NCBI GenBank assembly: GCA_944383915.1 | Contig: CALWRJ010000013.1 | Span: forward strand, 28,743 to 92,742 | Origin: an uncultured Clostridia bacterium | Lineage (GTDB): Bacteria; Bacillota; Clostridia; Christensenellales; UBA1242 | Length of the DNA stretch: 64,000 nucleotides | Direction: 5' to 3' | In this document: positions 1 through 64,000 of the stretch, in pieces | How the letters are laid out: every line of letters starts with the position of its first letter | Position numbering within the stretch: the stretch's first letter is position 1 | Notes under the pieces: generated by a model | The model's input: only the letters and a program-made list of their open reading frames with translations | The model's database searches: none | Told to the model about the DNA's origin: nothing | Translations under genes and position numbers: made by a program

Positions 1-394
1 TTTTTACAGCTTCTAAAACAAGACAGCGCATCATCGAAATGGTATTTAAAGAATCAACTATTTCAATCTCACTATAATCTGATTCGTTTCTATATAAACA
101 AGCATTACCGTAGGTGCCAGCCATTTTAGATGAAATAGGGATAACAAGCATACTATCTCCACTCTTTTTTACTTCCTCAAATCTTTCTATAAACTCAAGG
201 GGGTTAGGCTGGGAAGTGGTAGGCAACTCTTTTGCTTGTAATAACATTTCATAAAATTTATCAGCAGTTATATCTATACCATCTTTATATGTGTCATTGC
301 CAAAATTGACAGATAGGGGAATAACTTCTATATTCAACTTTTTAGCTTCCACTTGTGTAATATCACATGATGAATCTGCTACTATTCTTAACAT
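1..394 (-). CDS. DegV family fatty-acid-binding protein (runs off the window edge)
   Basis: Manual translation MLRIVADSSCDI...IPLSVNFG..TYKDGIDI...LPTTSQPNP...ISSKMAGTY gives DegV motifs; AGGAG RBS upstream. Confidence 0.9.
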   Translation of the reverse strand, partial: MLRIVADSSCDITQVEAKKLNIEVIPLSVNFGNDTYKDGIDITADKFYEMLLQAKELPTTSQPNPLEFIERFEEVKKSGDSMLVIPISSKMAGTYGNACLYRNESDYSEIEIVDSLNTISMMRCLVLEAVK

Positions 395-763
395 AATACT
401 CCTTTAGTCCTTGTTTTTTTAAATTTATATAATTTTACTATGCTATTTTGTTAGTAGTAAAATATAATAAATTTTATACTTTTTTAAAAATTTTGTCAAA
501 TAATTTTAAGGGTGAATAAGGCGTAATTTAAATTACTAAAAAGGTAAAATTAATAAGTTTGCTGTTTTAAATATAAAAATATAATTGAATAATTATACGC
601 AATATGTTTATTACTAAAGTGTAATTTAACAGACTTTATATAAAAATTAAATACTATGCACAAGTACTATGCATAGTATTATGCAATAAATTAATTTATA
701 ATTATAAATAAATATGTATAAAAATAAAATCAAGCTAGAGCCTGATTTTTACTTTTTAAAATA

Positions 764-1975
764 TTATCTATTTAATTCTACATTTGGTTTTTGTGGTTTG
801 CAGGGTTGAGAGCAAACGCATTTGTAGTCTGGAAAATCGCGCCTGTGCTTCCCATTACCATATCTTTCTTTTAGAATATTTGCAAGTTGCTTATCATAAC
901 TTTCTAAACCGTCAAATATCTTATCAGCCATTTCATAAGTTAGATTTTTTATTTCCTCTTGTGCGTGCTCACAACAACGCTCTTTCATTTTCATAACAAA
1001 TGACGCAACGCCAGGTTCGCCATTTTGTTGAATGTCAAGAAGTTGTCCAGACTCTTGTACATTAAACATTCTTGCTTGTGGTACATTATTTAAATTTTTA
1101 ATTTTATCTTGCCACTCGTCTTGTAGTTCCAACTCTTTTACAATAGGAGGTACATAGTATTCAGCACTTTCAGGTATTCCTAGTTTTAAGTATGTTGGAC
1201 GGTGTCTTTGTAATTGCGCTACTGCAACAGCCGAGGCCTTATAGTTTACTTCGTAAGTCGTGCCAAAGTGTTCAGGCCTAATTTTGTTATCCCCAAACAA
1301 ATTAAATGAGCGTTTGTAAGGGTCTGTGAGTTTTGGGTTAATAAGCGGTTCATCTAAAATTGTCATATCATCTAATTGTTTACAAAATTCTTTCATTTCT
1401 GGAATTACTAACTTCTCGTACATATTTAAGTCTTTCTTTGAAATCAAATCTTGCGCCCAACCATATATATAATTAATTTGCCTTAAAGATACTCCGTGGG
1501 TTATGTTTGTTTTTGCATCAACGCCTGTAATATATCGCGCGTTTTCAAGTGCAATTTGTTTTTTCTGTCTTGTTGGACTATTGGGATATTTTAATTCAGC
1601 GTGATTATAAAACTTTTCATAAAAATAATCGAAAACCGCTTTTTCTTTGGGAGGAAGGACTAATTCTTTGTGCCTGCCGCTTGTTTCCTCAGTTGAATAT
1701 GTGTGCAAGTTGTTTAAGTACATACAAAATATTTTTGATACATCATCAATTTCAATAACTAAGTTGTACATATCATAACCACTGTGGTGGCGCTCTAAAA
1801 GCGTTCGTCCTTGTCTTTTTAAGGTTGTTTCAAGAGTTTCTGTAGTCATTTGTTTAAGGGGGTCATTTGAAACACAAGTTGCCATCGTTTTTGCGCAAAA
1901 TTGATAGGGCGTATCTACATTGTTATTTTCATTATGCAGGTAAGATTCAGTTGCGCCAATTAAAGTTATTTTCAT
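764..1975 (-). CDS. thyX: FAD-dependent thymidylate synthase ThyX-like protein, tandem two-domain form
   Basis: ThyX-like motifs ENARYI, SLRQ, AQLQRHR, ERCC..AQEEI; about twice the usual ThyX length. Confidence 0.7.
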   Translation of the reverse strand: MKITLIGATESYLHNENNNVDTPYQFCAKTMATCVSNDPLKQMTTETLETTLKRQGRTLLERHHSGYDMYNLVIEIDDVSKIFCMYLNNLHTYSTEETSGRHKELVLPPKEKAVFDYFYEKFYNHAELKYPNSPTRQKKQIALENARYITGVDAKTNITHGVSLRQINYIYGWAQDLISKKDLNMYEKLVIPEMKEFCKQLDDMTILDEPLINPKLTDPYKRSFNLFGDNKIRPEHFGTTYEVNYKASAVAVAQLQRHRPTYLKLGIPESAEYYVPPIVKELELQDEWQDKIKNLNNVPQARMFNVQESGQLLDIQQNGEPGVASFVMKMKERCCEHAQEEIKNLTYEMADKIFDGLESYDKQLANILKERYGNGKHRRDFPDYKCVCSQPCKPQKPNVELNR

Positions 1976-2089
1976 TTGTCTACTCCTTTAAGTTTTTTGC
2001 AGTATATCAACAAATCAAAAATTTGTCAACGATATTTCGCTATACAAAATTAACAAAAAAAGAAAGGCGAGCAGCCCTTCTTAAAATTT

Positions 2090-2581
2090 CTATTTTTTTG
2101 TTGCAAGATAGCCGAATACCGAAGTAACTAGCATACCAACAACACCAAGCCAGAATCCAATACCACATGAAAGTTGTGTGCTTGCAATTCCAATATCACC
2201 ACTAGCGGCATTACTTGCAAATACAAGACCACAAATTAATGTAGCGATAAATAGCAATAACTCTAAAACTGCAATTATTTTGTTGATTTTTGAAATGTCT
2301 GCTTTAATTACATTACATGCTTTTAGAACATACAAAATCATATAAATAGCAGCCAAAGCCAAGCCAATTACAAACATAACATTTACAGCCATTGAAAGTC
2401 CGTCTGCTTCCGCAAAATCTTGAAATAGGTATATAGATAGACTGCCACCGATACCTATTACTTCACCTGATCTTTCAAAAATACTTAAAAATGTTGGAAA
2501 AATGAGTAAAACAAGCCCTGCAAGTGTTAAAATTCCCCAAATAATGCCAAGCAATGAATTGTTTGATTTTTTCTTTGCCAT
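2090..2581 (-). CDS. Hypothetical 4-TM membrane protein
   Basis: Four hydrophobic segments; GGAGG RBS before ATG at 2581. Confidence 0.75.
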   Translation of the reverse strand: MAKKKSNNSLLGIIWGILTLAGLVLLIFPTFLSIFERSGEVIGIGGSLSIYLFQDFAEADGLSMAVNVMFVIGLALAAIYMILYVLKACNVIKADISKINKIIAVLELLLFIATLICGLVFASNAASGDIGIASTQLSCGIGFWLGVVGMLVTSVFGYLATKK

Positions 2582-2745
2582 AGTAAACCTCCTCGCGTAC
2601 AATGATAAAGTAAAAAAAATTAAAAGTCAAACATATATCATTATTTTGCTCATCTTTAACAAAATTATTATTTTGTTTAAAAATTTTCGTTTTATTGTTT
2701 TAAATATTGTACTTTTAATCATCGACAAGTTTTGCATCTATTATT

Positions 2746-3319
2746 AAAAAGGGTTCCAGCCGGTCCATACCTTGCTTGTGTCTATCCGCGGACTAAAGCC
2801 CTTGCGGTAGACCACTGTGCAAAGCACTACAACATTAAGTTTGGTATCTTTTATTTAAAAGGGTCCCAGCCGGCTTAAAAGCTTGCTTGTTGTCTATCCG
2901 CGGGCTAAAGCCCTTGCGGTAGACTACTGCGCAAGCCACTCATAAAACTACGCATCTACGATGCTAAAAGTATTCGTTCTTTTTTATGCTTATATGCAAA
3001 CATAACGCAATAAAAAAAAGAACGAACCCTTTTTCGCTAAAATGAATTTTAGCGAAGTTTTATTCGTTCTCCTTGATTTGTGGTGGGAGACAATGGACTC
3101 GAACCATCGACCTCAAAGACGAAACTCGCAACCGACAAAACACACATAAAAAGCGAAAAGAAACAAAGGTAATACTCTTGCAAACCGCCCTGCTTTTGCT
3201 CGTTATCGCGTGAGGTCTATCACTTGTAACAAACAAAAAAAGAGCGTCAAACAAGGAGTATTGCTTGTTGTCTATCCGCGGGCAAAGCCCTTGCGGTAGA
3301 CTACTGCGCAAGCCACTCA
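2746..3319 (-). repeat. Three copies of a ~60-nt hairpin repeat (TTGCTTGTTGTCTATCCGCGGGCTAAAGCCCTTGCGGTAGACTACTGCGCAAGCCACT) at ~2772, 2883 and 3261
   Basis: Direct comparison; copies 1 and 2 also share AAAAGGGTYCCAGCCGG (110-bp period). Confidence 0.95.
3064..3115 (-). repeat. Exact 52-bp duplicate of the tRNA-Ile 3' 35 nt plus 17 nt of trailer (att-like)
   Basis: Identical to 3449-3500. Confidence 0.95.
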
Positions 3320-3465
3320 CTTCATCTTACGCAAATGACAAGCATTTGCTAATATCCTTGCTCCTTTGTTCCGCTTATGTGCAAGCACAACGCGAAAACA
3401 AAAAAGCAAGTCTATTTACGCAAAAAAATTTTTTGCGTAAAGATTCGCTCGTTCTCCTTGATTTG

Positions 3466-3542
3466 TGGTGGGAGACAATGGACTCGAACCATCGACCTCA
3501 CGCTTATCAGGCGTGTGCTCTAACCAGCTGAGCTAGCCTCCC
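3466..3542 (-). tRNA. tRNA-Ile(GAU)
   Basis: GGGAGGCTAGCTCAGCTGGTTAGAGCACACGCCTGATAAGCGTGAGGTCGATGGTTCGAGTCCATTGTCTCCCACCA; cloverleaf, encoded CCA. Confidence 0.97.
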
Positions 3543-3605
3543 GAAAATAAAAGGAGTTGAAAAATTAAAGTTTATGGGACTACAAGTTGTCTTATAATCC
3601 CATAA

Positions 3606-3682
3606 TGGTGGAGATGAAGGGATTCGAACCCTTGACCCCCTGCTTGCAAGGCAGGTGCTCTAGCCAGCTGAGCTACACCCCC
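3606..3682 (-). tRNA. tRNA-Ala(UGC)
   Basis: GGGGGTGTAGCTCAGCTGGCTAGAGCACCTGCCTTGCAAGCAGGGGGTCAAGGGTTCGAATCCCTTCATCTCCACCA. Confidence 0.97.
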
Positions 3683-3712
3683 AAGGTGTCATTTTCCAAT
3701 TGTGACTTTTTT

Positions 3713-3741
3713 ATTCTATCATTATTTTTCTATATTGTCAA
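3713..3741 (-). promoter_or_regulatory. Sigma-A promoter for the tRNA-Ala/Ile unit
   Basis: TTGACA-N17-TAGAAT with TG extension on the minus strand. Confidence 0.7.
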
Positions 3742-3977
3742 CAAAAAATTTGTAAAAAATAAAAAAATTTAACTCTATAAAAAAACGCAAAAAAATTATT
3801 TTTATATTCTATATAATATATAATATCGCATTGAAAAGTATTAGTATCAATTTGATAAAATTTGTCATATATAATTTTATTGCCATCTAATTTTTTTAAA
3901 AAAAGCCTTAAATTTAATTGCTAAAATTGTCGATTTATTGTAAAATAAGTTTATACTTTATTAAAAGGAGAGTATTT

Positions 3978-4826
3978 ATGGAAACAAAGAAAGTTTCGAG
4001 CGGTTTTAAAAACTGGCTCAAGGTTTTATGTGTAGCGCTTGCTGCAATTCCGTGTATGTTTTTACTTACTGCTTGTGGCGGTGAAACGATTGAGCAGGAC
4101 GAAGCATTATTAGCACTAGCAGCAGCGCAAACTACTATGGATGCTGACGAGACAAACACTTTTACTATTACTATGGAGCAACGTTTAAATGGTGGTGCAA
4201 GCGGTGTAAATGCTGATATGAATGTTAAAAACACTATCGCCGTTTACACTGATGCTAGCGGAAATGTAACAGCTCGAGTTCAAGCCAACGGTACCGTAAG
4301 GGGCGAGTTAAGTTCTTACATTGACATTGATGCTAATCTTAATGCTGACTACAAGGTTGCTACAATTGATGGCGTAAACTACTTCATTAACGAAAATGAA
4401 AAGACTTATGAAGTGGCAGGTGTGTCTGACTACAGTGATATGATATCATTTGGTAGTTACGCGAGTGCTGTTGACTTTATTAATGCAAGTATGCTAGTTG
4501 ATGCTGAGGGTGTAGATATTGCGACTGATTTAAAGAAAATGGGTGAAAATGATTACAACCTTAGATTTACAATCACAACAACAACTTCTTTGGCTGATGT
4601 TGACACAACTACAACTACTGTTTACTACTACGAAATTAGAGATTCTAAAATTACTAAATTCCAAAACACTGCAACTATGAGTTCAGACGAAGGTAATGCA
4701 ACACAGGAAATGATTCTTACTTTCGACTACACAAATCGTTCAGTTTCTGCTCCAACAAGTATTGAAGGTTACGAGGTAGGTTCAGTTTACTTTGATATGA
4801 GTGACCTCGGCAATATTATGCCTTAA
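3978..4826 (+). CDS. Lipoprotein, unknown function
   Basis: AGGAG RBS; signal peptide with LLTAC lipobox; beta-rich acidic body. Confidence 0.85.
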   Translation: METKKVSSGFKNWLKVLCVALAAIPCMFLLTACGGETIEQDEALLALAAAQTTMDADETNTFTITMEQRLNGGASGVNADMNVKNTIAVYTDASGNVTARVQANGTVRGELSSYIDIDANLNADYKVATIDGVNYFINENEKTYEVAGVSDYSDMISFGSYASAVDFINASMLVDAEGVDIATDLKKMGENDYNLRFTITTTTSLADVDTTTTTVYYYEIRDSKITKFQNTATMSSDEGNATQEMILTFDYTNRSVSAPTSIEGYEVGSVYFDMSDLGNIMP

Positions 4827-4875
4827 ATTTAGTTAGACAGTTTTAGTAATTTAACTTTAAATTTTAGTAAAAATT

Positions 4876-4908
4876 AACAAAGAGCAAAACCACCGCTCTT
4901 TGTTTTTT
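4876..4908 (+). terminator. Intrinsic terminator
   Basis: AACAAAGAGC...GCTCTTTGTT followed by a T run. Confidence 0.7.
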
Positions 4909-5026
4909 ATTTGAAAAATTTGAATAATTAATTTTGTGCTTTTTCGTAATCAAATATTAAAAAAGGCATAAAAAAGAAGCACTTCTATAAAGTACTCTTA
5001 AAATGTACATTATAAAGTGCTACTTT

Positions 5027-5893
5027 TTAGTATTTGCTGTGGAAGGTTAGGGCGACACATTTTCCGCCTACCAAGATTGCATTATTTAGTGAAAGTGGAA
5101 CAAGCCTAATCTCGTTTTCGTTGACTAACTCGCGGAATTTATTATACAGCGCTTGTGCATCTTTGTCCGCATCAAAACTTACAATACTAAAAGTATAATC
5201 TGCGATATTTTGTCCATTTTCTTTTACATTACTATAAAGTTTTGAAACAGCCGAACGGAATGACTTCGTCTTATCAAGTACTTTAAATTTCCCGTTTGTG
5301 TCTATGCTTAAAATAGGCTTCATATTGAGCGATGCACCAGCAAAATTTTCCATAGTAGTATTAAAAACCTGGCTGGCTTTTACGCCGTCTGCGCTATCTA
5401 CCGCTACAATACTTACAAATTTTCCTATTAATGTTTCTGCAAAATCAAGCGCGGCGTCTATATCATTTTCCTTTTTGTATACCAAATGCGCCATTGCCGC
5501 AATCTCACTTGCACCGCGCGAAACGGTTAGGGTGTCGACTAGAATTGCAAGCCTAGCAGGGTATTTTTTGTTTAAGCTTGCAAAAACCTTTTTAATCGTT
5601 GTTCCACCGTCCAAAAACAATTTCGTAGACACCGAAAAATAGACAACATCGTTGCCGGCCTCAAGCTCTTTTTCAAAAAAAGCATACCATTCATCATAAG
5701 TTAACGGGATAATGATGTATTTCTTATCCTTAATATCTAGCGCAATTTTATCCATATCTGCATTTTTAGGGTAGCCTTCAAAGAAAAATTCGCGCTTGCC
5801 TTTTTTAATTTTACTAGGTACAAGATACATACCGCATTTTTTAAGTTCGTCACCGAACATATCAGCGTACGCATCGACAAAGAATTTTACCAT
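5027..5893 (-). CDS. Divergent DegV family protein
   Basis: VVYFSVSTKL, VDTLTVSRG, LNMKPILS and similar DegV-like motifs; 288 aa. Confidence 0.75.
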   Translation of the reverse strand: MVKFFVDAYADMFGDELKKCGMYLVPSKIKKGKREFFFEGYPKNADMDKIALDIKDKKYIIIPLTYDEWYAFFEKELEAGNDVVYFSVSTKLFLDGGTTIKKVFASLNKKYPARLAILVDTLTVSRGASEIAAMAHLVYKKENDIDAALDFAETLIGKFVSIVAVDSADGVKASQVFNTTMENFAGASLNMKPILSIDTNGKFKVLDKTKSFRSAVSKLYSNVKENGQNIADYTFSIVSFDADKDAQALYNKFRELVNENEIRLVPLSLNNAILVGGKCVALTFHSKY

Positions 5894-5956
5894 TTTTTGC
5901 CTCCAATATAAAAATTATATCACGATTAAACGATTTAAGTCAACGAAAAATAGTCA

Positions 5957-6496
5957 TTAGAAAAATTTTGTGTAAACTTTCTCGTTTTGCTTTACTTTTA
6001 CTAGGTAATAGTTAGTTGCGGGGAAGGGGGTGCTATCTAGTTTTATGCCGTTTTGACTGTACTTGGTGTCCAAAAGCCAAGTTGAAACATTGTTAGGCCC
6101 TGCATTGTACGCGCAAATTGCGGTGTCGATGTCGTTAAATTGCTTTATAAGTTTACTTATGTAGGCAGTTCCAATCTCGATATTAAATTCAGGTTCGAAT
6201 AATTTTACTTCATTATATTCTAAATCAATGGTATTTGCGACATATTCGGCAGTGCTCGGCATAATTTGCATTAAACCAACAGCACCCACTTTCGAAACCG
6301 CAGTATTTTTAAAACCACTTTCAGCATTAATTATTCCCGCAATTAACGAGGGAGGAACATCGTATTCATTTGCGTATTTTATAATAATGTCTTTGTATTT
6401 TAGCGGAAAAAAGTACAAAAAAACGCCTATTAAAAGGGCGCAAACAAGCACTATTAAAACGACAAAAATTATCAAACCGCGCGCAATTTTATCCAT
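5957..6496 (-). CDS. Lytic transglycosylase (SLT domain)
   Basis: IINAES, GAVGLMQIMP, AYNAG motifs; N-terminal TM. Confidence 0.92.
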   Translation of the reverse strand: MDKIARGLIIFVVLIVLVCALLIGVFLYFFPLKYKDIIIKYANEYDVPPSLIAGIINAESGFKNTAVSKVGAVGLMQIMPSTAEYVANTIDLEYNEVKLFEPEFNIEIGTAYISKLIKQFNDIDTAICAYNAGPNNVSTWLLDTKYSQNGIKLDSTPFPATNYYLVKVKQNEKVYTKFF

Positions 6497-6567
6497 AATA
6501 ATATTATATATAGTTTAGTAATTTTTCATACAAAAATTTTACTTTAAAATAATTTTTGCGTTTTTGT

Positions 6568-6622
6568 GTTGACAAAGTAAAACTTTTGATTTATAATAGA
6601 TGTAAAGTAGAAATACTTTACA
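6568..6622 (+). promoter_or_regulatory. Sigma-A promoter plus palindrome TGTAAAGTA-GAAA-TACTTTACA upstream of ylxM
   Basis: TTGACA...TATAAT followed by a 22-bp inverted repeat at 6601-6622; candidate autoregulatory site (inference). Confidence 0.6.
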
Positions 6623-6641
6623 GCGATTGCGAGGTGTGATT

Positions 6642-6992
6642 TTGAATATAGAACAACTTGTAAAAGCGAGTGTTTTGCTTGATTTTTATGGTGGTATTCT
6701 TACGGAAAATCAGCGCCGTATTGCTAAAAGTTACCTAGATTACAACGCAAGTTTATCTGAAATTGCGGAGAATTTAGGCACAACTAGGCAAGCGGTTAGT
6801 GATGTACTTCATAGGACACTAAAAAGGCTAAATGAAGTCGAGTCTAAACTTCGGCTGTATGCTAAATACCAGCGAATTTTAAACGAGATTCCAAAAGTAG
6901 CCGAGCAAGTATCAAGTAAAAGTACATTGATTATTAGTGAAGAGTACACTAAATTATTTAAGACTTTGGAGGACGATTATGGCAATGTTTGA
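6642..6992 (+). CDS. ylxM: YlxM family DNA-binding/SRP-associated protein
   Basis: LLDFYG.ILT..Q, SLSEIAE, TRQAV motifs; upstream of ffh; TTG start after GAGGTG. Confidence 0.92.
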   Translation: MNIEQLVKASVLLDFYGGILTENQRRIAKSYLDYNASLSEIAENLGTTRQAVSDVLHRTLKRLNEVESKLRLYAKYQRILNEIPKVAEQVSSKSTLIISEEYTKLFKTLEDDYGNV

Positions 6993-8298
6993 AGGCTTAT
7001 CTCAAAGGCTAAATCATATTTTTAGCAAAATGACTCAACGAGGCAAATTGACAGAACTTGAAATCAACCAAGCGATGCGCGAGATAAGGATTGCGCTACT
7101 TGAGGCTGATGTAAATTATTCTGTTGCTAAAGACTTTATCGCGCGAGTTAGCGAAAAAGCAAAGGGTGAAGAGGTTATGAAAAGCCTAACACCTGGGCAA
7201 CAAGTTATTAAAATTGTTCGTGACGAACTCGTTTCGCTAATGGGCAGTACACAGACAAAACTTGATTTATCAGGCACTCCGCCAGCAGTTATTATGATGT
7301 GCGGACTCCAAGGTGCAGGTAAAACTACTCTTTGTGGCAAACTTGCCGCTTACTTAAAGGGACAGGGTAAAAAAGTTTTGCTTGCCGCGTGCGATATTTA
7401 CCGAAACGCAGCAATCGACCAACTTAAAATCGTAGGTAAAAACGCCAATGTCGAAGTTTTCGAGCGTGGCACACAAGACCCTATTAAAACGGCTACGCAA
7501 GCAATCGAACACGCAAAACAGCAAAATCTTGATGTTGTAATTATCGATACCGCTGGTAGACTTCATATTGATGAAAATATGATGGACGAGTTAAAGCGAA
7601 TGAAAGAGGCTGTTCATCCTAGCGAAATTTTGTTTACGATTGATGCAATGACAGGACAAGACGCGGTGAATGTCGCAAAAGAATTTGACTCGCAACTTGA
7701 TGTTACAGGTATCGTTGTAACCAAACTTGATGGTGATACTCGAGGCGGCGTAGCACTTTCGGTAAAAGCGGTAACAGGCAAACCTATCAAGTTCTGTGGT
7801 GTCGGTGAAAAGCAAGGCGATTTAGAGCCTTTCTATCCCGATAGAATGGCAAACCGTATACTCGGTATGGGCGATGTGCTAACTTTAATAGAAAAAGCAC
7901 AAAACGCCGTTGACGAACAAGAAATGGAGCGTATGCAAAAATCTATTAGAGAAAACACATTCACTCTACAAGATTATTTGGTACAAGTTGAAAGCCTCAA
8001 AAAAATGGGCGACATCAACGCGCTTATGGATATGATACCAGGGCTACGCAATAAATTAGGTGGTGTCAAAATTGACGAAAGCGAGATTGCAAGAAACAAA
8101 GCAATTATCCAATCAATGACACCAGCCGAACGCTTCGACCCTGATATCATAAAAGCCAGCCAGAAAAAGCGAATTGCACAAGGCAGTGGTACAACTATTC
8201 AAGAAGTAAACACGCTACTTAAATCATTTGCTCAAAGTAAGGATATGATGCGTTCGCTCGGTGGCAAAAAGAAAAAAGGTAAATTTCCGTTTTTCTAA
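6979..8298 (+). CDS. ffh: Signal recognition particle protein
   Basis: GLQGAGKTT, DTAGR, TKLDGD, RILGMGD. Confidence 0.98.
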   Translation: MAMFEGLSQRLNHIFSKMTQRGKLTELEINQAMREIRIALLEADVNYSVAKDFIARVSEKAKGEEVMKSLTPGQQVIKIVRDELVSLMGSTQTKLDLSGTPPAVIMMCGLQGAGKTTLCGKLAAYLKGQGKKVLLAACDIYRNAAIDQLKIVGKNANVEVFERGTQDPIKTATQAIEHAKQQNLDVVIIDTAGRLHIDENMMDELKRMKEAVHPSEILFTIDAMTGQDAVNVAKEFDSQLDVTGIVVTKLDGDTRGGVALSVKAVTGKPIKFCGVGEKQGDLEPFYPDRMANRILGMGDVLTLIEKAQNAVDEQEMERMQKSIRENTFTLQDYLVQVESLKKMGDINALMDMIPGLRNKLGGVKIDESEIARNKAIIQSMTPAERFDPDIIKASQKKRIAQGSGTTIQEVNTLLKSFAQSKDMMRSLGGKKKKGKFPFF

Positions 8299-8336
8299 AA
8301 CGAAAATTATATAATTAAATTATTAAGGAGAAAATT

Positions 8337-8714
8337 ATGGCAGTTAAAATTAGACTTGCTCGCTTAGGCGACAAAAAATCACCATTCTACCGTATGGTTG
8401 TTGCAGACTCTCGTTGTGCAAGAAACGGTAAGTTTATCGAAAATTTAGGTACTTATGACCCTCTTAAAAACCCTGCTGAGTTAAAACTCAACAAGGAACG
8501 CGTTCAATATTGGTTGGGCGTTGGTGCTACACCAACAGATACCGCTCGCGAACTTTTAGTTAAAGATGGCATTTTGGCACAAAAACCTTATGTTGCACCT
8601 CGTCCAAAGAAAATGCCACCAGCACCAAAAGCAAAAGCGGAAAATGCAGATGCATCTACTGAAAACGCAGAAGGTGAAGCAAGCGCAGAAACAAGCACAG
8701 AAGCAAGTGCATAA
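8337..8714 (+). CDS. rpsP: 30S ribosomal protein S16 with Pro/Ala/Glu-rich C-terminal extension
   Basis: MAVKIRL.R.G.KK.PFYR.VVADSR. Confidence 0.97.
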
Positions 8715-8817
8715 TTTTAGCCTAAAAGATGGACTTTTTATCTAATTTTTGATAAAATTGTTTTAGGCTCAAATATATTCGAGAGCCGAACGCTCTCGTT
8801 TTTTGTAGGAGAAGGTA

Positions 8818-9321
8818 ATGAAAGTAACACTTGGTAAAATTCTAAAACCGCAGGGAATAAAAGGAGAAGTAAAGGTTTTGCCTTTGTCAAATCCCGATTT
8901 TTTTAAAAAAATTTCGCTTGTAACGATAAATAACAAAGAAGCGAGTATCGAAAGCGCAAGCGTTCGTGACGGCTTTGTGTATATCAAATTTGATTGCATT
9001 AACGATAGAAATACAGCCGAGAGTTATCGAGATGCCGAGATTTGCGCGGAAAAAGATGCTTTGCCTGATTTGGAAAACGGTCAATTTTATTATGACGATT
9101 TAATTGGCTGTCAAGTATATTATCCAAATGGCGAACTAATCGGCGAAATTATAGACATTCAAAATTATGGCAATGCTGATATTTTTGAAATTCACAAAGG
9201 TTTTAGCAATATTTTGTGCCCGTATATAGACGGAGTGTTTACAGAAATCGATACAAAGAAAAAACGCATTGTTGTAGACGAAAAGCGCTACCGTGAGGTT
9301 ACAGAATATGATGAAAATTGA
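8818..9321 (+). CDS. rimM: 16S rRNA processing protein RimM
   Basis: GKILKPQGIKGEVKV, FYYDDLIG; synteny. Confidence 0.95.
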   Translation: MKVTLGKILKPQGIKGEVKVLPLSNPDFFKKISLVTINNKEASIESASVRDGFVYIKFDCINDRNTAESYRDAEICAEKDALPDLENGQFYYDDLIGCQVYYPNGELIGEIIDIQNYGNADIFEIHKGFSNILCPYIDGVFTEIDTKKKRIVVDEKRYREVTEYDEN

Positions 9322-9982
9322 TATTTTGACACTTTTTCCAGATAGTTTTGCGCCAATATTTCAAAGTATTCTTGGGCGTGCTTGCAAGTCTGGTGCGCTC
9401 GAAATTAATATTTTAAATATCCGCGACTTTTCAACAGATAAGCACAAAAAATGCGATGACGAGATTTTTGGGGGCGGAAATGGTATGCTTATGACACCGC
9501 AACCACTTTTTGACGCAATAGAAAGTGTTTTAGATGACGATGCGTATGTTATTTATCTTTCTCCAAAAGGACAAACATTTTCACAAAAAAAAGCAAAAGA
9601 ACTAGCAACTTACAAACACTTAATTTTAATTTGCGGGCATTATGAAGGTATTGACCAGCGCGTAATTGATAAATTTGTAAATTTAGAATTAAGCATCGGC
9701 GATTATGTCTTGACTGGTGGGGAACTGCCTGCTATGGTTGTGGTTGATACAGTTGCAAGGTTAGTACCTAATGTTTTAGGAAATGAAAATTCCGCCGTTG
9801 ATGACACTTTCGAAAATGACTTACTTGAATATCCACAATATACGCGCCCAGCAGATTTTAGGGGGATGAAAGTGCCGGAAGTGTTATTGAGCGGAAATCA
9901 TCAAGAAATAAAAAAATGGCGCAAAGCGCAAAGCGAAGCACTCACAAAAAAACGCCGACCAGATTTAATTAAAAAGGAGTAA
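9308..9982 (+). CDS. trmD: tRNA (guanine-N1)-methyltransferase
   Basis: LICGHYEGIDQR, SIGDYVLTGGE, LEYPQYTRP. Confidence 0.98.
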   Translation: MMKIDILTLFPDSFAPIFQSILGRACKSGALEINILNIRDFSTDKHKKCDDEIFGGGNGMLMTPQPLFDAIESVLDDDAYVIYLSPKGQTFSQKKAKELATYKHLILICGHYEGIDQRVIDKFVNLELSIGDYVLTGGELPAMVVVDTVARLVPNVLGNENSAVDDTFENDLLEYPQYTRPADFRGMKVPEVLLSGNHQEIKKWRKAQSEALTKKRRPDLIKKE

Positions 9983-9985
9983 ATT

Positions 9986-10852
9986 ATGTTTATAGAAAAA
10001 TATGGTTCAAGTTTTGGTCAGTTACTAAACGATTTATTTTTAGATAACAAAATAGGTAAGTACGATTATTTTAAAGTATATGTAGTAGAAGAGTACAAAT
10101 CATTTAGAAATGGAAAAACATATTATGAATTACAACTTATACCAAAAAAAGAAAGTACTGAAACAGTAGCAAGGAAGGATGTTAGGCGTGCCTTTATTAA
10201 TGATTTCGAAGTTGAGCCCAAATTGCCAAGTTCAAAGACGCGCAGTACCGATTTTAATGAGCAAGATATTGAAATCGCAAATAGAAATTATTTAAAAGTA
10301 ATGTTGCTTTTAAATTATAACGAGCGCGATATTTATGCCGAAAACTACATTCGCTACCAAATTTTTAAAAATCAAAATAGATTAAAGGGCTTAACTACCG
10401 ATGAGCGCAAAAAAGAAGTGGCAAAAATAAAAAAAGAAGCCAAGTCAAAGTTGGAAACGTCTTTGAGTGATTTAGGAAAAGAAGTACTCCTTACTTCGTA
10501 TTTTGGACATAGATGCGATATTAATATTCCAATAGAAGACAACATTATCTATAAAGCGGTAGAGGACAAAGTCGGGGATGTTCTTAAATATTATGGGTCG
10601 AGTAGATATAATCTTGATAAAAAAATCGAAATTATTAAAAAAGAGCGCATTCTAACCCCATGGAGTAATGGCGCTTCCGAAATGTTTGATAGGTCTAAAA
10701 TAATATATGATAGAATCGAAAAAGGTTGTGAAATCTCAGGGCAAAACCTACAAGCAATTTTAGATGATGTTATAAAATCTGATGTTATAAAAATTACACC
10801 AAAAAAGCGTACTGTAAACAAGCCAAGAAAAATTGCAGAGCGCACAGACTAG
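9986..10852 (+). CDS. Orphan hypothetical protein inside the trmD-rbgA operon
   Basis: 288-aa ORF with AGGAG RBS; no recognised motif. Confidence 0.75.
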   Translation: MFIEKYGSSFGQLLNDLFLDNKIGKYDYFKVYVVEEYKSFRNGKTYYELQLIPKKESTETVARKDVRRAFINDFEVEPKLPSSKTRSTDFNEQDIEIANRNYLKVMLLLNYNERDIYAENYIRYQIFKNQNRLKGLTTDERKKEVAKIKKEAKSKLETSLSDLGKEVLLTSYFGHRCDINIPIEDNIIYKAVEDKVGDVLKYYGSSRYNLDKKIEIIKKERILTPWSNGASEMFDRSKIIYDRIEKGCEISGQNLQAILDDVIKSDVIKITPKKRTVNKPRKIAERTD

Positions 10853-10860
10853 GAGATAAA

Positions 10861-11709
10861 ATGAAAATTCAGTGGTTTCCAGGGCATATGACAAAAGCCC
10901 TTCGCGAAATGGAGCAAAATATCCGCCTTGTAGACCTAGTTATTTATGTTTTAGATGCTCGCGCGCCTTTTAGTTGTCTAAATCCCGTCTTTACCGAAGT
11001 AATAGGGGACAAGCCTATTATTTATGTACTAAATAAGACCGACCTTGCAGATAAAGACGAAACTAAAAAATGGATGCAGTATTTTACAAGCAAAAATTCA
11101 CTTTCCGTTCCGCTCGTTTCTACAATGACAAACGCAAGTAAAGCAGTGGTAAGCGCTATGGAAAAATTGCTTGCGCCTAAATTAGAGCGTAACCTCCAAA
11201 AAGGCATAACAATGCCGTTGCGCGCAATGGTTATTGGCGTTCCAAATTGCGGAAAAAGCACCTTGATAAATAATCTATGTGGCAAATACAAGGCAATTAC
11301 GGGTGATAGGCCAAGCGTTACGCGTGCGACTCAATGGGTAAAAATTGCAGGAAATATCGAAGTTTTAGACACCCCAGGCACTCTTTGGCCCGCGTTCGAT
11401 AATGACGAAATCGCACACAACCTAGCATATATTAATGCAATAAAAGACGATGTTGTTGATGTCGCCGAGTTATCCCTAGATTTTATCGCAAAAATGCTTG
11501 AAATCAACAAACCAGCATTTTTAGAAAGATATAATTTAGAGTTTGATGCCGAACTTCGCCCTGTCGATTATCTAACCCAAATTTGCGAAAATAGGAAGTT
11601 TTTTATAAAGGGTGGCGAATTAGATTACGAGCGCGGGGCTAGGGCAGTGCTAGACGATTTTAGAAAAGGTCGACTAGGCGAAATAACTTTGGATAAGTGC
11701 CCAAAATGA
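10861..11709 (+). CDS. rbgA: Ribosome biogenesis GTPase RbgA/YlqF
   Basis: IQWFPGHM, DARAP, NKTDL, GVPNCGKS, DTPG. Confidence 0.97.
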   Translation: MKIQWFPGHMTKALREMEQNIRLVDLVIYVLDARAPFSCLNPVFTEVIGDKPIIYVLNKTDLADKDETKKWMQYFTSKNSLSVPLVSTMTNASKAVVSAMEKLLAPKLERNLQKGITMPLRAMVIGVPNCGKSTLINNLCGKYKAITGDRPSVTRATQWVKIAGNIEVLDTPGTLWPAFDNDEIAHNLAYINAIKDDVVDVAELSLDFIAKMLEINKPAFLERYNLEFDAELRPVDYLTQICENRKFFIKGGELDYERGARAVLDDFRKGRLGEITLDKCPK

Positions 11710-12050
11710 GAAAAAACCCGCATATTCTAGGCGAAAAAGGCGAGATAGAGGCTCTAAAATATTTAAAAAAGCATAAATATAAAATTTTAGAGAAAAACTA
11801 TACTTGTCCTATCGGCGAAGTCGATATAATCGCTATGCACAATAAAATGCTAGTCTTTATCGAAGTAAAAACTCGCGCTTCGTTAAAATTTGGACGCCCT
11901 AGCGAAGCAGTAGACGAGCGAAAACAAATGAAACTAAAAAATTTAGCTCTATTCTATCAAAGAGTAAAAAAGAAACACGATATCCCTGTTCGATTCGATG
12001 TTGTCGAAGTGTTAGATGACGAAATTAATCTAATAGTAGGAGCGTTTTAA
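11706..12050 (+). CDS. yraN: YraN/UPF0102 family endonuclease-like protein
   Basis: GEVDII...LVFIEVKTR...RFDVV. Confidence 0.92.
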   Translation: MRKNPHILGEKGEIEALKYLKKHKYKILEKNYTCPIGEVDIIAMHNKMLVFIEVKTRASLKFGRPSEAVDERKQMKLKNLALFYQRVKKKHDIPVRFDVVEVLDDEINLIVGAF

Positions 12051-12350
12051 GGCGCTACGCTAAACGCTTCGCTTCAATTTTGAATTGTGAATTTTGAATT
12101 TTGAATTAAGGCTAAAATAACTAATAATTAGCAATTAGCAGTTAGCAGTTATGGTTGGGTATATTCAAAGAGCATTACACTCGCCGAAGGCGTAATGAGC
12201 CTGCGGGGGCTCTATCCCCGCCGCACCGCGCGTAGCGGAAAAAGTTAATGCGAAGCATTTTGTTTTTTGTGCTTTAATGTTTTCACGAAGTGGAAATTTT
12301 AAAGCCTAAAAAGTAACAAAATAAAAAATTGAAAATTTGAGCATTTGCGA
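12051..12350. repeat. Intergenic element with heptamer repeats (AATTTTG)n and (ARTTAGC)n plus clustered small hairpins
   Basis: Visible 7-mer periodicity; ~38-nt segment matches 41918-41956 in reverse complement. Confidence 0.7.
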
Positions 12351-12424
12351 GTAAAATTATTTAAAAAACTTATCACTTTTGTATTGCATTTCATAAAAAT
12401 TTATGGTATCATACTACTATGACT

Positions 12425-12472
12425 TCGGGCGGTCCGCTGTGAAACGGAGTAAATATTCACAAGAACACTCGA
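12425..12472 (+). ncRNA. L19 ribosomal protein leader
   Basis: Stem with GTCCGCTG...GAAC core directly upstream of rplS, resembling the Firmicute L19 leader. Confidence 0.75.
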
Positions 12473-12499
12473 TTAATCTTGTTAAGGAGGTATTAAGTC

Positions 12500-12841
12500 A
12501 TGAACATTATTGCAACTTTGGAAAAAGAAGGCCTTAAAGAAAATGTTAGCGACTTCAACATCGGTGACACCGTTAGAGTGTATGTAAAAGTTGTTGAAGG
12601 CGACAAAGAGCGTTTACAGGCTTATGAAGGTGTAGTAATCGCGCGTAAAAACGGAAGTATTCGCGAGACATTTACTGTTCGCCGTATCAGTTTCGGTGTC
12701 GGCGTTGAAAGAACATTCCCTGTACACTCTCCGCGTATCGACCGCGTAGAAGTGGTTCGCAAAGGTAAAGTTCGTAGAGCAAAACTTTACTATGTCCGTA
12801 AACTCAGCGGTAAGCGTGCTAAGATTAAAGAAAACATCTAA
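12500..12841 (+). CDS. rplS: 50S ribosomal protein L19
   Basis: [26 protein letters not shown]. Confidence 0.98.
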
Positions 12842-12859
12842 TTTTATTAAATATAAATT

Positions 12860-12883
12860 GAGCCATATTTTCGGCTCTTTTTT
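12860..12883 (+). terminator. rplS terminator
   Basis: GAGCC...GGCTC followed by a T run. Confidence 0.65.
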
Positions 12884-13103
12884 GTTTTTATAATAGGGCA
12901 TACAAAATGCTTAACTCTTATTATTTTATTTAAAAACAATTTGACCGCAACCATATTTTAAGGGCGAAAAACGCTATCAATTTTAATTAGTAACAAAGTT
13001 TATATTGTCCTAATAGTTTTAAAACACATAAGGGCATAATTTATCTACTAAATATTGTTTATCGTATTCTTAATTAAAAAAGTATAGAGCGCAACTTCTA
13101 TAC

Positions 13104-13349
13104 TTATTTTTTTATATTCATTTCAATTTTTAACTTTTCTCTTTGCTCAATGTTATCAATTTCAAGCACTTCGTCACTGGCAACATCAAACAAAACACAA
13201 AGTTTTTGAAAAGCATCAAGGCTAGGTTCAGCACGCCCGCGCTCCCAATCACTTATAGTGTATATTTTAACATTTAAATAATCAGCAACTTGCTTTTGAG
13301 ACAAATTCGCTTCTTGTCTTAACCTTTTTAAATTTTCACCGAATTTCAT
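13104..13349 (-). CDS. Small XRE-family HTH regulator
   Basis: LKRLR...LSQKQVA...ISDWERGRAEP. Confidence 0.9.
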   Translation of the reverse strand: MKFGENLKRLRQEANLSQKQVADYLNVKIYTISDWERGRAEPSLDAFQKLCVLFDVASDEVLEIDNIEQREKLKIEMNIKK

Positions 13350-13468
13350 ACTCTTATTTTATACTAAAATAAAAATAAAAAAGGCGTTTTAGTAAAAATT
13401 ACTAAAAATAGTAAAATTTACTTGATTTTTTAAAAATATTTTGTTAAATTAATAATGATGTAGGGGAA

Positions 13469-13678
13469 TTACTCATCACCACCAAATAAATAATCAACCG
13501 AAACATCAAAGAATTGCGATAATTTGTAGATAACTTCAACATTAGGAGCGCGCAAACCTCTTTCCCAAAGCGAAACAGTATCTTGTGTAGTATTAAAATT
13601 TTTAGCGAATTCGTCTTGCGTGATATTTCTTTCTTTTCGCAGTTCTCGAATGCGCTTTCCCATAATTTCAACTATCAT
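13469..13678 (-). CDS. Small XRE-family HTH regulator
   Basis: RIRELR...TQDEFA...VSLWERGLRAP...FDVSVDYL; start probably 13678 (or 13663). Confidence 0.9.
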   Translation of the reverse strand: MIVEIMGKRIRELRKERNITQDEFAKNFNTTQDTVSLWERGLRAPNVEVIYKLSQFFDVSVDYLFGGDE

Positions 13679-13691
13679 AATATTATATTTT

Positions 13692-13765
13692 ATGATAAAT
13701 TGTCGTAAAATACTTGACATACGACAAAATGTACGGCTATAATTATAAAAACGACATATAGTCGT
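13692..13765 (+). promoter_or_regulatory. Divergent sigma-A promoter with three ACGAC-N5-GTCGT-like operators
   Basis: TTGACA 13714, TATAAT 13738; operators at 13692, 13721 and 13751. Confidence 0.75.
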
Positions 13766-13806
13766 TAAAAAATAGGGGTTTATCGTAAAATGTAATTATA
13801 TTCTAA

Positions 13807-14592
13807 AAATTTTTACTAAACAAAGAACACAATCAAGTTAACACTAACACAGACGGGAATGGTACTATTTCGGCGACTGCTAATTCGGTACAAAGTGGTG
13901 GTAGTGTTACAGTCACCGCAACACCAAATGCAAGTTATGAATTTGATTATTTTATAGTAAACAGCGGAAGTCCAATATATGAAAACCCGTACACCGTTGC
14001 AAACATCGCCCAAGACACCACAATAACTGCATATTTTAAATTAAAAGAATATACCATAACAATCACAACAAACGATAGAGTACTAGGCGAAGTTATGTAC
14101 AACAATACACTCACAAACGCAACTTCTCCAACAATAACGCTAACTCAAGTACACGGCACTAATATTACAAATATTTTCGCAATACCAAACGCAAATAGTG
14201 CTTTTCTATATTGGGAAATTAACAATGGCACGGTTACCACTAACATTGCAAACCCGCTAACACTCGAAAACATCACCGCAGACACCACAGTTACAGCAAT
14301 TTTTGCTAGCAATATTTCGGAAAATTTTTCAGTTGCATCAATAGGTGGTGGTGAAGCAAGAATTAACGGCTACACCGAAGGCGATAGTTATATACATTTA
14401 AGTGTATTTTGCTACACAGGATACACCTTCGCTGGTTGGTATTATGCCGATGCAGATACACCATTTAGCACGGATAAATCAATAGACCTAGACATTTCCA
14501 CCGCCGAAAGTAAACTTATAATTGCTCGTTTTGTGCCAACAAATTCAATCGCTAATGGCGAAACAGACACAGGTAATAGTGGAGTACTATAA
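13807..14592 (+). pseudogene. 5'-truncated InlB-B-repeat surface protein (C-terminal part only)
   Basis: Frame open from 13807 with no RBS or signal peptide; NTNTDGNGTISATA..VQSGGSVTVTA matches ~63870-64000; C-terminal domain resembles that of 39929-41728. Confidence 0.75.
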
Positions 14593-14619
14593 TTAAAAAA
14601 AATTCACATCACATTAAAA

Positions 14620-14648
14620 ATCTCACTTCAGACGAAGTGAGTTTTTTT
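14620..14648 (+). terminator. Terminator shared by the surface-protein family
   Basis: CTCACTTC-AGAC-GAAGTGAG followed by T7; similar to ~41836-41865. Confidence 0.8.
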
Positions 14649-14683
14649 AGAAATAAAGAATTAAACTGAGTAATACCTAAGTC

Positions 14684-14860
14684 CTAATTTTCCTGTTGTT
14701 CGTTAAGTTCGGCAGTTAATATGCGTTGTTTACATTTTAAATAGCGTTTTAAGTTGCGCGCAAGCCCTTTATTTCGCTTTACCAACAAAATTTGTTCGGC
14801 GCGTTCGATATCTTGGAGCATTTTGCTTATATTCTGCGCTTTCCTTCTTTCTTTTTTCAT
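14684..14860 (-). CDS. Small basic hypothetical protein (58 aa), below the ORF-track cutoff
   Basis: MKKERRKAQNISKMLQDIERAEQILL...NEQQEN*; weak RBS GAGTG. Confidence 0.45.
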   Translation of the reverse strand: MKKERRKAQNISKMLQDIERAEQILLVKRNKGLARNLKRYLKCKQRILTAELNEQQEN

Positions 14861-14917
14861 TTAAATCACTCTTTTTAATTAAATTTCATATAAAATTTAG
14901 ATTGAATGGGGGTAGTT

Positions 14918-15472
14918 ATGTTTTTTAATGATGAAAAATTACCTAGTGAAGATAGTATGCGCTTAATGCGTCAAGGTTATGCGCAAAAAGTAAAGACTTT
15001 GCAAAACGAAGGGGAAAAAACCGAAATGCCAAGTACAACACCGCCTACGACACCAACCACAACTAACGAAACCGATGACGAAAGACTTAATTTAATTGCC
15101 AGCAATATTGATTGGCAGACTAATACTCAATTGCTCAACAATTTGCTTTCGCGCACTCAAAATAGGTGTATGCGGTCTTTTATTCGTGGACTTATTCCTT
15201 TAAATGAGAGTGATAGGGACGAGATAAATTCTTTTTATACGAATAGCCGTGTGCGCCGAAACCCAAGCATTGTTTCAAATATGCCGAGTATGTTTAACCT
15301 TGCTTTGCGTGATTATATTCGTAACGAAAGCGAGTTGCTAGATGGCTTGGTGCAACTTTTGTATAATGAAAATGATGCAAACCGCAAGACTTCTATTTAT
15401 AATATTATACGGCGTAGGTTAGACGCGCTAGACACTTTGGCAAGTTTTTTGCAAAATGGATTTTTTGGTTAA
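14918..15472 (+). CDS. Hypothetical protein, probably late-sporulation/coat
   Basis: GGGGGT RBS; AC-N17-CATA SigK-like promoter at 14868-14890. Confidence 0.65.
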   Translation: MFFNDEKLPSEDSMRLMRQGYAQKVKTLQNEGEKTEMPSTTPPTTPTTTNETDDERLNLIASNIDWQTNTQLLNNLLSRTQNRCMRSFIRGLIPLNESDRDEINSFYTNSRVRRNPSIVSNMPSMFNLALRDYIRNESELLDGLVQLLYNENDANRKTSIYNIIRRRLDALDTLASFLQNGFFG

Positions 15473-15513
15473 ATTATTTTGTCTTTTTTGTGTAATGTGA
15501 TATAATTAATATT

Positions 15514-16830
15514 ATGAAATTAGAAATAGATAAAAGTTTAATTGATATTGCAAAGTTTTTTGCAAAAAATGGGGCAAAACTATATATAGTTGGCGGTTTT
15601 GTCCGCAATGCTATTTTAGGCTTTTGCGAAACTGATATTGATGTGTGCAGTAAATTGCTACCAGAATATATTACCAAAATGCTAACTAAAAACAAGTATG
15701 AAGTTAAGTTAATCAATAAAAAATTAGGGACTTTGCATATAAAAATTTTGTCGACAGGGCAAGAATACGAGCATACCACATTTAGAGCCGAACAATATAC
15801 GCAAGGTGGCGCTCATTCGCCTGAAAATGTGCGCTTTGTTGACGATATTCCGCTAGATGCGAGTCGCCGTGATTTTTCCGCAAACGCAATTTACTACGAT
15901 ATTTTAAGTGGCGAAATTATTGATTATTACAATGGCGTGCAAGATGTGGAAAATCATATTTTGCGAACAGTTGAGACTCCTGAATATGTTTTTGCGCGTG
16001 ATGGTTTGAGAATTTTAAGAATGGTGCGAATCTCGGCTGAACTTGGCTTTACTATTGACTTGCATACTTTTGAAGTTGCAAAACAAATGGCGGGGCAACT
16101 TGCAGACATTTCGCAAGAGCGATTTAATCACGAAATAGTCGCCATTTTGTTTGCTGATTATAAGTATGAGGCTATAAAAAATCCAAAAGCGCATATTGTG
16201 GGTTTAAAGCAAATCGGCGAACTCGGTGCTTGGGAATATGTGTTGCCAGAACTAACTGATTTGGTTGGTGTTGAGCGCGTTCGCGAGCTTTATAATAATT
16301 CTTGGATAAATTTGCTAGAATATGCACAGCCCGTTTTGAGAATACCTGCATTTGTTGCTGATATTTGCCGAAGTCTTGGGTTAAAAATGACGAAAAATCT
16401 AGTGTATTCGATTTTGGGAACGGGTGGCATAATGTTAAACAAAAATGAGTGCGCTAGGCAATATAAAATACTTAATGCATTTGAGCAAATTTTAGAAGGC
16501 GATGTTTTTTCAGACGAAAAGGCGCGTATTTTTATTCAAGTAATTAATGAATACGCTCGTGAAGTGTTTGGGCTTTGTGACTTGGCTAATATTGGGACAA
16601 GACTCAAAAAAACATATGCGCTTATGGAAATTGATGGTGTTCCGTTTAGTATCAAACAGTTGCATATTAATGGTTTCGATATAGCAGAATTTTATCCAGA
16701 AATCGAAAAAAGGCTTTATTCTCAAATTTTAAATAATTTGCTGCATACTTGCGCTATTATGCCAGAATTAAATAAAAAGGAATTATTAATAAAAGAAGTT
16801 GATACTATATATAAGGAATTAAAAAAGTAA
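15514..16830 (+). CDS. cca: CCA-adding enzyme / tRNA nucleotidyltransferase
   Basis: VGGFVRN, DID, TTFR, RRDFSANA, DGLRILR. Confidence 0.88.
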   Translation: MKLEIDKSLIDIAKFFAKNGAKLYIVGGFVRNAILGFCETDIDVCSKLLPEYITKMLTKNKYEVKLINKKLGTLHIKILSTGQEYEHTTFRAEQYTQGGAHSPENVRFVDDIPLDASRRDFSANAIYYDILSGEIIDYYNGVQDVENHILRTVETPEYVFARDGLRILRMVRISAELGFTIDLHTFEVAKQMAGQLADISQERFNHEIVAILFADYKYEAIKNPKAHIVGLKQIGELGAWEYVLPELTDLVGVERVRELYNNSWINLLEYAQPVLRIPAFVADICRSLGLKMTKNLVYSILGTGGIMLNKNECARQYKILNAFEQILEGDVFSDEKARIFIQVINEYAREVFGLCDLANIGTRLKKTYALMEIDGVPFSIKQLHINGFDIAEFYPEIEKRLYSQILNNLLHTCAIMPELNKKELLIKEVDTIYKELKK

Positions 16831-16957
16831 ACTTTATTAATATACCATTAAAAGTATCGAATTTTTGATATTTCAAGTATTTGTTTCCTTTCAATAATTC
16901 AAATAATAAAATATTTAAAAACAAAGCAAGTCTTAATAAAAAACTTGCTTTTTCTTT

Positions 16958-17197
16958 TTACCAAAGCCGAATTGTACCTTCAAACTTGATACAAAAACTA
17001 TTGTCTGGGCATTTTGGCTTTGGCGGTTTTGGTGGCGGACACGGACGCGTCCAACAATCATTTTGTTTTGGTGGATAACAGTAACCAAAGTCGTTATTAC
17101 ATTTTGGGCAATTTGGATTATTGTCACCGCAATTGCAAGGTTTTTGACCGCAATCATAGTATTTTAGAGTCCGCTTATAATCTTTAATACAGCACAT
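16958..17197 (-). CDS. Cys/Pro-rich small protein, probable spore coat/exosporium component
   Basis: AAGGAG RBS; many Cys, CPPPKPPKP; SigK-like promoter at 17249-17275. Confidence 0.65.
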   Translation of the reverse strand: MCCIKDYKRTLKYYDCGQKPCNCGDNNPNCPKCNNDFGYCYPPKQNDCWTRPCPPPKPPKPKCPDNSFCIKFEGTIRLW

Positions 17198-17374
17198 ATT
17201 TTACTCCTTTTAGCATAACAAGTTGTTATGTACCGCCCAGACATTATCAGTTTATGCAAAAGCATCTTATATGGTGAAAAAGTATAAATTTCGACTTTTA
17301 GCCAAAACTTAACTTAAATCGTTTGCAATAATTTTATCTTTTTTCTATAATATAAAAAGATATGGAGGTAAATA

Positions 17375-17734
17375 GTGGGGTATTTTGATTACTTAGACGA
17401 AGCAACCAAGGAACAGCGCGAATTTCAGTCCTTCGATGTTTGGGCAAAGGCGGGCACTTATGTTGGTTTAGGCTCATTGGTGGTAACAATTGTGGCAATA
17501 CTTATTTTTTGTCTAGTTATTCCATTAGGACAAAACATTTGGCTTGATTTTTTGGTTGGTGGGGCATTGGGAATAGGTATTACAGGTATTGTTTTTGCTG
17601 GTAAAGCCGTTAGTATGGCTCGAAGCATCCGTAAAAAAAGTGAAATAGGGCTATTCGCTCTTATTTGGGGAATATTTGTTATATTAATAGAATTGACCCT
17701 TTTATTAATAAATACTTGGATGTATTTAGCATAG
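17375..17734 (+). CDS. Hypothetical 3-TM membrane protein
   Basis: GGAGG RBS, GTG start, three hydrophobic helices. Confidence 0.75.
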   Translation: MGYFDYLDEATKEQREFQSFDVWAKAGTYVGLGSLVVTIVAILIFCLVIPLGQNIWLDFLVGGALGIGITGIVFAGKAVSMARSIRKKSEIGLFALIWGIFVILIELTLLLINTWMYLA

Positions 17735-17806
17735 ATTTTTATGCGTATTCATTTTACTTTTTGTAAAATTTGTGTTAGAATATTTATAAAATGCGAGGTA
17801 ACAGTT

Positions 17807-18115
17807 ATGCAACAATTTCTTTTTCCTGTAGTTTTATATAGAGATGTAGAAAATAGGGGATATACTATTGTTTTTCACGATTTGGATATTTGTACAGAAG
17901 GCGTTACTGTAGAGGACGCATTTTTAAGAGCAAAGGACTTTTTGGAAGTTTATTGTAGATGCGCTCTTGAGTACAATGGCGAAGTCGAACCTGCGACAAA
18001 ATTTGAGGAAGTCAAGACGGAGAATAAAAATATAGTTATGCTTGTCGATGCAGAAGTAAATGATAAGCAAGATAAGGCATCATATCCAAAGCAAAGATTT
18101 AGTTTTGATATATAG
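17807..18115 (+). CDS. HicB-like antitoxin domain protein (orphan)
   Basis: FP.V...GYTI.FHDL...TEG.TVEDA...A HicB N-terminal pattern; GAGGT RBS. Confidence 0.75.
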   Translation: MQQFLFPVVLYRDVENRGYTIVFHDLDICTEGVTVEDAFLRAKDFLEVYCRCALEYNGEVEPATKFEEVKTENKNIVMLVDAEVNDKQDKASYPKQRFSFDI

Positions 18116-18145
18116 TTTTTTGCTCATTAAGGAGGGCTTAAAAAT

Positions 18146-18931
18146 ATGATAGAAAAAACGTTTAGAAGCAAACAGGCCGTAGACCATATGAGTTATGCGT
18201 TCACTTGTGGATATTTTTTTGAAGATTTTACTCGTGGACGAAATATATACGGCAATCGTGCAAATTTAATAAGGCCAAAAGACCCTACAAAATTATTTAC
18301 AGAAGATTGCGAGTTTAAAAACAGCGATTTTCATACGATAGAAGGAATCAAACCTCTTGAAATAACACAAACAATTTTAATGACAAGGCAAAAGTTGGAA
18401 GCATTCTATACAGACAAAGAATGTATAAAAGATTTCTTGTCCAATTTTAAAACCGAGTTTTTAACAAGTGAGGACTTGGACAAAGTTGCTGAAAATTTCT
18501 ATGATAAAGTTGGTAAGAAATTATTAGCAAACAAAATAACTGATTTTAGAAAACTAGACAACTTTGTACTTGGAAGTATGGTGCTAGAATTTCCTATTAA
18601 TATAGTAAAGCATGTTGCGGAATTTCGTCACAGACAAGTTTTGACTCTTTTAACTCAAGACATAATAACCGCTGAAGATGCTCAACAGATGATTAAAATT
18701 TTACCTGATAACAAAGAAAATCTTATTGCTTTAAGGCAAAAATTAATAAAACAACGCGCTCAGGCTCAAGAGCAGAAGCGAATAGAAGCGCAGCAGCGGA
18801 CAGTCACAAAAGAAACAAAAGTTTATGATGATGATAGAAAGGAAATAGTTGCTATTTATCGCGCAATAAATAAGGATAAACAAGCAAGCCAGACTAATTA
18901 TTATGAAAAAGAAAAGGTTTCAGCATCTTAA
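18146..18931 (+). CDS. Orphan hypothetical protein with C-terminal coiled coil
   Basis: GGAGG RBS; 261 aa. Confidence 0.7.
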   Translation: MIEKTFRSKQAVDHMSYAFTCGYFFEDFTRGRNIYGNRANLIRPKDPTKLFTEDCEFKNSDFHTIEGIKPLEITQTILMTRQKLEAFYTDKECIKDFLSNFKTEFLTSEDLDKVAENFYDKVGKKLLANKITDFRKLDNFVLGSMVLEFPINIVKHVAEFRHRQVLTLLTQDIITAEDAQQMIKILPDNKENLIALRQKLIKQRAQAQEQKRIEAQQRTVTKETKVYDDDRKEIVAIYRAINKDKQASQTNYYEKEKVSAS

Positions 18932-19018
18932 AGTAAATTTAAGCAGACTTTATAACAAGTCTGCTTTTTGTATACTTTTCACACAAATGCGCAAAATATA
19001 ACAAAAGGGGTGTAATGT

Positions 19019-20395
19019 ATGCAAAAAAGCGCTTATTTAAGTCTTATCTTTTTTGTTTTTTCTTTGCTTATTTTTTGCTTATTTTTTTCTACACCTGTAT
19101 ATGCAACGAATGACAATGTTATAAGTATGCGCTTTTGCTATCAAGATAAAGTTTTTACTTATAACACTTCACACCTCGATAATATTAACAATTTTTATTT
19201 GCGCTCAATTGCTCAAAAGAATGGCAGACTCGGTTCGCCTCAAAAACGCGCTGATTTACTTGAACGAGTTTTAAAACTGGGCTTTACACCACAAGAGGCA
19301 ATTCAGTATGTTTTTAAAGGTTTAGAACAAGTTGTTTTAGATATGCAAAAGAGTATAGACTGTATTCCAGTTGATGCAGAAATGGAGTTTAAGCCAAACA
19401 CTTCACCTTACTTCTTTTTTAAAAAGGAAAAAATAGGTTTTAAACTAGATTTATATGATTTAGTGAATGAAATTATTGAAAATTTGCGAAAAAGTAATTC
19501 TTTTACGATTCAACTTAATCCAGAGCAACTAAATCCTAGTGTTTTTTATGATGATTTAAAAGATTATGCAAATTTACGCAGTTCCTTTTATACAAGTTTT
19601 AATGAGAAAAACTCAAATCGCAAACACAATATCGCGCTCGCAATAGGTAAATTTAATGGATTAAAAATCGAAGTAGGGCAAGAGTATTCATTTAATTCAA
19701 TAACTGGTCGCAGAACAGAACAAAATGGTTACTTACCAGCGAATATTATAGTTGATAAAAAATATGTAGAAGGCTACGGGGGCGGGGTGTGTCAAGCAAG
19801 CACAACTTTATATAATGCACTATTACTTGCTGGAAATGATTTCCGTGAAGTTCACAGCCATTCGCTTGTAAGTAGTTATGTAAATATGGGGTTTGACGCT
19901 ATGGTAAACTACGGCACTTCGGACTTGCGATGGATAAACAACACAAAAACGCCAATGTATGTGCGTACATATGTTAATGGTAATCGAGTAGGCGTGCAAG
20001 TTTATGGAAAGCCTGATGATAAAAATTATACATATAAGCGAGTAACTGAAATAGAACAAGAAATTGAACCGCCTGCCGATGAAATAATAATTGACAAAAC
20101 AGGAAAGTATTCCAATCTCGTAAATTATACCGATGAAAGTGCTTATATAGAAGCATCGCATAAAGGGTATAAAGTGCGTGCAATTTTAGAAAAATATGAT
20201 GGAGATAAATTAGTAGAAAAAAAATTTTTACGCCGAGTATCATATAACGCGACAAAAGGTGTAAAAGTCGTTGGAGCGAAAGAGCGCCCAGTAGAACCCG
20301 AGCCTATAAACGATAATCAGGAAATCGTTGATGATATTGGAGGTTCTTTAAGCGAGAGTACAATCGAATTTTGGAAAAAGTATATTTATTATTAA
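19019..20395 (+). CDS. VanW/YoaR-like protein
   Basis: NR..NI.LA...NG, YSFN..TG.R...GY, GGGVCQ.STTLYNA, HS. Confidence 0.9.
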   Translation: MQKSAYLSLIFFVFSLLIFCLFFSTPVYATNDNVISMRFCYQDKVFTYNTSHLDNINNFYLRSIAQKNGRLGSPQKRADLLERVLKLGFTPQEAIQYVFKGLEQVVLDMQKSIDCIPVDAEMEFKPNTSPYFFFKKEKIGFKLDLYDLVNEIIENLRKSNSFTIQLNPEQLNPSVFYDDLKDYANLRSSFYTSFNEKNSNRKHNIALAIGKFNGLKIEVGQEYSFNSITGRRTEQNGYLPANIIVDKKYVEGYGGGVCQASTTLYNALLLAGNDFREVHSHSLVSSYVNMGFDAMVNYGTSDLRWINNTKTPMYVRTYVNGNRVGVQVYGKPDDKNYTYKRVTEIEQEIEPPADEIIIDKTGKYSNLVNYTDESAYIEASHKGYKVRAILEKYDGDKLVEKKFLRRVSYNATKGVKVVGAKERPVEPEPINDNQEIVDDIGGSLSESTIEFWKKYIYY

Positions 20396-20481
20396 ATAAT
20401 GCCGAAAATTGTTAGACAAACAAAGTAAATATTTTGTATAATTAAGTAGATAATAGTTCAATATTTATAAAAGGTAAACTT

Positions 20482-21495
20482 ATGTGGTGGATTTGGCTCT
20501 TTTTTGCTGTATCTTTAATTATTATTATCTACATTTCAAATAAAATTGGAGGTGTAGTAGATGCGTTGGACAAAAAAACTAAATTGTCCGGCGCTTTTTT
20601 AGGTGCAGTTTTATTAGCAGCCGTCACCAGTTTACCCGAGCTTGTTACAAGTACCACCACCGCCGCAATGCAAGAGCCTGAAATGACACTTGGCAATATT
20701 TTAGGCACAAATCTATTTGATATAGTAATTATCGGCATAATTTTAGTTATATTTTTTAATAAAATCAAGCAAAGAAAAGTCTGTAAGTCTAATGTTATTT
20801 TTGGAATATTTACCGTTATAATAAGTGCCATTATTTTATTATGTATGGTGTTTGGTATGGAGATTGTTATTCCATATGTAAATATTAATATTATCAGTTT
20901 GATAATTTTTGCTATTTATTTGTTTGCGTTATTTATTATGCGTAAAGTAAATGACCCGCAAGATGACGATACATTAAGTGTAGGTGATACTCAAAATAAA
21001 TATGAAGCAATTTCTGTAAGAAAACTTGCGTGGCTGTTTACGACTCTTTCAATTGCGCTTGTGGCTGTGTCAATTATTATTACATTTATGGCAGAATACT
21101 TGGCTGATGTGTACGGAATGAATAAGGGACTTGCGGGGGCTTTGTTTGTAGGTGTACCAACCAGTTTTCCAGAATTAGTATCTTGCATTGCTTTGGTTCG
21201 CTATGGTAATTTTGATGCAGCATATGGAAATATTGTGGGTTCGTGCTTGTTTAATTATGTGGTTATAGGAATCGCTGATATCGCGTTTATTTCGGGTACT
21301 GTCTTTACTTCAAGTACAAGCAATATTATAATGTCTGCGTGCCTAATGGTAGAAGCAACACTACTACTTGTTTTAGGCGCAATTAAAAACAAACGCACAA
21401 TTATAGGTACAACAACATCATTTTTAGTTTCAATCGGCATTTTAATGATTGATATCTATGTTGTTTGGCTAGTTTTAACTACATTTCTAGCATAA
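20482..21495 (+). CDS. Sodium:calcium antiporter family protein
   Basis: Two alpha repeats TSLPE/TSFPE with GNILG/GNIVGS. Confidence 0.9.
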   Translation: MWWIWLFFAVSLIIIIYISNKIGGVVDALDKKTKLSGAFLGAVLLAAVTSLPELVTSTTTAAMQEPEMTLGNILGTNLFDIVIIGIILVIFFNKIKQRKVCKSNVIFGIFTVIISAIILLCMVFGMEIVIPYVNINIISLIIFAIYLFALFIMRKVNDPQDDDTLSVGDTQNKYEAISVRKLAWLFTTLSIALVAVSIIITFMAEYLADVYGMNKGLAGALFVGVPTSFPELVSCIALVRYGNFDAAYGNIVGSCLFNYVVIGIADIAFISGTVFTSSTSNIIMSACLMVEATLLLVLGAIKNKRTIIGTTTSFLVSIGILMIDIYVVWLVLTTFLA

Positions 21496-21581
21496 TTTAT
21501 TTAATTTAAAAATGTTATAAATCATATTAAAAATTATAGTTAAAAAACATTTTTGAAATTTAATAAAATGGCTTAAATCTA

Positions 21582-21610
21582 TTGACACAGACTAATTTTA
21601 TTGGTATAAT
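21582..21610 (+). promoter_or_regulatory. Sigma-A promoter of the str operon
   Basis: TTGACA-N17-TATAAT. Confidence 0.85.
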
Positions 21611-21619
21611 ACAAATCGT

Positions 21620-21862
21620 TACAAATGATTTTGTAGCGTTTTTCTATACTCTCTAGTATAGGATGAAAGTATGTGTATATACTTTCTTAAAACTATTACA
21701 AAATCCAGAATATCTGGTCGTGGCAAACGGGTAATATGTGGTGTGTTATCTGTTTGCCAGCAGGACGCTATTTGCCTAGCATAATTGTTCATTCCACAAA
21801 TGTTTAGGTTACTTTTACGCGCCAAGTCGCATCAAAAATTTAGGGTTGAATGTTGCGACATC
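21620..21862 (+). ncRNA. Structured 5' leader of rpsL (candidate cis-regulatory RNA)
   Basis: Multiple nested inverted repeats between promoter and RBS. Confidence 0.5.
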
Positions 21863-21882
21863 GAATTTATAAGGAGGAAAAT

Positions 21883-22257
21883 ATGCCTACGATAAACCAA
21901 CTAGTTAGGAAAAGCCGTAAGCCTATAAAGAGAAAATCAAAATCTCCGCTATTAGAGCAATGTCCTCAAAAGCGTGGTGTGTGCTTTGCTGTTACTACAA
22001 CTACACCTAAAAAGCCTAACTCTGCTTTGCGTAAAATTGCAAAGGTTCGTTTAAGCAACGGTAGTGAAAGTACTATGTACATTCCAGGCGAAGGGCACAA
22101 CCTTCAAGAGCACTCGGTTGTTTTGGTTCGTGGTGGTCGTGTTAAAGACCTTGTCGGTGTGCGTTATCACATCGTTCGTGGTGTGCTTGATACAGCAGGT
22201 ACAGCAAAGCGTAAACAAGGTCGTAGTAAATACGGTACCAAAAAAGACGCTAAGTAA
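21883..22257 (+). CDS. rpsL: 30S ribosomal protein S12
   Basis: [27 protein letters not shown]. Confidence 0.98.
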
Positions 22258-22309
22258 TCTATATCTTTATATTTAAGAATTTAACATAAATCACAAAAGG
22301 AGAATAATT

Positions 22310-22780
22310 ATGTCAAGACGCAATGCAGCCCCAGTGCGCAGTGTGTTGCCGGACCCTGTATACAACAGCACCGTTGTTCGCAAACTTATCAACCAAGTTA
22401 TGCTAGACGGAAAGTTGAGTATCGCTGAAAAACTTGTTTATGATGCACTCAACATCGCTTCTGAAAAGACAGGTGTTGCACCAATGGAAACTTTAGAAAA
22501 AGCATTGGAAAATGCAAGTCCTATAGTGGAAACACGCGCACGCAAAGTAGGTGGCGCAACATATCAAGTGCCCGTAGAAATTCGTCCCGCTCGCCGTCAA
22601 ACACTTGCTATTAGATGGATAGTATTGTTTGCAAAGAAGCGTGGTGAACGCGGTATGGAGCACAAACTCGCAGGTGAACTCACTGATGCTTTTAATAATA
22701 CAGGTGGTGCTATAAAGAGAAAGGACGAAGTTCACCGTATGGCAGAAGCAAACAAGGCTTTTGCACACTTTAAGTGGTAA
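22310..22780 (+). CDS. rpsG: 30S ribosomal protein S7
   Basis: VGGATYQVPVE, HRMAEANKAFAH. Confidence 0.98.
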   Translation: MSRRNAAPVRSVLPDPVYNSTVVRKLINQVMLDGKLSIAEKLVYDALNIASEKTGVAPMETLEKALENASPIVETRARKVGGATYQVPVEIRPARRQTLAIRWIVLFAKKRGERGMEHKLAGELTDAFNNTGGAIKRKDEVHRMAEANKAFAHFKW

Positions 22781-22806
22781 TAAAATAAGGAGAGAAATAA
22801 GATAGA

Positions 22807-24882
22807 ATGGCAAGAACTACACCTTTAGATAAGATACGCAATATAGGCATTATGGCACACATTGATGCAGGTAAAACTACAACTACTGAGCGTATTTTAT
22901 ACTACACTGGTATAACTCACAAACTAGGCGAAGTTCACGAAGGTCAGGCTACTATGGACTGGATGGTTCAAGAGCGCGAGCGTGGTATCACAATTACTTC
23001 TGCAGCGACTACTTGTCATTGGAAAGATAATCAAATAAATATTATTGATACCCCAGGTCACGTAGACTTTACAATCGAGGTTGAACGCAGTCTAAAAGTA
23101 CTCGATGGCTCTGTTGCAGTATTTTGTGCACGCGGTGGTGTCCAACCACAGAGTGAAACAGTATGGAAACAAGCCAACAAATATGGAGTTCCTAGAATTG
23201 CATATGTTAACAAAATGGATATGAACGGCGCAGACTTTTTCAGAGTTATTGAAATGATGAAAAGTCGTTTGCGCGCAAATGCTGTACCCATTCAATTGCC
23301 AATCGGTCACGCTGACGAATTTAAAGGCGTTATCGACTTGGTTACCATGAAAGCTACTATTTATAAAGACGATGAAGGCAAGGAAATGGAGGAAATCGAT
23401 ATTCCTGCCGAATATATGGACCAAGCGAAAAAGTATCGTGCAGAACTTATTGAACATGTAGCGGAAATGGACGATGCTTTACTTGAAAAATTCTTTGCAG
23501 GTGAAGATTTCACTGAAGCAGAAATCAAACAGGGTATTCGCAAAGGTACAATTTCATTAAAAATGAACCCTGTAATTTGTGGTACAAGTTATAAAAATAA
23601 AGGTATTCAAAAATTGCTTGACGCAATTGTTGACTACTTACCAAGTCCTTTGGATGTTCCAGCAATAAAAGGCGTTTTACTTAATGGAGAAGAGGCTGAG
23701 CGTCATCCAAGTGACGATGAGCCATTTAGCGCACTCGCTTTCAAAGTTGCAACAGACCCTTACGGAAAACTTACTTACTTCCGTGTCTACAGTGGTAAAC
23801 TTGAAAGCGGAAGTTATGTATACAACTCTACAAAGGGCAAAAAAGAGCGCGTTGCTCGTTTAATTCGTATGCACTCAAATGAGCGTATCGAAATTAACGA
23901 AGTACGCACAGGTGACATTGCAGCAATTGTTGGTCTTAAAGATACTACAACAGGTGACACTCTTTGTGATGAAGCACATCCAATCATTTTGGAAAGTATC
24001 AATTTCCCAGACCCAGTTATTCGTATCGCAATTGAACCTAAAACAAAAGCAGGTCAAGAAAAGTTGGTCGCTGCACTATTAAAGTTTGCAGAAGAGGACC
24101 CATCATTCAAGACCTATACTGACCAAGAAACAGGTCAAACAATTATCGCTGGTATGGGCGAACTTCACCTTGATATTTATTGCGACAGATTGAAGCGTGA
24201 ATTTAACATTGACGCAAATATTGGTAAGCCACAAGTTGCTTATCGCGAAACAATTCGCAGTAAAACAAAACAAGAAGGAAAATACATTCGTCAGTCAGGT
24301 GGTAAAGGTCAATATGGTCACTGTGTAATTGAAATGGAACCTTTACCAGCAGGCTCTGGCTATGAATTTGTAAACAAAATCGTAGGTGGTGCTATTCCAA
24401 AAGAATTTATCCCTGCAATTGACGAAGGTATTCGTGAAGCCGCTCAAAACGGCGTGCTAGCAGGCTATGAAATGGTTGACTTCCGTGTAACACTTGTTGA
24501 TGGTAGTTTCCACGATGTAGACTCTAGTGAAATGGCATTTAAGATTGCTGGTAGTATGGCATTTAAGGAAGCTGCCAAGAATGCTAACCCTGTAATCTTA
24601 GAGCCAATTATGAAGGTGCAAGTCATCGTTCCTGAGGAATACTTGGGCGATGTTATGGGCGATATTAACCGTCGTAGAGGACAGTTAAGAGAAATGGAGA
24701 GCGAGGACGGTCAGCAGACAATAAACGCACTCGTTCCTCTTGCCGAAATGTTTGGTTATGCAACCGACTTGCGCAGTATCACTCAAGGTCGTGGTATATT
24801 TACTATGGACTTAGAGTGCTACTCAGAAGTGCCCAAATTTGTTGCTGAAAAGATTATTGGGCAAAGAAACTCTGCCAATTAA
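22807..24882 (+). CDS. fusA: Elongation factor G
   Basis: [28 protein letters not shown]. Confidence 0.99.
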
Positions 24883-24912
24883 AAAAATTTAATAAGGAGA
24901 ATTTAAAAGATT

Positions 24913-26124
24913 ATGGCAAAAGCAAAATTTGAAAGTAAAAAACCCCACTTTAACTTGGGTACAATCGGTCATGTAGACCACGGTAAAACAACTTTGACTG
25001 CTGCTATTACAACAGTATTGTCAAAGAAAGGTTTGGCTGAAGCACGCGACTATGCTTCAATCGATATGACTCCAGAGGAGCGTCAACGCGGTATTACAAT
25101 TAACTCAACTCACGTAGAGTACGAAACAAACAAGCGTCACTACGCTCACGTAGACTGCCCAGGCCACGCAGACTATGTTAAAAACATGATTACTGGTGCT
25201 GCACAGATGGACGGTGCAATCTTGGTAGTTGCTGCAAACGCAGGTGTTATGCCTCAAACTCGTGAACACATCCTTCTTGCTCGTCAGGTTGGTGTGCCAG
25301 CAATTATCGTGTTCGTAAACAAGGTAGACTTGCTTCCTCCTGCAGACCGTGCAGAACTTCTTGAACTCGTTGAAATGGAAATCCGTGACCTATTAACAGA
25401 GTATGGTTTCCCTGGAGACGAAACTCCAATTATTTTCGGTAGTGCAAAGGCTGCTCTTGATGCTGCTGTTGCAGGTAATGTAGATGGCGAAGAGTGCAAG
25501 TGCATTTTTGAACTTATGGATGCTTGTGACAGCTACTTCAAAGACCCTGTTCGTGATGTAGACAAACCATTCCTTATGCCAGTTGAAGACGTATTTACTA
25601 TTACAGGTCGTGGTACCGTTGGTACAGGTCGTGTAGAACGTGGTAAAGTTAAAGTCGGTGACACTGTTGAAATCGTTGGTCTTGGCCCAACAAAAACAAC
25701 TGTTGTAACAGGTGTTGAAATGTTCAAGAAATTGCTTGACGAAGCAGTTGCTGGTTACAACATTGGTGTATTGCTTCGTGGTGTTGAGCGTAAAGACCTT
25801 CAACGTGGTCAAGTACTTGCTGCACCTAAGACAATTACTCCACACACTAAATTTACAGCAAGCGTTTATGTATTAAAGAAAGAAGAGGGTGGCCGTTCTA
25901 CTCCATTCGTATCTGGTTACCGTCCTCAATTCTACTTCCGTACTACAGACGTTACAGGTACAATTAAACTTCCTGATGGTGTTGAAATGTGTATGCCTGG
26001 TGACAATGTTGAAATGGAAGTTGAATTAATCAGCCCTATCGCTATCGAAGAAGGTCTTCGCTTCGCTATCCGTGAAGGTGGACACACAGTAGGTAGTGGT
26101 GTAGTTTCAAAAATTATTAAATAA
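24913..26124 (+). CDS. tuf: Elongation factor Tu
   Basis: [32 protein letters not shown]. Confidence 0.99.
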
Positions 26125-26142
26125 TTTAATTACATTAATAAC

Positions 26143-26169
26143 AAAAAGTCCGATTTATTCGGGCTTTTT
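26143..26169 (+). terminator. tuf terminator
   Basis: AAAAAGTCCGA...TCGGGCTTTTT. Confidence 0.8.
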
Positions 26170-26347
26170 CGTTTTATCTTGATAAAAATTTTTTAACTCA
26201 TTTATTTAGTTATTGTCAAATTGTAAGGGCTATTAAGTTGCGTTTGTTCGATTTGGGGTTGCTTGATTTGAGTGTTAAAGAAAAAGTAATTTATGAATAA
26301 TTATGCAATTTATTTTATAATTATTAAAAAATTTTTTGATTTTGTAT

Positions 26348-26560
26348 TGACAATTTTTATTTACTTTGATAAAATAACATTGCTTTTCAATAAAAGCATC
26401 TTAACTAGGAGAGTAAATAATATGTCAGAAAGGATTAAAGGTTAGTAGGTTAAAACTTTTTTATGAGCCCTATTTTATAGGGATGTTTTGCCTACACTTT
26501 AATAATTTTTGACACAGTTTACTTTATTAGTAAGGTGCTTTTTTTGTTATATTTTGAAAG
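26348..26560 (+). promoter_or_regulatory. Promoter plus uORF attenuator leader of the ABC-F gene
   Basis: TTGACA..TAAAAT; uORF MSERIKG* (26422-26445) with GGAG RBS; alternative stems and a T-run terminator. Confidence 0.7.
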
Positions 26561-26601
26561 GTGTAGATTGTGTCATAAAAACTAATTAAGGAGTAAGAAT
26601 T

Positions 26602-28092
26602 ATGATACAATTACATAATGTAACAAAAGAATTTGGTAACAAAATAGTTTTAGATAATGTAAATTTGGCTATTTATGACGGCGAAAAAATAGGAATTGTA
26701 GGCGAAAATGGGCAGGGGAAATCTACATTAATAGAAATTATCACAGGCAAGCAAGCGGCTGAAAATGGAAGTGTAGTAAACCCAGAAAACTTTGGCTTTT
26801 TGGAACAAAATGCTATTGTTGACACTAAAAATTTATTGACAAAATTAAATGACGATGCGTTCGCGAAAGATTTTAGTAAGTATTTGAATATTTTTAAAAT
26901 TAGTAATGAAATAGCATTTAATGAAAGTATTTTATCAAATTTGAGTTGTGGTGAGCGCACAAAAATTAGACTTTGCGAACTTTTTGCTTTGAGCCCAAAC
27001 ACATTAATTCTAGACGAGCCGACAAATCATTTAGATATTAATAGTAAAGAAGTGCTTATAAATTTGATTAATGATTATTGCGGTACGGTATTGCTTGTAA
27101 GCCATGATGTTGATTTCTTAAATAGAACGATTTATAAAATTATAGAAGTAAAAAATGGGAAACTAACAGAATATTTAGGCAACTTCAACGATTATCAATC
27201 ACAAAAAGAAAACGAAAAATTACGCATTACTCGAGAGTATGAAAAACATCAAAAGAAAATTAAAGAAATAAACAAACAAATTGATAATTATAAAGAAGCA
27301 TTGTATATTTCTGATTTAAAGCGCAGGCCTGGTGCTAATAGAACTTGCAATTCAACAACACAAGACGAACGCGCCACAAGTTTGAGTAGATTTGCCGCAA
27401 GTCGAATTAGCAAATTAAGACAAGAATTAAATAAAGATATTGAGCGCCCCGAAAGCGAGCATCAAATTCGTTATAAACTAAACAAAATCGACATCAAGAC
27501 GCGTTTTGCGATTGTGGCGGAAAATTTAGGTATAAAAATAGGGGATAGAACTCTTTTAGAAAATGTAAATTTTACCGTTGAAAGTGGCGACAAAATCGCT
27601 CTTATCGGCGATAATGGTGTAGGAAAAACTACTCTTGTAGACTGCATTATTAAAAATAGCGGTTATAGTGGAAAATTATTTGTTTCACCAAGTGTAAAGC
27701 CCGTGGTGATGCAACAAGATATTTATGACTTAAATTTTGATATCACAATTAATGAAATGAGTAAACTTTATGATAAAAACTATCAAACTAATTTTATAAT
27801 GAATTTATGCACAATGAATTTAGATAAATCTCGTTTCGATACTAAAATAGGGAAATTAAGCGCTGGCGAAAAAATGCGTATAAAATTAACCGAAATAATT
27901 TTAAGTGATGCCAATTTAGTTATTTTAGACGAACCAACAAATCATCTTGATATTCAAAATAAAAGATATTTGGAAAAAGTTTTATCAGGCTTTGCAGGTA
28001 CAATCATTATAATTAGCCACGATAAAGATTTTCTAAACAACACTACAAACAAAACTTTTGAAATTAAAGATAAAACTTTAAAAGTTTTCTAA
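26602..28092 (+). CDS. ABC-F family ATPase (candidate ribosome-protection ARE)
   Basis: Two NBDs (GENGQGKS, GDNGVGKT; LDEPTNHLD twice), long linker, no TM. Confidence 0.9.
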   Translation: MIQLHNVTKEFGNKIVLDNVNLAIYDGEKIGIVGENGQGKSTLIEIITGKQAAENGSVVNPENFGFLEQNAIVDTKNLLTKLNDDAFAKDFSKYLNIFKISNEIAFNESILSNLSCGERTKIRLCELFALSPNTLILDEPTNHLDINSKEVLINLINDYCGTVLLVSHDVDFLNRTIYKIIEVKNGKLTEYLGNFNDYQSQKENEKLRITREYEKHQKKIKEINKQIDNYKEALYISDLKRRPGANRTCNSTTQDERATSLSRFAASRISKLRQELNKDIERPESEHQIRYKLNKIDIKTRFAIVAENLGIKIGDRTLLENVNFTVESGDKIALIGDNGVGKTTLVDCIIKNSGYSGKLFVSPSVKPVVMQQDIYDLNFDITINEMSKLYDKNYQTNFIMNLCTMNLDKSRFDTKIGKLSAGEKMRIKLTEIILSDANLVILDEPTNHLDIQNKRYLEKVLSGFAGTIIIISHDKDFLNNTTNKTFEIKDKTLKVF

Positions 28093-28164
28093 ATTATTAA
28101 ATATATCATTTAACAATTTAAAACGAATACAAAAAAATAACGCTCAATATTATAGAAAACTAGC

Positions 28165-28204
28165 AAAAAAGATAGTGATGAACATATTTTCACTATCTTT
28201 TTTA
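28165..28204. terminator. Bidirectional terminator
   Basis: AAAAAAGATAGTGA...TCACTATCTTTTTT between convergent genes. Confidence 0.75.
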
Positions 28205-28238
28205 GTTTTAAGATTAACCGACTAAATGTTTCGTTATT

Positions 28239-28457
28239 TCATTCAAAACCGAAAAGGTCGTTTGGAGTAATACCTAAAAGTTCGCAAAGTTGCACAATTT
28301 GTTGATAATTTAATTCAAAAACACCATTTTCAAAGCGACTATATTGTTGCTGTGTCATTAGCATAACTTTTGCAACTTGCGCTTGAGTCATTTTTTTATC
28401 TTTGCGGGCTTCCTTCAATGCTTCGCCAACTGTTTTAGATATCGAGAAATTATTCAT
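28239..28457 (-). CDS. Small XRE-family HTH regulator
   Basis: LKEAR...MTQAQVA...QQQYSRFENG. Confidence 0.9.
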   Translation of the reverse strand: MNNFSISKTVGEALKEARKDKKMTQAQVAKVMLMTQQQYSRFENGVFELNYQQIVQLCELLGITPNDLFGFE

Positions 28458-28467
28458 AGTAAATTTT

Positions 28468-28520
28468 ATACCACAAACTGATGTAAAATACTTGACTTAC
28501 ATCACTTTATGATGTATAAT
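28468..28520 (+). promoter_or_regulatory. Divergent promoter with ACATCA-N5-TGATGT operators
   Basis: TTGACT-N17-TATAAT; perfect operator 28499-28515, imperfect 28468-28484. Confidence 0.75.
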
Positions 28521-28575
28521 ATTCAAAATAGAAAGTTTTATTCATTAATAAACAAAAGAAAAGGAATTTTTAATT

Positions 28576-29332
28576 ATGGAAGCAGAAAGTCAAAAAAATT
28601 TATCTACAAATATCATTTTTAAAATTTGTTTATCAGTTTTAGCAACAATTTTGTTAATTGCCTCAATGATAATTATGTTTAAAATTATAGACCTTTGTGG
28701 AATAGTGCAATCTTAATATTAATTTATACTCTAATACATCAGAAACTGCATATACTCCCATTGTTATTGCGGCTTTAGTTTTTAGCATTATTTTTTGGTT
28801 GTTAAGCATTATTTTGATTGTTTTCAGCATCACAACAATATTTAAAGAATTGCGTTCAAAATATTTTTGGACTATCGCTATAATAGTAGGTTTAGTATTT
28901 GTTGGTGTTATCTTACTTGATTTTAATGTACATTATAGTGATGTATTTAATGATTACACAAGTAGTGAATTAATGAATTCCTATTTACCATCACCAATAA
29001 GTATGTATCTTGACAATATTTATATGCCTAATATTCTTAACTCATTTTTAATGATATTTTTCTCATACTTAGCACTTGTAATTCAAACTTTAATTCCTTA
29101 TCAAATAAAAGCAAGCGAATCAAATAAAACTTTAGAAACTAAAACTATCGTATTGCCCGTAAATGAAATATACATAGAGCAACGCAAAGAAATTGAAGCC
29201 GAGATTGCAGAACAGAAACAAAAACAAAAATTATTTGAATTGCAAAACGAATTAAACCAACTCCGTAAGCAAAATGAGATATACTTAAACGATAATAATC
29301 AAAACAAACCAGAAAATGATGAACAAAAATAA
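28576..29332 (+). pseudogene. Frameshifted multi-TM membrane protein with C-terminal coiled coil
   Basis: AAGGA RBS and ATG 28576 stop at 28714-28716; continuation in another frame from ~28706 into ORF 28799-29332. Confidence 0.65.
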
Positions 29333-29499
29333 CCATTTTAACGCGCTTTACTATAAATCTAGCAAAAATTTTTTGCTATTTTTTTATTTTTACAAATTAT
29401 AATGCAATTGCCTTGTATTAATTTTAAGTTATTATTATAAAAAGTTTAGGATAGGGAAGTAATAGAAAAACAAGCACTTTTTATGTGCATGTTTAAATT

Positions 29500-30186
29500 T
29501 TATTTCTCTGCGTTTTCATTTAGTTCATTGTCTAAATTTTCGTTTTGCTTTTTTGTTTTAGACTTTTTACGAATTTTTTCTCCACGCTTTATTTTTAACT
29601 CTTCACGATTGTATCCGCCATAAATATACCAGTCTTGTATTATTTTATTGATATCTAGTTTATTTTCGTTGCCTACTTCTTGCATATTCTCATTAATATA
29701 GTTTAGCATTTTGATTATCTGCTTTTTGTTGTAATAGTTTATACACATTCTTTTCTTTCTTTTGCTGTTTATTAAAGTAAATACTAAATATTTTTTAGGC
29801 ATCGATGACGATACACCAATAAGTTGTATGCTTTGATTTTTAGAATTTTTCTCACTAGCAACTATTGAAATAGATTGTATATCTTTATACTTTACTATAC
29901 ATTTATATTGAATTTTTTCAAATTTAGGCAGTCCATCACCATATGTTATTATGTCTGTTTTTCTTAAATGAATTTTAAAACATAGTAAAAAGCGTATTGC
30001 CGTGAAAAACAAAAAAATTATAGCAAAAACCATTATTGCGTATTCAAAAAAATTCCATTCAATATTTGGCGAACCATTAACCAACTCAATAATAAAAGTA
30101 ACTAAACACAGGATACTTAATCCCCAGAAAAACAAATCTAGGAGCAAAAAACCTATTGATATAGGGACAAAAACTCGCTTTTTCAT
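29500..30186 (-). CDS. Hypothetical 2-TM membrane protein
   Basis: Two N-terminal hydrophobic helices, basic soluble domain. Confidence 0.7.
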   Translation of the reverse strand: MKKRVFVPISIGFLLLDLFFWGLSILCLVTFIIELVNGSPNIEWNFFEYAIMVFAIIFLFFTAIRFLLCFKIHLRKTDIITYGDGLPKFEKIQYKCIVKYKDIQSISIVASEKNSKNQSIQLIGVSSSMPKKYLVFTLINSKRKKRMCINYYNKKQIIKMLNYINENMQEVGNENKLDINKIIQDWYIYGGYNREELKIKRGEKIRKKSKTKKQNENLDNELNENAEK

Positions 30187-30227
30187 TTTAAACCTTTAAT
30201 TTAATAAGGAAATAAAGAGATAAAATT

Positions 30228-31229
30228 TTATTTTATCAATTCACTTAAACGCACGGATAGACTTGCGGTACAGCCCATAAGCGGGTTATTTCCCATTCCA
30301 ACAAAACCCATCATATTTACATGAGCGGGAACAGAACTACTACCAGCGAATTGCGCATCACAGTGCATTCTCCCCATAGTATCAGTTAGTCCATAACTTG
30401 CAGGACCTGCCGCCAAATTGTCCGGGTGAAGTGTTCGCCCCGTACCACCACCGCTTGCTATTGAAAAGTAGGGTAACCCTTGGTTTACACGCATTTTTTT
30501 GTAAATTCCAGCAACGGGATGTTGAAAACGAGTTGGGTTCGTTGAATTTCCTGTGATTGAAATATCGACTTGTTCATAATCGCAAATTGCGACACCTTCA
30601 TTTACACTCAACGCGCCATAAACTCGTACATTACTACGGTCGCCATTCCCAAATTTTCGCTCGCTTTTAATTATTAGTTTATCGTTTGCAAAATCGAAAT
30701 CTGTTTCGATATAAGTAAAACCACCAATTCGGCTAATTATATAAGCGGCATCTTTTCCCAAACCATTTATAATAATTTTAAGTGGGGTAGTGCGAACGTG
30801 ATTTACACTAGTTGCAAGAGCAATAGCACCTTCACTTGCTGCAAATGATTCGTGACCTGCAATAAAACAGAAGCATTTTGTTGAGTCGTCTAAAAGAGTG
30901 TGAGCAAGTCTACCGTGTCCAAGTCCAACTTGACGGCGCTCGGCAACAGAACCAGGAATACAAAACGCTTGTAGTGCTTCACCAAGAAGTAACGCAATTT
31001 GTTTAGGGTCATTCGTGTGAGTTTTTACGGCTAGGGCAGTACCAATACGAAAAGCCCAAACAGCATTATCAAAAACTATTGGCTGCACTTTTTTTACAAA
31101 GTCCTCGCAGTTTAATACACTTTCGGCAAGTCTATATGCTTCATCTACGGAAGGTATTCCATATTTATCTAAAAGAGCCTTTATTTTAGCCTCGCGTTCA
31201 GCATAACCTGTGAAATATTTTTCTGTCAT
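30228..31229 (-). CDS. GGGtGRT family protein
   Basis: ASGGGTGRTLHPDN, GHESFAA, GNSTNPTRFQHP. Confidence 0.93.
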   Translation of the reverse strand: MTEKYFTGYAEREAKIKALLDKYGIPSVDEAYRLAESVLNCEDFVKKVQPIVFDNAVWAFRIGTALAVKTHTNDPKQIALLLGEALQAFCIPGSVAERRQVGLGHGRLAHTLLDDSTKCFCFIAGHESFAASEGAIALATSVNHVRTTPLKIIINGLGKDAAYIISRIGGFTYIETDFDFANDKLIIKSERKFGNGDRSNVRVYGALSVNEGVAICDYEQVDISITGNSTNPTRFQHPVAGIYKKMRVNQGLPYFSIASGGGTGRTLHPDNLAAGPASYGLTDTMGRMHCDAQFAGSSSVPAHVNMMGFVGMGNNPLMGCTASLSVRLSELIK

Positions 31230-31912
31230 ATGTTTTCCTCCATAGTGTCTATATATTTTTTGCCTTCATCAAAACGCCCATACGAACCAGCAGATTTTAT
31301 TAATGCCTCTTTTGCGTCTAGCCCTGAACGAATATTTTTTAAAAGTCTTGGCAAATTTACATATTCATAACCGATAATTTCGTCATTTTCATCAAGAGCA
31401 AGGCGAGTTATATAACCTTCTGTGGTGTGGTAGTACCTTACGCCTGTTTTATCACTAGAATAAATTGTTCCAACACGGCTTGAATGAGTAGAGCCTAACT
31501 CCTCAATACCTGCACCAATCGAAAGTCCGCCAAGAGAAAATGCGCTTTGACTGCGTCCATATACAAGTTGTTGGAAAATATCCTTCATAGCATCATTGAT
31601 AGCATCGCAAACTAGGTCGGTATTGAGTGCTTCTAAAAGCGTAAGCCCAACTAATATTTCACCAGCCATACAAGCACTATGCGTCATTCCACTGCAACCA
31701 ACAGTTTCGACAAGCGCTTCCTGTATAATGCCATTTTTAACATTTAAAGTAAGTTTACAAACACCTTGGCGTGGCGCACACTTTCCGCAACCGTGACTAA
31801 ATCCGCTGATTTGTGTAATGTCTTTAACTTGGTCGTACCTACCTTCTTGTGGGATAGGTGCTGGTCCAGAATGTGGACAAGAATTTATTTTGTAGCAATC
31901 GTTGTTTTTCAT
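31226..31912 (-). CDS. IscU/NifU-N-like Fe-S protein partnering GGGtGRT
   Basis: G.CAP.QG.CKLTLNV, GCSGMTHSA, NTDLVCDAIN; stop overlaps the GGGtGRT start. Confidence 0.85.
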   Translation of the reverse strand: MKNNDCYKINSCPHSGPAPIPQEGRYDQVKDITQISGFSHGCGKCAPRQGVCKLTLNVKNGIIQEALVETVGCSGMTHSACMAGEILVGLTLLEALNTDLVCDAINDAMKDIFQQLVYGRSQSAFSLGGLSIGAGIEELGSTHSSRVGTIYSSDKTGVRYYHTTEGYITRLALDENDEIIGYEYVNLPRLLKNIRSGLDAKEALIKSAGSYGRFDEGKKYIDTMEENI

Positions 31913-32085
31913 TTTTTCCCCTTTTGTAGCGCGTAAAAACACGCAAAATCAAATATAGTATATCACATTATTTTATTTTTAAAAAATGATTTGATATAAA
32001 ATTTAATTTATTGTTTTTGTTGGTATTGACGATTTTTATGTTTTGTGATATAATAAAATATATAACAAAAGAACGGAGTGAGAAA

Positions 32086-32496
32086 ATGTTTACAGAAAAA
32101 TTAGATAGGAAAGATTTAGAAAACTATGCAGAAAATGTTATTTGTGGACCTGCTTATGAAGTTTCAAGTCCAATAACTTGTGAAAAAATTTATGATAAAA
32201 CTGGTAAGTTAGACCGTATTGATTTGAGTTTTACTGCCGTTGGTTCATTAACTGATGACGAAAATTTAGTAAATACTTCTATTAGTGATTTTAAAACTAA
32301 CGATGACCATGTTCGATTTTTTGTAAATAAGTTTGGTTTAAGTTATGTGTTCGCTTATAAAAAATATCTAAAAACTCTTGATATTTCTCAAAACGAAAAA
32401 AAGATATTACAGCAGAAATGCACTTCGATGTATTGCTCAAATGTCTTTAAACCTAGTGACACTTGCCAAACTAAAATTGACGACTTTTCGAGATAA
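32086..32496 (+). CDS. Orphan hypothetical protein (MFTEKL...)
   Basis: GGAGTG RBS before ATG 32086. Confidence 0.7.
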   Translation: MFTEKLDRKDLENYAENVICGPAYEVSSPITCEKIYDKTGKLDRIDLSFTAVGSLTDDENLVNTSISDFKTNDDHVRFFVNKFGLSYVFAYKKYLKTLDISQNEKKILQQKCTSMYCSNVFKPSDTCQTKIDDFSR

Positions 32497-32671
32497 TTAA
32501 AACTTAATAAATCAAAGTTAGACTATATTAAAAATTCAAATTTTGCAAATACTTTTTATAATAATCTATTAAAAATAAACAACCGATTAGGTTGTTTTTT
32601 GCTTTTTAAAAGTTGCTATTATTTATATTATGTGATATAATAAACCTAAATTTTATTTAGGAGCAAGCAGA

Positions 32672-33868
32672 ATGCAGAATGTTTTTGACGAAATGAAAGA
32701 ACGCGGTCTTATTTACCAAACAATTAACGAAGACGAACTTCGCGAACTTTTAGGAAGGGAGAGAGTTGTTTGCTATTGCGGTTTCGACCCAACGGCTGAT
32801 AGTTTGCATGTTGGACACCTTGCTTCAATTTTACAATTAGTACGAATGCAAAAAGCAGGGCATACTCCTATTGCGTTAATTGGTGGCGCGACAGGCAGAA
32901 TCGGCGACCCAACAGGTAGAAATGATATGCGTCCTATGATTACACAAGAACAACGCGATGAAAATTTACGAAAAATCAAAGCGCAATTAGAGTCATTCTT
33001 TGACCCCAAAATGCCAAATAGGCTAATTGTCGTAAATAATGATGATTGGATAAGTAAGTTAGGGTATTTGGAATTTTTAAATATCGTAGGCTTAAATATG
33101 AGTGTAAACAAAATGTTAAGTTCTGGTTGCTTTGAGCAAAGAATGGAAAACGGTTTAAGTTTTCTAGAATTTAACTATATGCCAATGCAAGCATACGATT
33201 TTTGGTATCTTTTTAAAAATTATAATTGTAAAATTGAATTAGGCGGTAGTGACCAATGGGCAAATATTGTCGCTGGCGCTGACCTAATTCATAAAAGAGA
33301 AAATAAGCCTGTTTATTGTTTTACAACTCCACTTCTTACCAAATCTGATGGCACAAAAATGGGCAAGTCCGCTGGCGGTGCAGTTTGGTTATCTCGAGAA
33401 AAATACAGTGACTACGACTTTTTCCAATATTTTCGCGATATTGAGGATAGCAAAGTTGAGGAAATTTTCCGTGTGCTAACACTTTTACCATTAGACGAAA
33501 TAAAAGAGATTTGTTCTGTTAGTGGTAAAGAATTAAACAAAGCAAAAGAACGCCTTGCATACGAAGTTACAAAATTAGTACGCGGTGAGGAAAGCGCTCT
33601 GGAGGCTCTAAGTAAGGCGCGCGGTGCGTTTAATGGCGATTTAAACGAAATGCCCGAAGTCGAAATAGACAAAGCAAATTTAAATATTGTTGATTGTCTT
33701 GTTGCTATTAAGTTTGCCACATCGCGTGGTGACGCTAAAAAATTAATTTTAGGTGGTGGCGTCCGCGTAAATGATAGCGTGGTAAATAATATAGAGTTCA
33801 CTTGTCCAAATGAAACTTTTGTACTTAAAAAAGGTAAAAAGAATATAGTTAAGGTTAAAGTAAAATAA
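32672..33868 (+). CDS. tyrS: Tyrosine--tRNA ligase
   Basis: YCGFDPTADSLHVGH, GGSDQW, KMGKS, C-terminal S4 domain. Confidence 0.98.
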   Translation: MQNVFDEMKERGLIYQTINEDELRELLGRERVVCYCGFDPTADSLHVGHLASILQLVRMQKAGHTPIALIGGATGRIGDPTGRNDMRPMITQEQRDENLRKIKAQLESFFDPKMPNRLIVVNNDDWISKLGYLEFLNIVGLNMSVNKMLSSGCFEQRMENGLSFLEFNYMPMQAYDFWYLFKNYNCKIELGGSDQWANIVAGADLIHKRENKPVYCFTTPLLTKSDGTKMGKSAGGAVWLSREKYSDYDFFQYFRDIEDSKVEEIFRVLTLLPLDEIKEICSVSGKELNKAKERLAYEVTKLVRGEESALEALSKARGAFNGDLNEMPEVEIDKANLNIVDCLVAIKFATSRGDAKKLILGGGVRVNDSVVNNIEFTCPNETFVLKKGKKNIVKVKVK

Positions 33869-34458
33869 TGAAAGAGTTATTTTCAGTACCGCAAAATAAA
33901 ATATTTACAAGCGAGATTTTAATAAATAAATCTCGCTTTTTGGGTTTTTGTAAGTATGTAGATAACCAAGAAAAAGCAGATGATTTTATTAATAATATAA
34001 GGCAACAGCATAACGATGCTCGCCATGTAGTTTATGCGTATAAACTACTAAATTTGGCAAAAGTAAGTGATGATGGAGAACCATCAGGCACGGCAGGAAA
34101 ACCTATTTTAAATATATTAGAAATGAAAAATTTAACAAATATTATAATCTGCGTTGTTCGGTATTTTGGTGGCATAAAACTCGGTGCTGGGGGCTTGTTG
34201 CGAGCCTATTCAAATACTGCAAAAGAAATTTTTGAAGTCGCGCCTATTGTTAAATATGAGCCTTCTTTTGTTTATGAAATAATTCTTGATTATAGCGAAT
34301 ACCAGGTTTTTTTAAATAAGATAAAGGATAAAAAAGTTATTATTTTAGAAAGTGATTTTACTAATGGTGCTAAAATTAAATTTGTTGCTTCAACTGACGA
34401 AAATTTTACAAATGCAATAAAAATCGATGAAATTTTACAAAGTTATGAGGGTATATAA
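33868..34458 (+). CDS. yigZ: YigZ/IMPACT family protein
   Basis: SDDGEPSGTAG, VVRYFGGIKLGAGGL. Confidence 0.95.
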   Translation: MKELFSVPQNKIFTSEILINKSRFLGFCKYVDNQEKADDFINNIRQQHNDARHVVYAYKLLNLAKVSDDGEPSGTAGKPILNILEMKNLTNIIICVVRYFGGIKLGAGGLLRAYSNTAKEIFEVAPIVKYEPSFVYEIILDYSEYQVFLNKIKDKKVIILESDFTNGAKIKFVASTDENFTNAIKIDEILQSYEGI

Positions 34459-35087
34459 TGAGTGTAATTACAGACATTAAACAAGCAAAAGGGAATAAAA
34501 AGCGAGTCCACATTTATATTGATGATGAATTTGTTTGCTCCGTTGATGATTTTACCGCGTTTAAAAATAAACTGCACAAAGGCAGAGAGATAACAAAAGC
34601 AGAACTTGAAAATATCGTTACAGAAAGCGAACAAAATAGTGGTTTTGAACGCGTTGTTGATTTAATTTCTCGTACCCCAAAAACACAACATCAAGTGCGT
34701 ACTTATTTAAAAGAAAAAGGTTATATGCCAAAAACTATTAATGTTATTTTGGCAAAACTCCAAGATTATCATTATTTAGATGATAGGCGATATGCGGAAA
34801 TATATATTGAAAACAACATCAGTCGTTATGGTAAGCGCAAAATTATGCAAAATTTGCTTATGCGTGGAGTAGATAAAGATTTAATAAACGAGTGCTTGGC
34901 TGATTATGATAACCAAGACGAAACAGTTTTAAACTTTGCTTTAAAGTTTATGAAAAACCGAGAACCAACACGCGAAAATTTTGATAAACTTTGTCGCCAT
35001 CTTGCAGGAAAAGGCTTTGATTGGAGCGAAATTAGTCTAGTAATTTCAAAATTAAAAGAAGGGAATTTAGATGAAAGTTGGGATTGA
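34458..35087 (+). CDS. recX: Regulatory protein RecX
   Basis: YLDD..YA, G..KI...L...GV, L..KGF. Confidence 0.88.
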   Translation: MSVITDIKQAKGNKKRVHIYIDDEFVCSVDDFTAFKNKLHKGREITKAELENIVTESEQNSGFERVVDLISRTPKTQHQVRTYLKEKGYMPKTINVILAKLQDYHYLDDRRYAEIYIENNISRYGKRKIMQNLLMRGVDKDLINECLADYDNQDETVLNFALKFMKNREPTRENFDKLCRHLAGKGFDWSEISLVISKLKEGNLDESWD

Positions 35088-35442
35088 TATTGTAAAAGTT
35101 GAACGATTTTTAGACAAAATCAACGATGGCAAGTTTTTATCAAGAGTTTTTACTCATGCCGAGCGCGAGCATATAAAAGAAATTTCAACACCACAAGGGC
35201 AGGCGGAAAGAATGGCAGGTAAATTTTGCGCAAAAGAAGCCGTTTCTAAAATGTTTGGTACGGGGATAGATAAAGGTATAACATGGCTTGATATTGAAAT
35301 TTTACCCGATAGTCTAGGCAAACCTTGTTTAAATTTAAAAGGTACAGCAAAAAAAATGGCGGAAAGTTTAAAACTTAAAAATATAGATATCAGCATATCG
35401 CACACAGATAAAGACGCTATTGCTATTTGCGTTGCAATGTGA
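35071..35442 (+). CDS. acpS: Holo-ACP synthase
   Basis: GIDIV, F.AKEA.SK..GTG, ISISH. Confidence 0.95.
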   Translation: MKVGIDIVKVERFLDKINDGKFLSRVFTHAEREHIKEISTPQGQAERMAGKFCAKEAVSKMFGTGIDKGITWLDIEILPDSLGKPCLNLKGTAKKMAESLKLKNIDISISHTDKDAIAICVAM

Positions 35443-35545
35443 TTTTAACGAATAAAAAAATATTAAATACAAAACATATCTTTGAAAAATCCTAAATTTT
35501 AAAAATTTTAGGTATATTTAATATGTTAAAAGGGATAAATTAATT

Positions 35546-35722
35546 ATGCAAGACAAAAAGTATTCAGTCGAATTGTCAAAATTAATAAGACACAAAAATT
35601 ACCATTCTAAACATATATTGAAAAAGGAAGATTATCGCGACTTCAAAGGTTTTAGTGAATGGGAAATTTGGGGTGATTGTGATGATTTAACCGAGTATGA
35701 AAATTGGTTAAAGGAGCTTTAA
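35546..35722 (+). CDS. Small acidic-tailed ORF (58 aa), putative MazE/NdoAI-type antitoxin
   Basis: AAGGGA RBS; MQDKKYS...DDLTEYENWLKEL*; ends 3 nt before mazF. Confidence 0.6.
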   Translation: MQDKKYSVELSKLIRHKNYHSKHILKKEDYRDFKGFSEWEIWGDCDDLTEYENWLKEL

Positions 35723-35725
35723 AAC

Positions 35726-36070
35726 TTGGATACAATCAAACGAGGCGACATTTATTATGCAAATTTATCACCAGTAGTAGGTAGCGAACAGGGCGGAGTG
35801 CGCCCCGTTTTGATTGTGCAAAACGATGTAGGTAACCGTTATAGCCCAACAGTTATTGTGGCGGCGATTACAAGTAAAATAAACAAAGCCAAATTGCCTA
35901 CGCATATTGAGTTAAATGCTCATACATATGGTCTAGAACGCGACAGCGTGGTCTTGTTAGAACAAATTCGTACGCTCGACAAAGCGCGTTTATTAGAAAA
36001 AATAGGCACTGCGGACCGAAATACCCTAAAAAATATCGATGATGCTTTGGTTATTAGTCTAGGATTGTAA
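35726..36070 (+). CDS. mazF: MazF/PemK (NdoA/EndoA) endoribonuclease toxin
   Basis: [42 protein letters not shown]. Confidence 0.96.
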
Positions 36071-36075
36071 ATTTG

Positions 36076-36099
36076 CGCCTAAAATTTCAGGCGTTTTTT
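36076..36099 (+). terminator. Terminator after mazF
   Basis: CGCCT...AGGCG followed by T6. Confidence 0.65.
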
Positions 36100-36243
36100 C
36101 TTTAAAATTTGTTAAAAATTTTTTAAAATAAGCCTTTAATATATATTTTCATTGTTTTTACAAGTTGCATATTGACAAATTTAGAATTTTAATGTATAAT
36201 ATTCGTAATACTACTAGATGAATAAATAGAGAGGTAATTTATT

Positions 36244-39216
36244 ATGAAATGGCTTAATAGATTCTTAATCTTTTTGCTTATCGTCATCGTATGTATTAGT
36301 ATAGGCTTATCCATTTACTACTTTATGCGTAATACTGAGGTATTTAGTTTTGGTAATGGTGAAAATGCCCTTACTAAATATGTTAATGTTGGCGAAACAT
36401 TTGAAGTCACAGTTACACGACAAAATGCTTCAAGTGAGGAGTATTCTCTTGTAACTATGGATGAAAATGTTGTAAGAGCACTTGATCCCGCATATTACGA
36501 GGATGACAACGAAACAATCGTTTGGAGATTTGAAGCAGTTAGTGGCGGAAACACAACTTTACAACTTCAAACTACAAATGAAGGTTACAAAGACCTACAA
36601 GTTGCTGTTTATGTAGGTGATGGTACAGTTGAGCACCCGTTCTATGTTCGTGATTACTTAGATTTAAGTACAATTGGACAAAATGACGCTGTTGACGGCA
36701 GAACTCTTTCAGCACACTATCAACAAGTTGCTGATATTGATATGAGTGTTGCAGAATCTGCTTGGACTCCAATCGGTACAAATTCAAGCACAGGCTTTAC
36801 AGGCTCATACAATGGTAACGGTCACACTATTTCTAACTTAATATTGTTAAAGAGTGGCTCGACTTATGCTAACGAAAGCACTATGTTTGTAAGTGACACT
36901 CTTGAAAGAGCTGGGTTGTTTGCTACAATCGGTAATGGTGGTGTAGTATCAAAACTTAACTTAACTAGTGTGATTATTGATGGTGCTTACAGTTACGCTG
37001 GTGCTGTCGCTGGTGTAGTTAATGGTCAGGTTAACTTTGTGAATGTTTCAAACTCAACTATTAGCAACTCAAGCACACAAAATGGAGCAACAGTCGGCGG
37101 TATTGTTGGTTCGGTTATTGCTTCGAGTACGAATACTACACAATTTATAGCACGCATTCAATACTCGTCAGTATCAAATTCTACTATCATAGGACAAAAC
37201 TATGTTGGTGGTCTTGCTGGTAGTACTCAAGGTGCGTTCGTGTTCAATTCGTATGTAACAGGTAATATCACAGCAAATGGTGATAGTTCAATTGCTGGTG
37301 GTTTAATCGGTCTTGTAAATAATGTTCAAAATGAGAATAACATTTACAGAAATGCCATTGTAAACAACTATGCGGTTTTAAGTTCTATCACTTCAAATGG
37401 TGAATTTGGTTACTTAATAGGTAGCAATACAAACTACGGCGCTGAAACAAATGTTGTTTTAAGACCAAGTAGCGAAGACGAAACTGTAAGTTCGTACAAT
37501 AGAATTTTAGGTAACTTCTACCGCGCAACTGATGGTTATACTGCAATCGCTGGTCAAGCCGATGTAACGGACGCTTACCTTGCATTCCCAGTAAGCGATG
37601 AAGTTTTAAAACAAAGACCAACGCAGGAAAGAATTGATGCAATCATTTCAAGTGGTGCAGTTGACGCTAGCCTTGCCTTTGTAGGCTACAGCACAATAGG
37701 TCAATTCACTGGTTGGAACTTTGAGCAAGTTTGGACAATTGATTCTACAGTAAATAACGGTTATCCAACAATCAAAGTAGATGCAGTTCCTACAGCAGAT
37801 TCAATATATGATGAGTTTGATAGAATAATTATCTCTGCTGAAGATGCTTTGAAACGAGAAATTCAAAACGATATAGCTGATGATGGCGAGTTAAATAACA
37901 ATTACTTCATCAATGAAAGCATTTGTTTAACAGGCGAATGGACGCCAATTGGTACTGCAGAAATGCCATTCAATGGTCAATTTGTGGTAATTCCTGACAG
38001 CAACGGCAATATGCCAGTTATATACAACCTTGTAATAAGTACTGACAGAGCGTACAATGGTTTCTTTGGATATGTTGGTAGCAACGGACTTATTCAAGAT
38101 TTGACAATTGAAGGTGTAAACATCTCTGCTGGTCAATATATCGGTGTAATTGCTGGTTACAATAACGGCACTATTAGTGGTGCAACAGTTCGTTCTAATG
38201 CTGATACAAACTTTGTAGGAATTAATGTTGATAAAGACGGCGATGTTTATGTTGGTGGTATCGTTGGTAGCAACTACTCAAACGGTAACATTTTAAATAG
38301 CACTGCTACATTAAATATTAGAGTAACGGCAAATACGGCTTCTATCGGTGGTGTGGCTGGACAAAACTTAGGAAACATTAACAACGCAAGTTATAATGGA
38401 CTTCAAGCGAACGGTAACTACTCATACAGAATTGATGTTATGAACAAAAACGGAAACACTAAATATGTAGGTGGTATTGTTGGTGATATGTCTAGCGGAA
38501 CAATCACAAAAGGCAACTTCACTGGTTTAATTAGCGCACCTACTATTGATGGTACAATCGTTGGTGGTATCGTTGGTAGATACAGCGGAAGCATTGCTAA
38601 TACTCAACCTACTATTACAAAATGCGCTGCAACTGATATAAACATCACTGGTTACTTAATCGGTGGTCTTGTTGGTAGACTTGATGTAGCGTCAAGTGTG
38701 GGAATTGTAAATAACATTTCGCAATCATACTCAACAGGTTCTGTTTATGGATATAGAGTAGGTGGTCTTGCTGGTGAAATCTCACGCGGTAGTATCATAA
38801 ATAGTTACTCAAACTGCTTCCTTAGTGGTAACATTATGGGTGGTTTTGCTGGTAGTATCTTATACCGCAACTCAAGTGAATATGGACGCGTTGCTTACTG
38901 CTTCTCAAATGTATCATTTGACAATTCAGCAGGTAAGGCTTATGCAGAAACAGAATCAGAAATCTACGCTTTAAACAACATATTTGATGCTGGCTCTAAA
39001 GTTGGTGGCTATGTAGAAAACTGTATTCTAAATTCACAAAGCGGTGGCGCTCGTCACTCAAGTTCATACCTATTCATAATCGACTGGAAAGCACCAGACG
39101 ATGGCTGGAGAAGTGATGGAGATTGCAAGAATATCGACACATTCACAAACCGTGGTTTCGATAGTTCTATTTGGAACTTCGTTAGCGGTCAATACCCAAC
39201 ACTAAATATGAACTAA
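36244..39216 (+). CDS. Large surface protein with GLUG-type beta-helical repeats
   Basis: N-terminal TM; two WTPIG..F.G modules, repeated VGGIVG, W.....GYPT caps. Confidence 0.85.
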   Translation: MKWLNRFLIFLLIVIVCISIGLSIYYFMRNTEVFSFGNGENALTKYVNVGETFEVTVTRQNASSEEYSLVTMDENVVRALDPAYYEDDNETIVWRFEAVSGGNTTLQLQTTNEGYKDLQVAVYVGDGTVEHPFYVRDYLDLSTIGQNDAVDGRTLSAHYQQVADIDMSVAESAWTPIGTNSSTGFTGSYNGNGHTISNLILLKSGSTYANESTMFVSDTLERAGLFATIGNGGVVSKLNLTSVIIDGAYSYAGAVAGVVNGQVNFVNVSNSTISNSSTQNGATVGGIVGSVIASSTNTTQFIARIQYSSVSNSTIIGQNYVGGLAGSTQGAFVFNSYVTGNITANGDSSIAGGLIGLVNNVQNENNIYRNAIVNNYAVLSSITSNGEFGYLIGSNTNYGAETNVVLRPSSEDETVSSYNRILGNFYRATDGYTAIAGQADVTDAYLAFPVSDEVLKQRPTQERIDAIISSGAVDASLAFVGYSTIGQFTGWNFEQVWTIDSTVNNGYPTIKVDAVPTADSIYDEFDRIIISAEDALKREIQNDIADDGELNNNYFINESICLTGEWTPIGTAEMPFNGQFVVIPDSNGNMPVIYNLVISTDRAYNGFFGYVGSNGLIQDLTIEGVNISAGQYIGVIAGYNNGTISGATVRSNADTNFVGINVDKDGDVYVGGIVGSNYSNGNILNSTATLNIRVTANTASIGGVAGQNLGNINNASYNGLQANGNYSYRIDVMNKNGNTKYVGGIVGDMSSGTITKGNFTGLISAPTIDGTIVGGIVGRYSGSIANTQPTITKCAATDINITGYLIGGLVGRLDVASSVGIVNNISQSYSTGSVYGYRVGGLAGEISRGSIINSYSNCFLSGNIMGGFAGSILYRNSSEYGRVAYCFSNVSFDNSAGKAYAETESEIYALNNIFDAGSKVGGYVENCILNSQSGGARHSSSYLFIIDWKAPDDGWRSDGDCKNIDTFTNRGFDSSIWNFVSGQYPTLNMN

Positions 39217-39222
39217 TCAAAT

Positions 39223-39259
39223 AAAAAAGCATACCAAGTATTTTCTTGGTATGTTTTTT
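39223..39259 (+). terminator. Intrinsic terminator
   Basis: CATACCAAG...CTTGGTATG followed by a T run. Confidence 0.8.
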
Positions 39260-39380
39260 GTTTTTGGTTAAAGTAATTTATTATTAAAAATTGTTTTTAT
39301 TCAGTATACAAATAGATTTCAAATCAATTCTCTTTTTCTCAAAATAAAAAAAATGTGTAAAGTGTACACATTTTTTTCAA

Positions 39381-39581
39381 TTAATCATTTCCAAGTAAAT
39401 AATCAATACTTTCGTCTAACGCTTGTGCAATTAAAATTAAAACATCGAGAGAAGGCTCTCGTTTTCCTGTGCAATAGTTATTAACAATACTTTGAGACAT
39501 TCCAATTTTATTAGCAAGTTCTAATTGTGTCATTCCATTCTCATCTAAAACATCTCTCAATCTTTCCGCAAATTTATTCAT
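39381..39581 (-). CDS. Small XRE-family HTH regulator
   Basis: FAERLR...MTQLELA...NNYCTGKREP...SIDYLLG. Confidence 0.9.
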   Translation of the reverse strand: MNKFAERLRDVLDENGMTQLELANKIGMSQSIVNNYCTGKREPSLDVLILIAQALDESIDYLLGND

Positions 39582-39607
39582 AAATAAATTATATTAAATT
39601 CTTTCTT

Positions 39608-39644
39608 AAAATAGTTGACATATGGCTATTAGCCATAGTATACT
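39608..39644 (+). promoter_or_regulatory. Divergent promoter whose spacer is the palindrome TATGGCTA-T-TAGCCATA
   Basis: TTGACA 39615, TATACT 39639, perfect 17-bp palindrome 39621-39637. Confidence 0.8.
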
Positions 39645-39928
39645 TTTAATGTTCAAAAAACTTGCAAAATTAAAAGAACACTTTGTTCCAAATTGACTAA
39701 AAAGATAAAAAATTGTTTAAACTATAAAAATATCTAACATATTTCTACAAATTTCTACAAAAAATAACAATGAACTTCTAAAAACAAAAAAACTAAAGCC
39801 TAAAATAAAAAATAGGTTTTAAGAATAATTATTAAAATTAAAACTCAAATATATAACTAAATTTTACCCGAAAACAAAAAACTAAGTTAATTTGTTTTAC
39901 AAATTAAAAAAATAGGAGAGATAGCCAT

Positions 39929-41728
39929 ATGGCAATTAAAGAACTATTCACCAAATATAAACTCTATACAATACTTTCCATAATCACTTTAGTTTTAATA
40001 ATAAGTGGTGTAGTATTAGGCGTTTCTCTATCAAAAGAAACAAATCAGTCTGCAGGTGCAGCAGTTGGTGATACTTTTACCGTGGGTGATTTAAATTATG
40101 AAATTACAGTTGAAGGTACAAATGGAGAAGGTGAAGTAGAAGTAACAGGACCAACAAGTACTTCTATAACAAGTGCAACAATACCAAGTTCCGTTAGTTA
40201 TGGTGGTGTTAACTATAATGTCACTAGCATAGGAAATAATGCATTTTATAGATGCAATAGTTTAATTTCGGCAACAATTGGAAATGATGTTAAAAGTATA
40301 GGAAATTCAGCATTCGATAGTTGTAGTTTTTTGGAGACAGTAACAATTGGAAACAGGGTTGCAAGCATAGGTCAGACCGCATTTTATTGGTGTACTGGTT
40401 TAATAGCAATATATTTTTATAACGAAATTACAAGTGAAGCATCCATGATAGGTACTTTTGCTTTTTTAAATTATAATTCTGATGTAACATATTACTTTAA
40501 AGACCAAACAAGTCTAAATAATGCAAGAAATGTTCATGGTACTAAATTTTCAAGTACAAATTTTCAACTAATGACTTTCGTAAATATTACTGTAAATAGT
40601 AATAACGAAAACTATGGTACAGTGAGCGATAGTACAGGAAATTATGCGGTCGGAACATCTATTGTCATAAGCGCAACACCAAATGAAAATTGCGGATTTT
40701 TAGGCTGGAGTTTAGATGGTGGAAATTCTATAATTGAAGGTACAGAAAATCAAACTAGTTATGTAGTAAATATAACAAATGATGCAACATATACCGCAGT
40801 ATTCGATATGATTACTTATAACATAACGGTTAATTCGAATAATGGTGTATACGGTTCTGCAAGTGGTGGTGGACAATTACCACAAGGAGCAAATACACTA
40901 ACCGCCACGGCAGACCCTAATTATCAACTTGTAGGTTGGAGTTTGGACGGTGGGCAAACATTGTTAGGTGACAGTATAGGAATGACTAATTACACAATCA
41001 CAGTAACTCAAGACGCAACATACACCGCAGTGTTTGAGCCTATTGTAACAATCACATCACTAAACAGTGGAGCAGAGTTTACTATAATTCGTGAAAGTGT
41101 AGACAATGTAGTACATAGTTATGTAATCCAAATGAACAGCGGATACTATATCAACGGAATATATGCTGCAAACACTGCCACACAACCGACCACAAATGAT
41201 TTTACAAAAATCAAATCAATAGACGGTTATCTACAAAACGATTATAGCACCGTAATACACTACATCACCAACACCACAGGCACGCAACTAATACTAGAAA
41301 TATACAACATAGGCGAACCCTTCACAATATACTTAGATTTTGTAACCACCGTCCAAAACTTTAAAGCAGGAGGCTCAATAGAAGGCATAGCATTATCGGT
41401 TAAATATCAGGGTAGTGAAATAGACCTAGTCGTAGCAGGTAGTGCTAAAATACTCGGCTACACCACAATAAACGGACTAGAAACAGTTAATGTAGTAGCG
41501 CAAGCGTACACAGACTATACCTTCTTAGGTTGGCAGATAGACGGTGAGTACATAACATACCAAGACGAAACAAGCGGAGAAACAATAACCCTCCAAGGCT
41601 ATGACTACATTAGCGCTAGTATTCCCTTATCCGTAATAGACGGAAAACAAGTAATAGCGGTATTCACTTCAACTGCCGAACTCAACGCCAACGACCAAAC
41701 AAATAGCGTAAACAGTGGTGTGATGTAA
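39929..41728 (+). CDS. Surface protein: BspA-type LRR, two InlB-B-like repeats and a conserved C-terminal domain
   Basis: Signal peptide; SIG..AF..C..L LRRs; two NITVNSNN..YG...GWSLDGG...DATYTAVF repeats. Confidence 0.88.
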   Translation: MAIKELFTKYKLYTILSIITLVLIISGVVLGVSLSKETNQSAGAAVGDTFTVGDLNYEITVEGTNGEGEVEVTGPTSTSITSATIPSSVSYGGVNYNVTSIGNNAFYRCNSLISATIGNDVKSIGNSAFDSCSFLETVTIGNRVASIGQTAFYWCTGLIAIYFYNEITSEASMIGTFAFLNYNSDVTYYFKDQTSLNNARNVHGTKFSSTNFQLMTFVNITVNSNNENYGTVSDSTGNYAVGTSIVISATPNENCGFLGWSLDGGNSIIEGTENQTSYVVNITNDATYTAVFDMITYNITVNSNNGVYGSASGGGQLPQGANTLTATADPNYQLVGWSLDGGQTLLGDSIGMTNYTITVTQDATYTAVFEPIVTITSLNSGAEFTIIRESVDNVVHSYVIQMNSGYYINGIYAANTATQPTTNDFTKIKSIDGYLQNDYSTVIHYITNTTGTQLILEIYNIGEPFTIYLDFVTTVQNFKAGGSIEGIALSVKYQGSEIDLVVAGSAKILGYTTINGLETVNVVAQAYTDYTFLGWQIDGEYITYQDETSGETITLQGYDYISASIPLSVIDGKQVIAVFTSTAELNANDQTNSVNSGVM

Positions 41729-41762
41729 TATGATAATTTTATAAAAAACATCTAAAACAACG

Positions 41763-41811
41763 CAACTAAACCGCTAACGACCAAACAGACAGCGGAAACC
41801 ACGATTTTTAA
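41763..41811 (+). repeat. Relic duplicate of the surface-protein C-terminal tail (ANDQTDSGNHDF*)
   Basis: GCTAACGACCAAACAGACAGCGGAAAC vs GCCAACGACCAAACAAATAGCGTAAAC inside the CDS. Confidence 0.8.
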
Positions 41812-41869
41812 TTAAAAAATTCACTTCACATTACAAAAACTCACTTTAAAACGAAGTGAGTTTTTAATG

Positions 41870-42005
41870 TTATTAGTAATTAGGAATTTTTAATTAAGGA
41901 AGGAATTTAATATTATTTTATACCCAGCAATAACTGCTAATTGCTCATTGCTAATTCTTGCGTAGCAAGTAAAATTGCTAATTGCTAATTTGAGCGTAGC
42001 GAATA
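41870..42005. repeat. Heptamer-repeat intergenic element related to 12051-12350
   Basis: (AATTGCT)n, TATACCCA.CAATAACTGCTAA, GAGCGTAGCG. Confidence 0.7.
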
Positions 42006-42013
42006 AATAAATT

Positions 42014-42502
42014 TTAATATGTAGGGGCGGGGAAACAATTACCGTCTGGACAATTGATTTCATAATTTTGCGTTGTTTCATTATTCAAAACGGAATTTTG
42101 TTCATTTTGATTAGTATCAAGCATATTATTTTCGCTTGCATTGTTTAAATTATTAGTTTCAATATTATTTGAGTTTGATTGCGAAACTATATCATTTTGT
42201 TGATTTTCATTTTGATTGAAATCGTCTAAATTTTGAGTTTGCTGAACACTTGGTTCACTTTTATTTGGCGCGTTTGTTTCTGGCGGATTTAGGACATCGG
42301 TCATCCAAACTTGCGCACCAAAAACTAGCGCAAAAGTAGCCAGAAAGGTAAAATAAACCGCTATACCAACTTTCTTTTTAGTTGAAATCAAAGGCTCTTT
42401 TTTTGCTTCCTTTTTCTCTTTTTCTTTTTCAATTTTACCGCCTGCTTTTGCTGTTTTTGCAGTCGTTTTCGCTTCTTTATTTTTACTTTTTTTCGTTGCC
42501 AT
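42014..42502 (-). CDS. Single-TM protein with Lys-rich N-terminus and Asn/Gln-rich tail, probably forespore-expressed
   Basis: AGGAG RBS; GTATA-N17-CAAATTA promoter. Confidence 0.7.
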   Translation of the reverse strand: MATKKSKNKEAKTTAKTAKAGGKIEKEKEKKEAKKEPLISTKKKVGIAVYFTFLATFALVFGAQVWMTDVLNPPETNAPNKSEPSVQQTQNLDDFNQNENQQNDIVSQSNSNNIETNNLNNASENNMLDTNQNEQNSVLNNETTQNYEINCPDGNCFPAPTY

Positions 42503-42584
42503 AAAGATACTCCTAAAATTTTCTACATATAATTTGCGGAATAAAAATAAAATTATACATAAAAAGCAACAAAAAAATAAAGCC

Positions 42585-43379
42585 CTACGACTTTATTCTA
42601 TAAATATTGCCAACGCTATGTTGTTTTGCGATGTCTACATAAATTTCTTTTGCCAGTTCGCCACCATTTCGCGCCACTGTATCATTTAGAGCCTTTAAAA
42701 CAAGTTCTGGCGTGTTATTTTCCTCGCTTAAATGCGCCGCAATCAACCCACGAATACCATAACCAAGCATCTTTAATACGGCTTCAGCGCTATCTTTATT
42801 GTTTAAATGCCCGCGCTTTGATAAAATTCGCTGTTTTAGATAAATAGGGTATCTAGGGTTATTCATAAGGCGGGGAATATCGTGGTTCGCTTCAAGTATA
42901 ACCAAACTGCTATCTGCTAAATTTTTAATAATTCCATCATTAATAAAACCTAAATCTGTCGCGTAACTAATCTTTTTGTTGCCATCGTATACACTATAAC
43001 CTAAGCAGTGCGCCGAATCGTGAGAAACATCGAAAGGGTGAATTGCTAATTCATTTATATAAAAATCATTTCCATATATGCCAATTCGATTTTCAGGAGA
43101 AAGGATGCCAACTTTTTCTTGCATAGCGCTCCAAGTGTCTGGGTGTGCAAAAATTTTACAGTTGTGCGCGCGCGCAAATGTCCCCAAGCCTTTTATGTGG
43201 TCGTTATGCTCGTGAGTTACTATTATACTATCAATAGAATTAGGTTCAACACCAATAATTTTTAGCCTTTTTTCAAGTTCACTCTTAGTTAATCCAGCAT
43301 CGATTAAAATGCGAGTTTGTTCACCTTCGATAAAGGTGCTGTTGCCTTTACTTCCGCTCGCTAATACACATACACGCAT
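42585..43379 (-). CDS. MBL-fold metallo-hydrolase (WalJ/YycJ family)
   Basis: LASGSKGN, THEHNDH, SHD, TDLG, EANHD, HLSEENN. Confidence 0.92.
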   Translation of the reverse strand: MRVCVLASGSKGNSTFIEGEQTRILIDAGLTKSELEKRLKIIGVEPNSIDSIIVTHEHNDHIKGLGTFARAHNCKIFAHPDTWSAMQEKVGILSPENRIGIYGNDFYINELAIHPFDVSHDSAHCLGYSVYDGNKKISYATDLGFINDGIIKNLADSSLVILEANHDIPRLMNNPRYPIYLKQRILSKRGHLNNKDSAEAVLKMLGYGIRGLIAAHLSEENNTPELVLKALNDTVARNGGELAKEIYVDIAKQHSVGNIYRIKS

Positions 43380-43422
43380 TATTTTTGTCCTTTTAAGTAT
43401 TTTAAAAAGGCGAATTTACGCC

Positions 43423-44214
43423 TTATTTTGCATACATTTTGTATAAAATTTTTAAAACAAGTTTTTCAGGTAGTATTCGATTTAAAAACCTAAATAATTT
43501 GTATTTTGTGCCAACGGTTTTTGTCGCTGGCATTTTCTTTTTTTCAACGACTTTGCATATTTCAGTTGCGACTTCGTGCGGGGTCATACCATTTGCTTCA
43601 TCTTGCTCCATTCGAGCAACACTTCTTTTACTACGCTCACCGTAGACTTCGTCATTTTCAAGTTCCGTTTTTGCACGATTTTTAGTGAAATTAGTCTTAA
43701 CATCACCAGGCATAACACAACAAACTTGTACACCTAGTGGGCGTAACTCATTTTTAAGCGCCAAACTAAAACCAAGTACGCCGTATTTTGTGGCGGTATA
43801 AAGTGCTTGAAAGGGGAGAGCAAAATAAGATGCAACCGAGCCGATATTAATTATAAAGCCCTTTGTTTCGCGCAAAGCAGGGAGTGCGCAAGAGCACATA
43901 TTGATGACTCCTAATAAGTTTACATCGATAATGCGTTCTATATCCTCGGCAGGTTCGCGCTCAACAGCACCACTAATTCCTACGCCCGCATTATTAATTA
44001 TTCCGTCAATTTTGCCAACTTCATCTAAAATCGTAGTCAACGCAAAATAGACGGATTCGCGTTCCGCCACATTACACGCGACAAATTTAATTCGCTCATC
44101 GTTCGGTTTTTCACGAGAAAGTGAATACACCAAATAACCTTTTTCGATAAGTTGTTGCGCGGTCGCAAGTCCAATTCCACTTGAACCGCCTGTGATAACA
44201 ATTACTTTTTTCAT
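43423..44214 (-). CDS. Short-chain dehydrogenase/reductase
   Basis: TGGSSGIG, NNAG, YTATK. Confidence 0.95.
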   Translation of the reverse strand: MKKVIVITGGSSGIGLATAQQLIEKGYLVYSLSREKPNDERIKFVACNVAERESVYFALTTILDEVGKIDGIINNAGVGISGAVEREPAEDIERIIDVNLLGVINMCSCALPALRETKGFIINIGSVASYFALPFQALYTATKYGVLGFSLALKNELRPLGVQVCCVMPGDVKTNFTKNRAKTELENDEVYGERSKRSVARMEQDEANGMTPHEVATEICKVVEKKKMPATKTVGTKYKLFRFLNRILPEKLVLKILYKMYAK

Positions 44215-44364
44215 AATACTTGATTATAGCACAAATTTTTTATTTTGCAAAGTTTTAACAAAAGATTTCAAGATTTCTCAAAATTTCCCAAAAACTTGCA
44301 ATTTATTTTATTCTAAAAATTTTGCGAACTTTCTCACAAGTCTTATAATTTTTATAAGGAGCGT

Positions 44365-46644
44365 GTGATGAATAAAAAAATTCTTTATCCTACTATTAAG
44401 TATGTGTTATTTTTTGCATTGTTATACATTTTACAATGTGCAAGTATTCAAGAAATACATCCTTTTGCTTTTGGAATGCTGTTTGCACTAGTGTGGTGCA
44501 ATCAAAAAATTTATATTTTAGCGCCGATGTATTTGCTCGCTGGCTTTTTGTGCAGTTTTGATTTGACTCATCTATTAATTGATTTAATTTGCGTGATTGT
44601 ATTTAGTCTGGCATATTTTTTGCATTATAAATTTAAAAAGCCCCTGCGTCCGTGGCTAATAGGGATATACGCATTTCTTTCGCAATTTGGTATGCTTTAT
44701 TTTAGTTTTACAAACCCAGATACAGTATTTTCAGGAATTGTAACTCTAATTTTAGGTATGATTGCAATGTATGCATACCTTCATATTCTACAAAGTGTAA
44801 TTTTGCGCGGGGTAAGGCGAAAATTTTTAATAGACGAAGTAATTTCCGCTGGGGTGCTAGTATTTGCTGTCGGTGTTGGACTTTATTCTATTCCAATGGG
44901 TGAATATATCTATTTTGGGATTTTAGCATTTTTTGTGCTTTTCATAGGGTATGTTTTTGATGCTACCACATTACTATTGTTTGCTCTTGCAATAGGGCTT
45001 GGCGCTTCATTTTCCGCAGAACAATTTTTATATGTTTCTCAAAGTCTAATGCTCGCGCTAGCCGTTTGTGCTACAAAAAGTACAAAACGAGTATTATCGT
45101 GTATTGCTGTCGTGCTGGTTGATATAATTGTAGGGCTATATTTCTTGCCAAGTTATACACTATACAATTTGCTCGCAACTATGCTTGGGGTGGTGCTCTT
45201 TATTTTAATACCAAATAGAACGATTGAAAAGATTATCTCATTCACTATTGCAGAAAATGAGTATACCGCTGTCCGTTCTATTATCAATCGAAATCGAAAA
45301 AATCTATGTAATAGGCTATATGAGTTGAGTGAAGTTTTCTCTAATATGAAAAGCGCATTTAATGGTATGGTAAATAAAAATTACGATTTCGATACCGCAA
45401 ATGAATACCTAGCAAGCGAAGTAAAACAGCAAATGTGTTTAAGCTGTGCAAATAAAAATGAGTGCCTCCGCATTCAAGCAACAGATACCGACCGTGCTAT
45501 ACGCGAAATGCTCCAATTCGCATACGACCGTGGCAAAGTTACTCTTATTGATGTTCCCGCTAACTTATGCGCACATTGCCAAAAGTTGAATGCCTTGATT
45601 GGTTTAGTTAATAATCTAGTTAGTGAATATAAGACTAATTTACAGGGTAAAAGAAATTTAGACAGTGGGCGTTTGCTATTAGGCGACCAAATGTACGGTG
45701 TATCTGAAATTATGAAGTCGCTTGCTACCGAAGTATCTTTAAATATTTCGTTTGACTCTAATTTAGAGCAAAAAATTATTGAAAATCTAATGTATGAAGG
45801 CGTTGTTTGTAGCGAAGCTGTCGTTTATCATAAACAAGAAAAAATATATAGCATTACACTTGTTTTAAAAAAGAGTAATTTTGAAAAAAATCTTTGTAAC
45901 AAGATAATTTCAAAAACTCTAAATATCCCTATGGAAGTTACTTCTGTAACAAATGGCGAAAAGGCAGGGTATGTGGTTGTTAGTATGGAAAACGCCTCTC
46001 GATATGATATAATTTTTGGTTCTGCGGGGGCGGTTATGGCGGACAGTCAAAAAAGCGGAGATACGCATTCCGTTTTAAAACTTAAAGACCGCAAAATTTT
46101 GCTTGCGCTTTCAGACGGAATGGGGAGTGGTATAAATGCCGAACGGACCAGCAGTATGGCACTAGGGTTAATTGAAAATTTTTACCGTGCTGGTTTTGAT
46201 AATAGCCTAATTTTATCTAGCGTAAATAAACTTTTAAGTTTAAGCGGTGAGGAAACATTTACTGCTATTGATGTGGCAGTATTAGATTTATTTGACGGTA
46301 CTTGCGATATGATAAAACTAGGTTCTCCCGTAACTTATATAAAACGACAAAATGATTTTATAAGACTTGATGCAGGGGCGATGCCATTAGGTATATTAGA
46401 CGAATTAAAGCCAAATATTCGCTCGTTTACTTTAAATGATGGTGATATGCTCGTTTTACTTACTGACGGAGTAAGTGACGCTTTTTCAAATTTAGATGAA
46501 CTAGATGAAATAATTAGTACGTTAGATACGACAAATCCGCAAATTTTAGCAAATAAAATTTTAGATACCGCACTTCAAAAATCGAAAAACTACCCACTAG
46601 ATGATATGACCGTCTTAATTTGTAGGATATTTTCGAAGTTTTAA
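44365..46644 (+). CDS. spoIIE: Stage II sporulation protein E (PP2C phosphatase)
   Basis: About 10 TMs, CxxC motifs, SGD, LSDGMGSG, TDG, DDMT; upstream of tilS. Confidence 0.92.
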   Translation: MMNKKILYPTIKYVLFFALLYILQCASIQEIHPFAFGMLFALVWCNQKIYILAPMYLLAGFLCSFDLTHLLIDLICVIVFSLAYFLHYKFKKPLRPWLIGIYAFLSQFGMLYFSFTNPDTVFSGIVTLILGMIAMYAYLHILQSVILRGVRRKFLIDEVISAGVLVFAVGVGLYSIPMGEYIYFGILAFFVLFIGYVFDATTLLLFALAIGLGASFSAEQFLYVSQSLMLALAVCATKSTKRVLSCIAVVLVDIIVGLYFLPSYTLYNLLATMLGVVLFILIPNRTIEKIISFTIAENEYTAVRSIINRNRKNLCNRLYELSEVFSNMKSAFNGMVNKNYDFDTANEYLASEVKQQMCLSCANKNECLRIQATDTDRAIREMLQFAYDRGKVTLIDVPANLCAHCQKLNALIGLVNNLVSEYKTNLQGKRNLDSGRLLLGDQMYGVSEIMKSLATEVSLNISFDSNLEQKIIENLMYEGVVCSEAVVYHKQEKIYSITLVLKKSNFEKNLCNKIISKTLNIPMEVTSVTNGEKAGYVVVSMENASRYDIIFGSAGAVMADSQKSGDTHSVLKLKDRKILLALSDGMGSGINAERTSSMALGLIENFYRAGFDNSLILSSVNKLLSLSGEETFTAIDVAVLDLFDGTCDMIKLGSPVTYIKRQNDFIRLDAGAMPLGILDELKPNIRSFTLNDGDMLVLLTDGVSDAFSNLDELDEIISTLDTTNPQILANKILDTALQKSKNYPLDDMTVLICRIFSKF

Positions 46645-46713
46645 CATTAATTTCCCTTTCTCTATTGAATTAACCTTTATTTTATTGTATAATATAATTA
46701 AGGAGAACAAAAT

Positions 46714-48057
46714 ATGGAGAAAGTTATTGATTTCATCTTATCACAAAAATTTTTTAAACCAGGCAGTTTGGTTGGTATTGGTGTTAGTGGCGGTTCAGAT
46801 AGTATGGCTTTACTTCACTTACTAAATGCAAACAAGGAAAAACTCGATATAGACATTGTTGCAATCAATGTAATTCACGGCACGCGCGAGCGCGATGAAG
46901 CAGAAGCCATTTTTGTAGAAGATTACTGTAAAGAACACCATATCCGTTTCCATAAGTTTAGAGTAGAAGCAGGGTTGCTTGCTAAACAAAAAGGAATGGG
47001 GCTAGAGGAGGCTTGCAGAACCGCTCGTTATGGCGTTTTTGATAGTTTGAGGAAACGAGGGATTGTTGATTATATCGCACTTGCTCATCATCAACGCGAC
47101 CAAGCCGAAACAATTCTTATGCACATTTTACGCGGTAGTGGGCTAAAAGGGGCTGGTGGAATGGACTATGTCCGCGATGATTATTATGTTCGTCCGCTAT
47201 TAGATACTGATAAAGATAGTATTATGCGTTATGTATATGAAAATGAGATTCCATATCTCGAGGACGAGACGAATCAAGATACAACTATTTCGCGAAATCT
47301 AATTAGACAAGTTGTTATGCCAGAATTAAGGCGTGTTTGGCCTAATCTCGATAGGACACTATCAAATTTTGGTAAGACTTGTAAGGAAGATGACAAAGTT
47401 ATTCGCGATAGCATAAATTTCGATGCCGTTCTTTATCGAGAAAATGTAGTGAAAATTCCGCTTACTTATTTTGTGTACAGCAATTCTTATATTTTTAGAC
47501 TAATTGATGATTGTTTAAATAAATTAGGAATTACGCAAAATTTTGAACGCAAGCATTTTGTAATGATTCGCGATTTAGTAAAGGCGGAAAACGGAACAAA
47601 GATTGATTTACCAGAAAATGTTACAGCGTTTAAAGAATATGAGTATATTACTCTTTCACATAAAAAGCCTAAAATTGAAATTAACACAGAATGGGACTTT
47701 AAAATCGGTACAATAAAATTTGGTGATTATGGCAAACTAACTGTTAAACGTGCAAAGAATCCTGAAAAAGTTGAAGGGTATTTACTTGTAGACCTTGATA
47801 AAATCCCACCAAATGCAGTTTGGCGCGTTCGCAAAGAAGGTGATTTTATCGAAAAGTTTGGTGGTGGTATTCGTAAAATAAAAAGTTATCTAAATGATAA
47901 AAAAGTGCCCGCAAGAATTAGAAATTATTTACCTGTGCTAGCGGTTGGAAGTGAAGTGTATGCAGTCGCTGGTGTTGATATAAGTGAACAATTAAGAGTG
48001 ACAGATGAAACTAAACATTGTGGTTTAATTAAGTATGATATGCAAAATTGGGTATAA
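46714..48057 (+). CDS. tilS: tRNA(Ile)-lysidine synthetase
   Basis: SGGSDS, AHHQRDQAET, RPLL. Confidence 0.96.
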   Translation: MEKVIDFILSQKFFKPGSLVGIGVSGGSDSMALLHLLNANKEKLDIDIVAINVIHGTRERDEAEAIFVEDYCKEHHIRFHKFRVEAGLLAKQKGMGLEEACRTARYGVFDSLRKRGIVDYIALAHHQRDQAETILMHILRGSGLKGAGGMDYVRDDYYVRPLLDTDKDSIMRYVYENEIPYLEDETNQDTTISRNLIRQVVMPELRRVWPNLDRTLSNFGKTCKEDDKVIRDSINFDAVLYRENVVKIPLTYFVYSNSYIFRLIDDCLNKLGITQNFERKHFVMIRDLVKAENGTKIDLPENVTAFKEYEYITLSHKKPKIEINTEWDFKIGTIKFGDYGKLTVKRAKNPEKVEGYLLVDLDKIPPNAVWRVRKEGDFIEKFGGGIRKIKSYLNDKKVPARIRNYLPVLAVGSEVYAVAGVDISEQLRVTDETKHCGLIKYDMQNWV

Positions 48058-48152
48058 AAGCCCAATTTTTTATATTTTTCTTTGACAAAGCCGTTTAATA
48101 ATGATATATTATTTCTATAATATTTAACTAGATATACTTTAGGTGTGTTGGT

Positions 48153-49715
48153 ATGGACGACAAAGAACAAAAGAAACCGCTAAAAGAGGTAACTCAGCCT
48201 ATCTTGTTTTCAAACAAGACTTTTTCTGCTTGCCATTTAAAATTGAAGTTTTATTCTAATAAACAAGGCGCAAAAAAATCACAAGATGAATTTAAATTAA
48301 CTACTAATGATATAGTTGCCGAAGATAACAAAAAAGATATTTTATCCGAAACAATAACAACAGAAAATGCCATACCACACCTTTTAGAAGAGGCGACCAA
48401 AGATGCCGAAGTAAAAGAGTCTATGGAATCTACCATAGATTCGGTTAAAAAACAACAAACCAACAAAAAACGATGGCTTAATGTAGGTTTTTTGTTACTT
48501 AACCTAGCAATTTTAGCAATAATATTTTATTTCCAATTTACAAATGAAGCCCCTGTTTCTTTTGGTGAATTATTATCAAGTAGGGTAAATTGGTGGTGGC
48601 TAATTGTTGCAGTATTATTATTCTTTTTAGTAAATGTCGTTGATTCTTTAAGAGTATATTTTGCTATTAAAAAAGTTTCAGGGCGGAGTCGACCGTGGCT
48701 TAGTTTTAAAAGCACTATTTGTTGTAGGTTTTACGATGCCATAACTCCTTTAGCAACAGGTGGTCAACCTTTCCAAGCCTTTTATTTAAACAAGCGTGGA
48801 CTTAATGCAAGTAGTGCTACAAGTGTTCCGCTAGCAAAGTATATCTATGCGCAAGTTACTTATATGGTATTTAGTATAATTATACTAGTACTAGGAAGTG
48901 GAATCGTTGTCGATTTGGTAACTTCACCACTTGTTTTATCATTATGCTACATAGGACTTGCTCTAAACCTTGTTTTAATTTTAGCAATTGTATTCCTTTC
49001 TGTTAGTAAAAAAGTTGCTCCGCGTATGATGTTTGGTATACTAAAAATGCTCAAATGGATGCACTTAATAAAGGACTCACGCACAACATTTAAGAAAGTT
49101 ATGCGCGTAGTTAAGGACTATATCAAAACATTTAGAATGTTTATGACAAGTGGTTGGCTTGTTTTTGTAGAGTTTTTACTAAGTATATTGTTTTTACTAT
49201 TAAACTATTCAATCGCATTTGCTATTTATTGTGTTTTCTGTGAATTTGATATCAGTATGTGGTATACTTGTCTTGTACTACAATTAGTGTGCGACCTTGC
49301 TATTAGTTTTATTCCAATTCCGGGTGGTGCTGGTACAGCAGAACTATCATTCCAGTCGCTTTTTGCCTCATTTTTCCCGTCAAGCGTCTTTGTTTGGGCG
49401 ATACTATTTTATAGAATCTTGACTTATTATGGATACTTAATTCAAGGTGGCTTGTTACTTCTTTATGATTTTGCAATTGGTAACAAAAAAATCGAGCCTA
49501 TGCTACAACGCTTTAAAGACGAGGACCGGCGAGCCAAAGAAAGTAATCTTGTAAAAATGCTAGAAGCAAATGGTCAATCTATTGATACGGACACTGAAAA
49601 ATTGTTAGAACAAAATAATTTGGTAGATGATAATTCACCGCCGCAAGATGATGCGGAGGATACAAAAAATAAGGAGTTAGATAATGGAACAGGATTATCC
49701 GATAAACAACAATAA
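48153..49715 (+). CDS. UPF0104/lysylphosphatidylglycerol synthase TM-family (flippase-like) protein
   Basis: ITP.ATGGQPFQ, PIPGGAG.AE, YR.LTYY. Confidence 0.85.
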   Translation: MDDKEQKKPLKEVTQPILFSNKTFSACHLKLKFYSNKQGAKKSQDEFKLTTNDIVAEDNKKDILSETITTENAIPHLLEEATKDAEVKESMESTIDSVKKQQTNKKRWLNVGFLLLNLAILAIIFYFQFTNEAPVSFGELLSSRVNWWWLIVAVLLFFLVNVVDSLRVYFAIKKVSGRSRPWLSFKSTICCRFYDAITPLATGGQPFQAFYLNKRGLNASSATSVPLAKYIYAQVTYMVFSIIILVLGSGIVVDLVTSPLVLSLCYIGLALNLVLILAIVFLSVSKKVAPRMMFGILKMLKWMHLIKDSRTTFKKVMRVVKDYIKTFRMFMTSGWLVFVEFLLSILFLLLNYSIAFAIYCVFCEFDISMWYTCLVLQLVCDLAISFIPIPGGAGTAELSFQSLFASFFPSSVFVWAILFYRILTYYGYLIQGGLLLLYDFAIGNKKIEPMLQRFKDEDRRAKESNLVKMLEANGQSIDTDTEKLLEQNNLVDDNSPPQDDAEDTKNKELDNGTGLSDKQQ

Positions 49716-51183
49716 TAGGCGCTCAAATGGTGGTGGGCATAAATGGTATGTATGGCTTTTTATAGCGCTTTTGTGTGCATTACTGTTATGGAGTATGGCG
49801 GGCGATGTTATTAAAAATTTATTTATGAGCCTTCTTGCTGGTATTACTCCTGTAATAATTGCCTTAGTGCTCGCCTTTATATTACTGAGACCTATTGCGT
49901 TTATAGAAAATAAATTAATGAAAAACTTGTTTGTCGGCAACCCTCGAGCAAGCAAGTATAAACGCGCAATTTCTCTTTCTATATTATTTTTGCTAATTAT
50001 ATTGATATTTGTATTACTAATAGTCTTTGCTGTGCCAAGTTTAATTGATGTTTTCAATCAATTCCAAGGCGATAATTTAACTAATTTAGTAAATAAAGTA
50101 AAAGATTCTTTAACTAGTCTAATACAAAGTATCACAGGGCTTCCAACTGAACAACTAGACGAAGCGGTAACCACTGCAATAAATAATATAGGTGATGGTA
50201 TTCAGTCTGCTATTACTAATGTAACAGAAAACATTACTTCATATTTAATGGATACTGCATCATTAATTTTCTCGTTTGTAATGGGCTTAATTATATGTTT
50301 CTTAATACTAAAAGACAAAGAACTTATTTCAAAAACTGCAAAACGCTGGACTTATGCGTACTACAATCGCAAAAGCGCTGAGGAAATTATAACTGTAACA
50401 CGCCGTACAAACGATATGTTTAACCAGTACATTGTTTCAAACCTAATTGTAATGTTTATTGTATTTGTTATTGGTTGGATAGGCTTTCAAATAATGGGTG
50501 TGCCGATGGCTGTCGTTATGGCATTGCTCTTAGGATTGTTCTCAATTATTCCATATCTCGGTGGTTTTATTGCTTGTATCCCACTAGCAGTAGTAACGCT
50601 TATGTTTGGCGATACAAGCCTAATGCTTATGTCTATAATATTTGCTATAATTGACTGGGCAGTAATTACTACATTTGTACCAGCATTTATTATGAGCAAG
50701 AGAATGAATACACGCGCATTACTCTTAGTAGTTGGTTTAGCGCTTGGTGGTGCAATGTTTGGTGTAGTTGGTATGATTTTGTCTGCACCTATTGTATCGG
50801 TAATTACTATTATTTGGCAAGAACGCTTAAAAGTACGCGAATCAAGGCGCGAATATGAGGAAATGATTGACGCTGGTGTCCTAAGTAGCGAAAATTTATA
50901 TGATATGTCTGATATGTTAGACCTTACACAAGACACTTCTTATAATATACCAGTTGAAAAAGCTGAAGACGATTTTGCTAGACTACAAGCACTAAAATAT
51001 AAGAAATATAAAACCTCAATAAAAGAGGACAAAGAAAAGGGCGATGTCGTGCTTACCACAAAAACTAATAAAAAATCAAAAGTAAGTAAGCGCGAACTTA
51101 CAAAAATAGATAAGCATGTAGATATTAAAGAACCTACGGAAAGTAAAAAATCAAGCACAAAAGATGACGAGGATATTGATTAG
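49684..51183 (+). CDS. AI-2E family transporter
   Basis: IPYLGG.I, GG.MFG..GM.L..P pattern. Confidence 0.88.
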   Translation: MEQDYPINNNNRRSNGGGHKWYVWLFIALLCALLLWSMAGDVIKNLFMSLLAGITPVIIALVLAFILLRPIAFIENKLMKNLFVGNPRASKYKRAISLSILFLLIILIFVLLIVFAVPSLIDVFNQFQGDNLTNLVNKVKDSLTSLIQSITGLPTEQLDEAVTTAINNIGDGIQSAITNVTENITSYLMDTASLIFSFVMGLIICFLILKDKELISKTAKRWTYAYYNRKSAEEIITVTRRTNDMFNQYIVSNLIVMFIVFVIGWIGFQIMGVPMAVVMALLLGLFSIIPYLGGFIACIPLAVVTLMFGDTSLMLMSIIFAIIDWAVITTFVPAFIMSKRMNTRALLLVVGLALGGAMFGVVGMILSAPIVSVITIIWQERLKVRESRREYEEMIDAGVLSSENLYDMSDMLDLTQDTSYNIPVEKAEDDFARLQALKYKKYKTSIKEDKEKGDVVLTTKTNKKSKVSKRELTKIDKHVDIKEPTESKKSSTKDDEDID

Positions 51184-51220
51184 CAAAACTGCACTCTTTA
51201 TTTTAGAGAGTGTATTTTTG

Positions 51221-51439
51221 TTAAAATAAAGTTTGCGTAATTGTGCCGTTTGCCGATAAAATTCTATTTATGCAGTTATTATTCGATGCGTCATCTTGTA
51301 ATGCAGTTACTCCAGCAAGTGCAATTAACGCAATAAGCAAAATTATCAAAATATTAGAGTTTGTAGCAAGGTCTGTATTTGTTGAACCTGCCCAAATTGA
51401 TATTAATAGAACAATTACAAGAGCCTGAGAAATTGTCAT
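51221..51439 (-). CDS. Small 2-TM protein, probably late-sporulation
   Basis: G-run RBS; AC-N17-CATA promoter at 51467-51489. Confidence 0.6.
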   Translation of the reverse strand: MTISQALVIVLLISIWAGSTNTDLATNSNILIILLIALIALAGVTALQDDASNNNCINRILSANGTITQTLF

Positions 51440-51540
51440 AGTTAGCCCCCCCTTATCTAAATTTAATATGCCAAGCTTACTAATTTTGTTAAATGTAATT
51501 TTTTATTGAAATATTTTTAAAAGTGTAGTATAATAATTTT

Positions 51541-53367
51541 ATGGATATTAAAACTAAAGTAAGCGAACTTCCGCAAAATAGCGGAGTTTATATAATGAAA
51601 AACGCAGACGGCGAAGTAATTTATGTAGGAAAGGCGAAAAATTTAAAAAATAGAGTTTCGCAGTATTTTCAGCATAACAAAAACCACACAATAAAAGTAA
51701 CAAGTATGGTTAAAAATATTGCTGATTTTCAGTACATTATTACACCAAACGAAGCCGAGGCTCTTGCACTAGAAAATAATCTTATAAAGCGTTATCAACC
51801 ATACTACAATATTTTATTAAAAGACGGAAAATCATATCCTTATATTCGAATTGATTTAAAACAAGATTTTCCGCGTCTTGAAATTATCCGTAAATTAAAG
51901 CGCGATGGCGCAAAATATTTCGGTCCATATTTTGCTGGCGTAAAACCAGTAGAACTAATTAAAATGCTAAATAACGCATACCCGCTCCGTATGTGTAAGG
52001 GGAAATTGCCACATAGAAAGCGCCCTTGTATTAATTATGATTTAGGGCTATGTAGTGCTCCTTGTTGCGATAAAATAACAAAAGCCGACTACCACAAGTA
52101 TGTACAGAAGGCAATAGACTTTTTAAACGGAAAATTTAGCGAAGTGCAGGCAATTTTGCGCGAAAAAATGTCGCGTTTTGCAGAAAATGAACAATTTGAA
52201 TTGGCTCTAACTATTCGTGACGACTTAAATATGCTTGATAGAATTAAACAAAAAACTCTTACATTTATGCCGAACTTAGACAATATCGATGCTTTCGCGT
52301 GGTCGGGGAATGGCTCCGTTGCTTCAGTTGCGGTACTTATAATTCGTGGCGGGCGAAGTGTCGGTGTAGATTGTTTTCATTTAGTAGACCCAGAACTTGA
52401 TTTAGTAGATAGTTTAACTCAATTCATCACACAATACTATTCAACTACCGCGATTCCGCCTGAACAAATTTTAATTCCGTTTGAGCCAACTATAGAGTTG
52501 CGCGAATGGCTTACAGAGCAAAGAAAATCAGCGCAAATTGGGCGTACAAGCGCTGTAGAACTCATTTGTCCAAAAAAAGGTGAGAAGAAAAATTTGCTTA
52601 AAATTGCACAAGAAAATGCCGAAATGTATCTTGATAAGGCTGTTGAAAAAGAAAAACGAATGCAAGATTACACAATAGGTGCTACTGAAAAACTTGCGCA
52701 AATTTTAGGAATGAATAAACCCATTCACCGTATGGAGTGTTATGATATTTCTAATATCGGTGGGCTGTTGAGTGTTGCTTCGATGGTGGTCTTTGTAGAT
52801 GGACAAGCAAAGACAAGCCACTACCGAAAATTTAGGATAAAAACCGTTCAAGGTGCGGACGATTTTGCAAGTATGCGTGAAGTAATTACTCGTAGGCTTA
52901 ACGAGTTAAGTAAGCCTAATAATCAAGACCCTAGTTTTTCTCAAAAGCCTGATTTAATTGTTGTAGACGGTGGAAAAGGTCAATTAAGTAATGCTGTTGC
53001 CGCTGCGCAAGCATGTGGTTATAACATATCCATGATAGGTTTAGCAAAGCAAGAAGAGGAAGTTTTTATTCCAAATCAATCTCAACCGATAATTATTCCA
53101 CGCACGCACAACGCCTTAAAATTATTACAGCGTATCCGTGACGAATCTCACAGATTTGCAATCACATATCATAGAAAGTTAAGAAACAAGATAACAAGTA
53201 TTTTAGAGGAAATAGAGGGAATTGGTCCTAAAAAACGCCGAAATTTAATAAAGGCATTTAAATCAGTCGATGCAATTAAAAATGCAAGTATAAATGACCT
53301 TGTAAAAGTAGATGGAATTTCTCAAAAAGATGCTTTATCTATTAAAAAATATTTTAATGTAGAATAA
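51541..53367 (+). CDS. uvrC: Excinuclease ABC subunit C
   Basis: GIY-YIG (GVY..IYVGKAKNLK.RV), ECYDISN, DGGKGQ, HhH. Confidence 0.98.
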   Translation: MDIKTKVSELPQNSGVYIMKNADGEVIYVGKAKNLKNRVSQYFQHNKNHTIKVTSMVKNIADFQYIITPNEAEALALENNLIKRYQPYYNILLKDGKSYPYIRIDLKQDFPRLEIIRKLKRDGAKYFGPYFAGVKPVELIKMLNNAYPLRMCKGKLPHRKRPCINYDLGLCSAPCCDKITKADYHKYVQKAIDFLNGKFSEVQAILREKMSRFAENEQFELALTIRDDLNMLDRIKQKTLTFMPNLDNIDAFAWSGNGSVASVAVLIIRGGRSVGVDCFHLVDPELDLVDSLTQFITQYYSTTAIPPEQILIPFEPTIELREWLTEQRKSAQIGRTSAVELICPKKGEKKNLLKIAQENAEMYLDKAVEKEKRMQDYTIGATEKLAQILGMNKPIHRMECYDISNIGGLLSVASMVVFVDGQAKTSHYRKFRIKTVQGADDFASMREVITRRLNELSKPNNQDPSFSQKPDLIVVDGGKGQLSNAVAAAQACGYNISMIGLAKQEEEVFIPNQSQPIIIPRTHNALKLLQRIRDESHRFAITYHRKLRNKITSILEEIEGIGPKKRRNLIKAFKSVDAIKNASINDLVKVDGISQKDALSIKKYFNVE

Positions 53368-53412
53368 AATAACAGCACTTCCGCATAAAGTTACTTTCGG
53401 GGGTGCTTTGTT

Positions 53413-54411
53413 TTGCGTAAAATAAAATTTCCACCTATTTTAGTAATATCAATTATAATTTCCGTTTTAATGCTAACGCCTTATATTATTTTAAGCCAAC
53501 TAGCAAATTCTCGTAGTGGTATTCAAAACTCGACTTCATCAAATTCCGTTATATTAGAATTGTGGGAAATAGATACATTTGAAGGTGGAAGTGCAAGCCG
53601 TGCACATTTTTTAGAAAATACAGCCTCGCGGTATCAAGATAAAAATTCTGGCGTTTTTATTTTAGTTAAAACTCTAGGATTAGAGCAAGCCGAGTTAATG
53701 CTATCCCAAGGTGCTTCTCCCGATATAATAAGTTATGGAATAGGTGCGGGCGAATTGATTTTACCTTTATGTAGGGAAATGAATAACGCAGATATTAGAC
53801 AAGATTTATTAGGTGCTGGGATAAGCGAGAATAAACAGTACGCAGTTCCATGGTGTTTTGGTAGTTATGTTTTATGCACAAAAGATGATTATCAAGATTT
53901 TAGTATAGAAAATTTAGAAAGCGCAAATGCCCAAATTATAGGAATGGGGCAAGATAATAATATCCCTAAATTAAGCTTAGACGCAAATTTGCAAAATAAA
54001 ATAATAAAAAATGACATAACCCCTTATAAAGCGTATGAAAGTTTTTTGGATGGTGATTTTGATATATTACTCGGTACGCAACGCGATTTTTATAGATTAA
54101 ATAATAGGGTAAACAATGGTAAGTTAAGTGGAGTTCAATATATTTATTTAAATCAATATACCGACTTAGTACAATACTTATCTATCACGACTAAAAATGA
54201 TAATTTAGTTGCACCCGCTCAAAATTTTATAGATTTTGTCGTAAATCAGGATACACAAAAGCGCTTAAAAGATATTGGTATGTTTTCCGTTTTAAATACT
54301 TCTATATATACAAACGAATATAGAGATTTTGAAAATGCGTTGAGTAGCAATTTAGATATTTTAAATGTCTTTACAAGCAACGCAAGAATTAAAGAATTGC
54401 AAGGGTTATAA
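53413..54411 (+). CDS. Extracellular solute-binding-protein-like
   Basis: N-terminal TM; LWEIDTFEGG, PDIIS, YAVPW.FG.Y. Confidence 0.65.
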   Translation: MRKIKFPPILVISIIISVLMLTPYIILSQLANSRSGIQNSTSSNSVILELWEIDTFEGGSASRAHFLENTASRYQDKNSGVFILVKTLGLEQAELMLSQGASPDIISYGIGAGELILPLCREMNNADIRQDLLGAGISENKQYAVPWCFGSYVLCTKDDYQDFSIENLESANAQIIGMGQDNNIPKLSLDANLQNKIIKNDITPYKAYESFLDGDFDILLGTQRDFYRLNNRVNNGKLSGVQYIYLNQYTDLVQYLSITTKNDNLVAPAQNFIDFVVNQDTQKRLKDIGMFSVLNTSIYTNEYRDFENALSSNLDILNVFTSNARIKELQGL

Positions 54412-54413
54412 CT

Positions 54414-55337
54414 ATGGTATCTTTAAATGAAATTAAAAAAATTTGTCCTTCGTCTTTTGCTAACTTTCCATTAAAAAGTTTAACAACCTTTAAAATTGGC
54501 GGTAATGCCGATTTTGTTGTATTTCCACAAAATTTAGATGAACTAAAATCAATATTAGAATATATTAGAGCAAACAATGTAAATTTTTTCGTACTCGGGG
54601 GCGGTTCTAATGTTTTAGCCGATGATTTAGGATATCGTGGTATAATTATATGTACTAAAAAGTTAAATCAAATTCAAAAACTTTCTAGATGTAAAATAAA
54701 AGTGCAGAGTGGGGTAATGCTATCTAGTGTTGTGAGATATTGCACGCAAAATAGCCTACACGGTCTTGAATGGGCGACTGGGATACCTGCAACTATTGGC
54801 GGTGCTGTATTTATGAATGCAGGTGCTTATGGTGGTGAAATTGCTGATGTTGTAGAGAGCGTAACCTTTATTCAAGACAACGAAATCGTTTCATTAGATA
54901 AATCAAAACTTTTTTTCGATTATCGTAAAAGCCTTTTTACAAACACAAAAAATTGTGTTATAATAGAAATAGTGCTTAAATTAAAAAAAGGCAATATTGA
55001 GCAAATAACAAAAACTGTTAGAGAATTTACACTAAAAAGAGCAACTGCGCAAAATGTAGGTTATGCCAGCGCTGGAAGTGTCTTTAAACGGACAAAATCA
55101 AATCCGCCAGCCTATTTAATTGAGCAATGCGGGCTAAAAGGTGCTAGGATTGGTGATGCGGTAGTTTCGCCTGTGCACGCAGGTTTTATTGTAAATATTG
55201 GTAAAGCGACAGCAAATCAAGTGCGCGCTCTTATTCAAAAAATACAAAGTAGAGTATTTTCTAAATTTAATGTGAATTTAGAATGTGAAATAATAGATTT
55301 AAGGAGTAATGACGATAAAAATGAAAATGACAGCTGA
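54414..55337 (+). CDS. murB: UDP-N-acetylenolpyruvoylglucosamine reductase
   Basis: TTFKIGG.A, LGGGSN, GIPATIGGAVFMNAGAYG, SAGSVFK, HAGFIVN. Confidence 0.97.
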   Translation: MVSLNEIKKICPSSFANFPLKSLTTFKIGGNADFVVFPQNLDELKSILEYIRANNVNFFVLGGGSNVLADDLGYRGIIICTKKLNQIQKLSRCKIKVQSGVMLSSVVRYCTQNSLHGLEWATGIPATIGGAVFMNAGAYGGEIADVVESVTFIQDNEIVSLDKSKLFFDYRKSLFTNTKNCVIIEIVLKLKKGNIEQITKTVREFTLKRATAQNVGYASAGSVFKRTKSNPPAYLIEQCGLKGARIGDAVVSPVHAGFIVNIGKATANQVRALIQKIQSRVFSKFNVNLECEIIDLRSNDDKNENDS

Positions 55338-56046
55338 TTATCATACTCATACATTTTACAGTGATGGTCATAGCAGTATGCGAGATAATGTTTTAGAAGC
55401 GGTAAAAAAGGGGCTAACAAGTCTAGGTATTACTGACCACGGCTTTAATCATCGCACGGGTGGAATTAAAAGAGAAGATGTAAAAAAACTGCGTGATGAA
55501 ATTAATTCTCTACAAAAAGAATTTCCGCAAATTAAGTTATTATTGGGCGTAGAAGCAAATTTATTAAATTATAATGGCGATGTAGACTTAACTCCTGATG
55601 ATATTAAAAATTTTGATTATATAATTTTAGGTATCCATTATTTGACATATGGAAAGGGTGTAAAAGACAGTTTTCTCTTTAATTTTCGAAATTTCTTTTG
55701 GAATACTAAGCAACATAGAAAAAAGATAACTAAAAGTTATATTAAAGCCATGGATAGATATCCAATAAAAGTAATTGTTCACCCAAATTATGCAACAGGC
55801 TGCGATGTTGAAATGCTTGCTAACGCTTGTAAAGAGCGCGGAGTGTTGCTTGAGTTTAATGGAAAACGAGTTGAATTTAATAAAAGAGAAATTGATGCAA
55901 TAATAAAAAGCGGAGTTGGTATAATTTTGGGAAGTGATGCTCATTATGCTAATAAAGTGGGCGATTGCTCATTACAGCAAGAATTTTTAAAAGATTATCC
56001 AGATTTTCCATTAGAAAGATTTGTAAATATAAATTTAGAGAATTGA
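55321..56046 (+). CDS. PHP-domain phosphoesterase
   Basis: DYHTHT.YSDGH, ITDHG, GVEAN, GSDAH. Confidence 0.92.
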   Translation: MKMTADYHTHTFYSDGHSSMRDNVLEAVKKGLTSLGITDHGFNHRTGGIKREDVKKLRDEINSLQKEFPQIKLLLGVEANLLNYNGDVDLTPDDIKNFDYIILGIHYLTYGKGVKDSFLFNFRNFFWNTKQHRKKITKSYIKAMDRYPIKVIVHPNYATGCDVEMLANACKERGVLLEFNGKRVEFNKREIDAIIKSGVGIILGSDAHYANKVGDCSLQQEFLKDYPDFPLERFVNINLEN

Positions 56047-56100
56047 CTTTTCAAATTTAAAAAAGTAATATATAATAATTAGGCAAAAGGGGGAAACGAA

Positions 56101-57081
56101 ATGTCTTTTTCATATGACGCAAAGACCGAAGTGGCTAAAAGCGAACTACCGAGTAAGCATTGTTGCGCTCTTGCTGAACTTGGTGGGCTTGCTCGTACTT
56201 GCGGAAAAATTGCCGATGATTATACGCTAACACTTGTTACTGAACTTGATGCTTTATATAAACGAGTTTGTGGGTTAGTTAAAATTTTATATAATAGAGA
56301 AAAAGATTTAACTCTACAACGCAATGAAAAGCAAAATCGTGTAGTTAGATATCACATTTTGTTTCCACAAGATTTAAGCGAACAAATTTTAAAAGATACA
56401 TATATGTTGCGAGAAAATTATCTAGGAAACTTAGAACTAACTAATAGCATATCTCGTCATCTTATTGAAAATGAATGTTGTGAGCGTCAATTTGTAAAAG
56501 GCGTGTTTATGGGATGCGCAAGCGCAAATATCGTAATAAAAGACATTAACGATTTAAAAAAGCATACAGGCGGGTATCATTTAGAATTTGTTTTCTCCAA
56601 TCATACGCTAGCAGGCGATTTTTCGCATATTTTAAGCGAATACGATATTTATTCAAAGATAATGCAACGCAAAAAATTGACAGTTGTATACATAAAAGAA
56701 GCCGAAGTCGTAAGTGATTGTTTGGCTCTTGTAGGTGCTAACAATGCCGTCCTAACTTTGCAAAATGAATTTGCAGTTAGGGAAGTACGCAATAACTTAA
56801 ATAGGCAACTAAATTGCATGAATAGCAATATGGAAAAAATGGTTGATGCTAGTCTAAAACAAATTGCTGCTATTGAATATATTTCTAAAACAATTGGACT
56901 TGATAGCCTTAATGAAAATTTATATGAATTGTGTATGCTTCGACTTGCTAATCCAGAGGAAACACTCGAAAATCTTGCAAAACTTATGGACCCGCCACTA
57001 ACGAAAAGTGGTATTAATCATAGGTTAAGGAAAATTGTTAAATACGCAGATGAATTAAAGAAAAAGGAAATAACGGAGTAG
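56101..57081 (+). CDS. whiA: DNA-binding protein WhiA
   Basis: YHLEF, VYIKE, NR..NC..SN, KSGINHRLRKI. Confidence 0.95.
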   Translation: MSFSYDAKTEVAKSELPSKHCCALAELGGLARTCGKIADDYTLTLVTELDALYKRVCGLVKILYNREKDLTLQRNEKQNRVVRYHILFPQDLSEQILKDTYMLRENYLGNLELTNSISRHLIENECCERQFVKGVFMGCASANIVIKDINDLKKHTGGYHLEFVFSNHTLAGDFSHILSEYDIYSKIMQRKKLTVVYIKEAEVVSDCLALVGANNAVLTLQNEFAVREVRNNLNRQLNCMNSNMEKMVDASLKQIAAIEYISKTIGLDSLNENLYELCMLRLANPEETLENLAKLMDPPLTKSGINHRLRKIVKYADELKKKEITE

Positions 57082-57092
57082 ATTTAAAACAA

Positions 57093-60000
57093 ATGGAAAA
57101 CTTTGTACACTTACACTTACATACAGAATATAGTTTGCTTGATGGTGCTGCTAGAATTAAAAAGTTGGTAAAAATTTTAAAAGAAAGGGGAGCGCCTGCT
57201 TGTGCAATAACCGACCACGGCAATATGTATGGCGCAGTTAAATTTTACGAAGCCTGCAAAGAAAATGGAATTAAACCAATAATTGGCACTGAGTTTTATG
57301 TCGTAAAAGACCATACATATAAACAAGGTAAACCTAACCCAGCGCACTTAATTTTACTTGCGAAAAATGATAAAGGTTATCACAACCTTTGTAAATTAAA
57401 TAGTATAGCATGGACAAAAGGTTTTTACTATAAGCCTAGGATTGACTACAATTTATTAAAAGAATATAGTGAAGGGTTAATTTGTAGTAGCGCTTGTCTT
57501 GCTGGGGATATTCCAAGACTGTTAGCACAAAATCGTTTTGATGATGCTGTGAAATTTGGTGCAGAACTACGAGATATGTTTGCTCCAGGGGACTTTTATA
57601 TTGAAGTACAAGACCACGGTATCGAGTTGCAACGACAAATTTTACCTGATTTATTTAGACTTGCCGATGCGCTAGGTGTAAAGACCATTGCAACAAATGA
57701 TGTACACTACTTATACCCAGAAGATGCAGAAATGCAGGATATAATGCTTTGTATCCAAACAGGTAAGACTATTGATGACCCAGACCGAATGCGTATGGAT
57801 GGTAATCAATTTTATTTAAAAACTGAAGCTGAAATGCGTTCCGTTTTTCAAGCGCATACTGAAAGCATAGAAAATACTCTCGAAGTCGCAGAAAAATGTA
57901 ATGTAGAGCTAGACTTTCATAGCCAGTTTTACCCTAAATTTACCGCTCCAAATGGTATGGATAATGTGGAATACCTTTGGCAACTAGTTAACGAAGGACT
58001 AGTTAAACGCTATGGCGAAATTACTCCTGAAATTCGCGAACGCGCTGAATTTGAAATGGAAACTCTTAAAAAAAGCGGATATGTAGATTATTATCTTGTA
58101 GTTTGGGATTTTATAAACTGGTCGCGTGCACACGATGTCCCGATTGGACCAGGTCGTGGTAGTGGTGCAGCAAGTATTTTGGCTTATGCAATAGGGATTA
58201 CTCTAATTGACCCGTTAAAGTATGATTTGTGGTTTGAAAGATTTTTAAATCCAGAGCGTATTAGTCCGCCAGACTTTGATATAGACTTTTGCCCTGTAAG
58301 ACGAGAAAAAACTATCGACTATGTTATCGAAAAATATGGTGAACCTAATGTTTGCCAAATTATAACATTTGGTACAATGGCGGCAAAGGCGGCAATTAAA
58401 GATGTTGCGCGCGTGCTTAAAATGCCATATAGTGAAGTAGATAAAATGACTAAACTATTTCCAACAAAAATGCCGAAATCACCAGCAATTGAGAAAGTTT
58501 TTGGTATTAGCAAAAAGCCCGAGGACGCTGAATATGCAGTGCCAGAATTAAAATCAATGTATGATAGCGATGTGTTAGTTCAAAAAATAGTCGACACTGC
58601 TATTAAACTAGAGAATATGCCGAGAAACACGAGTATCCACGCCGCAGGTGTCGTAATTTGTTGTGACGATATTTCAGACCATGTGCCTTTGGCAAAAAAT
58701 GGTGATATGGTTACCACTCAATATGATAAAAACGAAACCGAACATCTAGGCTTATTAAAAATGGATTTTCTAGGGCTAATTACTTTAACCGATTTAGATT
58801 TAATGCTTAAAACAGTTAAGAAAAGAACAGGCGAGGAAATAGACTTTTACACTCGTGATTTCTCTTATGATGACCCAGCAGTCTATAAATTAATAGGCTC
58901 TGGTGATAACGATGGTGTGTTCCAACTTGAAAGTGGTGGTATTTCAAACTTCGCAAAAGAAATGAAACCTGTAAACATCGAGGAAATTATCGTTATTTTA
59001 GCAATGTATCGTCCTGGACCAATGGATGAAATTCCTACATACATAAAAAATCGTAAAAATCCAGATTCTATAGTTTACGCAGACCCAAAGATGAAAGACG
59101 TTCTAGGCGTAACTTATGGTGTTATGGTGTATCAAGAGCAGGTTATGAAACTTTGTCAGGTTTTGGCTGGATACACAATGGGACAGGCTGACGGCGTGCG
59201 TAAAATTATGGGTAAAAAACTTGCAGATAAATTGCCTATTGAAAAACAACGCTTTATTTACGGTTGGGAAGATCCTGAGGGCAAAAAAAGTATTGACGGT
59301 GTTTTAAAACGCGGGATGAAACTTGAAGACGCTGAAAAATTGTGGCACCAAATGGAAAAATTCGGTAGTTACGCTTTCAACAAAGCCCATGCAGCCGCTT
59401 ATGCCTTTATTACATATCAAACTGCTTATATGAAAGTGTATCATATTACAGAATTTTATTCTGCAATTATGAATAACCGTATTACTAAAAATGACGAACT
59501 TACTCACTATATGGAACTTGCTCGCCAGCACGATATAAAAATTTTACCACCTGATGTAAATAAAAGTTTGGCATATTTTAGTGTTGAACAAGATAAAGTT
59601 ATTCGTTACGGATTAGGCGGACTTAAAAATGTTGGTGTAGCGCTTGTTGAGGACTTGGTAAAAGAGCGTGAAGCAAATGGTGACTTTAAAAGCCTTCAAG
59701 ATTTTATATCTCGTATGGGCGGACAAGCACATAACAAGCGCTTCCTAGAGTCTATGATTTTATCTGGAGCATTTGATTGTTTTGGAGCAAAACGCAGTCA
59801 AATGATGGCGATTTATGAAAAAATTGTTGAACGCGTTGCAAGTGACCGCAAATCTCAAAATCAAGGACAACTCACTTTGTTTGACAATGTATTAAAAGAT
59901 GATACTAACTTTAATGTTATTCAATACCCCGATATTCCCGAATTTGACGACCAGCAACGCTTAAAATATGAAAAAGATGTGTTAGGCGCTTATGTTAGTG

Positions 60001-60650
60001 GACATATCCTTGACAAATTCCGTGATAGATTTAAAGATTTTAATTTGAATAGTAATATGCTTATTCCACAAATTATTCAAAGTGAGGACGGCGAGGAGGA
60101 GATAACTGTTTATGAAGGGTTAGAGGACGGAAAGCATGTCCAATGTGGTGGTATTCTTACAGCAGTAAAGCGTATGAATACAAAGTTAGGGAATAAAGAA
60201 ATGGCTGTTGTAACTGTTGAGGACCTTTTCGGGACTTTTGAAGTGTTAGTATTTCCCAAAATCTATGAAAAGTTTAAACATATTCTGTATGTAGATAATA
60301 TGATGACTTTTGTTGGGAAATTAAGCATTCGAGAAGGCGATAGGCCAATAGTTTTACCTGACGATATTATTGAATGGCAAGATAATAAACCTATGGAAAC
60401 AGAAACACCAAAAGAAGTCGAAGCGCCTAAAAAACTTACGAAATTATATTTAAAATTTGATTTAACGGACGAAAATGTAAAAGAGAATGTGCTTTCAATT
60501 TTATCTAGATATCCAGGGGAACATCAAGTTATCATAAAATGTAGCAAACAAAATAAAGCTTTCGCTTTTCCATACAAAGTTGATGAAAGCACGGCACTTG
60601 AAAACGAATTATTTGGCTATATCGAGCCAGAAAATCTAAAATTTGTTTAA
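57093..60650 (+). CDS. dnaE: DNA polymerase III alpha subunit
   Basis: FVHLHLHTEYSLLDG, GPGRGS, PDFDIDF, YAFNKAH. Confidence 0.98.
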   Translation: MENFVHLHLHTEYSLLDGAARIKKLVKILKERGAPACAITDHGNMYGAVKFYEACKENGIKPIIGTEFYVVKDHTYKQGKPNPAHLILLAKNDKGYHNLCKLNSIAWTKGFYYKPRIDYNLLKEYSEGLICSSACLAGDIPRLLAQNRFDDAVKFGAELRDMFAPGDFYIEVQDHGIELQRQILPDLFRLADALGVKTIATNDVHYLYPEDAEMQDIMLCIQTGKTIDDPDRMRMDGNQFYLKTEAEMRSVFQAHTESIENTLEVAEKCNVELDFHSQFYPKFTAPNGMDNVEYLWQLVNEGLVKRYGEITPEIRERAEFEMETLKKSGYVDYYLVVWDFINWSRAHDVPIGPGRGSGAASILAYAIGITLIDPLKYDLWFERFLNPERISPPDFDIDFCPVRREKTIDYVIEKYGEPNVCQIITFGTMAAKAAIKDVARVLKMPYSEVDKMTKLFPTKMPKSPAIEKVFGISKKPEDAEYAVPELKSMYDSDVLVQKIVDTAIKLENMPRNTSIHAAGVVICCDDISDHVPLAKNGDMVTTQYDKNETEHLGLLKMDFLGLITLTDLDLMLKTVKKRTGEEIDFYTRDFSYDDPAVYKLIGSGDNDGVFQLESGGISNFAKEMKPVNIEEIIVILAMYRPGPMDEIPTYIKNRKNPDSIVYADPKMKDVLGVTYGVMVYQEQVMKLCQVLAGYTMGQADGVRKIMGKKLADKLPIEKQRFIYGWEDPEGKKSIDGVLKRGMKLEDAEKLWHQMEKFGSYAFNKAHAAAYAFITYQTAYMKVYHITEFYSAIMNNRITKNDELTHYMELARQHDIKILPPDVNKSLAYFSVEQDKVIRYGLGGLKNVGVALVEDLVKEREANGDFKSLQDFISRMGGQAHNKRFLESMILSGAFDCFGAKRSQMMAIYEKIVERVASDRKSQNQGQLTLFDNVLKDDTNFNVIQYPDIPEFDDQQRLKYEKDVLGAYVSGHILDKFRDRFKDFNLNSNMLIPQIIQSEDGEEEITVYEGLEDGKHVQCGGILTAVKRMNTKLGNKEMAVVTVEDLFGTFEVLVFPKIYEKFKHILYVDNMMTFVGKLSIREGDRPIVLPDDIIEWQDNKPMETETPKEVEAPKKLTKLYLKFDLTDENVKENVLSILSRYPGEHQVIIKCSKQNKAFAFPYKVDESTALENELFGYIEPENLKFV

Positions 60651-60666
60651 TATTTAAGGGGGAAAA

Positions 60667-61641
60667 ATGAAAAAAATCGGAGTTTTAACAAGCGGTGGAG
60701 ACGCACCAGGTATGAACGCTTGTTTAAAAACTGTTGTAGAAATGTCATATAACTACGGTTATGAATGCATCGCTTTTCGTATGGGGTATAAAGGCCTAAT
60801 CGAAAATGACTATTACAAAATAACAAAGGACGATGTAAAAAGCATTTTTAATCTAGGTGGTAGTTATATTTATTCGGCTCGTAGCAAAGAGTTTATGCAA
60901 GACGAGTATCGCCAAATTGCAGTGCAAAATATCAAAAAGTCGGGCATAAAAGCGCTTATTGTGATAGGTGGAAATGGTACTTATCTTGGTGCAAAAGATT
61001 TATCAGATTTAGGCGTAAATATTATTGCAATTCCTGCTACAATTGATAACGATGTCCACTCAACCGAAAGTTCGCTCGGTTTTGATAGTGCGGTAAATAA
61101 TGCAACCGATATGATTGATAATATAAAACAAACTATGCAGGCAAACGAAAGAATTTCAATTATAGAATGTATGGGAAGATACGGCGGAAATATCGCTCTT
61201 TATAGCGCTATGGCAAGTCAAGCCGACATTGTTGCTGTTCCAGAAGATCCGCTTGATTTAGAGCATATTTATCGTTTTATTGCAGACCAAATTAAACACG
61301 GAAATAATAGCCCAACTCTTGTAGTTGCAGAAAAACAATACGATGTTTTTAAATTAGCAAAAGACATTGAAAGAGATTTTAATCACGAATGCCGTGCTGT
61401 AATTTTAGGTTATATGCAACGAGGGGGTGCACCAACCGTAAAAGACCGAATGTCCGCTATTCGATATGGCGTTTCCGCTGTTGAATGCATTGATGCAGGT
61501 ATTATGAATGTTGCGATAGGTCTTAAGAATGATAAAATTGTGACAACTCCTATTGCAGAAGCAGTAAAAATGCATACAAACTTTAGACAAGATTTGTATG
61601 ATTCGTTTAAATTACTTAATAATCCTCGCAATAAGGCTTAA
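60667..61641 (+). CDS. pfkA: 6-phosphofructokinase
   Basis: TSGGDAPGMN, TIDND, ECMGR, LGYMQRGG. Confidence 0.93.
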   Translation: MKKIGVLTSGGDAPGMNACLKTVVEMSYNYGYECIAFRMGYKGLIENDYYKITKDDVKSIFNLGGSYIYSARSKEFMQDEYRQIAVQNIKKSGIKALIVIGGNGTYLGAKDLSDLGVNIIAIPATIDNDVHSTESSLGFDSAVNNATDMIDNIKQTMQANERISIIECMGRYGGNIALYSAMASQADIVAVPEDPLDLEHIYRFIADQIKHGNNSPTLVVAEKQYDVFKLAKDIERDFNHECRAVILGYMQRGGAPTVKDRMSAIRYGVSAVECIDAGIMNVAIGLKNDKIVTTPIAEAVKMHTNFRQDLYDSFKLLNNPRNKA

Positions 61642-61782
61642 GGGAAGTAAATTTTACTTCTTTTTTGTTTTTTACTCAAAATTTAAACATTCTTTGCATA
61701 AATATTCCAAAAATGCCTTATTTTGTTTGTCTTTTTCGTCAAACTTTGCTAAAATTATACAAACAGAAAAGGGGAGTATGTT

Positions 61783-61983
61783 ATGCCGTTTCAAATTATA
61801 TGTGCAAGAAATAAAGGTTTTTGGAGCAAAATCGTAACTGCAATTTGTGGCTTTGCTCTCGTAATTGTTGCTATGGCGGTCGTTTTCCCAATTTCATCAG
61901 TTGATAATACCCAATCAGCCACTCAAATCGATTCATTTGCAACTATTACCACAGAAACTCAAGCCGAACAAGAAAATGCTTAA
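61783..61983 (+). CDS. Small single-TM/secreted peptide
   Basis: GGGGAG RBS; hydrophobic helix; terminator at ~61990-62015. Confidence 0.55.
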   Translation: MPFQIICARNKGFWSKIVTAICGFALVIVAMAVVFPISSVDNTQSATQIDSFATITTETQAEQENA

Positions 61984-62298
61984 CATTTAAGTCACTTACT
62001 AAAGTGGCTTTTTTGTTTTTAATAATTAAATTTATTAGTAATAATCACCAGATATTGTTAAAATTAAAAAAACTGAAAATTTTTGTAAAACTATGTAATT
62101 TTTATTTTGTGATTTTCAAGTTTTTGAGTATACTAGATTTATAAAGGGGAACAAAATATGCAAAAATTACAATTTTCCCTTAAATATGGGCTTTTATTTC
62201 AAAACTACAAACAAAAATCAATTTAAGCAAATTTAATATAAAACTTTAACGCAATAAATTGCGTTTTTTCGCGTTTACAAAAAAAGGGGGGCGTCTAA

Positions 62299-64000
62299 TT
62301 GGCGTTTAGGGAACTATCTACTAAATATAAATTTTACACAATTCTTTGTGCCATAATTTTTGTTTTAGCGGTTGGCGATACGGTATTAGGTATTTTACTT
62401 TCGAATAAATCTCCTTCTACAAAAGCGCTTACTTCTGGTGATTATGAATATGAAATAGTAAATGGTACTGCGGAGATAACATATTATGAATATACTAGTA
62501 CGACATCATGATTAACCATACCTAGTACATTAGGTGGATATAGAGTCACGAGTATTGGGGATGAAGCTTTTTGGGATAGTGAAAATTTAACTTCAGTAAC
62601 AATACCAAGTGGTGTTACAAATATAGGAAATCATGCATTTCGTAATTGTACTAATTTATCTTCACTATCAATACCGAGCACTGTCACTACTATAGGGTTT
62701 AATGCGTTTCGAGATTGTACAAGTTTAAGAACAGTAACATTACCGAGTAATCTTACAAGCATAGGAACTTGGGCATTTGGAGATAGCGGGTTGACATCGA
62801 TAACAATACCAAGTAGTCTCAAAAGCATACCTACATATTTATTTGGGAATTGTGAAAATTTATCCTCGGTTACTATATCTAATGGTGTAACAAGTATTGG
62901 AAGTTATGCATTTTATGGTTGTACCAGTATAACCTCAATTACAATACCGAGTAGCATCACAAGTATAGCATATGATGCATTTAATAATTGTCCAAAATTA
63001 AATTCATTTTCAGTAAATTCAAGCAATCAAACATATAAAAGTGTAAATGGTGTAATATATTCTAAAGATGGTAGCATTATAGTAATGTATCCGAGAGGTA
63101 AGTCGGGTAGTTATACTATAGTATCAGGGACAACTACGATTGGGGAGTCTGCGTTTGAATATACTGAAAATTTAACTTCGGTAACAATACCAAGTAGTGT
63201 AACAAGTATTGGCACATATGCATTTTATAGTTCTCTCAAATTAGAATCAGTCATAATAGGAAGTGGTGTTAGGACTATAGATGATAGGGCATTTTATTAT
63301 TGTCCATTATTAGAATCTGTAACAATGGGAAGTAATGTTACTAGTATTGGAAATTCTGCTTTTGAAGATTGCACTAGTTTAACTTCAGTAACAATACCAA
63401 GTCGTGTAACAAGCATTGGAAGTTCTGCTTTTCGTTATTGTGACATCTTAACTTATGTAGATTTTGAAAATAATATAACAAGCGATTCTAATATGATAGG
63501 TTCTAATGCTTTTAGAAATAATGGCTCAAATGTAGAGTATCATTTTAAAGATTATAAAAGTTATTATTATGCACTTAACTATCACAGTTCAAAATTTACA
63601 AGCACAAATAATTTTACCTATGATGGACCAATACAGTATATAATCACATTTGCTGTAAATAATCCAACTTATGGCTCGATAAATTATTCAGGTAGCAATT
63701 GGTATAATAGTGGCGTAAGCTTAACACTGCAAGCAACTGCATATCCAGATTATCGTTTTGTAGGCTGGAGTACAAATGGTGGTTATTCAATAACATCAAC
63801 AAGTAACCCTTATACAATAACCGTTTCACGACAAATAACCTATACTGCTGTATTTGATGAAAATTCACTTAATATTATAACAAACACAGACGGACACGGT
63901 ACAATTTCAGCAACCGCTAGTACTGTTCAATATGGAGGCAGTGTAACGGTAACTGCAGCACCGTCTAGTTCTAGTTATGAATTTAACTATTTCACGGTTA
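62299..64000 (+). pseudogene. BspA-type LRR plus InlB-B-repeat surface protein with one in-frame TGA (62509-62511); runs off the window edge
   Basis: ...TSTTS*LTIPSTLGGYRVTSIG continues in frame through many LRRs; N-terminus is paralogous to 39929. Confidence 0.85.

Follow-up and report, generated by a model that had tools for sequence, protein, structure and literature searches.

The window, 64,000 nt covering positions 28743-92742 of contig C13, is part of a 1.18-Mb genome that was assembled in 23 contigs and is 96.8% complete. The G+C content is 32-38% in most of these contigs. A tRNA operon on the minus strand consists of tRNA-Ala (tgc; 3606..3682; ARAGORN and Rfam, 71.3 bits) and a complete tRNA-Ile (gat; 3466..3542; ARAGORN and Rfam, 67.8 bits) with an encoded CCA. 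The promoter-like site of the operon (3741-3713, minus strand) is a consensus match only, in which TTGACA, a 17-nt gap and TAGAAT, with a TG, give 11 of 12 consensus matches. The neighboring genes encode Thy1, DegV, SLT and SRP54, together with two open reading frames that have no Pfam match, and none is the integrase, reverse transcriptase (RT) or transposase whose absence had been claimed in a preliminary description of this DNA.

In a few uncultured gut Clostridia, various tRNA genes are followed, immediately behind their CCA, by a non-coding unit of ~200 bases whose RNA-type fold is conserved, and the trailer of tRNA-Ile holds an array of these units. Unit 1 (3256..3465, minus strand; subfamily A) matches positions 1-204 of a covariance model (A1, R1) built from 18 units, with an R1 score of 185.6 bits. 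Its parts on the minus strand are a leader (3465-3449), a U-run (3405-3400), GAGTGGCTT (3318-3310) and the terminal hairpin P5 (3301-3270). The unit is followed by a 140-nt spacer (3116..3255, minus strand) that is unique in the genome, with no other BLAST match. By eye, a 13-nt piece of the spacer (3220-3208) agrees in 12 of 13 positions with the antisense strand of tRNA-Ile between the anticodon stem and the variable loop, and related spacers are seen by eye at the tRNA-Ile locus of two congeners. The spacer leads to a displaced 35-nt 3' fragment of tRNA-Ile (3081..3115, minus strand), an exact copy that runs from the variable loop to the CCA. Unit 2 (2878..3080, minus strand; subfamily B) starts behind this fragment and is the second of all R1 matches with 205.4 bits; its parts on the minus strand are a leader (3080-3064), a U-run (3019-3012), P4 (2964-2952), GAGTGGCTT (2941-2933) and P5 (2924-2892). 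A tail follows unit 2, and the array closes with a partial unit (2766..2857, minus strand; R1 score of 51.9 bits) made of an extra P5 (2812-2780) and a tail (CAAGCAAG...CCGGCTGGAACCC). An extra P5-tail copy is also found behind the unit at the tRNA-Pro-agg locus.

A repeat search returned a 61-nt direct repeat (3055-3115 and 3440-3500) with 93% identity. The mismatches are confined to the first 9 nt on the plus strand, so 52 nt are identical, and 35 of these are the exact tRNA-Ile 3' end. The conserved hairpin repeat occurs three times (2779-2828, 2891-2940 and 3268-3317), each time around the P5 hairpin proper at the coordinates given above. These data bear out the 52-bp start shared by two units and the third hairpin copy of the preliminary description, and all of the palindromes that it quoted were found in the sequence. 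Its unit length of ~240 nt does not hold for the unit proper, which measures ~200-210 nt between the CCA and the last base of the terminal hairpin; the larger figure counts the tRNA fragment. A unit with its tail is 230-240 nt long. The 720-nt trailer folds at -259.7 kcal/mol compared to -195.2 ± 8.2 kcal/mol for shuffled sequences (z = -7.9), and none of 20 shuffles was as low.

A 400-nt contig from a public DNA run spans 2913-3313 and differs by 3 mismatches and 1 gap. The genome may have been assembled from the sample of this run, and the bridging contig is therefore weak support against a misassembly. The misassembly explanation was rejected because this contig crosses the junction and other genomes show the same architecture. 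A coding function was also rejected, with longest open reading frames of 10 to 67 residues per unit and no common frame. A leader or riboswitch for the downstream gene does not fit the copies, because the downstream genes vary from copy to copy and are convergent on the unit at Lys-ctt and Pro-cgg.

Units are anchored at tRNA 3' ends

The proposed anchoring at the tRNA 3' end was seen in 22 of 22 full-length units inspected, all of which begin directly at a tRNA end. Complete tRNAs precede 16 of the units, and tRNA fragments of 16-45 nt precede the other 6. Three units at Leu-aag begin inside the ACCA and the others begin at the CCA. There are six unit copies after five tRNAs in the genome of the window: Ile, Lys-ctt, Pro-cgg, Pro-agg and Tyr. 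The last four loci are on contigs other than that of the window, and the Pro-agg unit is split across two contig ends (C18 and C23) that overlap by exactly 109 nt. All 10 matches to the covariance model in this genome fall at tRNA loci (nine sense and one weak antisense), and the model detected no unit copy away from a tRNA locus. Each of the five unit-bearing tRNAs is the last gene of its own tRNA cluster. The CCA is encoded in 41 of 41 tRNAs; in five the leader CAAG(Y)CAAGGAGAACGA follows directly, and the remaining 36 have no unit.

Units were detected in a single genus

Of 16 congeners, BLAST identified 7 with the unit; genomes of 20 other genera of the family yielded none. Among 24 further genomes of the order there was one 24-nt hit (E = 3.6e-4), which looks like chance. 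The congeners carry the unit additionally after tRNA-Met and tRNA-Leu-aag, which brings the total to seven tRNA identities in eight genomes. The covariance model identified the same 8 of the 17 genomes of the genus as BLAST. Infernal searches with stricter filters found no match in 57 other genera of the family (98 genomes) or in 150 other genomes across the order, and two unit-free congeners that were drawn again gave no match to the model. Unit-free and unit-bearing genomes of the genus interleave by ffh identity (71-79% versus 75-82%). A scan for the P5 pattern in one genome each from 185,579 species returned 12 loci, with titles of uncultured Clostridia metagenome-assembled genomes or 'Christensenella sp.' No locus was found in 2.9 million viral contigs with two motif patterns or in JGI metagenomes with the leader plus core pattern. 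One JGI locus matched the P5 pattern and was dismissed as a chance match in a high-GC coding region without a tRNA.

The 4227 models of Rfam 15 were searched against window positions 1500-5000 with E values up to 10. Two tRNAs were the only features to pass, and the next best match had 23 bits compared to a gathering score of 56. The gathering score was likewise met by tRNAs only at 10 related loci (E up to 0.05). Three weak Plastid-ycf2 hits on the tRNA genes of these loci were far under the cut-off. The unit thus has no Rfam match to rtT, known ribozymes, tmRNA or T-box, in line with the undescribed structured RNA or element proposed in the preliminary description.

The unit has a conserved, covarying fold

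RNAalifold was applied to a structure-blind MAFFT alignment of 18 of the about 24 distinct full units (some six later units lie outside the counts) and predicted 49 pairs, of which 27 are compensatory. Paired cells make up 93.2% of the total, compared to 81.5 ± 0.8% in shuffled alignments (0 of 500 reach the observed value) and 33-50% with slid partners. The covariation score is 0.409 versus 0.190 for the shuffles and 0.05-0.11 for slid partners. The covariation of the unit is strong, in keeping with the claim that the units are structured and covarying.

The fold starts at the first base after the CCA with P0, a short helix at the extreme 5' end of the unit that is completed by CUUG from within the invariant GAGUGGCUUG. 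Next come P1, a long-range helix with compensatory changes in 6 of 6 pairs, and hairpins P2-P4, which meet in a four-way junction; P3 is long with 16 of its 21 pairs compensatory. P5 is nearly invariant and is always located 8 nt after GAGUGGCUU (24 of 24). In 15 of 22 units the interior takes the form of P1 with three hairpins; the other 7 prefer a variant with an extended P1. The units at Leu-aag (n = 3) lack a 6-nt spacer and have CUUUGGUGC as the partner strand, which pairs over 9 bp with the GCACCA of tRNA-Leu-aag itself plus AAG. About 47 positions are invariant, and many of these are unpaired (AAGGAGAA, GAGUGGCUU and the P5 bulges). This number exceeds the needs of a terminator, which suggests a bound partner or a further function. 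A separate fold for the tail after P5 was not supported (z = +0.9 to -1.8). A pseudoknot between the tail and the junction fits subfamily B by eye and does not fit the other subfamilies.

The two strands were compared by folding. The consensus energy is -34.3 in the tRNA sense and -19.8 in the antisense, 18 of 18 units fold better in the tRNA sense, and there are 57 G-U compared to 19 A-C pairs. These values agree with the preliminary assignment of the fold to the tRNA-sense strand. The strand bias is no strict proof of an RNA, because G-T wobbles also occur in single-stranded DNA.

The 5' part of the unit folds as a terminator-like hairpin

The predicted RNA up to the U-run folds as a terminator-like hairpin in 18 of 18 units, with energies of -16.8 to -28.1 kcal/mol. 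The leader pairs with the 5' arm of P3 and encloses P2, and the helix is followed by at least 5 U residues; hairpin and U-run together take up the first 55-69 nt of the unit. Paired cells account for 91% of this helix compared to 53-71% with slid partners. The helix is almost without covariation (2 of 13 pairs) because the leader is invariant. The terminator-like hairpin and P3 share one strand, and the two folds are therefore mutually exclusive. A simple consensus terminator scanner missed the proposed terminator in the window because a hairpin is nested in its loop. Assembled contigs from two metatranscriptome runs covered tRNA bodies only, and these came from other organisms. Three runs recorded as RNA and three guessed to be RNA each gave about 4% of the sampled words.

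Probable exchange of units among tRNA loci

A maximum likelihood tree of 24 units (23 different) resolves subfamilies A-D that are common to several genomes and independent of tRNA identity. The Tyr units from four genomes fall into three different clades, and the Ile units are distributed over four. Units at different tRNAs of one genome group together, with three B and two A units in the genome of the window. The 96% identity of unit 1 to the Pro-cgg unit is confined to trailer positions 6-205; unit 2 shares 94-98% with the Lys-ctt and Pro-agg units, and units 1 and 2 are 75-79% alike. The exchanged piece would thus coincide with the unit, with the conserved leader and P5 as its borders, and the pattern of identity fits gene conversion between units. 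The tRNA-Tyr unit and its downstream module share 97.6% identity across 1191 bp with a congener that has 78% identity in ffh, which points to either a recent exchange between species or a binning error.

The array contains a displaced tRNA fragment

Displaced tRNA fragments were counted as copies of the last 12 nt of a tRNA with at most 1 mismatch within 1 kb. A same-strand copy is present downstream of 9 of the 41 tRNAs in the genome of the window, and the upstream and antisense controls both gave 0 of 41. The exact displaced fragments are 15-35 nt long and most of these loci have no unit; in the unit-free loci, other small modules of ~140-300 bp separate the displaced fragment from the trailer. 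The genome has other repeat families, and a 182-bp tandem repeat in three copies lies behind tRNA-Gly-gcc. The Lys-ctt and Pro-cgg units stand alone without a displaced fragment within 1 kb.

The Islander rule recognizes an island insertion by a regenerated target plus a displaced fragment (PMC4383910). The displaced tRNA-Ile fragment of the window is an exact 35-nt copy in direct orientation 385 bp downstream, and the 385 bp between the copies contain no gene and hence no integrase or cargo. The preliminary description proposed an element that builds up through successive insertions at the tRNA 3' end. In that form the view found no support, since displaced fragments at 9 of 41 tRNAs, most of them unit-free, make the 52-bp anchor the usual mark of recombination into the body of a tRNA gene. 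The unit behaves as a trailer travelling with the tRNA end and not as the inserting agent. The layout of spacer plus fragment at tRNA-Ile recurs by eye in two congeners that have different unit subfamilies. Arrays in congeners hold several copies of tRNA 3' fragments and are mosaics with partial units that start from the U-run or consist of P5 plus tail alone.

Discussion

The explanation that we favor, with about even confidence, is that the unit is a co-transcribed tRNA-trailer RNA cassette that is exchanged among tRNA loci by recombination, and that the array in the window is an insertion scar. The unit would be transcribed together with its tRNA from the tRNA promoter. Most tRNA transcripts would probably terminate within the unit because its first part forms a long hairpin with a U-run. 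On read-through, the U-rich strand would pair with the downstream A-rich strand to form P3, and the RNA would refold so that P0 and P1 close the junction of P2-P4, followed by P5. Selection would act on the RNA fold of the unit. Homologous recombination via the conserved ends (leader and P5) would keep the copies alike and swap subfamilies, and the tRNA gene itself may anchor recombination between related species. We infer that the array arose when a small DNA with its own tRNA-Ile 3' end, a subfamily A unit and the spacer recombined into tRNA-Ile. This insertion would have displaced the old tRNA-Ile 3' fragment and its subfamily B unit downstream, and a local duplication would then have given the extra P5-tail copy.

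We consider it unlikely that the unit is selfish DNA, a repeat like REP/BIME/NIME or a MITE, a class that takes in the non-autonomous element of the preliminary description, with copies brought to tRNA 3' ends by a recombinase acting in trans. Any RNA would then be incidental, and the hairpins would have their role in single-stranded DNA or in binding proteins. The unit is multi-copy and restricted to one lineage with a patchy occurrence (8 of 17 genomes), and by ffh the unit-free genomes are as close to the genome of the window as the unit-bearing ones. The mosaic arrays, partial units, contig breaks inside units (C18/C23 with the 109-nt overlap) and other repeat families of the genome would also fit such a repeat. 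A congener has, in order, tRNA-Met, a unit, a degenerate tRNA fragment and a tyrosine integrase gene, and another contig of the same congener has an RT gene, a 45-nt tRNA-Met fragment and a unit. The unit between tRNA-Met and the integrase gene indicates that units can ride on islands.

The search for an enzyme able to move the unit weighs against a selfish repeat, as no candidate was found in the genome of the window. Its one tyrosine recombinase is on another contig and has a close match in 15 of 16 congeners, and its sole IS200-type Y1 transposase is a pseudogene with in-frame stops. No RT, TnpB-type protein or serine recombinase was found in this 96.8% complete genome. Neither RT (10 of 17 genomes of the genus) nor Y1_Tnp (4 of 17; two with units and two without) is correlated with the presence of units. 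The unit has no terminal inverted repeats, the inverted repeats within units being the internal hairpins (I1, I2), and no target-site duplication was seen on reading the unit flanks. No copy in the genome of the window is found off tRNA ends, an integrase lies within 1 kb of about 2 of about 25 units, and the wobble bias and terminator-like fold point to RNA. Comparison with unit-free congeners gave no clean empty site at tRNA-Pro-cgg, where the locus is not syntenic in five of them, and insertion ends at tRNA-Leu-aag and tRNA-Met were not definable because the flanks differ too much between species.

It is distinctly improbable that the unit is a dedicated RNA acting on its own tRNA, either in 3' maturation (by self-cleavage or as a guide for RNase Z/P) or by masking the ACCA until release. 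A precursor with an encoded CCA and a structured trailer needs an endonuclease cut directly after the CCA, and the CCA is encoded in all 41 tRNAs. The start of P0 at the first base after the CCA, the pairing of CUUUGGUGC with the GCACCA plus AAG at Leu-aag, and the many invariant unpaired positions around P0 and P5 would suit such a role. No known ribozyme or family was found among the 4227 Rfam models (E up to 10), however, and units behind mere fragments are equally intact, as in the case of unit 2. The geometry is not constant because the junction in the Leu variant lies inside the helix and not at its base, and the 36 tRNAs without a unit also count against such a role. A bolder form of this idea, which we regard as very doubtful, is a new class of tRNA-tethered RNA that base-pairs with the 3' end of its own tRNA and sets when or whether the CCA end is released. 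The partner strand at Leu-aag would have been rewritten to match GCACCA. Release would occur by self-cleavage at the CCA/+1 junction or follow masking until processing, and a terminator/read-through switch would decide the amount of tethered tRNA.

A leftover arm of the attachment region of a tRNA-integrating island, kept after deletion of the island interior, is highly improbable: the displaced fragments common in this genome and the congener with units beside its integrase and RT genes fit such an origin, but an integrase is absent near most units, the Lys-ctt and Pro-cgg units have no displaced fragment within 1 kb, neither motif pattern had a copy in the 2.9 million viral contigs, and covarying multi-helix folds are not known to be required of attachment-site arms.

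The co-transcribed cassette that we favor has partial counterparts among known systems. The repeats of E. coli tyrT have a 178-bp, 3.14-copy layout. The preliminary description cited tyrT/rtT as the closest analogy, and the likeness is in the layout, with repeats downstream of a tRNA gene that each have a copy of the tRNA 3' end; rtT (RF00391) is an RNA released from the tRNA operon transcript. The analogy does not extend to sequence or structure, for which Rfam gave no match. The unit differs in serving seven tRNA identities in eight genomes of Clostridia rather than enterobacteria, and in its covarying fold of several helices, to which a terminator-like hairpin is the alternative. Within this genome, rtT is best matched in layout by the 182-bp tandem behind tRNA-Gly-gcc and not by the unit.

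REP/BIME of enterobacteria and NIME of Neisseria are multi-copy, hairpin-rich modules that assemble into mosaics where transcription units end, and the unit shares all of these properties. Unlike them, it is strictly tied to tRNA 3' ends with a zero-base junction, is larger, and has a long-range helix and a four-way junction. It also differs from REP/REPIN in having no link to a RAYT-type (Y1) transposase. Small RNAs such as 3'ETS-leuZ of E. coli derive by cleavage from the external transcribed spacers at tRNA 3' ends. In the same way, the trailer of a tRNA precursor could give rise to a functional RNA; the 3'ETS RNAs, unlike the unit, are single-copy and short.

The island scars described by Islander resemble the array of the window in having a complete tRNA and a direct copy of its end, here the last 35 nt at 385 bp, and some congener arrays have several such copies. 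The repeated tRNA 3' copies of the window array are also reminiscent of the tandem accretion of cis-mobilizable elements. The array of the window differs from island scars in that the bracketed piece is only 385 bp long without integrase or cargo and the direct repeat continues past the tRNA into the unit leader. The seven tRNAs, zero-base junction, covarying fold with two conformers and lack of an Rfam match set the unit apart from tyrT/rtT, island scars and mosaic repeats.

The unit family accounts for several contig breaks and long 'empty' spacers in the annotation of these metagenome-assembled genomes. In the cassette explanation, recombination anchored at tRNA 3' ends would shuffle non-coding cassettes from gene to gene and from species to species. 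If transcribed, the unit would provide an example, rare in bacteria, of several different tRNAs that have a large structured RNA as their obligatory extension. Its mutually exclusive folds would then provide a handle on how tRNA operons end and how CCA-encoded precursors mature in reduced gut Clostridia.

Unit copies on a likely island and at an inverted locus

Congener G002, one of 16 other genomes of the genus, likely carries a tRNA-Met island with a copy of the unit at each end, split between two contigs (loci L055 and L061). On one of them, tRNA-Met is followed in turn by a unit, a degenerate fragment and an integrase gene; on the other, the order is RT gene, 45-nt tRNA-Met fragment and unit. 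The RT gene encodes 409 aa with RVT_1 as its sole domain. In a second congener, G012 (locus L065), tRNA-Leu-aag and its units lie between the same two flanking genes as on contig C11 of the Clostridia genome GCA_944383915.1 (G000) but in inverted orientation, and the G012 units form an array made up of several partial copies.

Other repeats and displaced sequences at tRNA 3' ends

A direct copy of the tRNA's own 3' end is displaced ≤1 kb downstream at 9 of the 41 G000 tRNAs. The tRNA 3' flanks considered here lie outside the window, on contigs C2, C3, C10, C14, C15, C18 and C22. A single module family with the core GGCGTGAnAGTG...GGAGCGAGTCCC is located between the trailer and the displaced fragment at six tRNAs (Leu-tag, Leu-cag, Ser-tga, Arg-tct, Gly-tcc and Phe) and is found in either orientation. 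These modules are flanked by an inverted repeat equal to the T-arm of the local tRNA; we know of no mechanism that generates an inverted copy of a target. Arrays of the heptamer AATTAGC and its variants, with blocks both direct and inverted, adjoin tRNA-Leu-tag, Leu-cag and Gly-ccc.

A 182-bp sequence is repeated in three tandem copies with 98% identity behind tRNA-Gly-gcc (C15, ~10853-11260), and every copy opens with the 3'-terminal 15 nt of this tRNA. This tandem is the nearest look-alike in G000 to the 178-bp repeats of E. coli tyrT.

A broken IS200-type Y1 transposase gene lies ~320 nt behind tRNA-Ser-cga (C7, 1772-2101, minus strand) and is interrupted by four in-frame TAA stops. Intact IS200-type transposases have a different residue at each of these positions, so the sequence is a pseudogene rather than a recoded gene.

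Sharing among tRNA loci and possible exchange between species

The unrelated tRNA-Glu-ttc (C2) and tRNA-Lys-ttt (C10) of G000 have a common simple terminator trailer (86% identical) that likewise opens CCA-CAAGCGA; trailer sharing among tRNA genes therefore extends beyond the unit. The tRNA cluster, Tyr unit and following module on C22 (35368-36550) are 97.6% identical to congener locus L067, whereas the ffh genes of the two species share 78% identity. This disparity means either that the two species recently exchanged DNA at a tRNA locus or that the end of the contig was mis-binned.

Follow-up and report, generated by a model that had tools for sequence, protein, structure and literature searches.

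Islands that integrate into tRNA genes, including the cis-mobilizable elements (CIME) of streptococci, insert into the 3' part of the gene, restore the tRNA end and leave the old one behind as a direct repeat. CIME accrete in tandem at one tRNA gene, and small forms without recombination genes exist. Small insertions that copy a tRNA end are already known, as relics of islands and phages. Other described attachment sites act as folded single strands. In the attC sites of integrons, an outer inverse-core arm is followed by an unpaired spacer, an inner stem, a variable loop, the other strand of the inner stem, a second spacer and the core arm. Their sequence varies while the structure is kept, mismatches are conserved, the crossover takes place at the edge of the outer stem, and the cassettes form arrays, some members of which carry one small gene. 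In the attP(+) site of CTXphi and of IMEX, two inverted copies of the site, ca. 100 nt apart, allow the single strand to fold into a duplex whose centre is unpaired; IMEX have no recombinase of their own and use the host Xer, and miniature satellites are known. The bridge RNA (seekRNA) of IS110/IS1111 elements carries separate target- and donor-binding loops, and the shared core of these elements is very short (2 nt). Finally, the integrase of pTN3 (Thermococcales, archaea) is a tyrosine recombinase that joins short identical segments with low sequence specificity, acts at tRNA genes and was reported to need about 104 bp or more (PMC5495485).

Anatomy of the insertion at the tRNA-Ile gene

The locus lies near one end of the window, i.e., the whole 64,000-nt stretch of Clostridia DNA that was analysed, and all of its features are on the minus strand. 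A tRNA-Ala(TGC) gene (3606-3682) and an intact tRNA-Ile(GAT) gene (3466-3542) form a pair served by a promoter-like site (3713-3741, TTGACA-17-TAGAAT with a TG; a match to the consensus only). The last 35 nt of tRNA-Ile (3466-3500), together with the 17-nt trailer that follows them, make up a 52-nt segment (3449-3500) that is repeated exactly at 3064-3115; if mismatches are allowed, the repeat extends to 61 nt at 93% identity. Between the two copies there are 333 nt (3116-3448) without any ORF of note. The insertion as a whole, 385 bp and ORF-less, has supplied a new 3' end to the tRNA and displaced the old one, giving the order intact tRNA, inserted body, displaced 3' end (repeat copy 2, with its trailer) and older flank. 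This layout is that of a DNA piece inserted into a tRNA gene in its 3' part. The 385-bp piece would have entered with its own copy of the last 35 tRNA nucleotides and trailer (repeat copy 1), so that the tRNA stayed intact; the original 3' end was moved 385 bp downstream, as the 52-nt direct repeat shows.

The inserted body consists of a terminator-like hairpin (ca. 3415-3438), a segment that we call trailer module 2 and a hairpin designated here type A. Trailer module 2 (ca. 200-209 nt) shares about 95% identity with the sequence flanking tRNA-Pro(CGG), on contig C10 of the same genome. The conserved module hairpin at 3262-3314 is the third copy in the window, and its apical stem varies between copies with the pairing kept (by eye). 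The older 3' flank, trailer module 1 (2736-3063 with a terminator-like hairpin at 3019-3070 and module hairpins at 2881-2937 and 2771-2827), recurs in the genome after tRNA-Lys(CTT), after tRNA-Pro(AGG) and at a contig end. The unit itself showed no promoter-like site on the tRNA strand. Rfam matched tRNAs alone in positions 1-8000 of the window (E up to 1), and nothing relevant at nine related loci (E up to 5).

The arrangement does not stem from misassembly, since contigs from public chicken-gut runs, which possibly include the sample used for the genome assembly, cross the downstream repeat copy (X1 record 3, 2913-3313; X5 record 26, 3014-3256; X3 record 19, 3017-3180). In the chicken-gut contigs, a kind of data that cannot show rare forms, there was neither an excised circle nor an empty-site read nor a joint that skips the tRNA-Ile unit.

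The antisense segment and the type A hairpin

The last 135 nt of the insertion contain the segment 3208-3220, GCGTGAGGTCTAT, whose reverse complement, ATAGACCTCACGC, differs by a single base (12/13 identical) from positions 3491-3503 of the tRNA gene, ATCGACCTCACGC. Read in the sense of the tRNA, the segment is antisense to the anticodon stem (3' strand), to the variable loop and to the first bases of the T stem. The original prediction had noted this match, its position astride the end of the 52-bp duplication (between GACCTCA and CGC), its antisense relation to the anticodon-stem and variable region, and a stem around it. Direct reading of the sequence agrees with the first three, the tRNA being encoded on the minus strand and the repeat ending where it was said to end. 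The stem, formed by AATACTCTTG (3174-3183) and CAAGGAGTATT (3251-3261, its 5' arm on the tRNA-sense strand), is also present and is used in the RNA minimum-free-energy fold.

Such a match might arise by chance within an ordinary duplication, considering that it is a single 13-mer of which only three bases (CGC) lie beyond the repeat. When the 13-mers of the unique insert (3116-3449, ca. 333-334 nt) were scored for an inverted match anywhere in tRNA-Ile, only 3 of 1,000 dinucleotide-preserving shuffles reached at least 12 matches. The position of the segment is moreover conserved in 12 homologous units, as part of a covarying hairpin, and we regard coincidence as extremely improbable. Ten of the 13 positions fall within the 52-nt repeat, and the segment is therefore equally complementary to the displaced copy of the tRNA, at 3106-3115.

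The homologous units form a family, type A, with 12 members in 7 genomes of the genus, every one of them downstream of tRNA-Ile. Among the 40 relatives searched, module and unit matched in the same genus only, and other families matched through the tRNA alone. Scanning for the type A motifs with a loose regular expression gave too many chance matches to be of use. All members share a 5' part, ...AGTGATAGACC-NNN-CGCG-AGAA-CGA-GCAA, followed by a variable stretch, and a 3' part, TTGC-GAG-TTTCTC-NNNN, followed by the partial tRNA. The spacing between the two conserved motifs is 69-75 nt in 11 of the 12 aligned units. In the unit of the window, the antisense segment (3208-3220) is the 5' arm, with 3106-3115 as its partner in cis; next come the 5' strand of the conserved internal stem (3196-3207, GATAA-CGA-GCAA), the variable loop (3132-3195), in which the 3' arm of the local stem is found, and the 3' strand of the internal stem (3118-3131, TTGC-GAG-TTTCGTC), whose GAG stands opposite CGA as a tandem G.A.

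In the alignment of the 12 units (A1), 78.3% of the cells in 19 named pairs were paired, compared with 31-42% when the partners were slid. Changes on both sides of a pair were seen in 11 of the 19, against 4.7 ± 1.4 in shuffles (0 of 500 reached the observed value). By stem, pairing was 85% in the inner stem and 69% in the stem between the arm and the partial tRNA, and the CGA/GAG opposition was kept in all units but one (11/12). The three pairs adjacent to the breakpoint are mostly unpaired in cis (5/10, 5/10 and 8/11 cells) and represent a bubble at the crossover. The type A hairpin is therefore under selection, with the segment as its outer 5' arm and the displaced tRNA end as its 3' arm. 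It should be noted that in the unit of the window the local stem competes with the arm/tRNA pairing. The RNA minimum-free-energy fold forms the local stem (-56.9 kcal/mol, z -2.3) and the DNA fold uses the arm/tRNA pairing, with a z of only -1.1. Among the stem mismatches of the family, G.T (12 cells) and A.C (16 cells) are balanced, so that the folding strand is not assignable.

These regularities bear on the idea that the units are passive scars, i.e., functionless antisense by-products of aberrant recombination at tRNA genes (by wrong-orientation exchange on the near-palindromic T-loop TTCGAA, template switching or the decay of stacked islands, for example), with arrays built by unequal crossing-over. 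The tRNA genes are indeed crowded with island and phage remnants, relatives carry real integrases, the core of the T loop is palindromic, and many units are degenerate, such as the type A units of genome G008 and truncated ones at Ser-GGA and Asn. A further point in favor is the pTN3 integrase, which is known to join short identical segments with low specificity (PMC5495485). However, scars would not be expected to have their stems preserved by compensatory changes, a specific mismatch and the loop length conserved in 11 of 12 units, or an ordered architecture that recurs in another genus (G224, see below). We consider passive scars unlikely, although they are the first of the alternatives.

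Target tracking and other backbones

Against the cognate tRNA-Ile, the arm matches at 12 of 13 positions in the unit of the window, at 12 and 11 in the units of G003, at 10 in unit 1 of G001 and at 9 in both units of G012; the type A units of G008 are the degenerate ones. Unit 2 of G001 has a type A backbone with its breakpoint in the T loop, immediately before AGTCCATTG, and there the arm matches 13/13, with bases on both sides of the breakpoint. In G013, the arm CCGACC lies opposite GGTCGG of its own tRNA. Since type A is confined to tRNA-Ile, the evidence for retargeting comes from these two cases and from the other backbones, found at Ser, Gly, Met, Lys, Leu, Phe, Arg, Asn and Pro tRNAs, in which the arm matches the T arm of the cognate tRNA. 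These comparisons show that the arm is built from the target sequence and moves with the breakpoint. The check proposed with the original prediction, that the loop should change to match the breakpoint of each cognate tRNA, thus came out in its favor, through unit 2 of G001 and the other backbones at other tRNAs.

In type A, the part beyond the repeat is only 3-4 nt long and does not rise above shuffles, and ACGC is unchanged where tRNA-Ile reads GCGG or GCGA (G008 and G004). The 15 nt to the left of the breakpoint scored no higher than shuffles for antisense matches, except in G011. In an exact-match chain test, the arm of the tRNA-Ile unit itself scored 10 and ranked 27 of 41, which does not separate the cognate tRNA from the others.

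The same design recurs in at least three further, unrelated backbones, found at about 12 additional tRNA genes out of the 41 in the genome. Their antisense arms vary from target to target and are in many cases interrupted at the breakpoint. In type B (at Ser-GGA in this genome, at Met, Lys and three Leu genes in G008, at Pro in G003 and at Ser-GGA in another genus), the acceptor/T-stem 3' strand comes first, in antisense, and one or two hairpins separate it from an antisense copy of the 5' strand of the T stem. Next are a short loop, a sense copy of the 5' strand of the T stem and a conserved 95-nt unit ending in CTTGCTAC, after which the partial tRNA starts from the T loop. Both the arm and the sense copy covary with the tRNA (GAGGG at Ser-GGA of this genome, GGCGG in the other genus), and in the 95-nt "X" unit pairing of the Pa helix reaches 88.9%, with compensatory changes in 4 of 5 pairs. 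The X unit was also considered as an intron-like insertion in the T loop (G008 attR); a deletion between the T stem of the tRNA and its mimic within the unit would fit better. Type C (Arg-TCT, Gly-TCC and Phe here, Ile in G007 and Leu-CAA in G001) has a contiguous arm, such as GGGACTC and GAAC on the two sides of the breakpoint, and a conserved stem-loop, and its end reads ...CGGAGC up to the breakpoint. Type D (Leu-CAG, Leu-TAG, Ser-TGA and Tyr, all in this genome) contains the whole T arm copied in antisense, and its breakpoint lies at the border between T stem and acceptor. Each of the long antisense arms of types B and D has its complement inside its own unit, the partners being the displaced tRNA end on the right side and a sense mimic on the left side.

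When exact matches were chained, seven tRNAs scored at least 16, and the cognate one was first of 41 in six cases and tied in one. A single local-alignment rank test, superseded by the chained one, did not separate the cognate tRNA from the rest because T loops are common to tRNAs. From 129 tRNA genes (this genome and the fetched loci), 35 distinct units were drawn after removing those shorter than 40 nt, those with N, duplicates and copies in which no exact 12-nt seed lay close to the 3' end. Of the 35, 16 had antisense matches to the left as well as to the right of the breakpoint, compared with 1 of 35 reversed controls, and the score to the left of the breakpoint exceeded all 40 shuffles in 11; as the loci of relatives were fetched because they matched our queries, these counts describe a biased, non-random sample.

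The census of the genome itself (96.8% complete) gave a partial 3' copy downstream of 10 of the 41 tRNA genes and a copy, an antisense arm or both at 13. The copies, of at least 15 exactly matching nt, belong to Ile, Ser-GGA, Gly-GCC, Gly-TCC, Phe, Glu-CTC, Met, Leu-CAG and Leu-TAG, to which Ser-TGA is added with 15 of 16; an arm without a scored copy was found at Tyr (at a contig end), Arg-TCT and Asn. In the upstream windows used as controls, the matches were between neighboring tRNA genes. Upstream of tRNA-Arg(ACG) there is a pair of matches of 17 and 16 nt. Outside the genome, the same ordered architecture was present in another genus of the family (G224). The end motif of type B gave 21 loci in genome contigs, the genuine ones from only three "uncultured Clostridia bacterium" MAGs. 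Its 10 loci in viral contigs were all within phage ORFs, and its 58 loci in metagenome contigs were all chance matches in coding DNA. A pattern scan for this motif at the family level recovered it in 2 of 201 genomes, a sample that excluded the motif carriers G003 and G008.

Across units, which measure ca. 110-420 bp, the direct repeats range from 15 to 52 nt and terminate at CCA or a few bases past it (by eye). Tandem arrays, a sign of cassette-like behavior, occur at Ile in G003 (two units), at Gly-GCC in this genome (2.2 units with a period of 182 nt) and at Ser in G224 (two units); they could have formed by unequal crossing-over between repeats, without integration. One unit of G008 carries a gene of 121 aa (PF05635). 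The tRNA-Leu(CAA) gene is a plain site in this genome and is followed in G001 by two units and an integrase gene.

A role in RNA metabolism without any mobility is another way to read the arms. In a read-through RNA, they might clamp the displaced fragment or the tRNA's 3' end, serving as terminator or processing signal or neutralizing a harmful tRNA 3' half. At Gly-GCC here and at Leu-TAG in G008, the arm does pair with the intact 3' end of the upstream tRNA and is followed by a T run, as in a terminator, and both the conservation of the arm/partial-tRNA duplex and the location of the units within tRNA transcription units agree with such a role. In type A, however, the T run precedes the arm instead of following it, and such a role does not account for arms interrupted at the breakpoint, for the sense mimic of the T-stem 5' strand, for the conserved backbone hairpins or for a layout common to four unrelated backbones. 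We find housekeeping less probable than scars.

Candidate partner enzymes and comparison with known systems

The units encode no recombinase, nor did we find one linked to them. The partners suggested with the original prediction (IS110, IS200/605, a reverse transcriptase or a tyrosine recombinase) are represented in the genome only by a Y1 pseudogene and a single XerS-like recombinase. No IS110 transposase (PF01548) was detected in this genome or in any of 17 genomes of the genus, although control genomes matched, and reverse transcriptase (PF00078), TnpB, serine recombinases and CRESS-type Rep are absent from this genome. The Y1 transposase (PF01797) is a pseudogene with 2 TAA on contig C7, unrelated to the units; considered as a partner, this IS200-like pseudogene beside tRNA-Ser(CGA) proved to be an ordinary IS200 copy without a partial tRNA. 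The sole tyrosine recombinase matched XerS best, with 197 bits under a cut-off of 267 bits, and scored 64 bits with the integron-integrase model (cut-off, 265 bits). All five relatives checked have integrases beyond the Xer-like gene, and none of these shares the backbones of the units. On contig 8 of G001, an integrase of 319 aa adjoins the array, with no relation to the units seen. Among other candidates, a reverse transcriptase beside the module in G002 turned out to be cargo of an island in tRNA-Met, and the CRESS-type Rep, present in 2 of 17 genomes, was part of an inovirus-like prophage. In G008 this prophage occupies tRNA-Leu(AAG) and carries an integrase, Zot and the CRESS-type Rep; as the one complete prophage examined, it showed a crossover in the anticodon loop and GTGTCAA arm repeats, and no antisense arm.

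The original prediction had interpreted the segment as a target-recognition loop with the logic of EBS/IBS or bridge-RNA targeting or, as another possibility, as a tRNA-processing switch. The first half of the recognition idea stands, in that the antisense segment follows its target, and the second, a guide acting in trans, finds no support. A guide of this kind would be the arm of a transcribed unit pairing with the tRNA gene, or with the tRNA, and steering an RNA-guided recombinase or a ribozyme-like activity. The match on both sides of the breakpoint and its change with the target are what such a guide should show; the 3-4 nt past the repeat in types A and C (ACGC and GAAC) are unpaired in cis and match the tRNA, the arms split around hairpins recall the two-sided guide loops of bridge RNAs, and read-through transcription is possible downstream of a strong promoter-like tRNA site. 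However, many units lie behind terminator-like hairpins, no Rfam family was matched, group II introns included, and the enzymes that could be guided are missing, as detailed above. The part of type A beyond the repeat ignores the differences between tRNAs in G008 and G004. The long arms, being paired in cis, would compete with pairing in trans. A guide is, in our opinion, as improbable as RNA housekeeping.

We tentatively favor, as the likeliest of these readings and still short of a probable one, that the units are fold-back attachment sites similar to attC or to attP(+) of CTXphi, recombined in trans. This rests on the selection acting on the stems, on an arm that is made from the target and shifts with the breakpoint, and on the pairing within units. 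A guide that has to pair in trans would not retain partners in cis, whereas a single strand that rebuilds its target would, and the long arms of types B and D are paired in this way. The unit of the window would then be a miniature gene-less integrative unit and the 13 bases its target-matching arm. At the far end of the insertion, an imperfect hairpin of ca. 135 nt has the antisense arm and the displaced tRNA copy as its outer stem, followed inward by the bubble at the breakpoint, the conserved inner stem with the tandem G.A and the variable loop of ca. 65 nt. In the other backbones, one or two hairpins interrupt the antisense copy of the T arm at the breakpoint, and its left half pairs with the sense mimic inside the unit. 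When single-stranded, be it as DNA or as RNA, the unit would fold back on itself and so restore the target tRNA site as a duplex that is open at the crossover, and this folded site may be recombined with the tRNA gene by an enzyme supplied in trans, most likely the tyrosine recombinase of a co-resident island or phage or, alternatively, the XerS-like enzyme of the host. Movement of the units by site-specific recombination would be part of the same picture. Against fold-back sites stand the negative search for excision products in the contigs, that for an enzyme linked to the units, and the difference of targets between tRNAs, a variety that an ordinary sequence-specific tyrosine recombinase would not tolerate. 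In ranking, we place fold-back sites above passive scars, these above a trans guide and RNA housekeeping, set level, and chance last. A programmable integration module, in which the split antisense arm and its partner within the unit pick the tRNA gene and a sequence-indifferent recombinase (XerS-like or an unrecognised protein) carries out the exchange, is a bolder proposal that we consider doubtful.

In the literature covered, which takes in few of the subscription journals, we found no account of antisense arms in mini-elements inserted in tRNA genes and no description of CTXphi-type fold-back sites with tRNA targets. The units differ from plain relics by a selected fold-back structure made from an antisense copy of the occupied site. 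In a 1.18-Mb genome without a dedicated integrase, they are present, with at least four unrelated backbones, at about one tRNA gene in three. If the fold-back is a working recombination site, it would extend the single-strand principle of attC and CTXphi to tRNA targets, explain the stacking of gene-less cassettes at tRNA genes and point to a recombinase that reads structure or homology, of relevance for retargetable DNA insertion. A programmable module, if real, would amount to tyrosine recombination programmed by a guide or by homology, independent of IS110, and would make tRNA genes a platform for integron-like cassette arrays. Even if inert, the units would mark a lineage-specific and unusually orderly decay of tRNA loci.

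The likeness to RNA-guided and single-strand transposons is limited. As in the bridge RNA of IS110/IS1111, a non-coding structured segment has a match to the target to the left and to the right of the crossover, and hairpins separate the two halves. However, there is no DEDD transposase here, the halves match one and the same strand and have their partners in cis, a single arm replaces the separate target and donor loops, and the direct repeats are long (15-52 nt) next to the 2-nt core of IS110. Group II introns are not represented, with no Rfam ribozyme match and no PF00078 in the genome. IS200/IS605 elements likewise have single-strand hairpins near their ends and a short base pairing that chooses the cleavage or target site; they make no target duplication and need a Y1 transposase, whereas our units are flanked by direct repeats and PF01797 is present only as the unrelated pseudogene.

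The resemblance to islands and CIME is closer, with a direct repeat of the 3' part of the tRNA at both ends and the intact tRNA at one of them. Our units are far smaller than CIME and carry an antisense copy of the target which, together with the displaced tRNA end, makes up a covarying hairpin, and no cognate integrase or parent element was identified for them. With attC they share the order of the parts. Type A has the R''-L''-loop-L'-R' layout of an imperfect hairpin (a likeness of layout only), with two helices, a bubble, the tandem G.A (11/12) and covariation. On the other hand, the outer arm is a tRNA segment instead of GTTRRRY, the arrays start at tRNA genes and not at attI, and the genome has no integron integrase. 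As in IMEX, inverted att copies can fold into a duplex with an unpaired centre, there is no recombinase in the unit and the host has a XerS-like enzyme; the target, however, is a tRNA gene that varies with the unit rather than dif, where XerC/D or XerS would act. An enzyme of the pTN3 type would explain how one mechanism could serve units with different tRNA copies, although none was identified here. The closest known kinds are thus CIME-like gene-less elements, attC and the attP hairpin of IMEX, with the pTN3 integrase (PMC5495485) providing a precedent for an enzyme that accepts any short identical segment.

A conserved module on the 3' side of tRNA genes

Several different tRNA genes share, on their 3' side, a conserved "trailer module" of 200 to 300 nt. 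It contains the trailer CAAGTCAAGGAGAACGA and two hairpins: one is terminator-like, and the other, ca. 57 nt long, has an apical stem that differs between copies with its pairing preserved. Copies were found in the window (2736-3063 and 3262-3448) and on other contigs of the source genome (C3:39151-39378, C10:12153-12354, C18:17754-17885, C22:36168-36352 and C23:148416-148731), with a mutual similarity of 90 to 96%. The module had no match in Rfam. It can also be borne by the units inserted at tRNA genes. At the tRNA-Met of a relative (G002), it comes after the displaced tRNA end, a partial tRNA-Met that comes next to a reverse transcriptase region, on its far side. An island whose crossover is in the tRNA-Met anticodon loop has this reverse transcriptase (PF00078, 457 aa; locus L163, on contig C67, at 2460-3833) at its right end.

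Other repeats and an IS200-like element

Blocks of AATTAGC-type heptads, in both direct and inverted order, adjoin type D units (those with an antisense copy of the whole T arm) at tRNA-Leu(TAG) and tRNA-Leu(CAG) on source genome contigs C2 (ca. 20690-21007) and C10 (ca. 21440-21800). An additional family of repeats, in which the motifs ...AGATCCTTCG... and ...GCTCAGGATGAC... occur, has several copies close to tRNA arrays of two relatives, G005 and G012 (loci L004, L007 and L025), downstream of the tRNA units; in L007, it gave no match to Rfam. On contig C7 (1772-2320), ca. 170 nt downstream of tRNA-Ser(CGA), there is an IS200-like element with subterminal hairpins, in which the Y1 transposase frame is interrupted by two TAA codons. 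In the upstream control window of tRNA-Arg(ACG) (C10, 115054), exact matches to this tRNA of 17 nt (sense) and 16 nt (antisense) were located ca. 1300 to 1450 nt upstream of the gene.

A prophage and a gene cassette at tRNA-Leu

An inovirus-like prophage of 10.6 kb occupies the tRNA-Leu(AAG) of another relative, G008 (locus L069, C6:17000-30600, at 2925-13560). It codes for a tyrosine integrase and an HTH repressor, as well as for Zot (PF05707) and a Rep of the CRESS type (PF02407 and PF00910), and contains GTGTCAA arm repeats. At its right junction, the displaced tRNA end has the 95-nt type B unit within the T loop. The tRNA-Leu(TAG) array of the same genome includes a cassette (locus L058, 3245-3610) with a gene for a 121-aa PF05635 protein, the family of 23S rRNA intervening-sequence proteins and Avd-like four-helix bundles.

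Follow-up and report, generated by a model that had tools for sequence, protein, structure and literature searches.

Within a 64,000-nt stretch of DNA (hereafter the window) from a gut bacterium that has not been cultured and whose genome is very small (1.18 Mb; G000, with contigs cited below as C1, C4, C10, C15, C16 and C20), four genes encode miniature XRE-family regulators (mini-XREs; Table 1). A first-pass annotation had described them as four HTH-only genes of 66–81 aa on the minus strand, with mutually different recognition helices. Strand, HTH_3-only domain content and the four helices are as it gave them, but XRE#2 is either 64 or 69 aa long. The 69-aa form has a MIVEIMG start that is kept in the orthologue from a related genome (L024 in G003) and matches the 26-nt distance from ATG to promoter scaffold found in the family. 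XRE#1 is the distal partner in a tandem XRE pair and faces only the 3' end of XRE#2.

Table 1. Mini-XRE genes, candidate control elements and divergently oriented neighbours in the window (positions are those of the window).
Feature	Position	Strand	Description
XRE#1	13104–13349	-	81 aa, HTH only, helix IYTISDW; Pfam HTH_3 E=7e-15
XRE#1 candidate operators	13390–13404 and 13409–13422		Adjacent palindromes, half-site TAGTAA, then degenerate scaffold copy
XRE#2	13469–13663 (64 aa) or to ATG 13678 (69 aa)	-	Helix QDTVSLW; HTH_3 E=2.6e-17
XRE#2 putative control region	13699–13765	+	Half-site 13699–13706, scaffold 13707–13718, -35 13714–13719, half-site 13720–13727, -10 13738–13743
XRE#2 cargo	13807–14592	+	Open frame, Flg_new_2/Flg_new repeats; no start codon before 14095
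XRE#3	28239–28457	-	72 aa, helix QQQYSRF; HTH_3 E=3.1e-13
XRE#3 putative control region	28468–28520	+	Scaffold 28485–28496; perfect candidate operator ACATCA-N5-TGATGT 28499–28515 in spacer; -10 28515–28520
XRE#3 cargo	28576–29332	+	46-aa membrane ORF 28576–28716, then hydrophobic frame in another phase (TTG ORF 28799–29332)
XRE#4	39381–39581	-	66 aa, helix QSIVNNY; HTH_3 E=3.2e-17
XRE#4 putative control region	39588–39644	+	Scaffold 39608–39619; -35 39615–39620; 17-bp palindrome 39621–39637; -10 39639–39644
Leader block, XRE#4 cargo	39672–39768	+	About 100 nt, conserved with two paralogous loci (alignment)
XRE#4 cargo	39929–41728	+	599-aa surface protein: N-terminal anchor, BspA-type LRR_5, Flg_new_2

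All four proteins score 50.0–63.0 bits against HTH_3 (PF01381), for which the curated cut-off is 23, and other domains are absent; their scaffold-linked relatives likewise exceed the cut-off in 13 of 13 cases. No C-terminal oligomerization or S24 peptidase domain was found by Pfam in these 64–81-aa proteins. A sensor domain was likewise not detected, nor was an anti-repressor. XRE#4, the one protein whose structure was modelled, gave an AF2 model with a pLDDT of 96.1 and five helices (4–15, 19–26, 30–38, 45–55 and 59–63). Foldseek aligned this model to P22 c2, 434 Cro, C.AhdI, SinR-N, ImmR-N and CylR2 at TM 0.79–0.89 (0.83–0.89 for P22 c2, 434 Cro, SinR-N and ImmR-N), while a sequence search of the PDB yielded weak, generic XRE matches only (e.g. 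the ImmR N-domain, HipB and PezA). As judged from the model, the fold of the window-type modules is that of the five-helix Cro/C1 repressors.

XRE#2, XRE#3 and XRE#4 share one divergent promoter layout, as had been noticed at first pass. It is built on a 12-base core, AAAATASTTGAC, of which the 1.18-Mb genome holds four copies (both strands counted), all four diverging from a mini-XRE. Genus-wide, in 16 genomes, the core was counted 47 times versus 18 for the reversed control. Forty motif sites were fetched from nine species of the same genus: a Pfam-confirmed mini-XRE lies at 13, with the ATG 26–27 nt from the motif in 11 of these 13, and the other 27 have no XRE. Nor is the 12-mer universal, as C16:4305, C15:25062 and many other genera carry variants of it. 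The predicted plus-strand promoters at 13714–13743 (12/12 to consensus), 28492–28520 (11/12) and 39615–39644 (11/12) are the top promoter matches in their regions. On the XRE side the predicted promoters have a poor -35 box, whereas those facing the cargo are near consensus; roughly 70 bp separate the two inferred transcription starts, and the two -35 regions touch or overlap. The sequence contains predicted divergent promoters with overlapping candidate operators, in a layout that is kept in relatives.

None of XRE#1–#4 is preceded by a Shine–Dalgarno-like word. A TAnnnT hexamer ends 6–8 nt upstream of the ATG in XRE#1 (TATAAA/TAAAAT, 6–8 nt), XRE#3 (TGgTATAAA, 7 nt) and XRE#4 (TATAAT, minus strand, 39588–39593, 6 nt), so that the earlier description of four genes with no ribosome-binding site and a -10-like hexamer just before the ATG applies in full to these three and, as regards the missing Shine–Dalgarno word, to all four. 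Genome-wide, a -10 box at 5–9 nt with no Shine–Dalgarno word was found at 10 of 20 short XREs versus 58 of 720 long ORFs, and in most XRE#4-type orthologues a TATAAT lies about 6 nt before the ATG (judged by eye, uncounted). From a -10 box at this distance we infer that the mini-XREs are made from leaderless mRNA, as lambda cI is from PRM.

A different palindrome had been reported in the spacer of each of the three promoters. For XRE#3 and XRE#4 (the latter TATGGCTA-T-TAGCCATA) this is so, but the XRE#2 palindrome, ACGAC-N5-GTCGT (13751–13765), comes after the -10 box, at a distance of 7 nt, and it is the -35 region that sits between two half-sites, TTGTCGTA and TACGACAA; the XRE#2 orthologue keeps both the half-sites and the palindrome after its -10 box. 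In addition to its perfect site, XRE#3 has a weak left candidate operator, ATACCA-N5-TGATGT (28468–28484), that covers its own -10 box, and this XRE#3 layout is kept in six related loci (L025, L133, L134, L135, L137 and L140). Next to XRE#1, the reported TTACTA-N4-TAGTAA is present (13399–13414), although it is the junction of two adjacent palindromes, the first of which is TAGTAA-N3-TTACTA. The window thus offers one candidate operator for XRE#4, one perfect and one weak for XRE#3, two for XRE#1, and one palindrome plus two half-sites for XRE#2.

These palindromes are rare in the genome. TAGTAA-N3-TTACTA, which also lies beside the XRE#1 orthologue in G002, occurs once, as do ACGAC-N5-GTCGT and the XRE#4 operator ATGGCT-N3-AGCCAT, the last being kept in orthologues. 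The XRE#3 palindrome occurs twice; its second copy, C20:5330, is inside a coding frame and was treated as a chance match, as were two loose XRE#4-type matches (C10:146760 and C10:146946) in a tRNA-linked repeat with no XRE within the surrounding 1.2 kb. Two sites, TATGGCTATTAGCCATA and the ACGAC palindrome, were flagged as terminator-like, a reading that we rejected because the sites lie inside or just after a promoter, have no proper T-run and track XRE helix type across genomes. Among the 329 TTGAC-N-TAnnnT sites of the genome, 33 contain a perfect inverted repeat of at least 6 bp between the two boxes, so a lone palindrome is weak evidence, and it is conservation and covariation that carry the case.

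Both were found. At least nine classes of helix 3 are each tied to a palindrome of their own that recurs at 2 to ~40 loci in different genomes, and these palindromes are unique or nearly unique within a genome. The comparison supports the view that each recognition-helix type has a private palindrome, kept across species and genera. The first-pass annotation had also suggested looking for covariation between helix 3 and palindrome; in the 51 XRE#4-type loci, one helix residue indeed tracks one operator base. At loci with MSQG, the variable operator position is C in 78 of 92 half-sites (the 51 loci are related and not independent), while at those with MSQS it is T in 24 of 32 (related genomes, again not independent). 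Counted by locus majority, Gly goes with C at 22 loci and with T at none (two ties), and Ser with T at eight and with C at one (four ties). The central operator arms agree in 29 of 37 XRE#4-type sites, and in one XRE#3 variant (L138) both arms have changed together, along with helix residues.

The genes on the far side of the promoters had been called surface or membrane genes rather than phage genes. We likewise found no phage genes among them, but XRE#1 has no cargo and only that of XRE#4 is an intact surface gene, one of 16 places in the genome that match the N-terminal anchor of its family. The XRE#2 cargo, as seen by three-frame translation and a Pfam run on 14095–14592, is probably a 5'-truncated surface-protein gene. 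The XRE#3 cargo, which had no Pfam or PHROG match, is probably a single frame-shifted membrane-protein gene. Two of the three window cargos thus look broken and, as XRE#1 faces a degenerate opposite promoter as well as having no cargo, some of the cassettes may be decaying.

Comparison with other genomes indicates that the modules are a large family in uncultured gut Clostridia, with the same scaffold at dozens of loci in other genera. An XRE#1 orthologue (L016 in G002) faces an N-terminally anchored surface protein. Of 121 family genomes, 12 (G000 among them) hold an XRE#3 match at E<=1e-10, and the XRE#3 orthologues sit opposite membrane proteins or lipoproteins that differ from genus to genus. 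The relatives of XRE#4 comprise 51 loci with an NNYC helix, and its G003 orthologue faces the same surface-gene family. Many XRE#4-type loci have three candidate operators, ~11, 40 and 67 nt from the ATG, and at least 28 of the 51 have a divergent Cro-like HTH of 63–79 aa; of the two such partners tested, L087 passes HTH_3 and HTH_26 and L054 has no match. G000 has one XRE/Cro-like pair, on contig C4, and no Cro-like partner lies beside the four window XREs. The statement that these switches have no Cro is therefore right for the window but too broad for the family, in which the full versions of the module combine three operators with a divergent Cro-like partner and are flanked by housekeeping genes, not by phage genes.

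The linkage to surface genes is most apparent in the BspA/Flg_new family. Among 32 paralogous genes of this family in three species of the same genus (G000, G003 and G008), 16 have an upstream XRE, always divergent and never co-oriented, and the helices of these XREs all differ save for one orthologous pair. The neighbour in this genus is usually a membrane-anchored or secreted protein, most notably of the BspA/Flg_new family; in other genera it is often a small Cro-like HTH. As far as sequence can tell, each linked surface gene seems to have a private off-switch, and this one 1.18-Mb genome holds at least 7–10 cassette copies that do not cross-match. A link between the XREs and a surface repertoire, as would be expected if they controlled it in the way proposed at first pass, is supported for half of the family; the other 16 genes have no XRE, and two of the window cargos look decayed. 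In other paralogues of the same surface family, a leader ORF is opened or closed by poly-G tracts whose length varies.

We consider it likely that the modules are domesticated, compact chromosomal CI-like repressor cassettes; no description of such a cassette family was found in the open-access literature searched. The label 'cI-like' used at first pass fits the predicted five-helix fold, the apparently leaderless layout and the back-to-back promoters, as well as the relatives with three operators and a Cro-like partner. Each cassette would have two promoters, a weak one for the mini-XRE and a near-consensus one (TTGACa-17/18-TATAAT) for the cargo gene. The private palindrome lies between the -35 and -10 boxes of the cargo promoter or shortly past the -10 box, and a mini-XRE dimer bound there would block RNA polymerase; where a second operator copy covers the XRE's own -10 box, the XRE would limit its own synthesis. 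Since different helices would read different palindromes, each cassette is expected to act on its own neighbour alone. Throughout, we infer DNA binding, dimerization, repression and its relief, and leaderless starts from this arrangement.

The window modules resemble the immunity regions of lambdoid and Gram-positive phages (lambda cI-PRM/PR-cro, 434, P22 c2 and S. aureus phi11; PMC3991615, PMC10491246) in their five-helix Cro/C1 HTH and back-to-back promoters, in palindromic operators over promoter elements, in the predicted leaderless repressor mRNA and, in relatives, in up to three operators and the divergent Cro-like partner. In phi11, three operators are reported to lie between the divergent cI and cro genes. 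In contrast to such regions, the window modules lie outside any prophage, have a bare DNA-binding domain as their repressor, face host surface or membrane genes rather than lytic genes, and are present as a set of non-cross-matching cassettes in one genome.

It is improbable that the modules are decayed immunity regions of lost prophages, whether leftovers without a role in host control or orphan repressors whose only service is to protect against phages that carry matching operators. Such an origin would account for their CI/Cro-like build, for the relatives with three operators and a Cro-like partner, for the matches of the window XREs to phage regulator PHROGs 8, 3 and 4 and for the two broken cargos. 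However, the window belongs to the core chromosome (rplS, cca, rpsL-fusA-tuf, tyrS, recX), and the unannotated ORFs beside the modules match no phage structural or integration family; the non-XRE PHROG matches there are limited to two families, one of HicB-like antitoxins and one whose function is unknown. The 38 proteins that flank 12 related loci include no phage or integrase protein, and the XRE#4 helix occurs in none of the best 80 viral-contig relatives, whose identity is at most 50%. The conservation of repressor and operator across genera beside housekeeping genes, and the recurrent divergent pairing with surface-family genes, also argue against this origin. The counter-reading that the first-pass annotation had itself raised, ordinary prophage remnants, is thus not supported: neither around the window modules nor at these 12 loci were phage genes found.

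On another reading, each cassette would be a one-repressor bistable switch: polymerases at the strong cargo promoter and the weak XRE promoter would compete over the overlapping -35 DNA, and by repressing the cargo promoter the XRE would feed back positively on itself, giving heritable ON and OFF states of single surface genes with no Cro. The close spacing of the inferred starts, the abutting or overlapping -35 regions and the pairing of a near-consensus cargo promoter with an XRE promoter that has a poor -35 box are all compatible with this, and the poly-G tracts of other surface-family paralogues could be taken to favour it. A comparable arrangement, an XRE repressor at divergent promoters that overlap, has been published for plasmid pLS20, in which Rco, as outlined in the source, controls its own weak promoter and an overlapping strong divergent one (PMC4207663). 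The plasmid system is set apart by its conjugation genes, looping between distant operator sets and dedicated anti-repressor, none of which was seen here. The argument for bistability is purely structural, and a left operator covering the XRE's own -10 box, in the cassettes that have one, points to negative rather than positive autoregulation, so we would be surprised if this reading proved correct.

Self-regulation alone, with no effect of the mini-XREs on the adjacent gene and with the plus-strand promoters and the linkage to cargo being incidental features of AT-rich intergenic DNA, appears very improbable. Promoter-like matches are no more frequent in these regions than in shuffled sequence, and palindromes are common in AT-rich spacers. 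Against this, the three plus-strand sites score 11–12/12 and top their regions, the 12-mer is exclusive to these loci in the genome, at 11 of 13 loci it keeps a constant spacing from the ATG, and in relatives the perfect operator lies in or after the cargo promoter.

It is hardly credible that the XREs are type II antitoxins or restriction-modification controller (C) proteins, despite weak sub-threshold MqsA_antitoxin matches, sequence matches to HipB and nearest folds that include C.AhdI and C.BclI. None of the window XREs is co-transcribed with, or next to, a gene for a toxin, nuclease or methylase. No co-oriented adjacent ORF has a toxin domain (Pfam and PHROG, the MqsA matches being below cut-off), and in place of restriction endonuclease and methyltransferase genes the window XREs are surrounded by rplS, a Flg_new fragment, an ABC-F gene, membrane ORFs, a Glug-domain protein and an LRR_5 surface protein.

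Outside phages, small XRE repressors are known that bind inverted repeats in the promoters of genes with secreted or surface-related products, namely CylR2 (E. faecalis; 66 aa, HTH only) and SinR/SlrR (B. subtilis), each a single system with known partners or signals (CylR1, SinI/SlrR). Both were matched by structure (PDB 2xiu, 3qq6 and 3zkc); the window cassettes differ from them in being a multi-copy set with private operators. The C proteins C.AhdI, C.BclI and C.PvuII (PDB 1y7y, 2b5a) are similar to the mini-XREs in size (~70–80 aa), in fold (TM 0.85–0.86), in their palindromic boxes and, in the published outline, in leaderless transcripts such as are predicted for the mini-XREs (PMC2175313), but they are mainly activator-repressors with a co-transcribed nuclease gene, whereas the window modules have no restriction-modification genes and a divergent target. 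In Caulobacter, as reported in outline, paralogous XRE regulators with phage homologues control the holdfast adhesin (PMC10688885). Those paralogues, by the same outline, converge on shared targets in one pathway, whereas each window-type paralogue has its own candidate operator beside its own surface gene.

More speculatively, and on balance we think it unlikely, the cassettes could make up an individually addressable surface coat in reduced-genome gut Clostridia, in which one-protein epigenetic switches, driven by overlapping promoters in competition, flip heritably without DNA change while other paralogues are toggled by poly-G slippage within a coupled leader ORF, the whole amounting to an orthogonal library of 65–80-aa repressors with a residue-to-base code. 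If the cassettes work as proposed, they show how a surface family can be controlled gene by gene in a bacterium that has ~1,100 genes and few regulators, which would bear on how uncultured gut commensals vary their display to host and phage. Dozens of natural, tiny repressor–operator pairs on a common scaffold would also make an HTH recognition code testable and supply orthogonal parts that could be used as they are in synthetic circuits of Gram-positive hosts. Should they be merely ordinary local repressors, the result would still be a useful annotation of a widespread family.

A distance of ~285 nt separates the XRE#4 promoter from its cargo gene and the leader carries a further conserved element, so expression of this surface protein may be governed mainly by a different promoter or regulator. 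The conserved leader block contains a palindrome, GAACA-N3-TGTTC (39676–39688), followed by TTGACT; the palindrome has four copies in the genome, three in surface-gene leaders and one upstream of the XRE at C1:10522. No second sigma-70 promoter was found in the block, as the TTGACT has no -10 box at 16–18 nt. Screened with Rfam at gathering thresholds, the whole window gave two tRNAs only, and no known RNA family in the leaders. The leader repeat TTTCTACAA was rejected as a specific site, with 44 genome copies versus 49 for a control word; its tandem form is confined to the three leaders.

The four minus-strand mini-XRE genes of the window (XRE#1 to XRE#4) were described in the first-pass annotation as HTH-only regulators without a ribosome-binding site, each with a -10-like hexamer just before its ATG. 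HTH_3 is indeed the sole Pfam domain in all four, none carries a sensor domain, and no Shine-Dalgarno-like word precedes any of them. The hexamer (TAnnnT, ending 6-8 nt 5' of the ATG) is found at XRE#1, XRE#3 and XRE#4, but at XRE#2 only if translation starts from ATG 13678, which is kept as MIVEIMG in the orthologue of the congeneric genome G003 and lies 26 nt from the promoter scaffold, like the starts of the rest of the family. Across the source genome (G000; 1.18 Mb, 23 contigs, ~97% complete, ~33% G+C), a -10 box at 5-9 nt without a Shine-Dalgarno sequence precedes 10 of 20 short XREs versus 58 of 720 long ORFs, and the XRE mRNAs may be leaderless. The AF2 model of XRE#4 (pLDDT 96.1) has five helices and in Foldseek reaches TM 0.79-0.89 to P22 c2, 434 Cro, C.AhdI, SinR-N, ImmR-N, DdrO-N and CylR2.

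The 12-base scaffold core AAAATASTTGAC, common to the divergent promoter regions of XRE#2, #3 and #4, has four copies in the whole genome, both strands counted, three in the window and one at C10:109695, and a mini-XRE is divergent from each. The plus-strand promoters match consensus at 12/12, 11/12 and 11/12, respectively. Palindromes had been placed in all three promoter spacers; those of XRE#3 and XRE#4 are there, whereas that of XRE#2 follows the -10 box. The TTACTA-N4-TAGTAA motif at 13399, assigned to the remaining gene, exists but arises where two TAGTAA-N3-TTACTA palindromes meet. The original observation was largely right. Palindromes as such are not uncommon: a perfect spacer inverted repeat of at least 6 bp is present at 33 of 329 promoter-like sites.

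Positions of the mini-XRE modules and other features (in the window, unless a contig of the source genome is named)
Feature	Position	Remark
XRE#1	13104-13349	minus strand
XRE#2	13469-13663	minus strand; or from ATG 13678
XRE#3	28239-28457	minus strand
XRE#4	39381-39581	minus strand
XRE#2 palindrome	13751-13765	-35 box flanked by half-sites
XRE#3 palindrome	28499-28515	
XRE#4 palindrome	39621-39637	
XRE#2 cargo, open frame	13807-14592	Flg_new_2; first start codon not before 14095
HicB-like antitoxin-domain protein	17741-18115	
PemK/MazF-like toxin gene	35726-36070	35546-36070 with a 58-aa ORF just 5'
Leader block	39672-39768	elsewhere C15:25373, C16:4732, C1:10752 (L148, L172, L005)
Anchor match	~62299-62412	C13:91041-91154
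Same architecture, other palindromes	C10:109748, C16:4305, C15:25062, C5:59944, C21:8885	
XRE + Cro-like pair (L009)	C4:27134-28236	contig end
Mini-XRE L004	C16:99608-99772	divergent from surface gene C16:99297
Mini-XRE L008	C5:59872-60108	TGCTCA-N5-TGAGCA in divergent promoter spacer
GAACA-N2-TGTTC	C2:8225, C2:11495, C10:133905, C22:252, C23:22786, C23:40774, C23:41127	mostly CGAACAAATGTTCTAAAAT

The proposal that the mini-XREs form a family finds support well outside the window. The same architecture recurs at other loci of the source genome, and a count over 16 genomes of the genus gives 47 copies of the 12-mer versus 18 of the reversed control. Of 40 such sites fetched for inspection, 13 have a divergent mini-XRE (13/13 Pfam-confirmed; ATG 26-27 nt from the 12-mer in 11) and 27 have none. 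G003 carries orthologues of XRE#2, #3 and #4 that keep the same operators, and a second relative, G002, an orthologue of XRE#1. XRE#3-type proteins are present in 12 of 121 sampled family genomes, at 13 places, seven of which retain the TACATCA-N5-TGATGTA layout; the genes opposite vary each time (membrane protein, Zn-ribbon membrane protein, lipoprotein, long secreted protein). These comparisons indicate that the modules are a family, not four coincidences. Gut MAGs of animals and humans, whose record titles name uncultured Clostridia, Christensenella-like bacteria or Bacillota, supply the related loci. Two further copies in the source genome are unusual: the mini-XRE at L004 has no in-frame upstream ATG, GTG or TTG and has either a non-canonical start or is a dead gene, while that at L008 lies directly 3' of a 413-aa ORF, into which its divergent promoter would read antisense and whose N-terminus we take to resemble a Y-family (DinB-type) polymerase.

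That each XRE has its own palindrome also held: ~115 loci sorted by helix 3 fall into nine or more classes, a palindrome particular to the class being retained in two to ~40 genomes, and the window operators are each unique in the genome, save for a second copy of that of XRE#3 inside a coding region. The suggested covariation between helix and palindrome was likewise recovered. Among 51 loci related to XRE#4 (NNYC helix), the residue that follows MSQ goes with one base of the operator: C in 78 of 92 half-sites for Gly and T in 24 of 32 for Ser (by locus majority, Gly 22 C, 0 T, 2 ties; Ser 8 T, 1 C, 4 ties), counts that overstate independence because the genomes are related. At 29 of 37 central operators the two arms match each other, and at L138, one of the seven XRE#3-type places, both arms are altered together with two helix residues. 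A dimeric reader would be predicted to leave just this pattern, in which both arms and the helix change in concert.

XRE#4-type loci often have three operators, at ~11 nt (over the XRE's own -10 box), ~40 nt (in the opposite promoter's spacer) and ~67 nt (after the opposite -10 box) from the ATG. Their first divergent gene encodes a Cro-like 63-79-aa HTH protein in at least 28 of 51 cases by regular expression (~35 by eye), and in five a long protein whose N-terminal region includes a hydrophobic segment (a lipoprotein-type signal is present in three). The reported absence of Cro is therefore true of the window copies but not of most of these relatives. A Pfam run on two Cro-like proteins recognised one, by both HTH_3 and HTH_26, and gave no match for the other. 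Were these loci ordinary prophage remnants, phage genes might be expected beside them; none of 38 flanking proteins at 12 XRE#4-type loci is phage-like, and they include TatD, PPDK, RNase J, GMP synthase, EF-G, RpoC, RadA and IspDF. The best relatives on IMG/VR viral contigs are no more than 50% identical, and the XRE#4 helix is absent from all of the 80 best. We therefore regard the cassette as chromosomal and phage-like, of CI/Cro type, of which the window copies are reduced forms that lack a Cro-like partner and have just one or two operators. The window itself is core chromosome, with rplS, cca, rpsL-rpsG-fusA-tuf, an ABC-F gene, tyrS, recX, acpS and mazF; its PemK/MazF-like and HicB-like genes look like ordinary toxin-antitoxin genes. 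Only L009 in this genome is a complete XRE + Cro-like pair; after its Cro-like protein (60 aa; HTH_26 and HTH_3 below threshold) comes one of 155 aa that opens with an HTH_3 domain of ~70 residues.

The cargo genes, faced by the plus-strand promoters, had been called surface or membrane genes. That of XRE#4, ~285 nt from its promoter, is intact (599 aa; N-terminal anchor, BspA-type LRR_5, Flg_new_2 by Pfam); that of XRE#2 is most simply read as a 5'-truncated surface gene, and that of XRE#3, a 46-aa membrane ORF with a hydrophobic continuation in a different frame, is probably a single frame-shifted gene. XRE#1 has nothing opposite it but the 3' end of XRE#2, beyond a degenerate scaffold copy. 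The anchor puts the XRE#4 cargo in a family of paralogues that is matched at 16 places in the source genome, eight in G003 and nine in a third relative, G008. We examined 32 of the 33, leaving out C13:91041 (only a 70-aa open frame), which may be a truncated member. An XRE lies ~130-560 nt upstream of 16 of the 32, divergent in all 16 and co-oriented in none (six in G000, 8/8 in G003, 2/9 in G008); the helices all differ bar one orthologous pair, and tandem XRE pairs resembling XRE#2/XRE#1 occur at three loci. The proposed tie to a variable surface repertoire thus covers half of the family, the other 16 having no XRE in up to 1.5 kb of upstream DNA, a stretch that for two of them was 132 and 562 nt long.

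The interpretation of these genes as switches is partly supported, binding and switching being predicted from the layout. An XRE dimer on a palindrome in or just after a near-consensus promoter would exclude RNA polymerase, the left operators would give autoregulation, and one possibility is that the two promoters compete, their -35 regions being abutting or overlapping, and that this could make the cassette bistable. No description of this family was found in the open-access literature searched; the closest known systems include phage immunity regions, the pLS20 Rco switch, restriction-modification controller proteins and Caulobacter XRE paralogues. CylR2 and SinR are also close.

A ~100-nt leader block is near identical 5' of three surface genes and holds GAACA-N3-TGTTC, which has only four genomic copies, the fourth upstream of XRE C1:10522 (helix SERTVSYWENG). 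In other MAGs, XREs with this type of helix (L108, L109, L111, L118) have GGAACA..TGTTCT operators, so several surface genes may be under trans control by a single XRE. At four surface-family genes a conserved leader instead carries a small ORF (MLKTQISPSQN...) through a poly-G tract of 9 (C9:~18.3 kb, L169), 10 (C9:~34.6 kb, L154), 12 (C23:~1.5 kb, L157) or 11 G (C1:~11.0 kb, L005). Tracts of 10 and 11 G leave the frame open, as far as the start of the surface gene in the first case and as far as the contig end in the second, whereas those of 9 and 12 G are followed almost at once by a stop; the arrangement is a candidate for slipped-strand phase variation via translational coupling. GAACA-N2-TGTTC occurs at seven sites of the genome, which are candidates for Gram-positive-type LexA (SOS) boxes.
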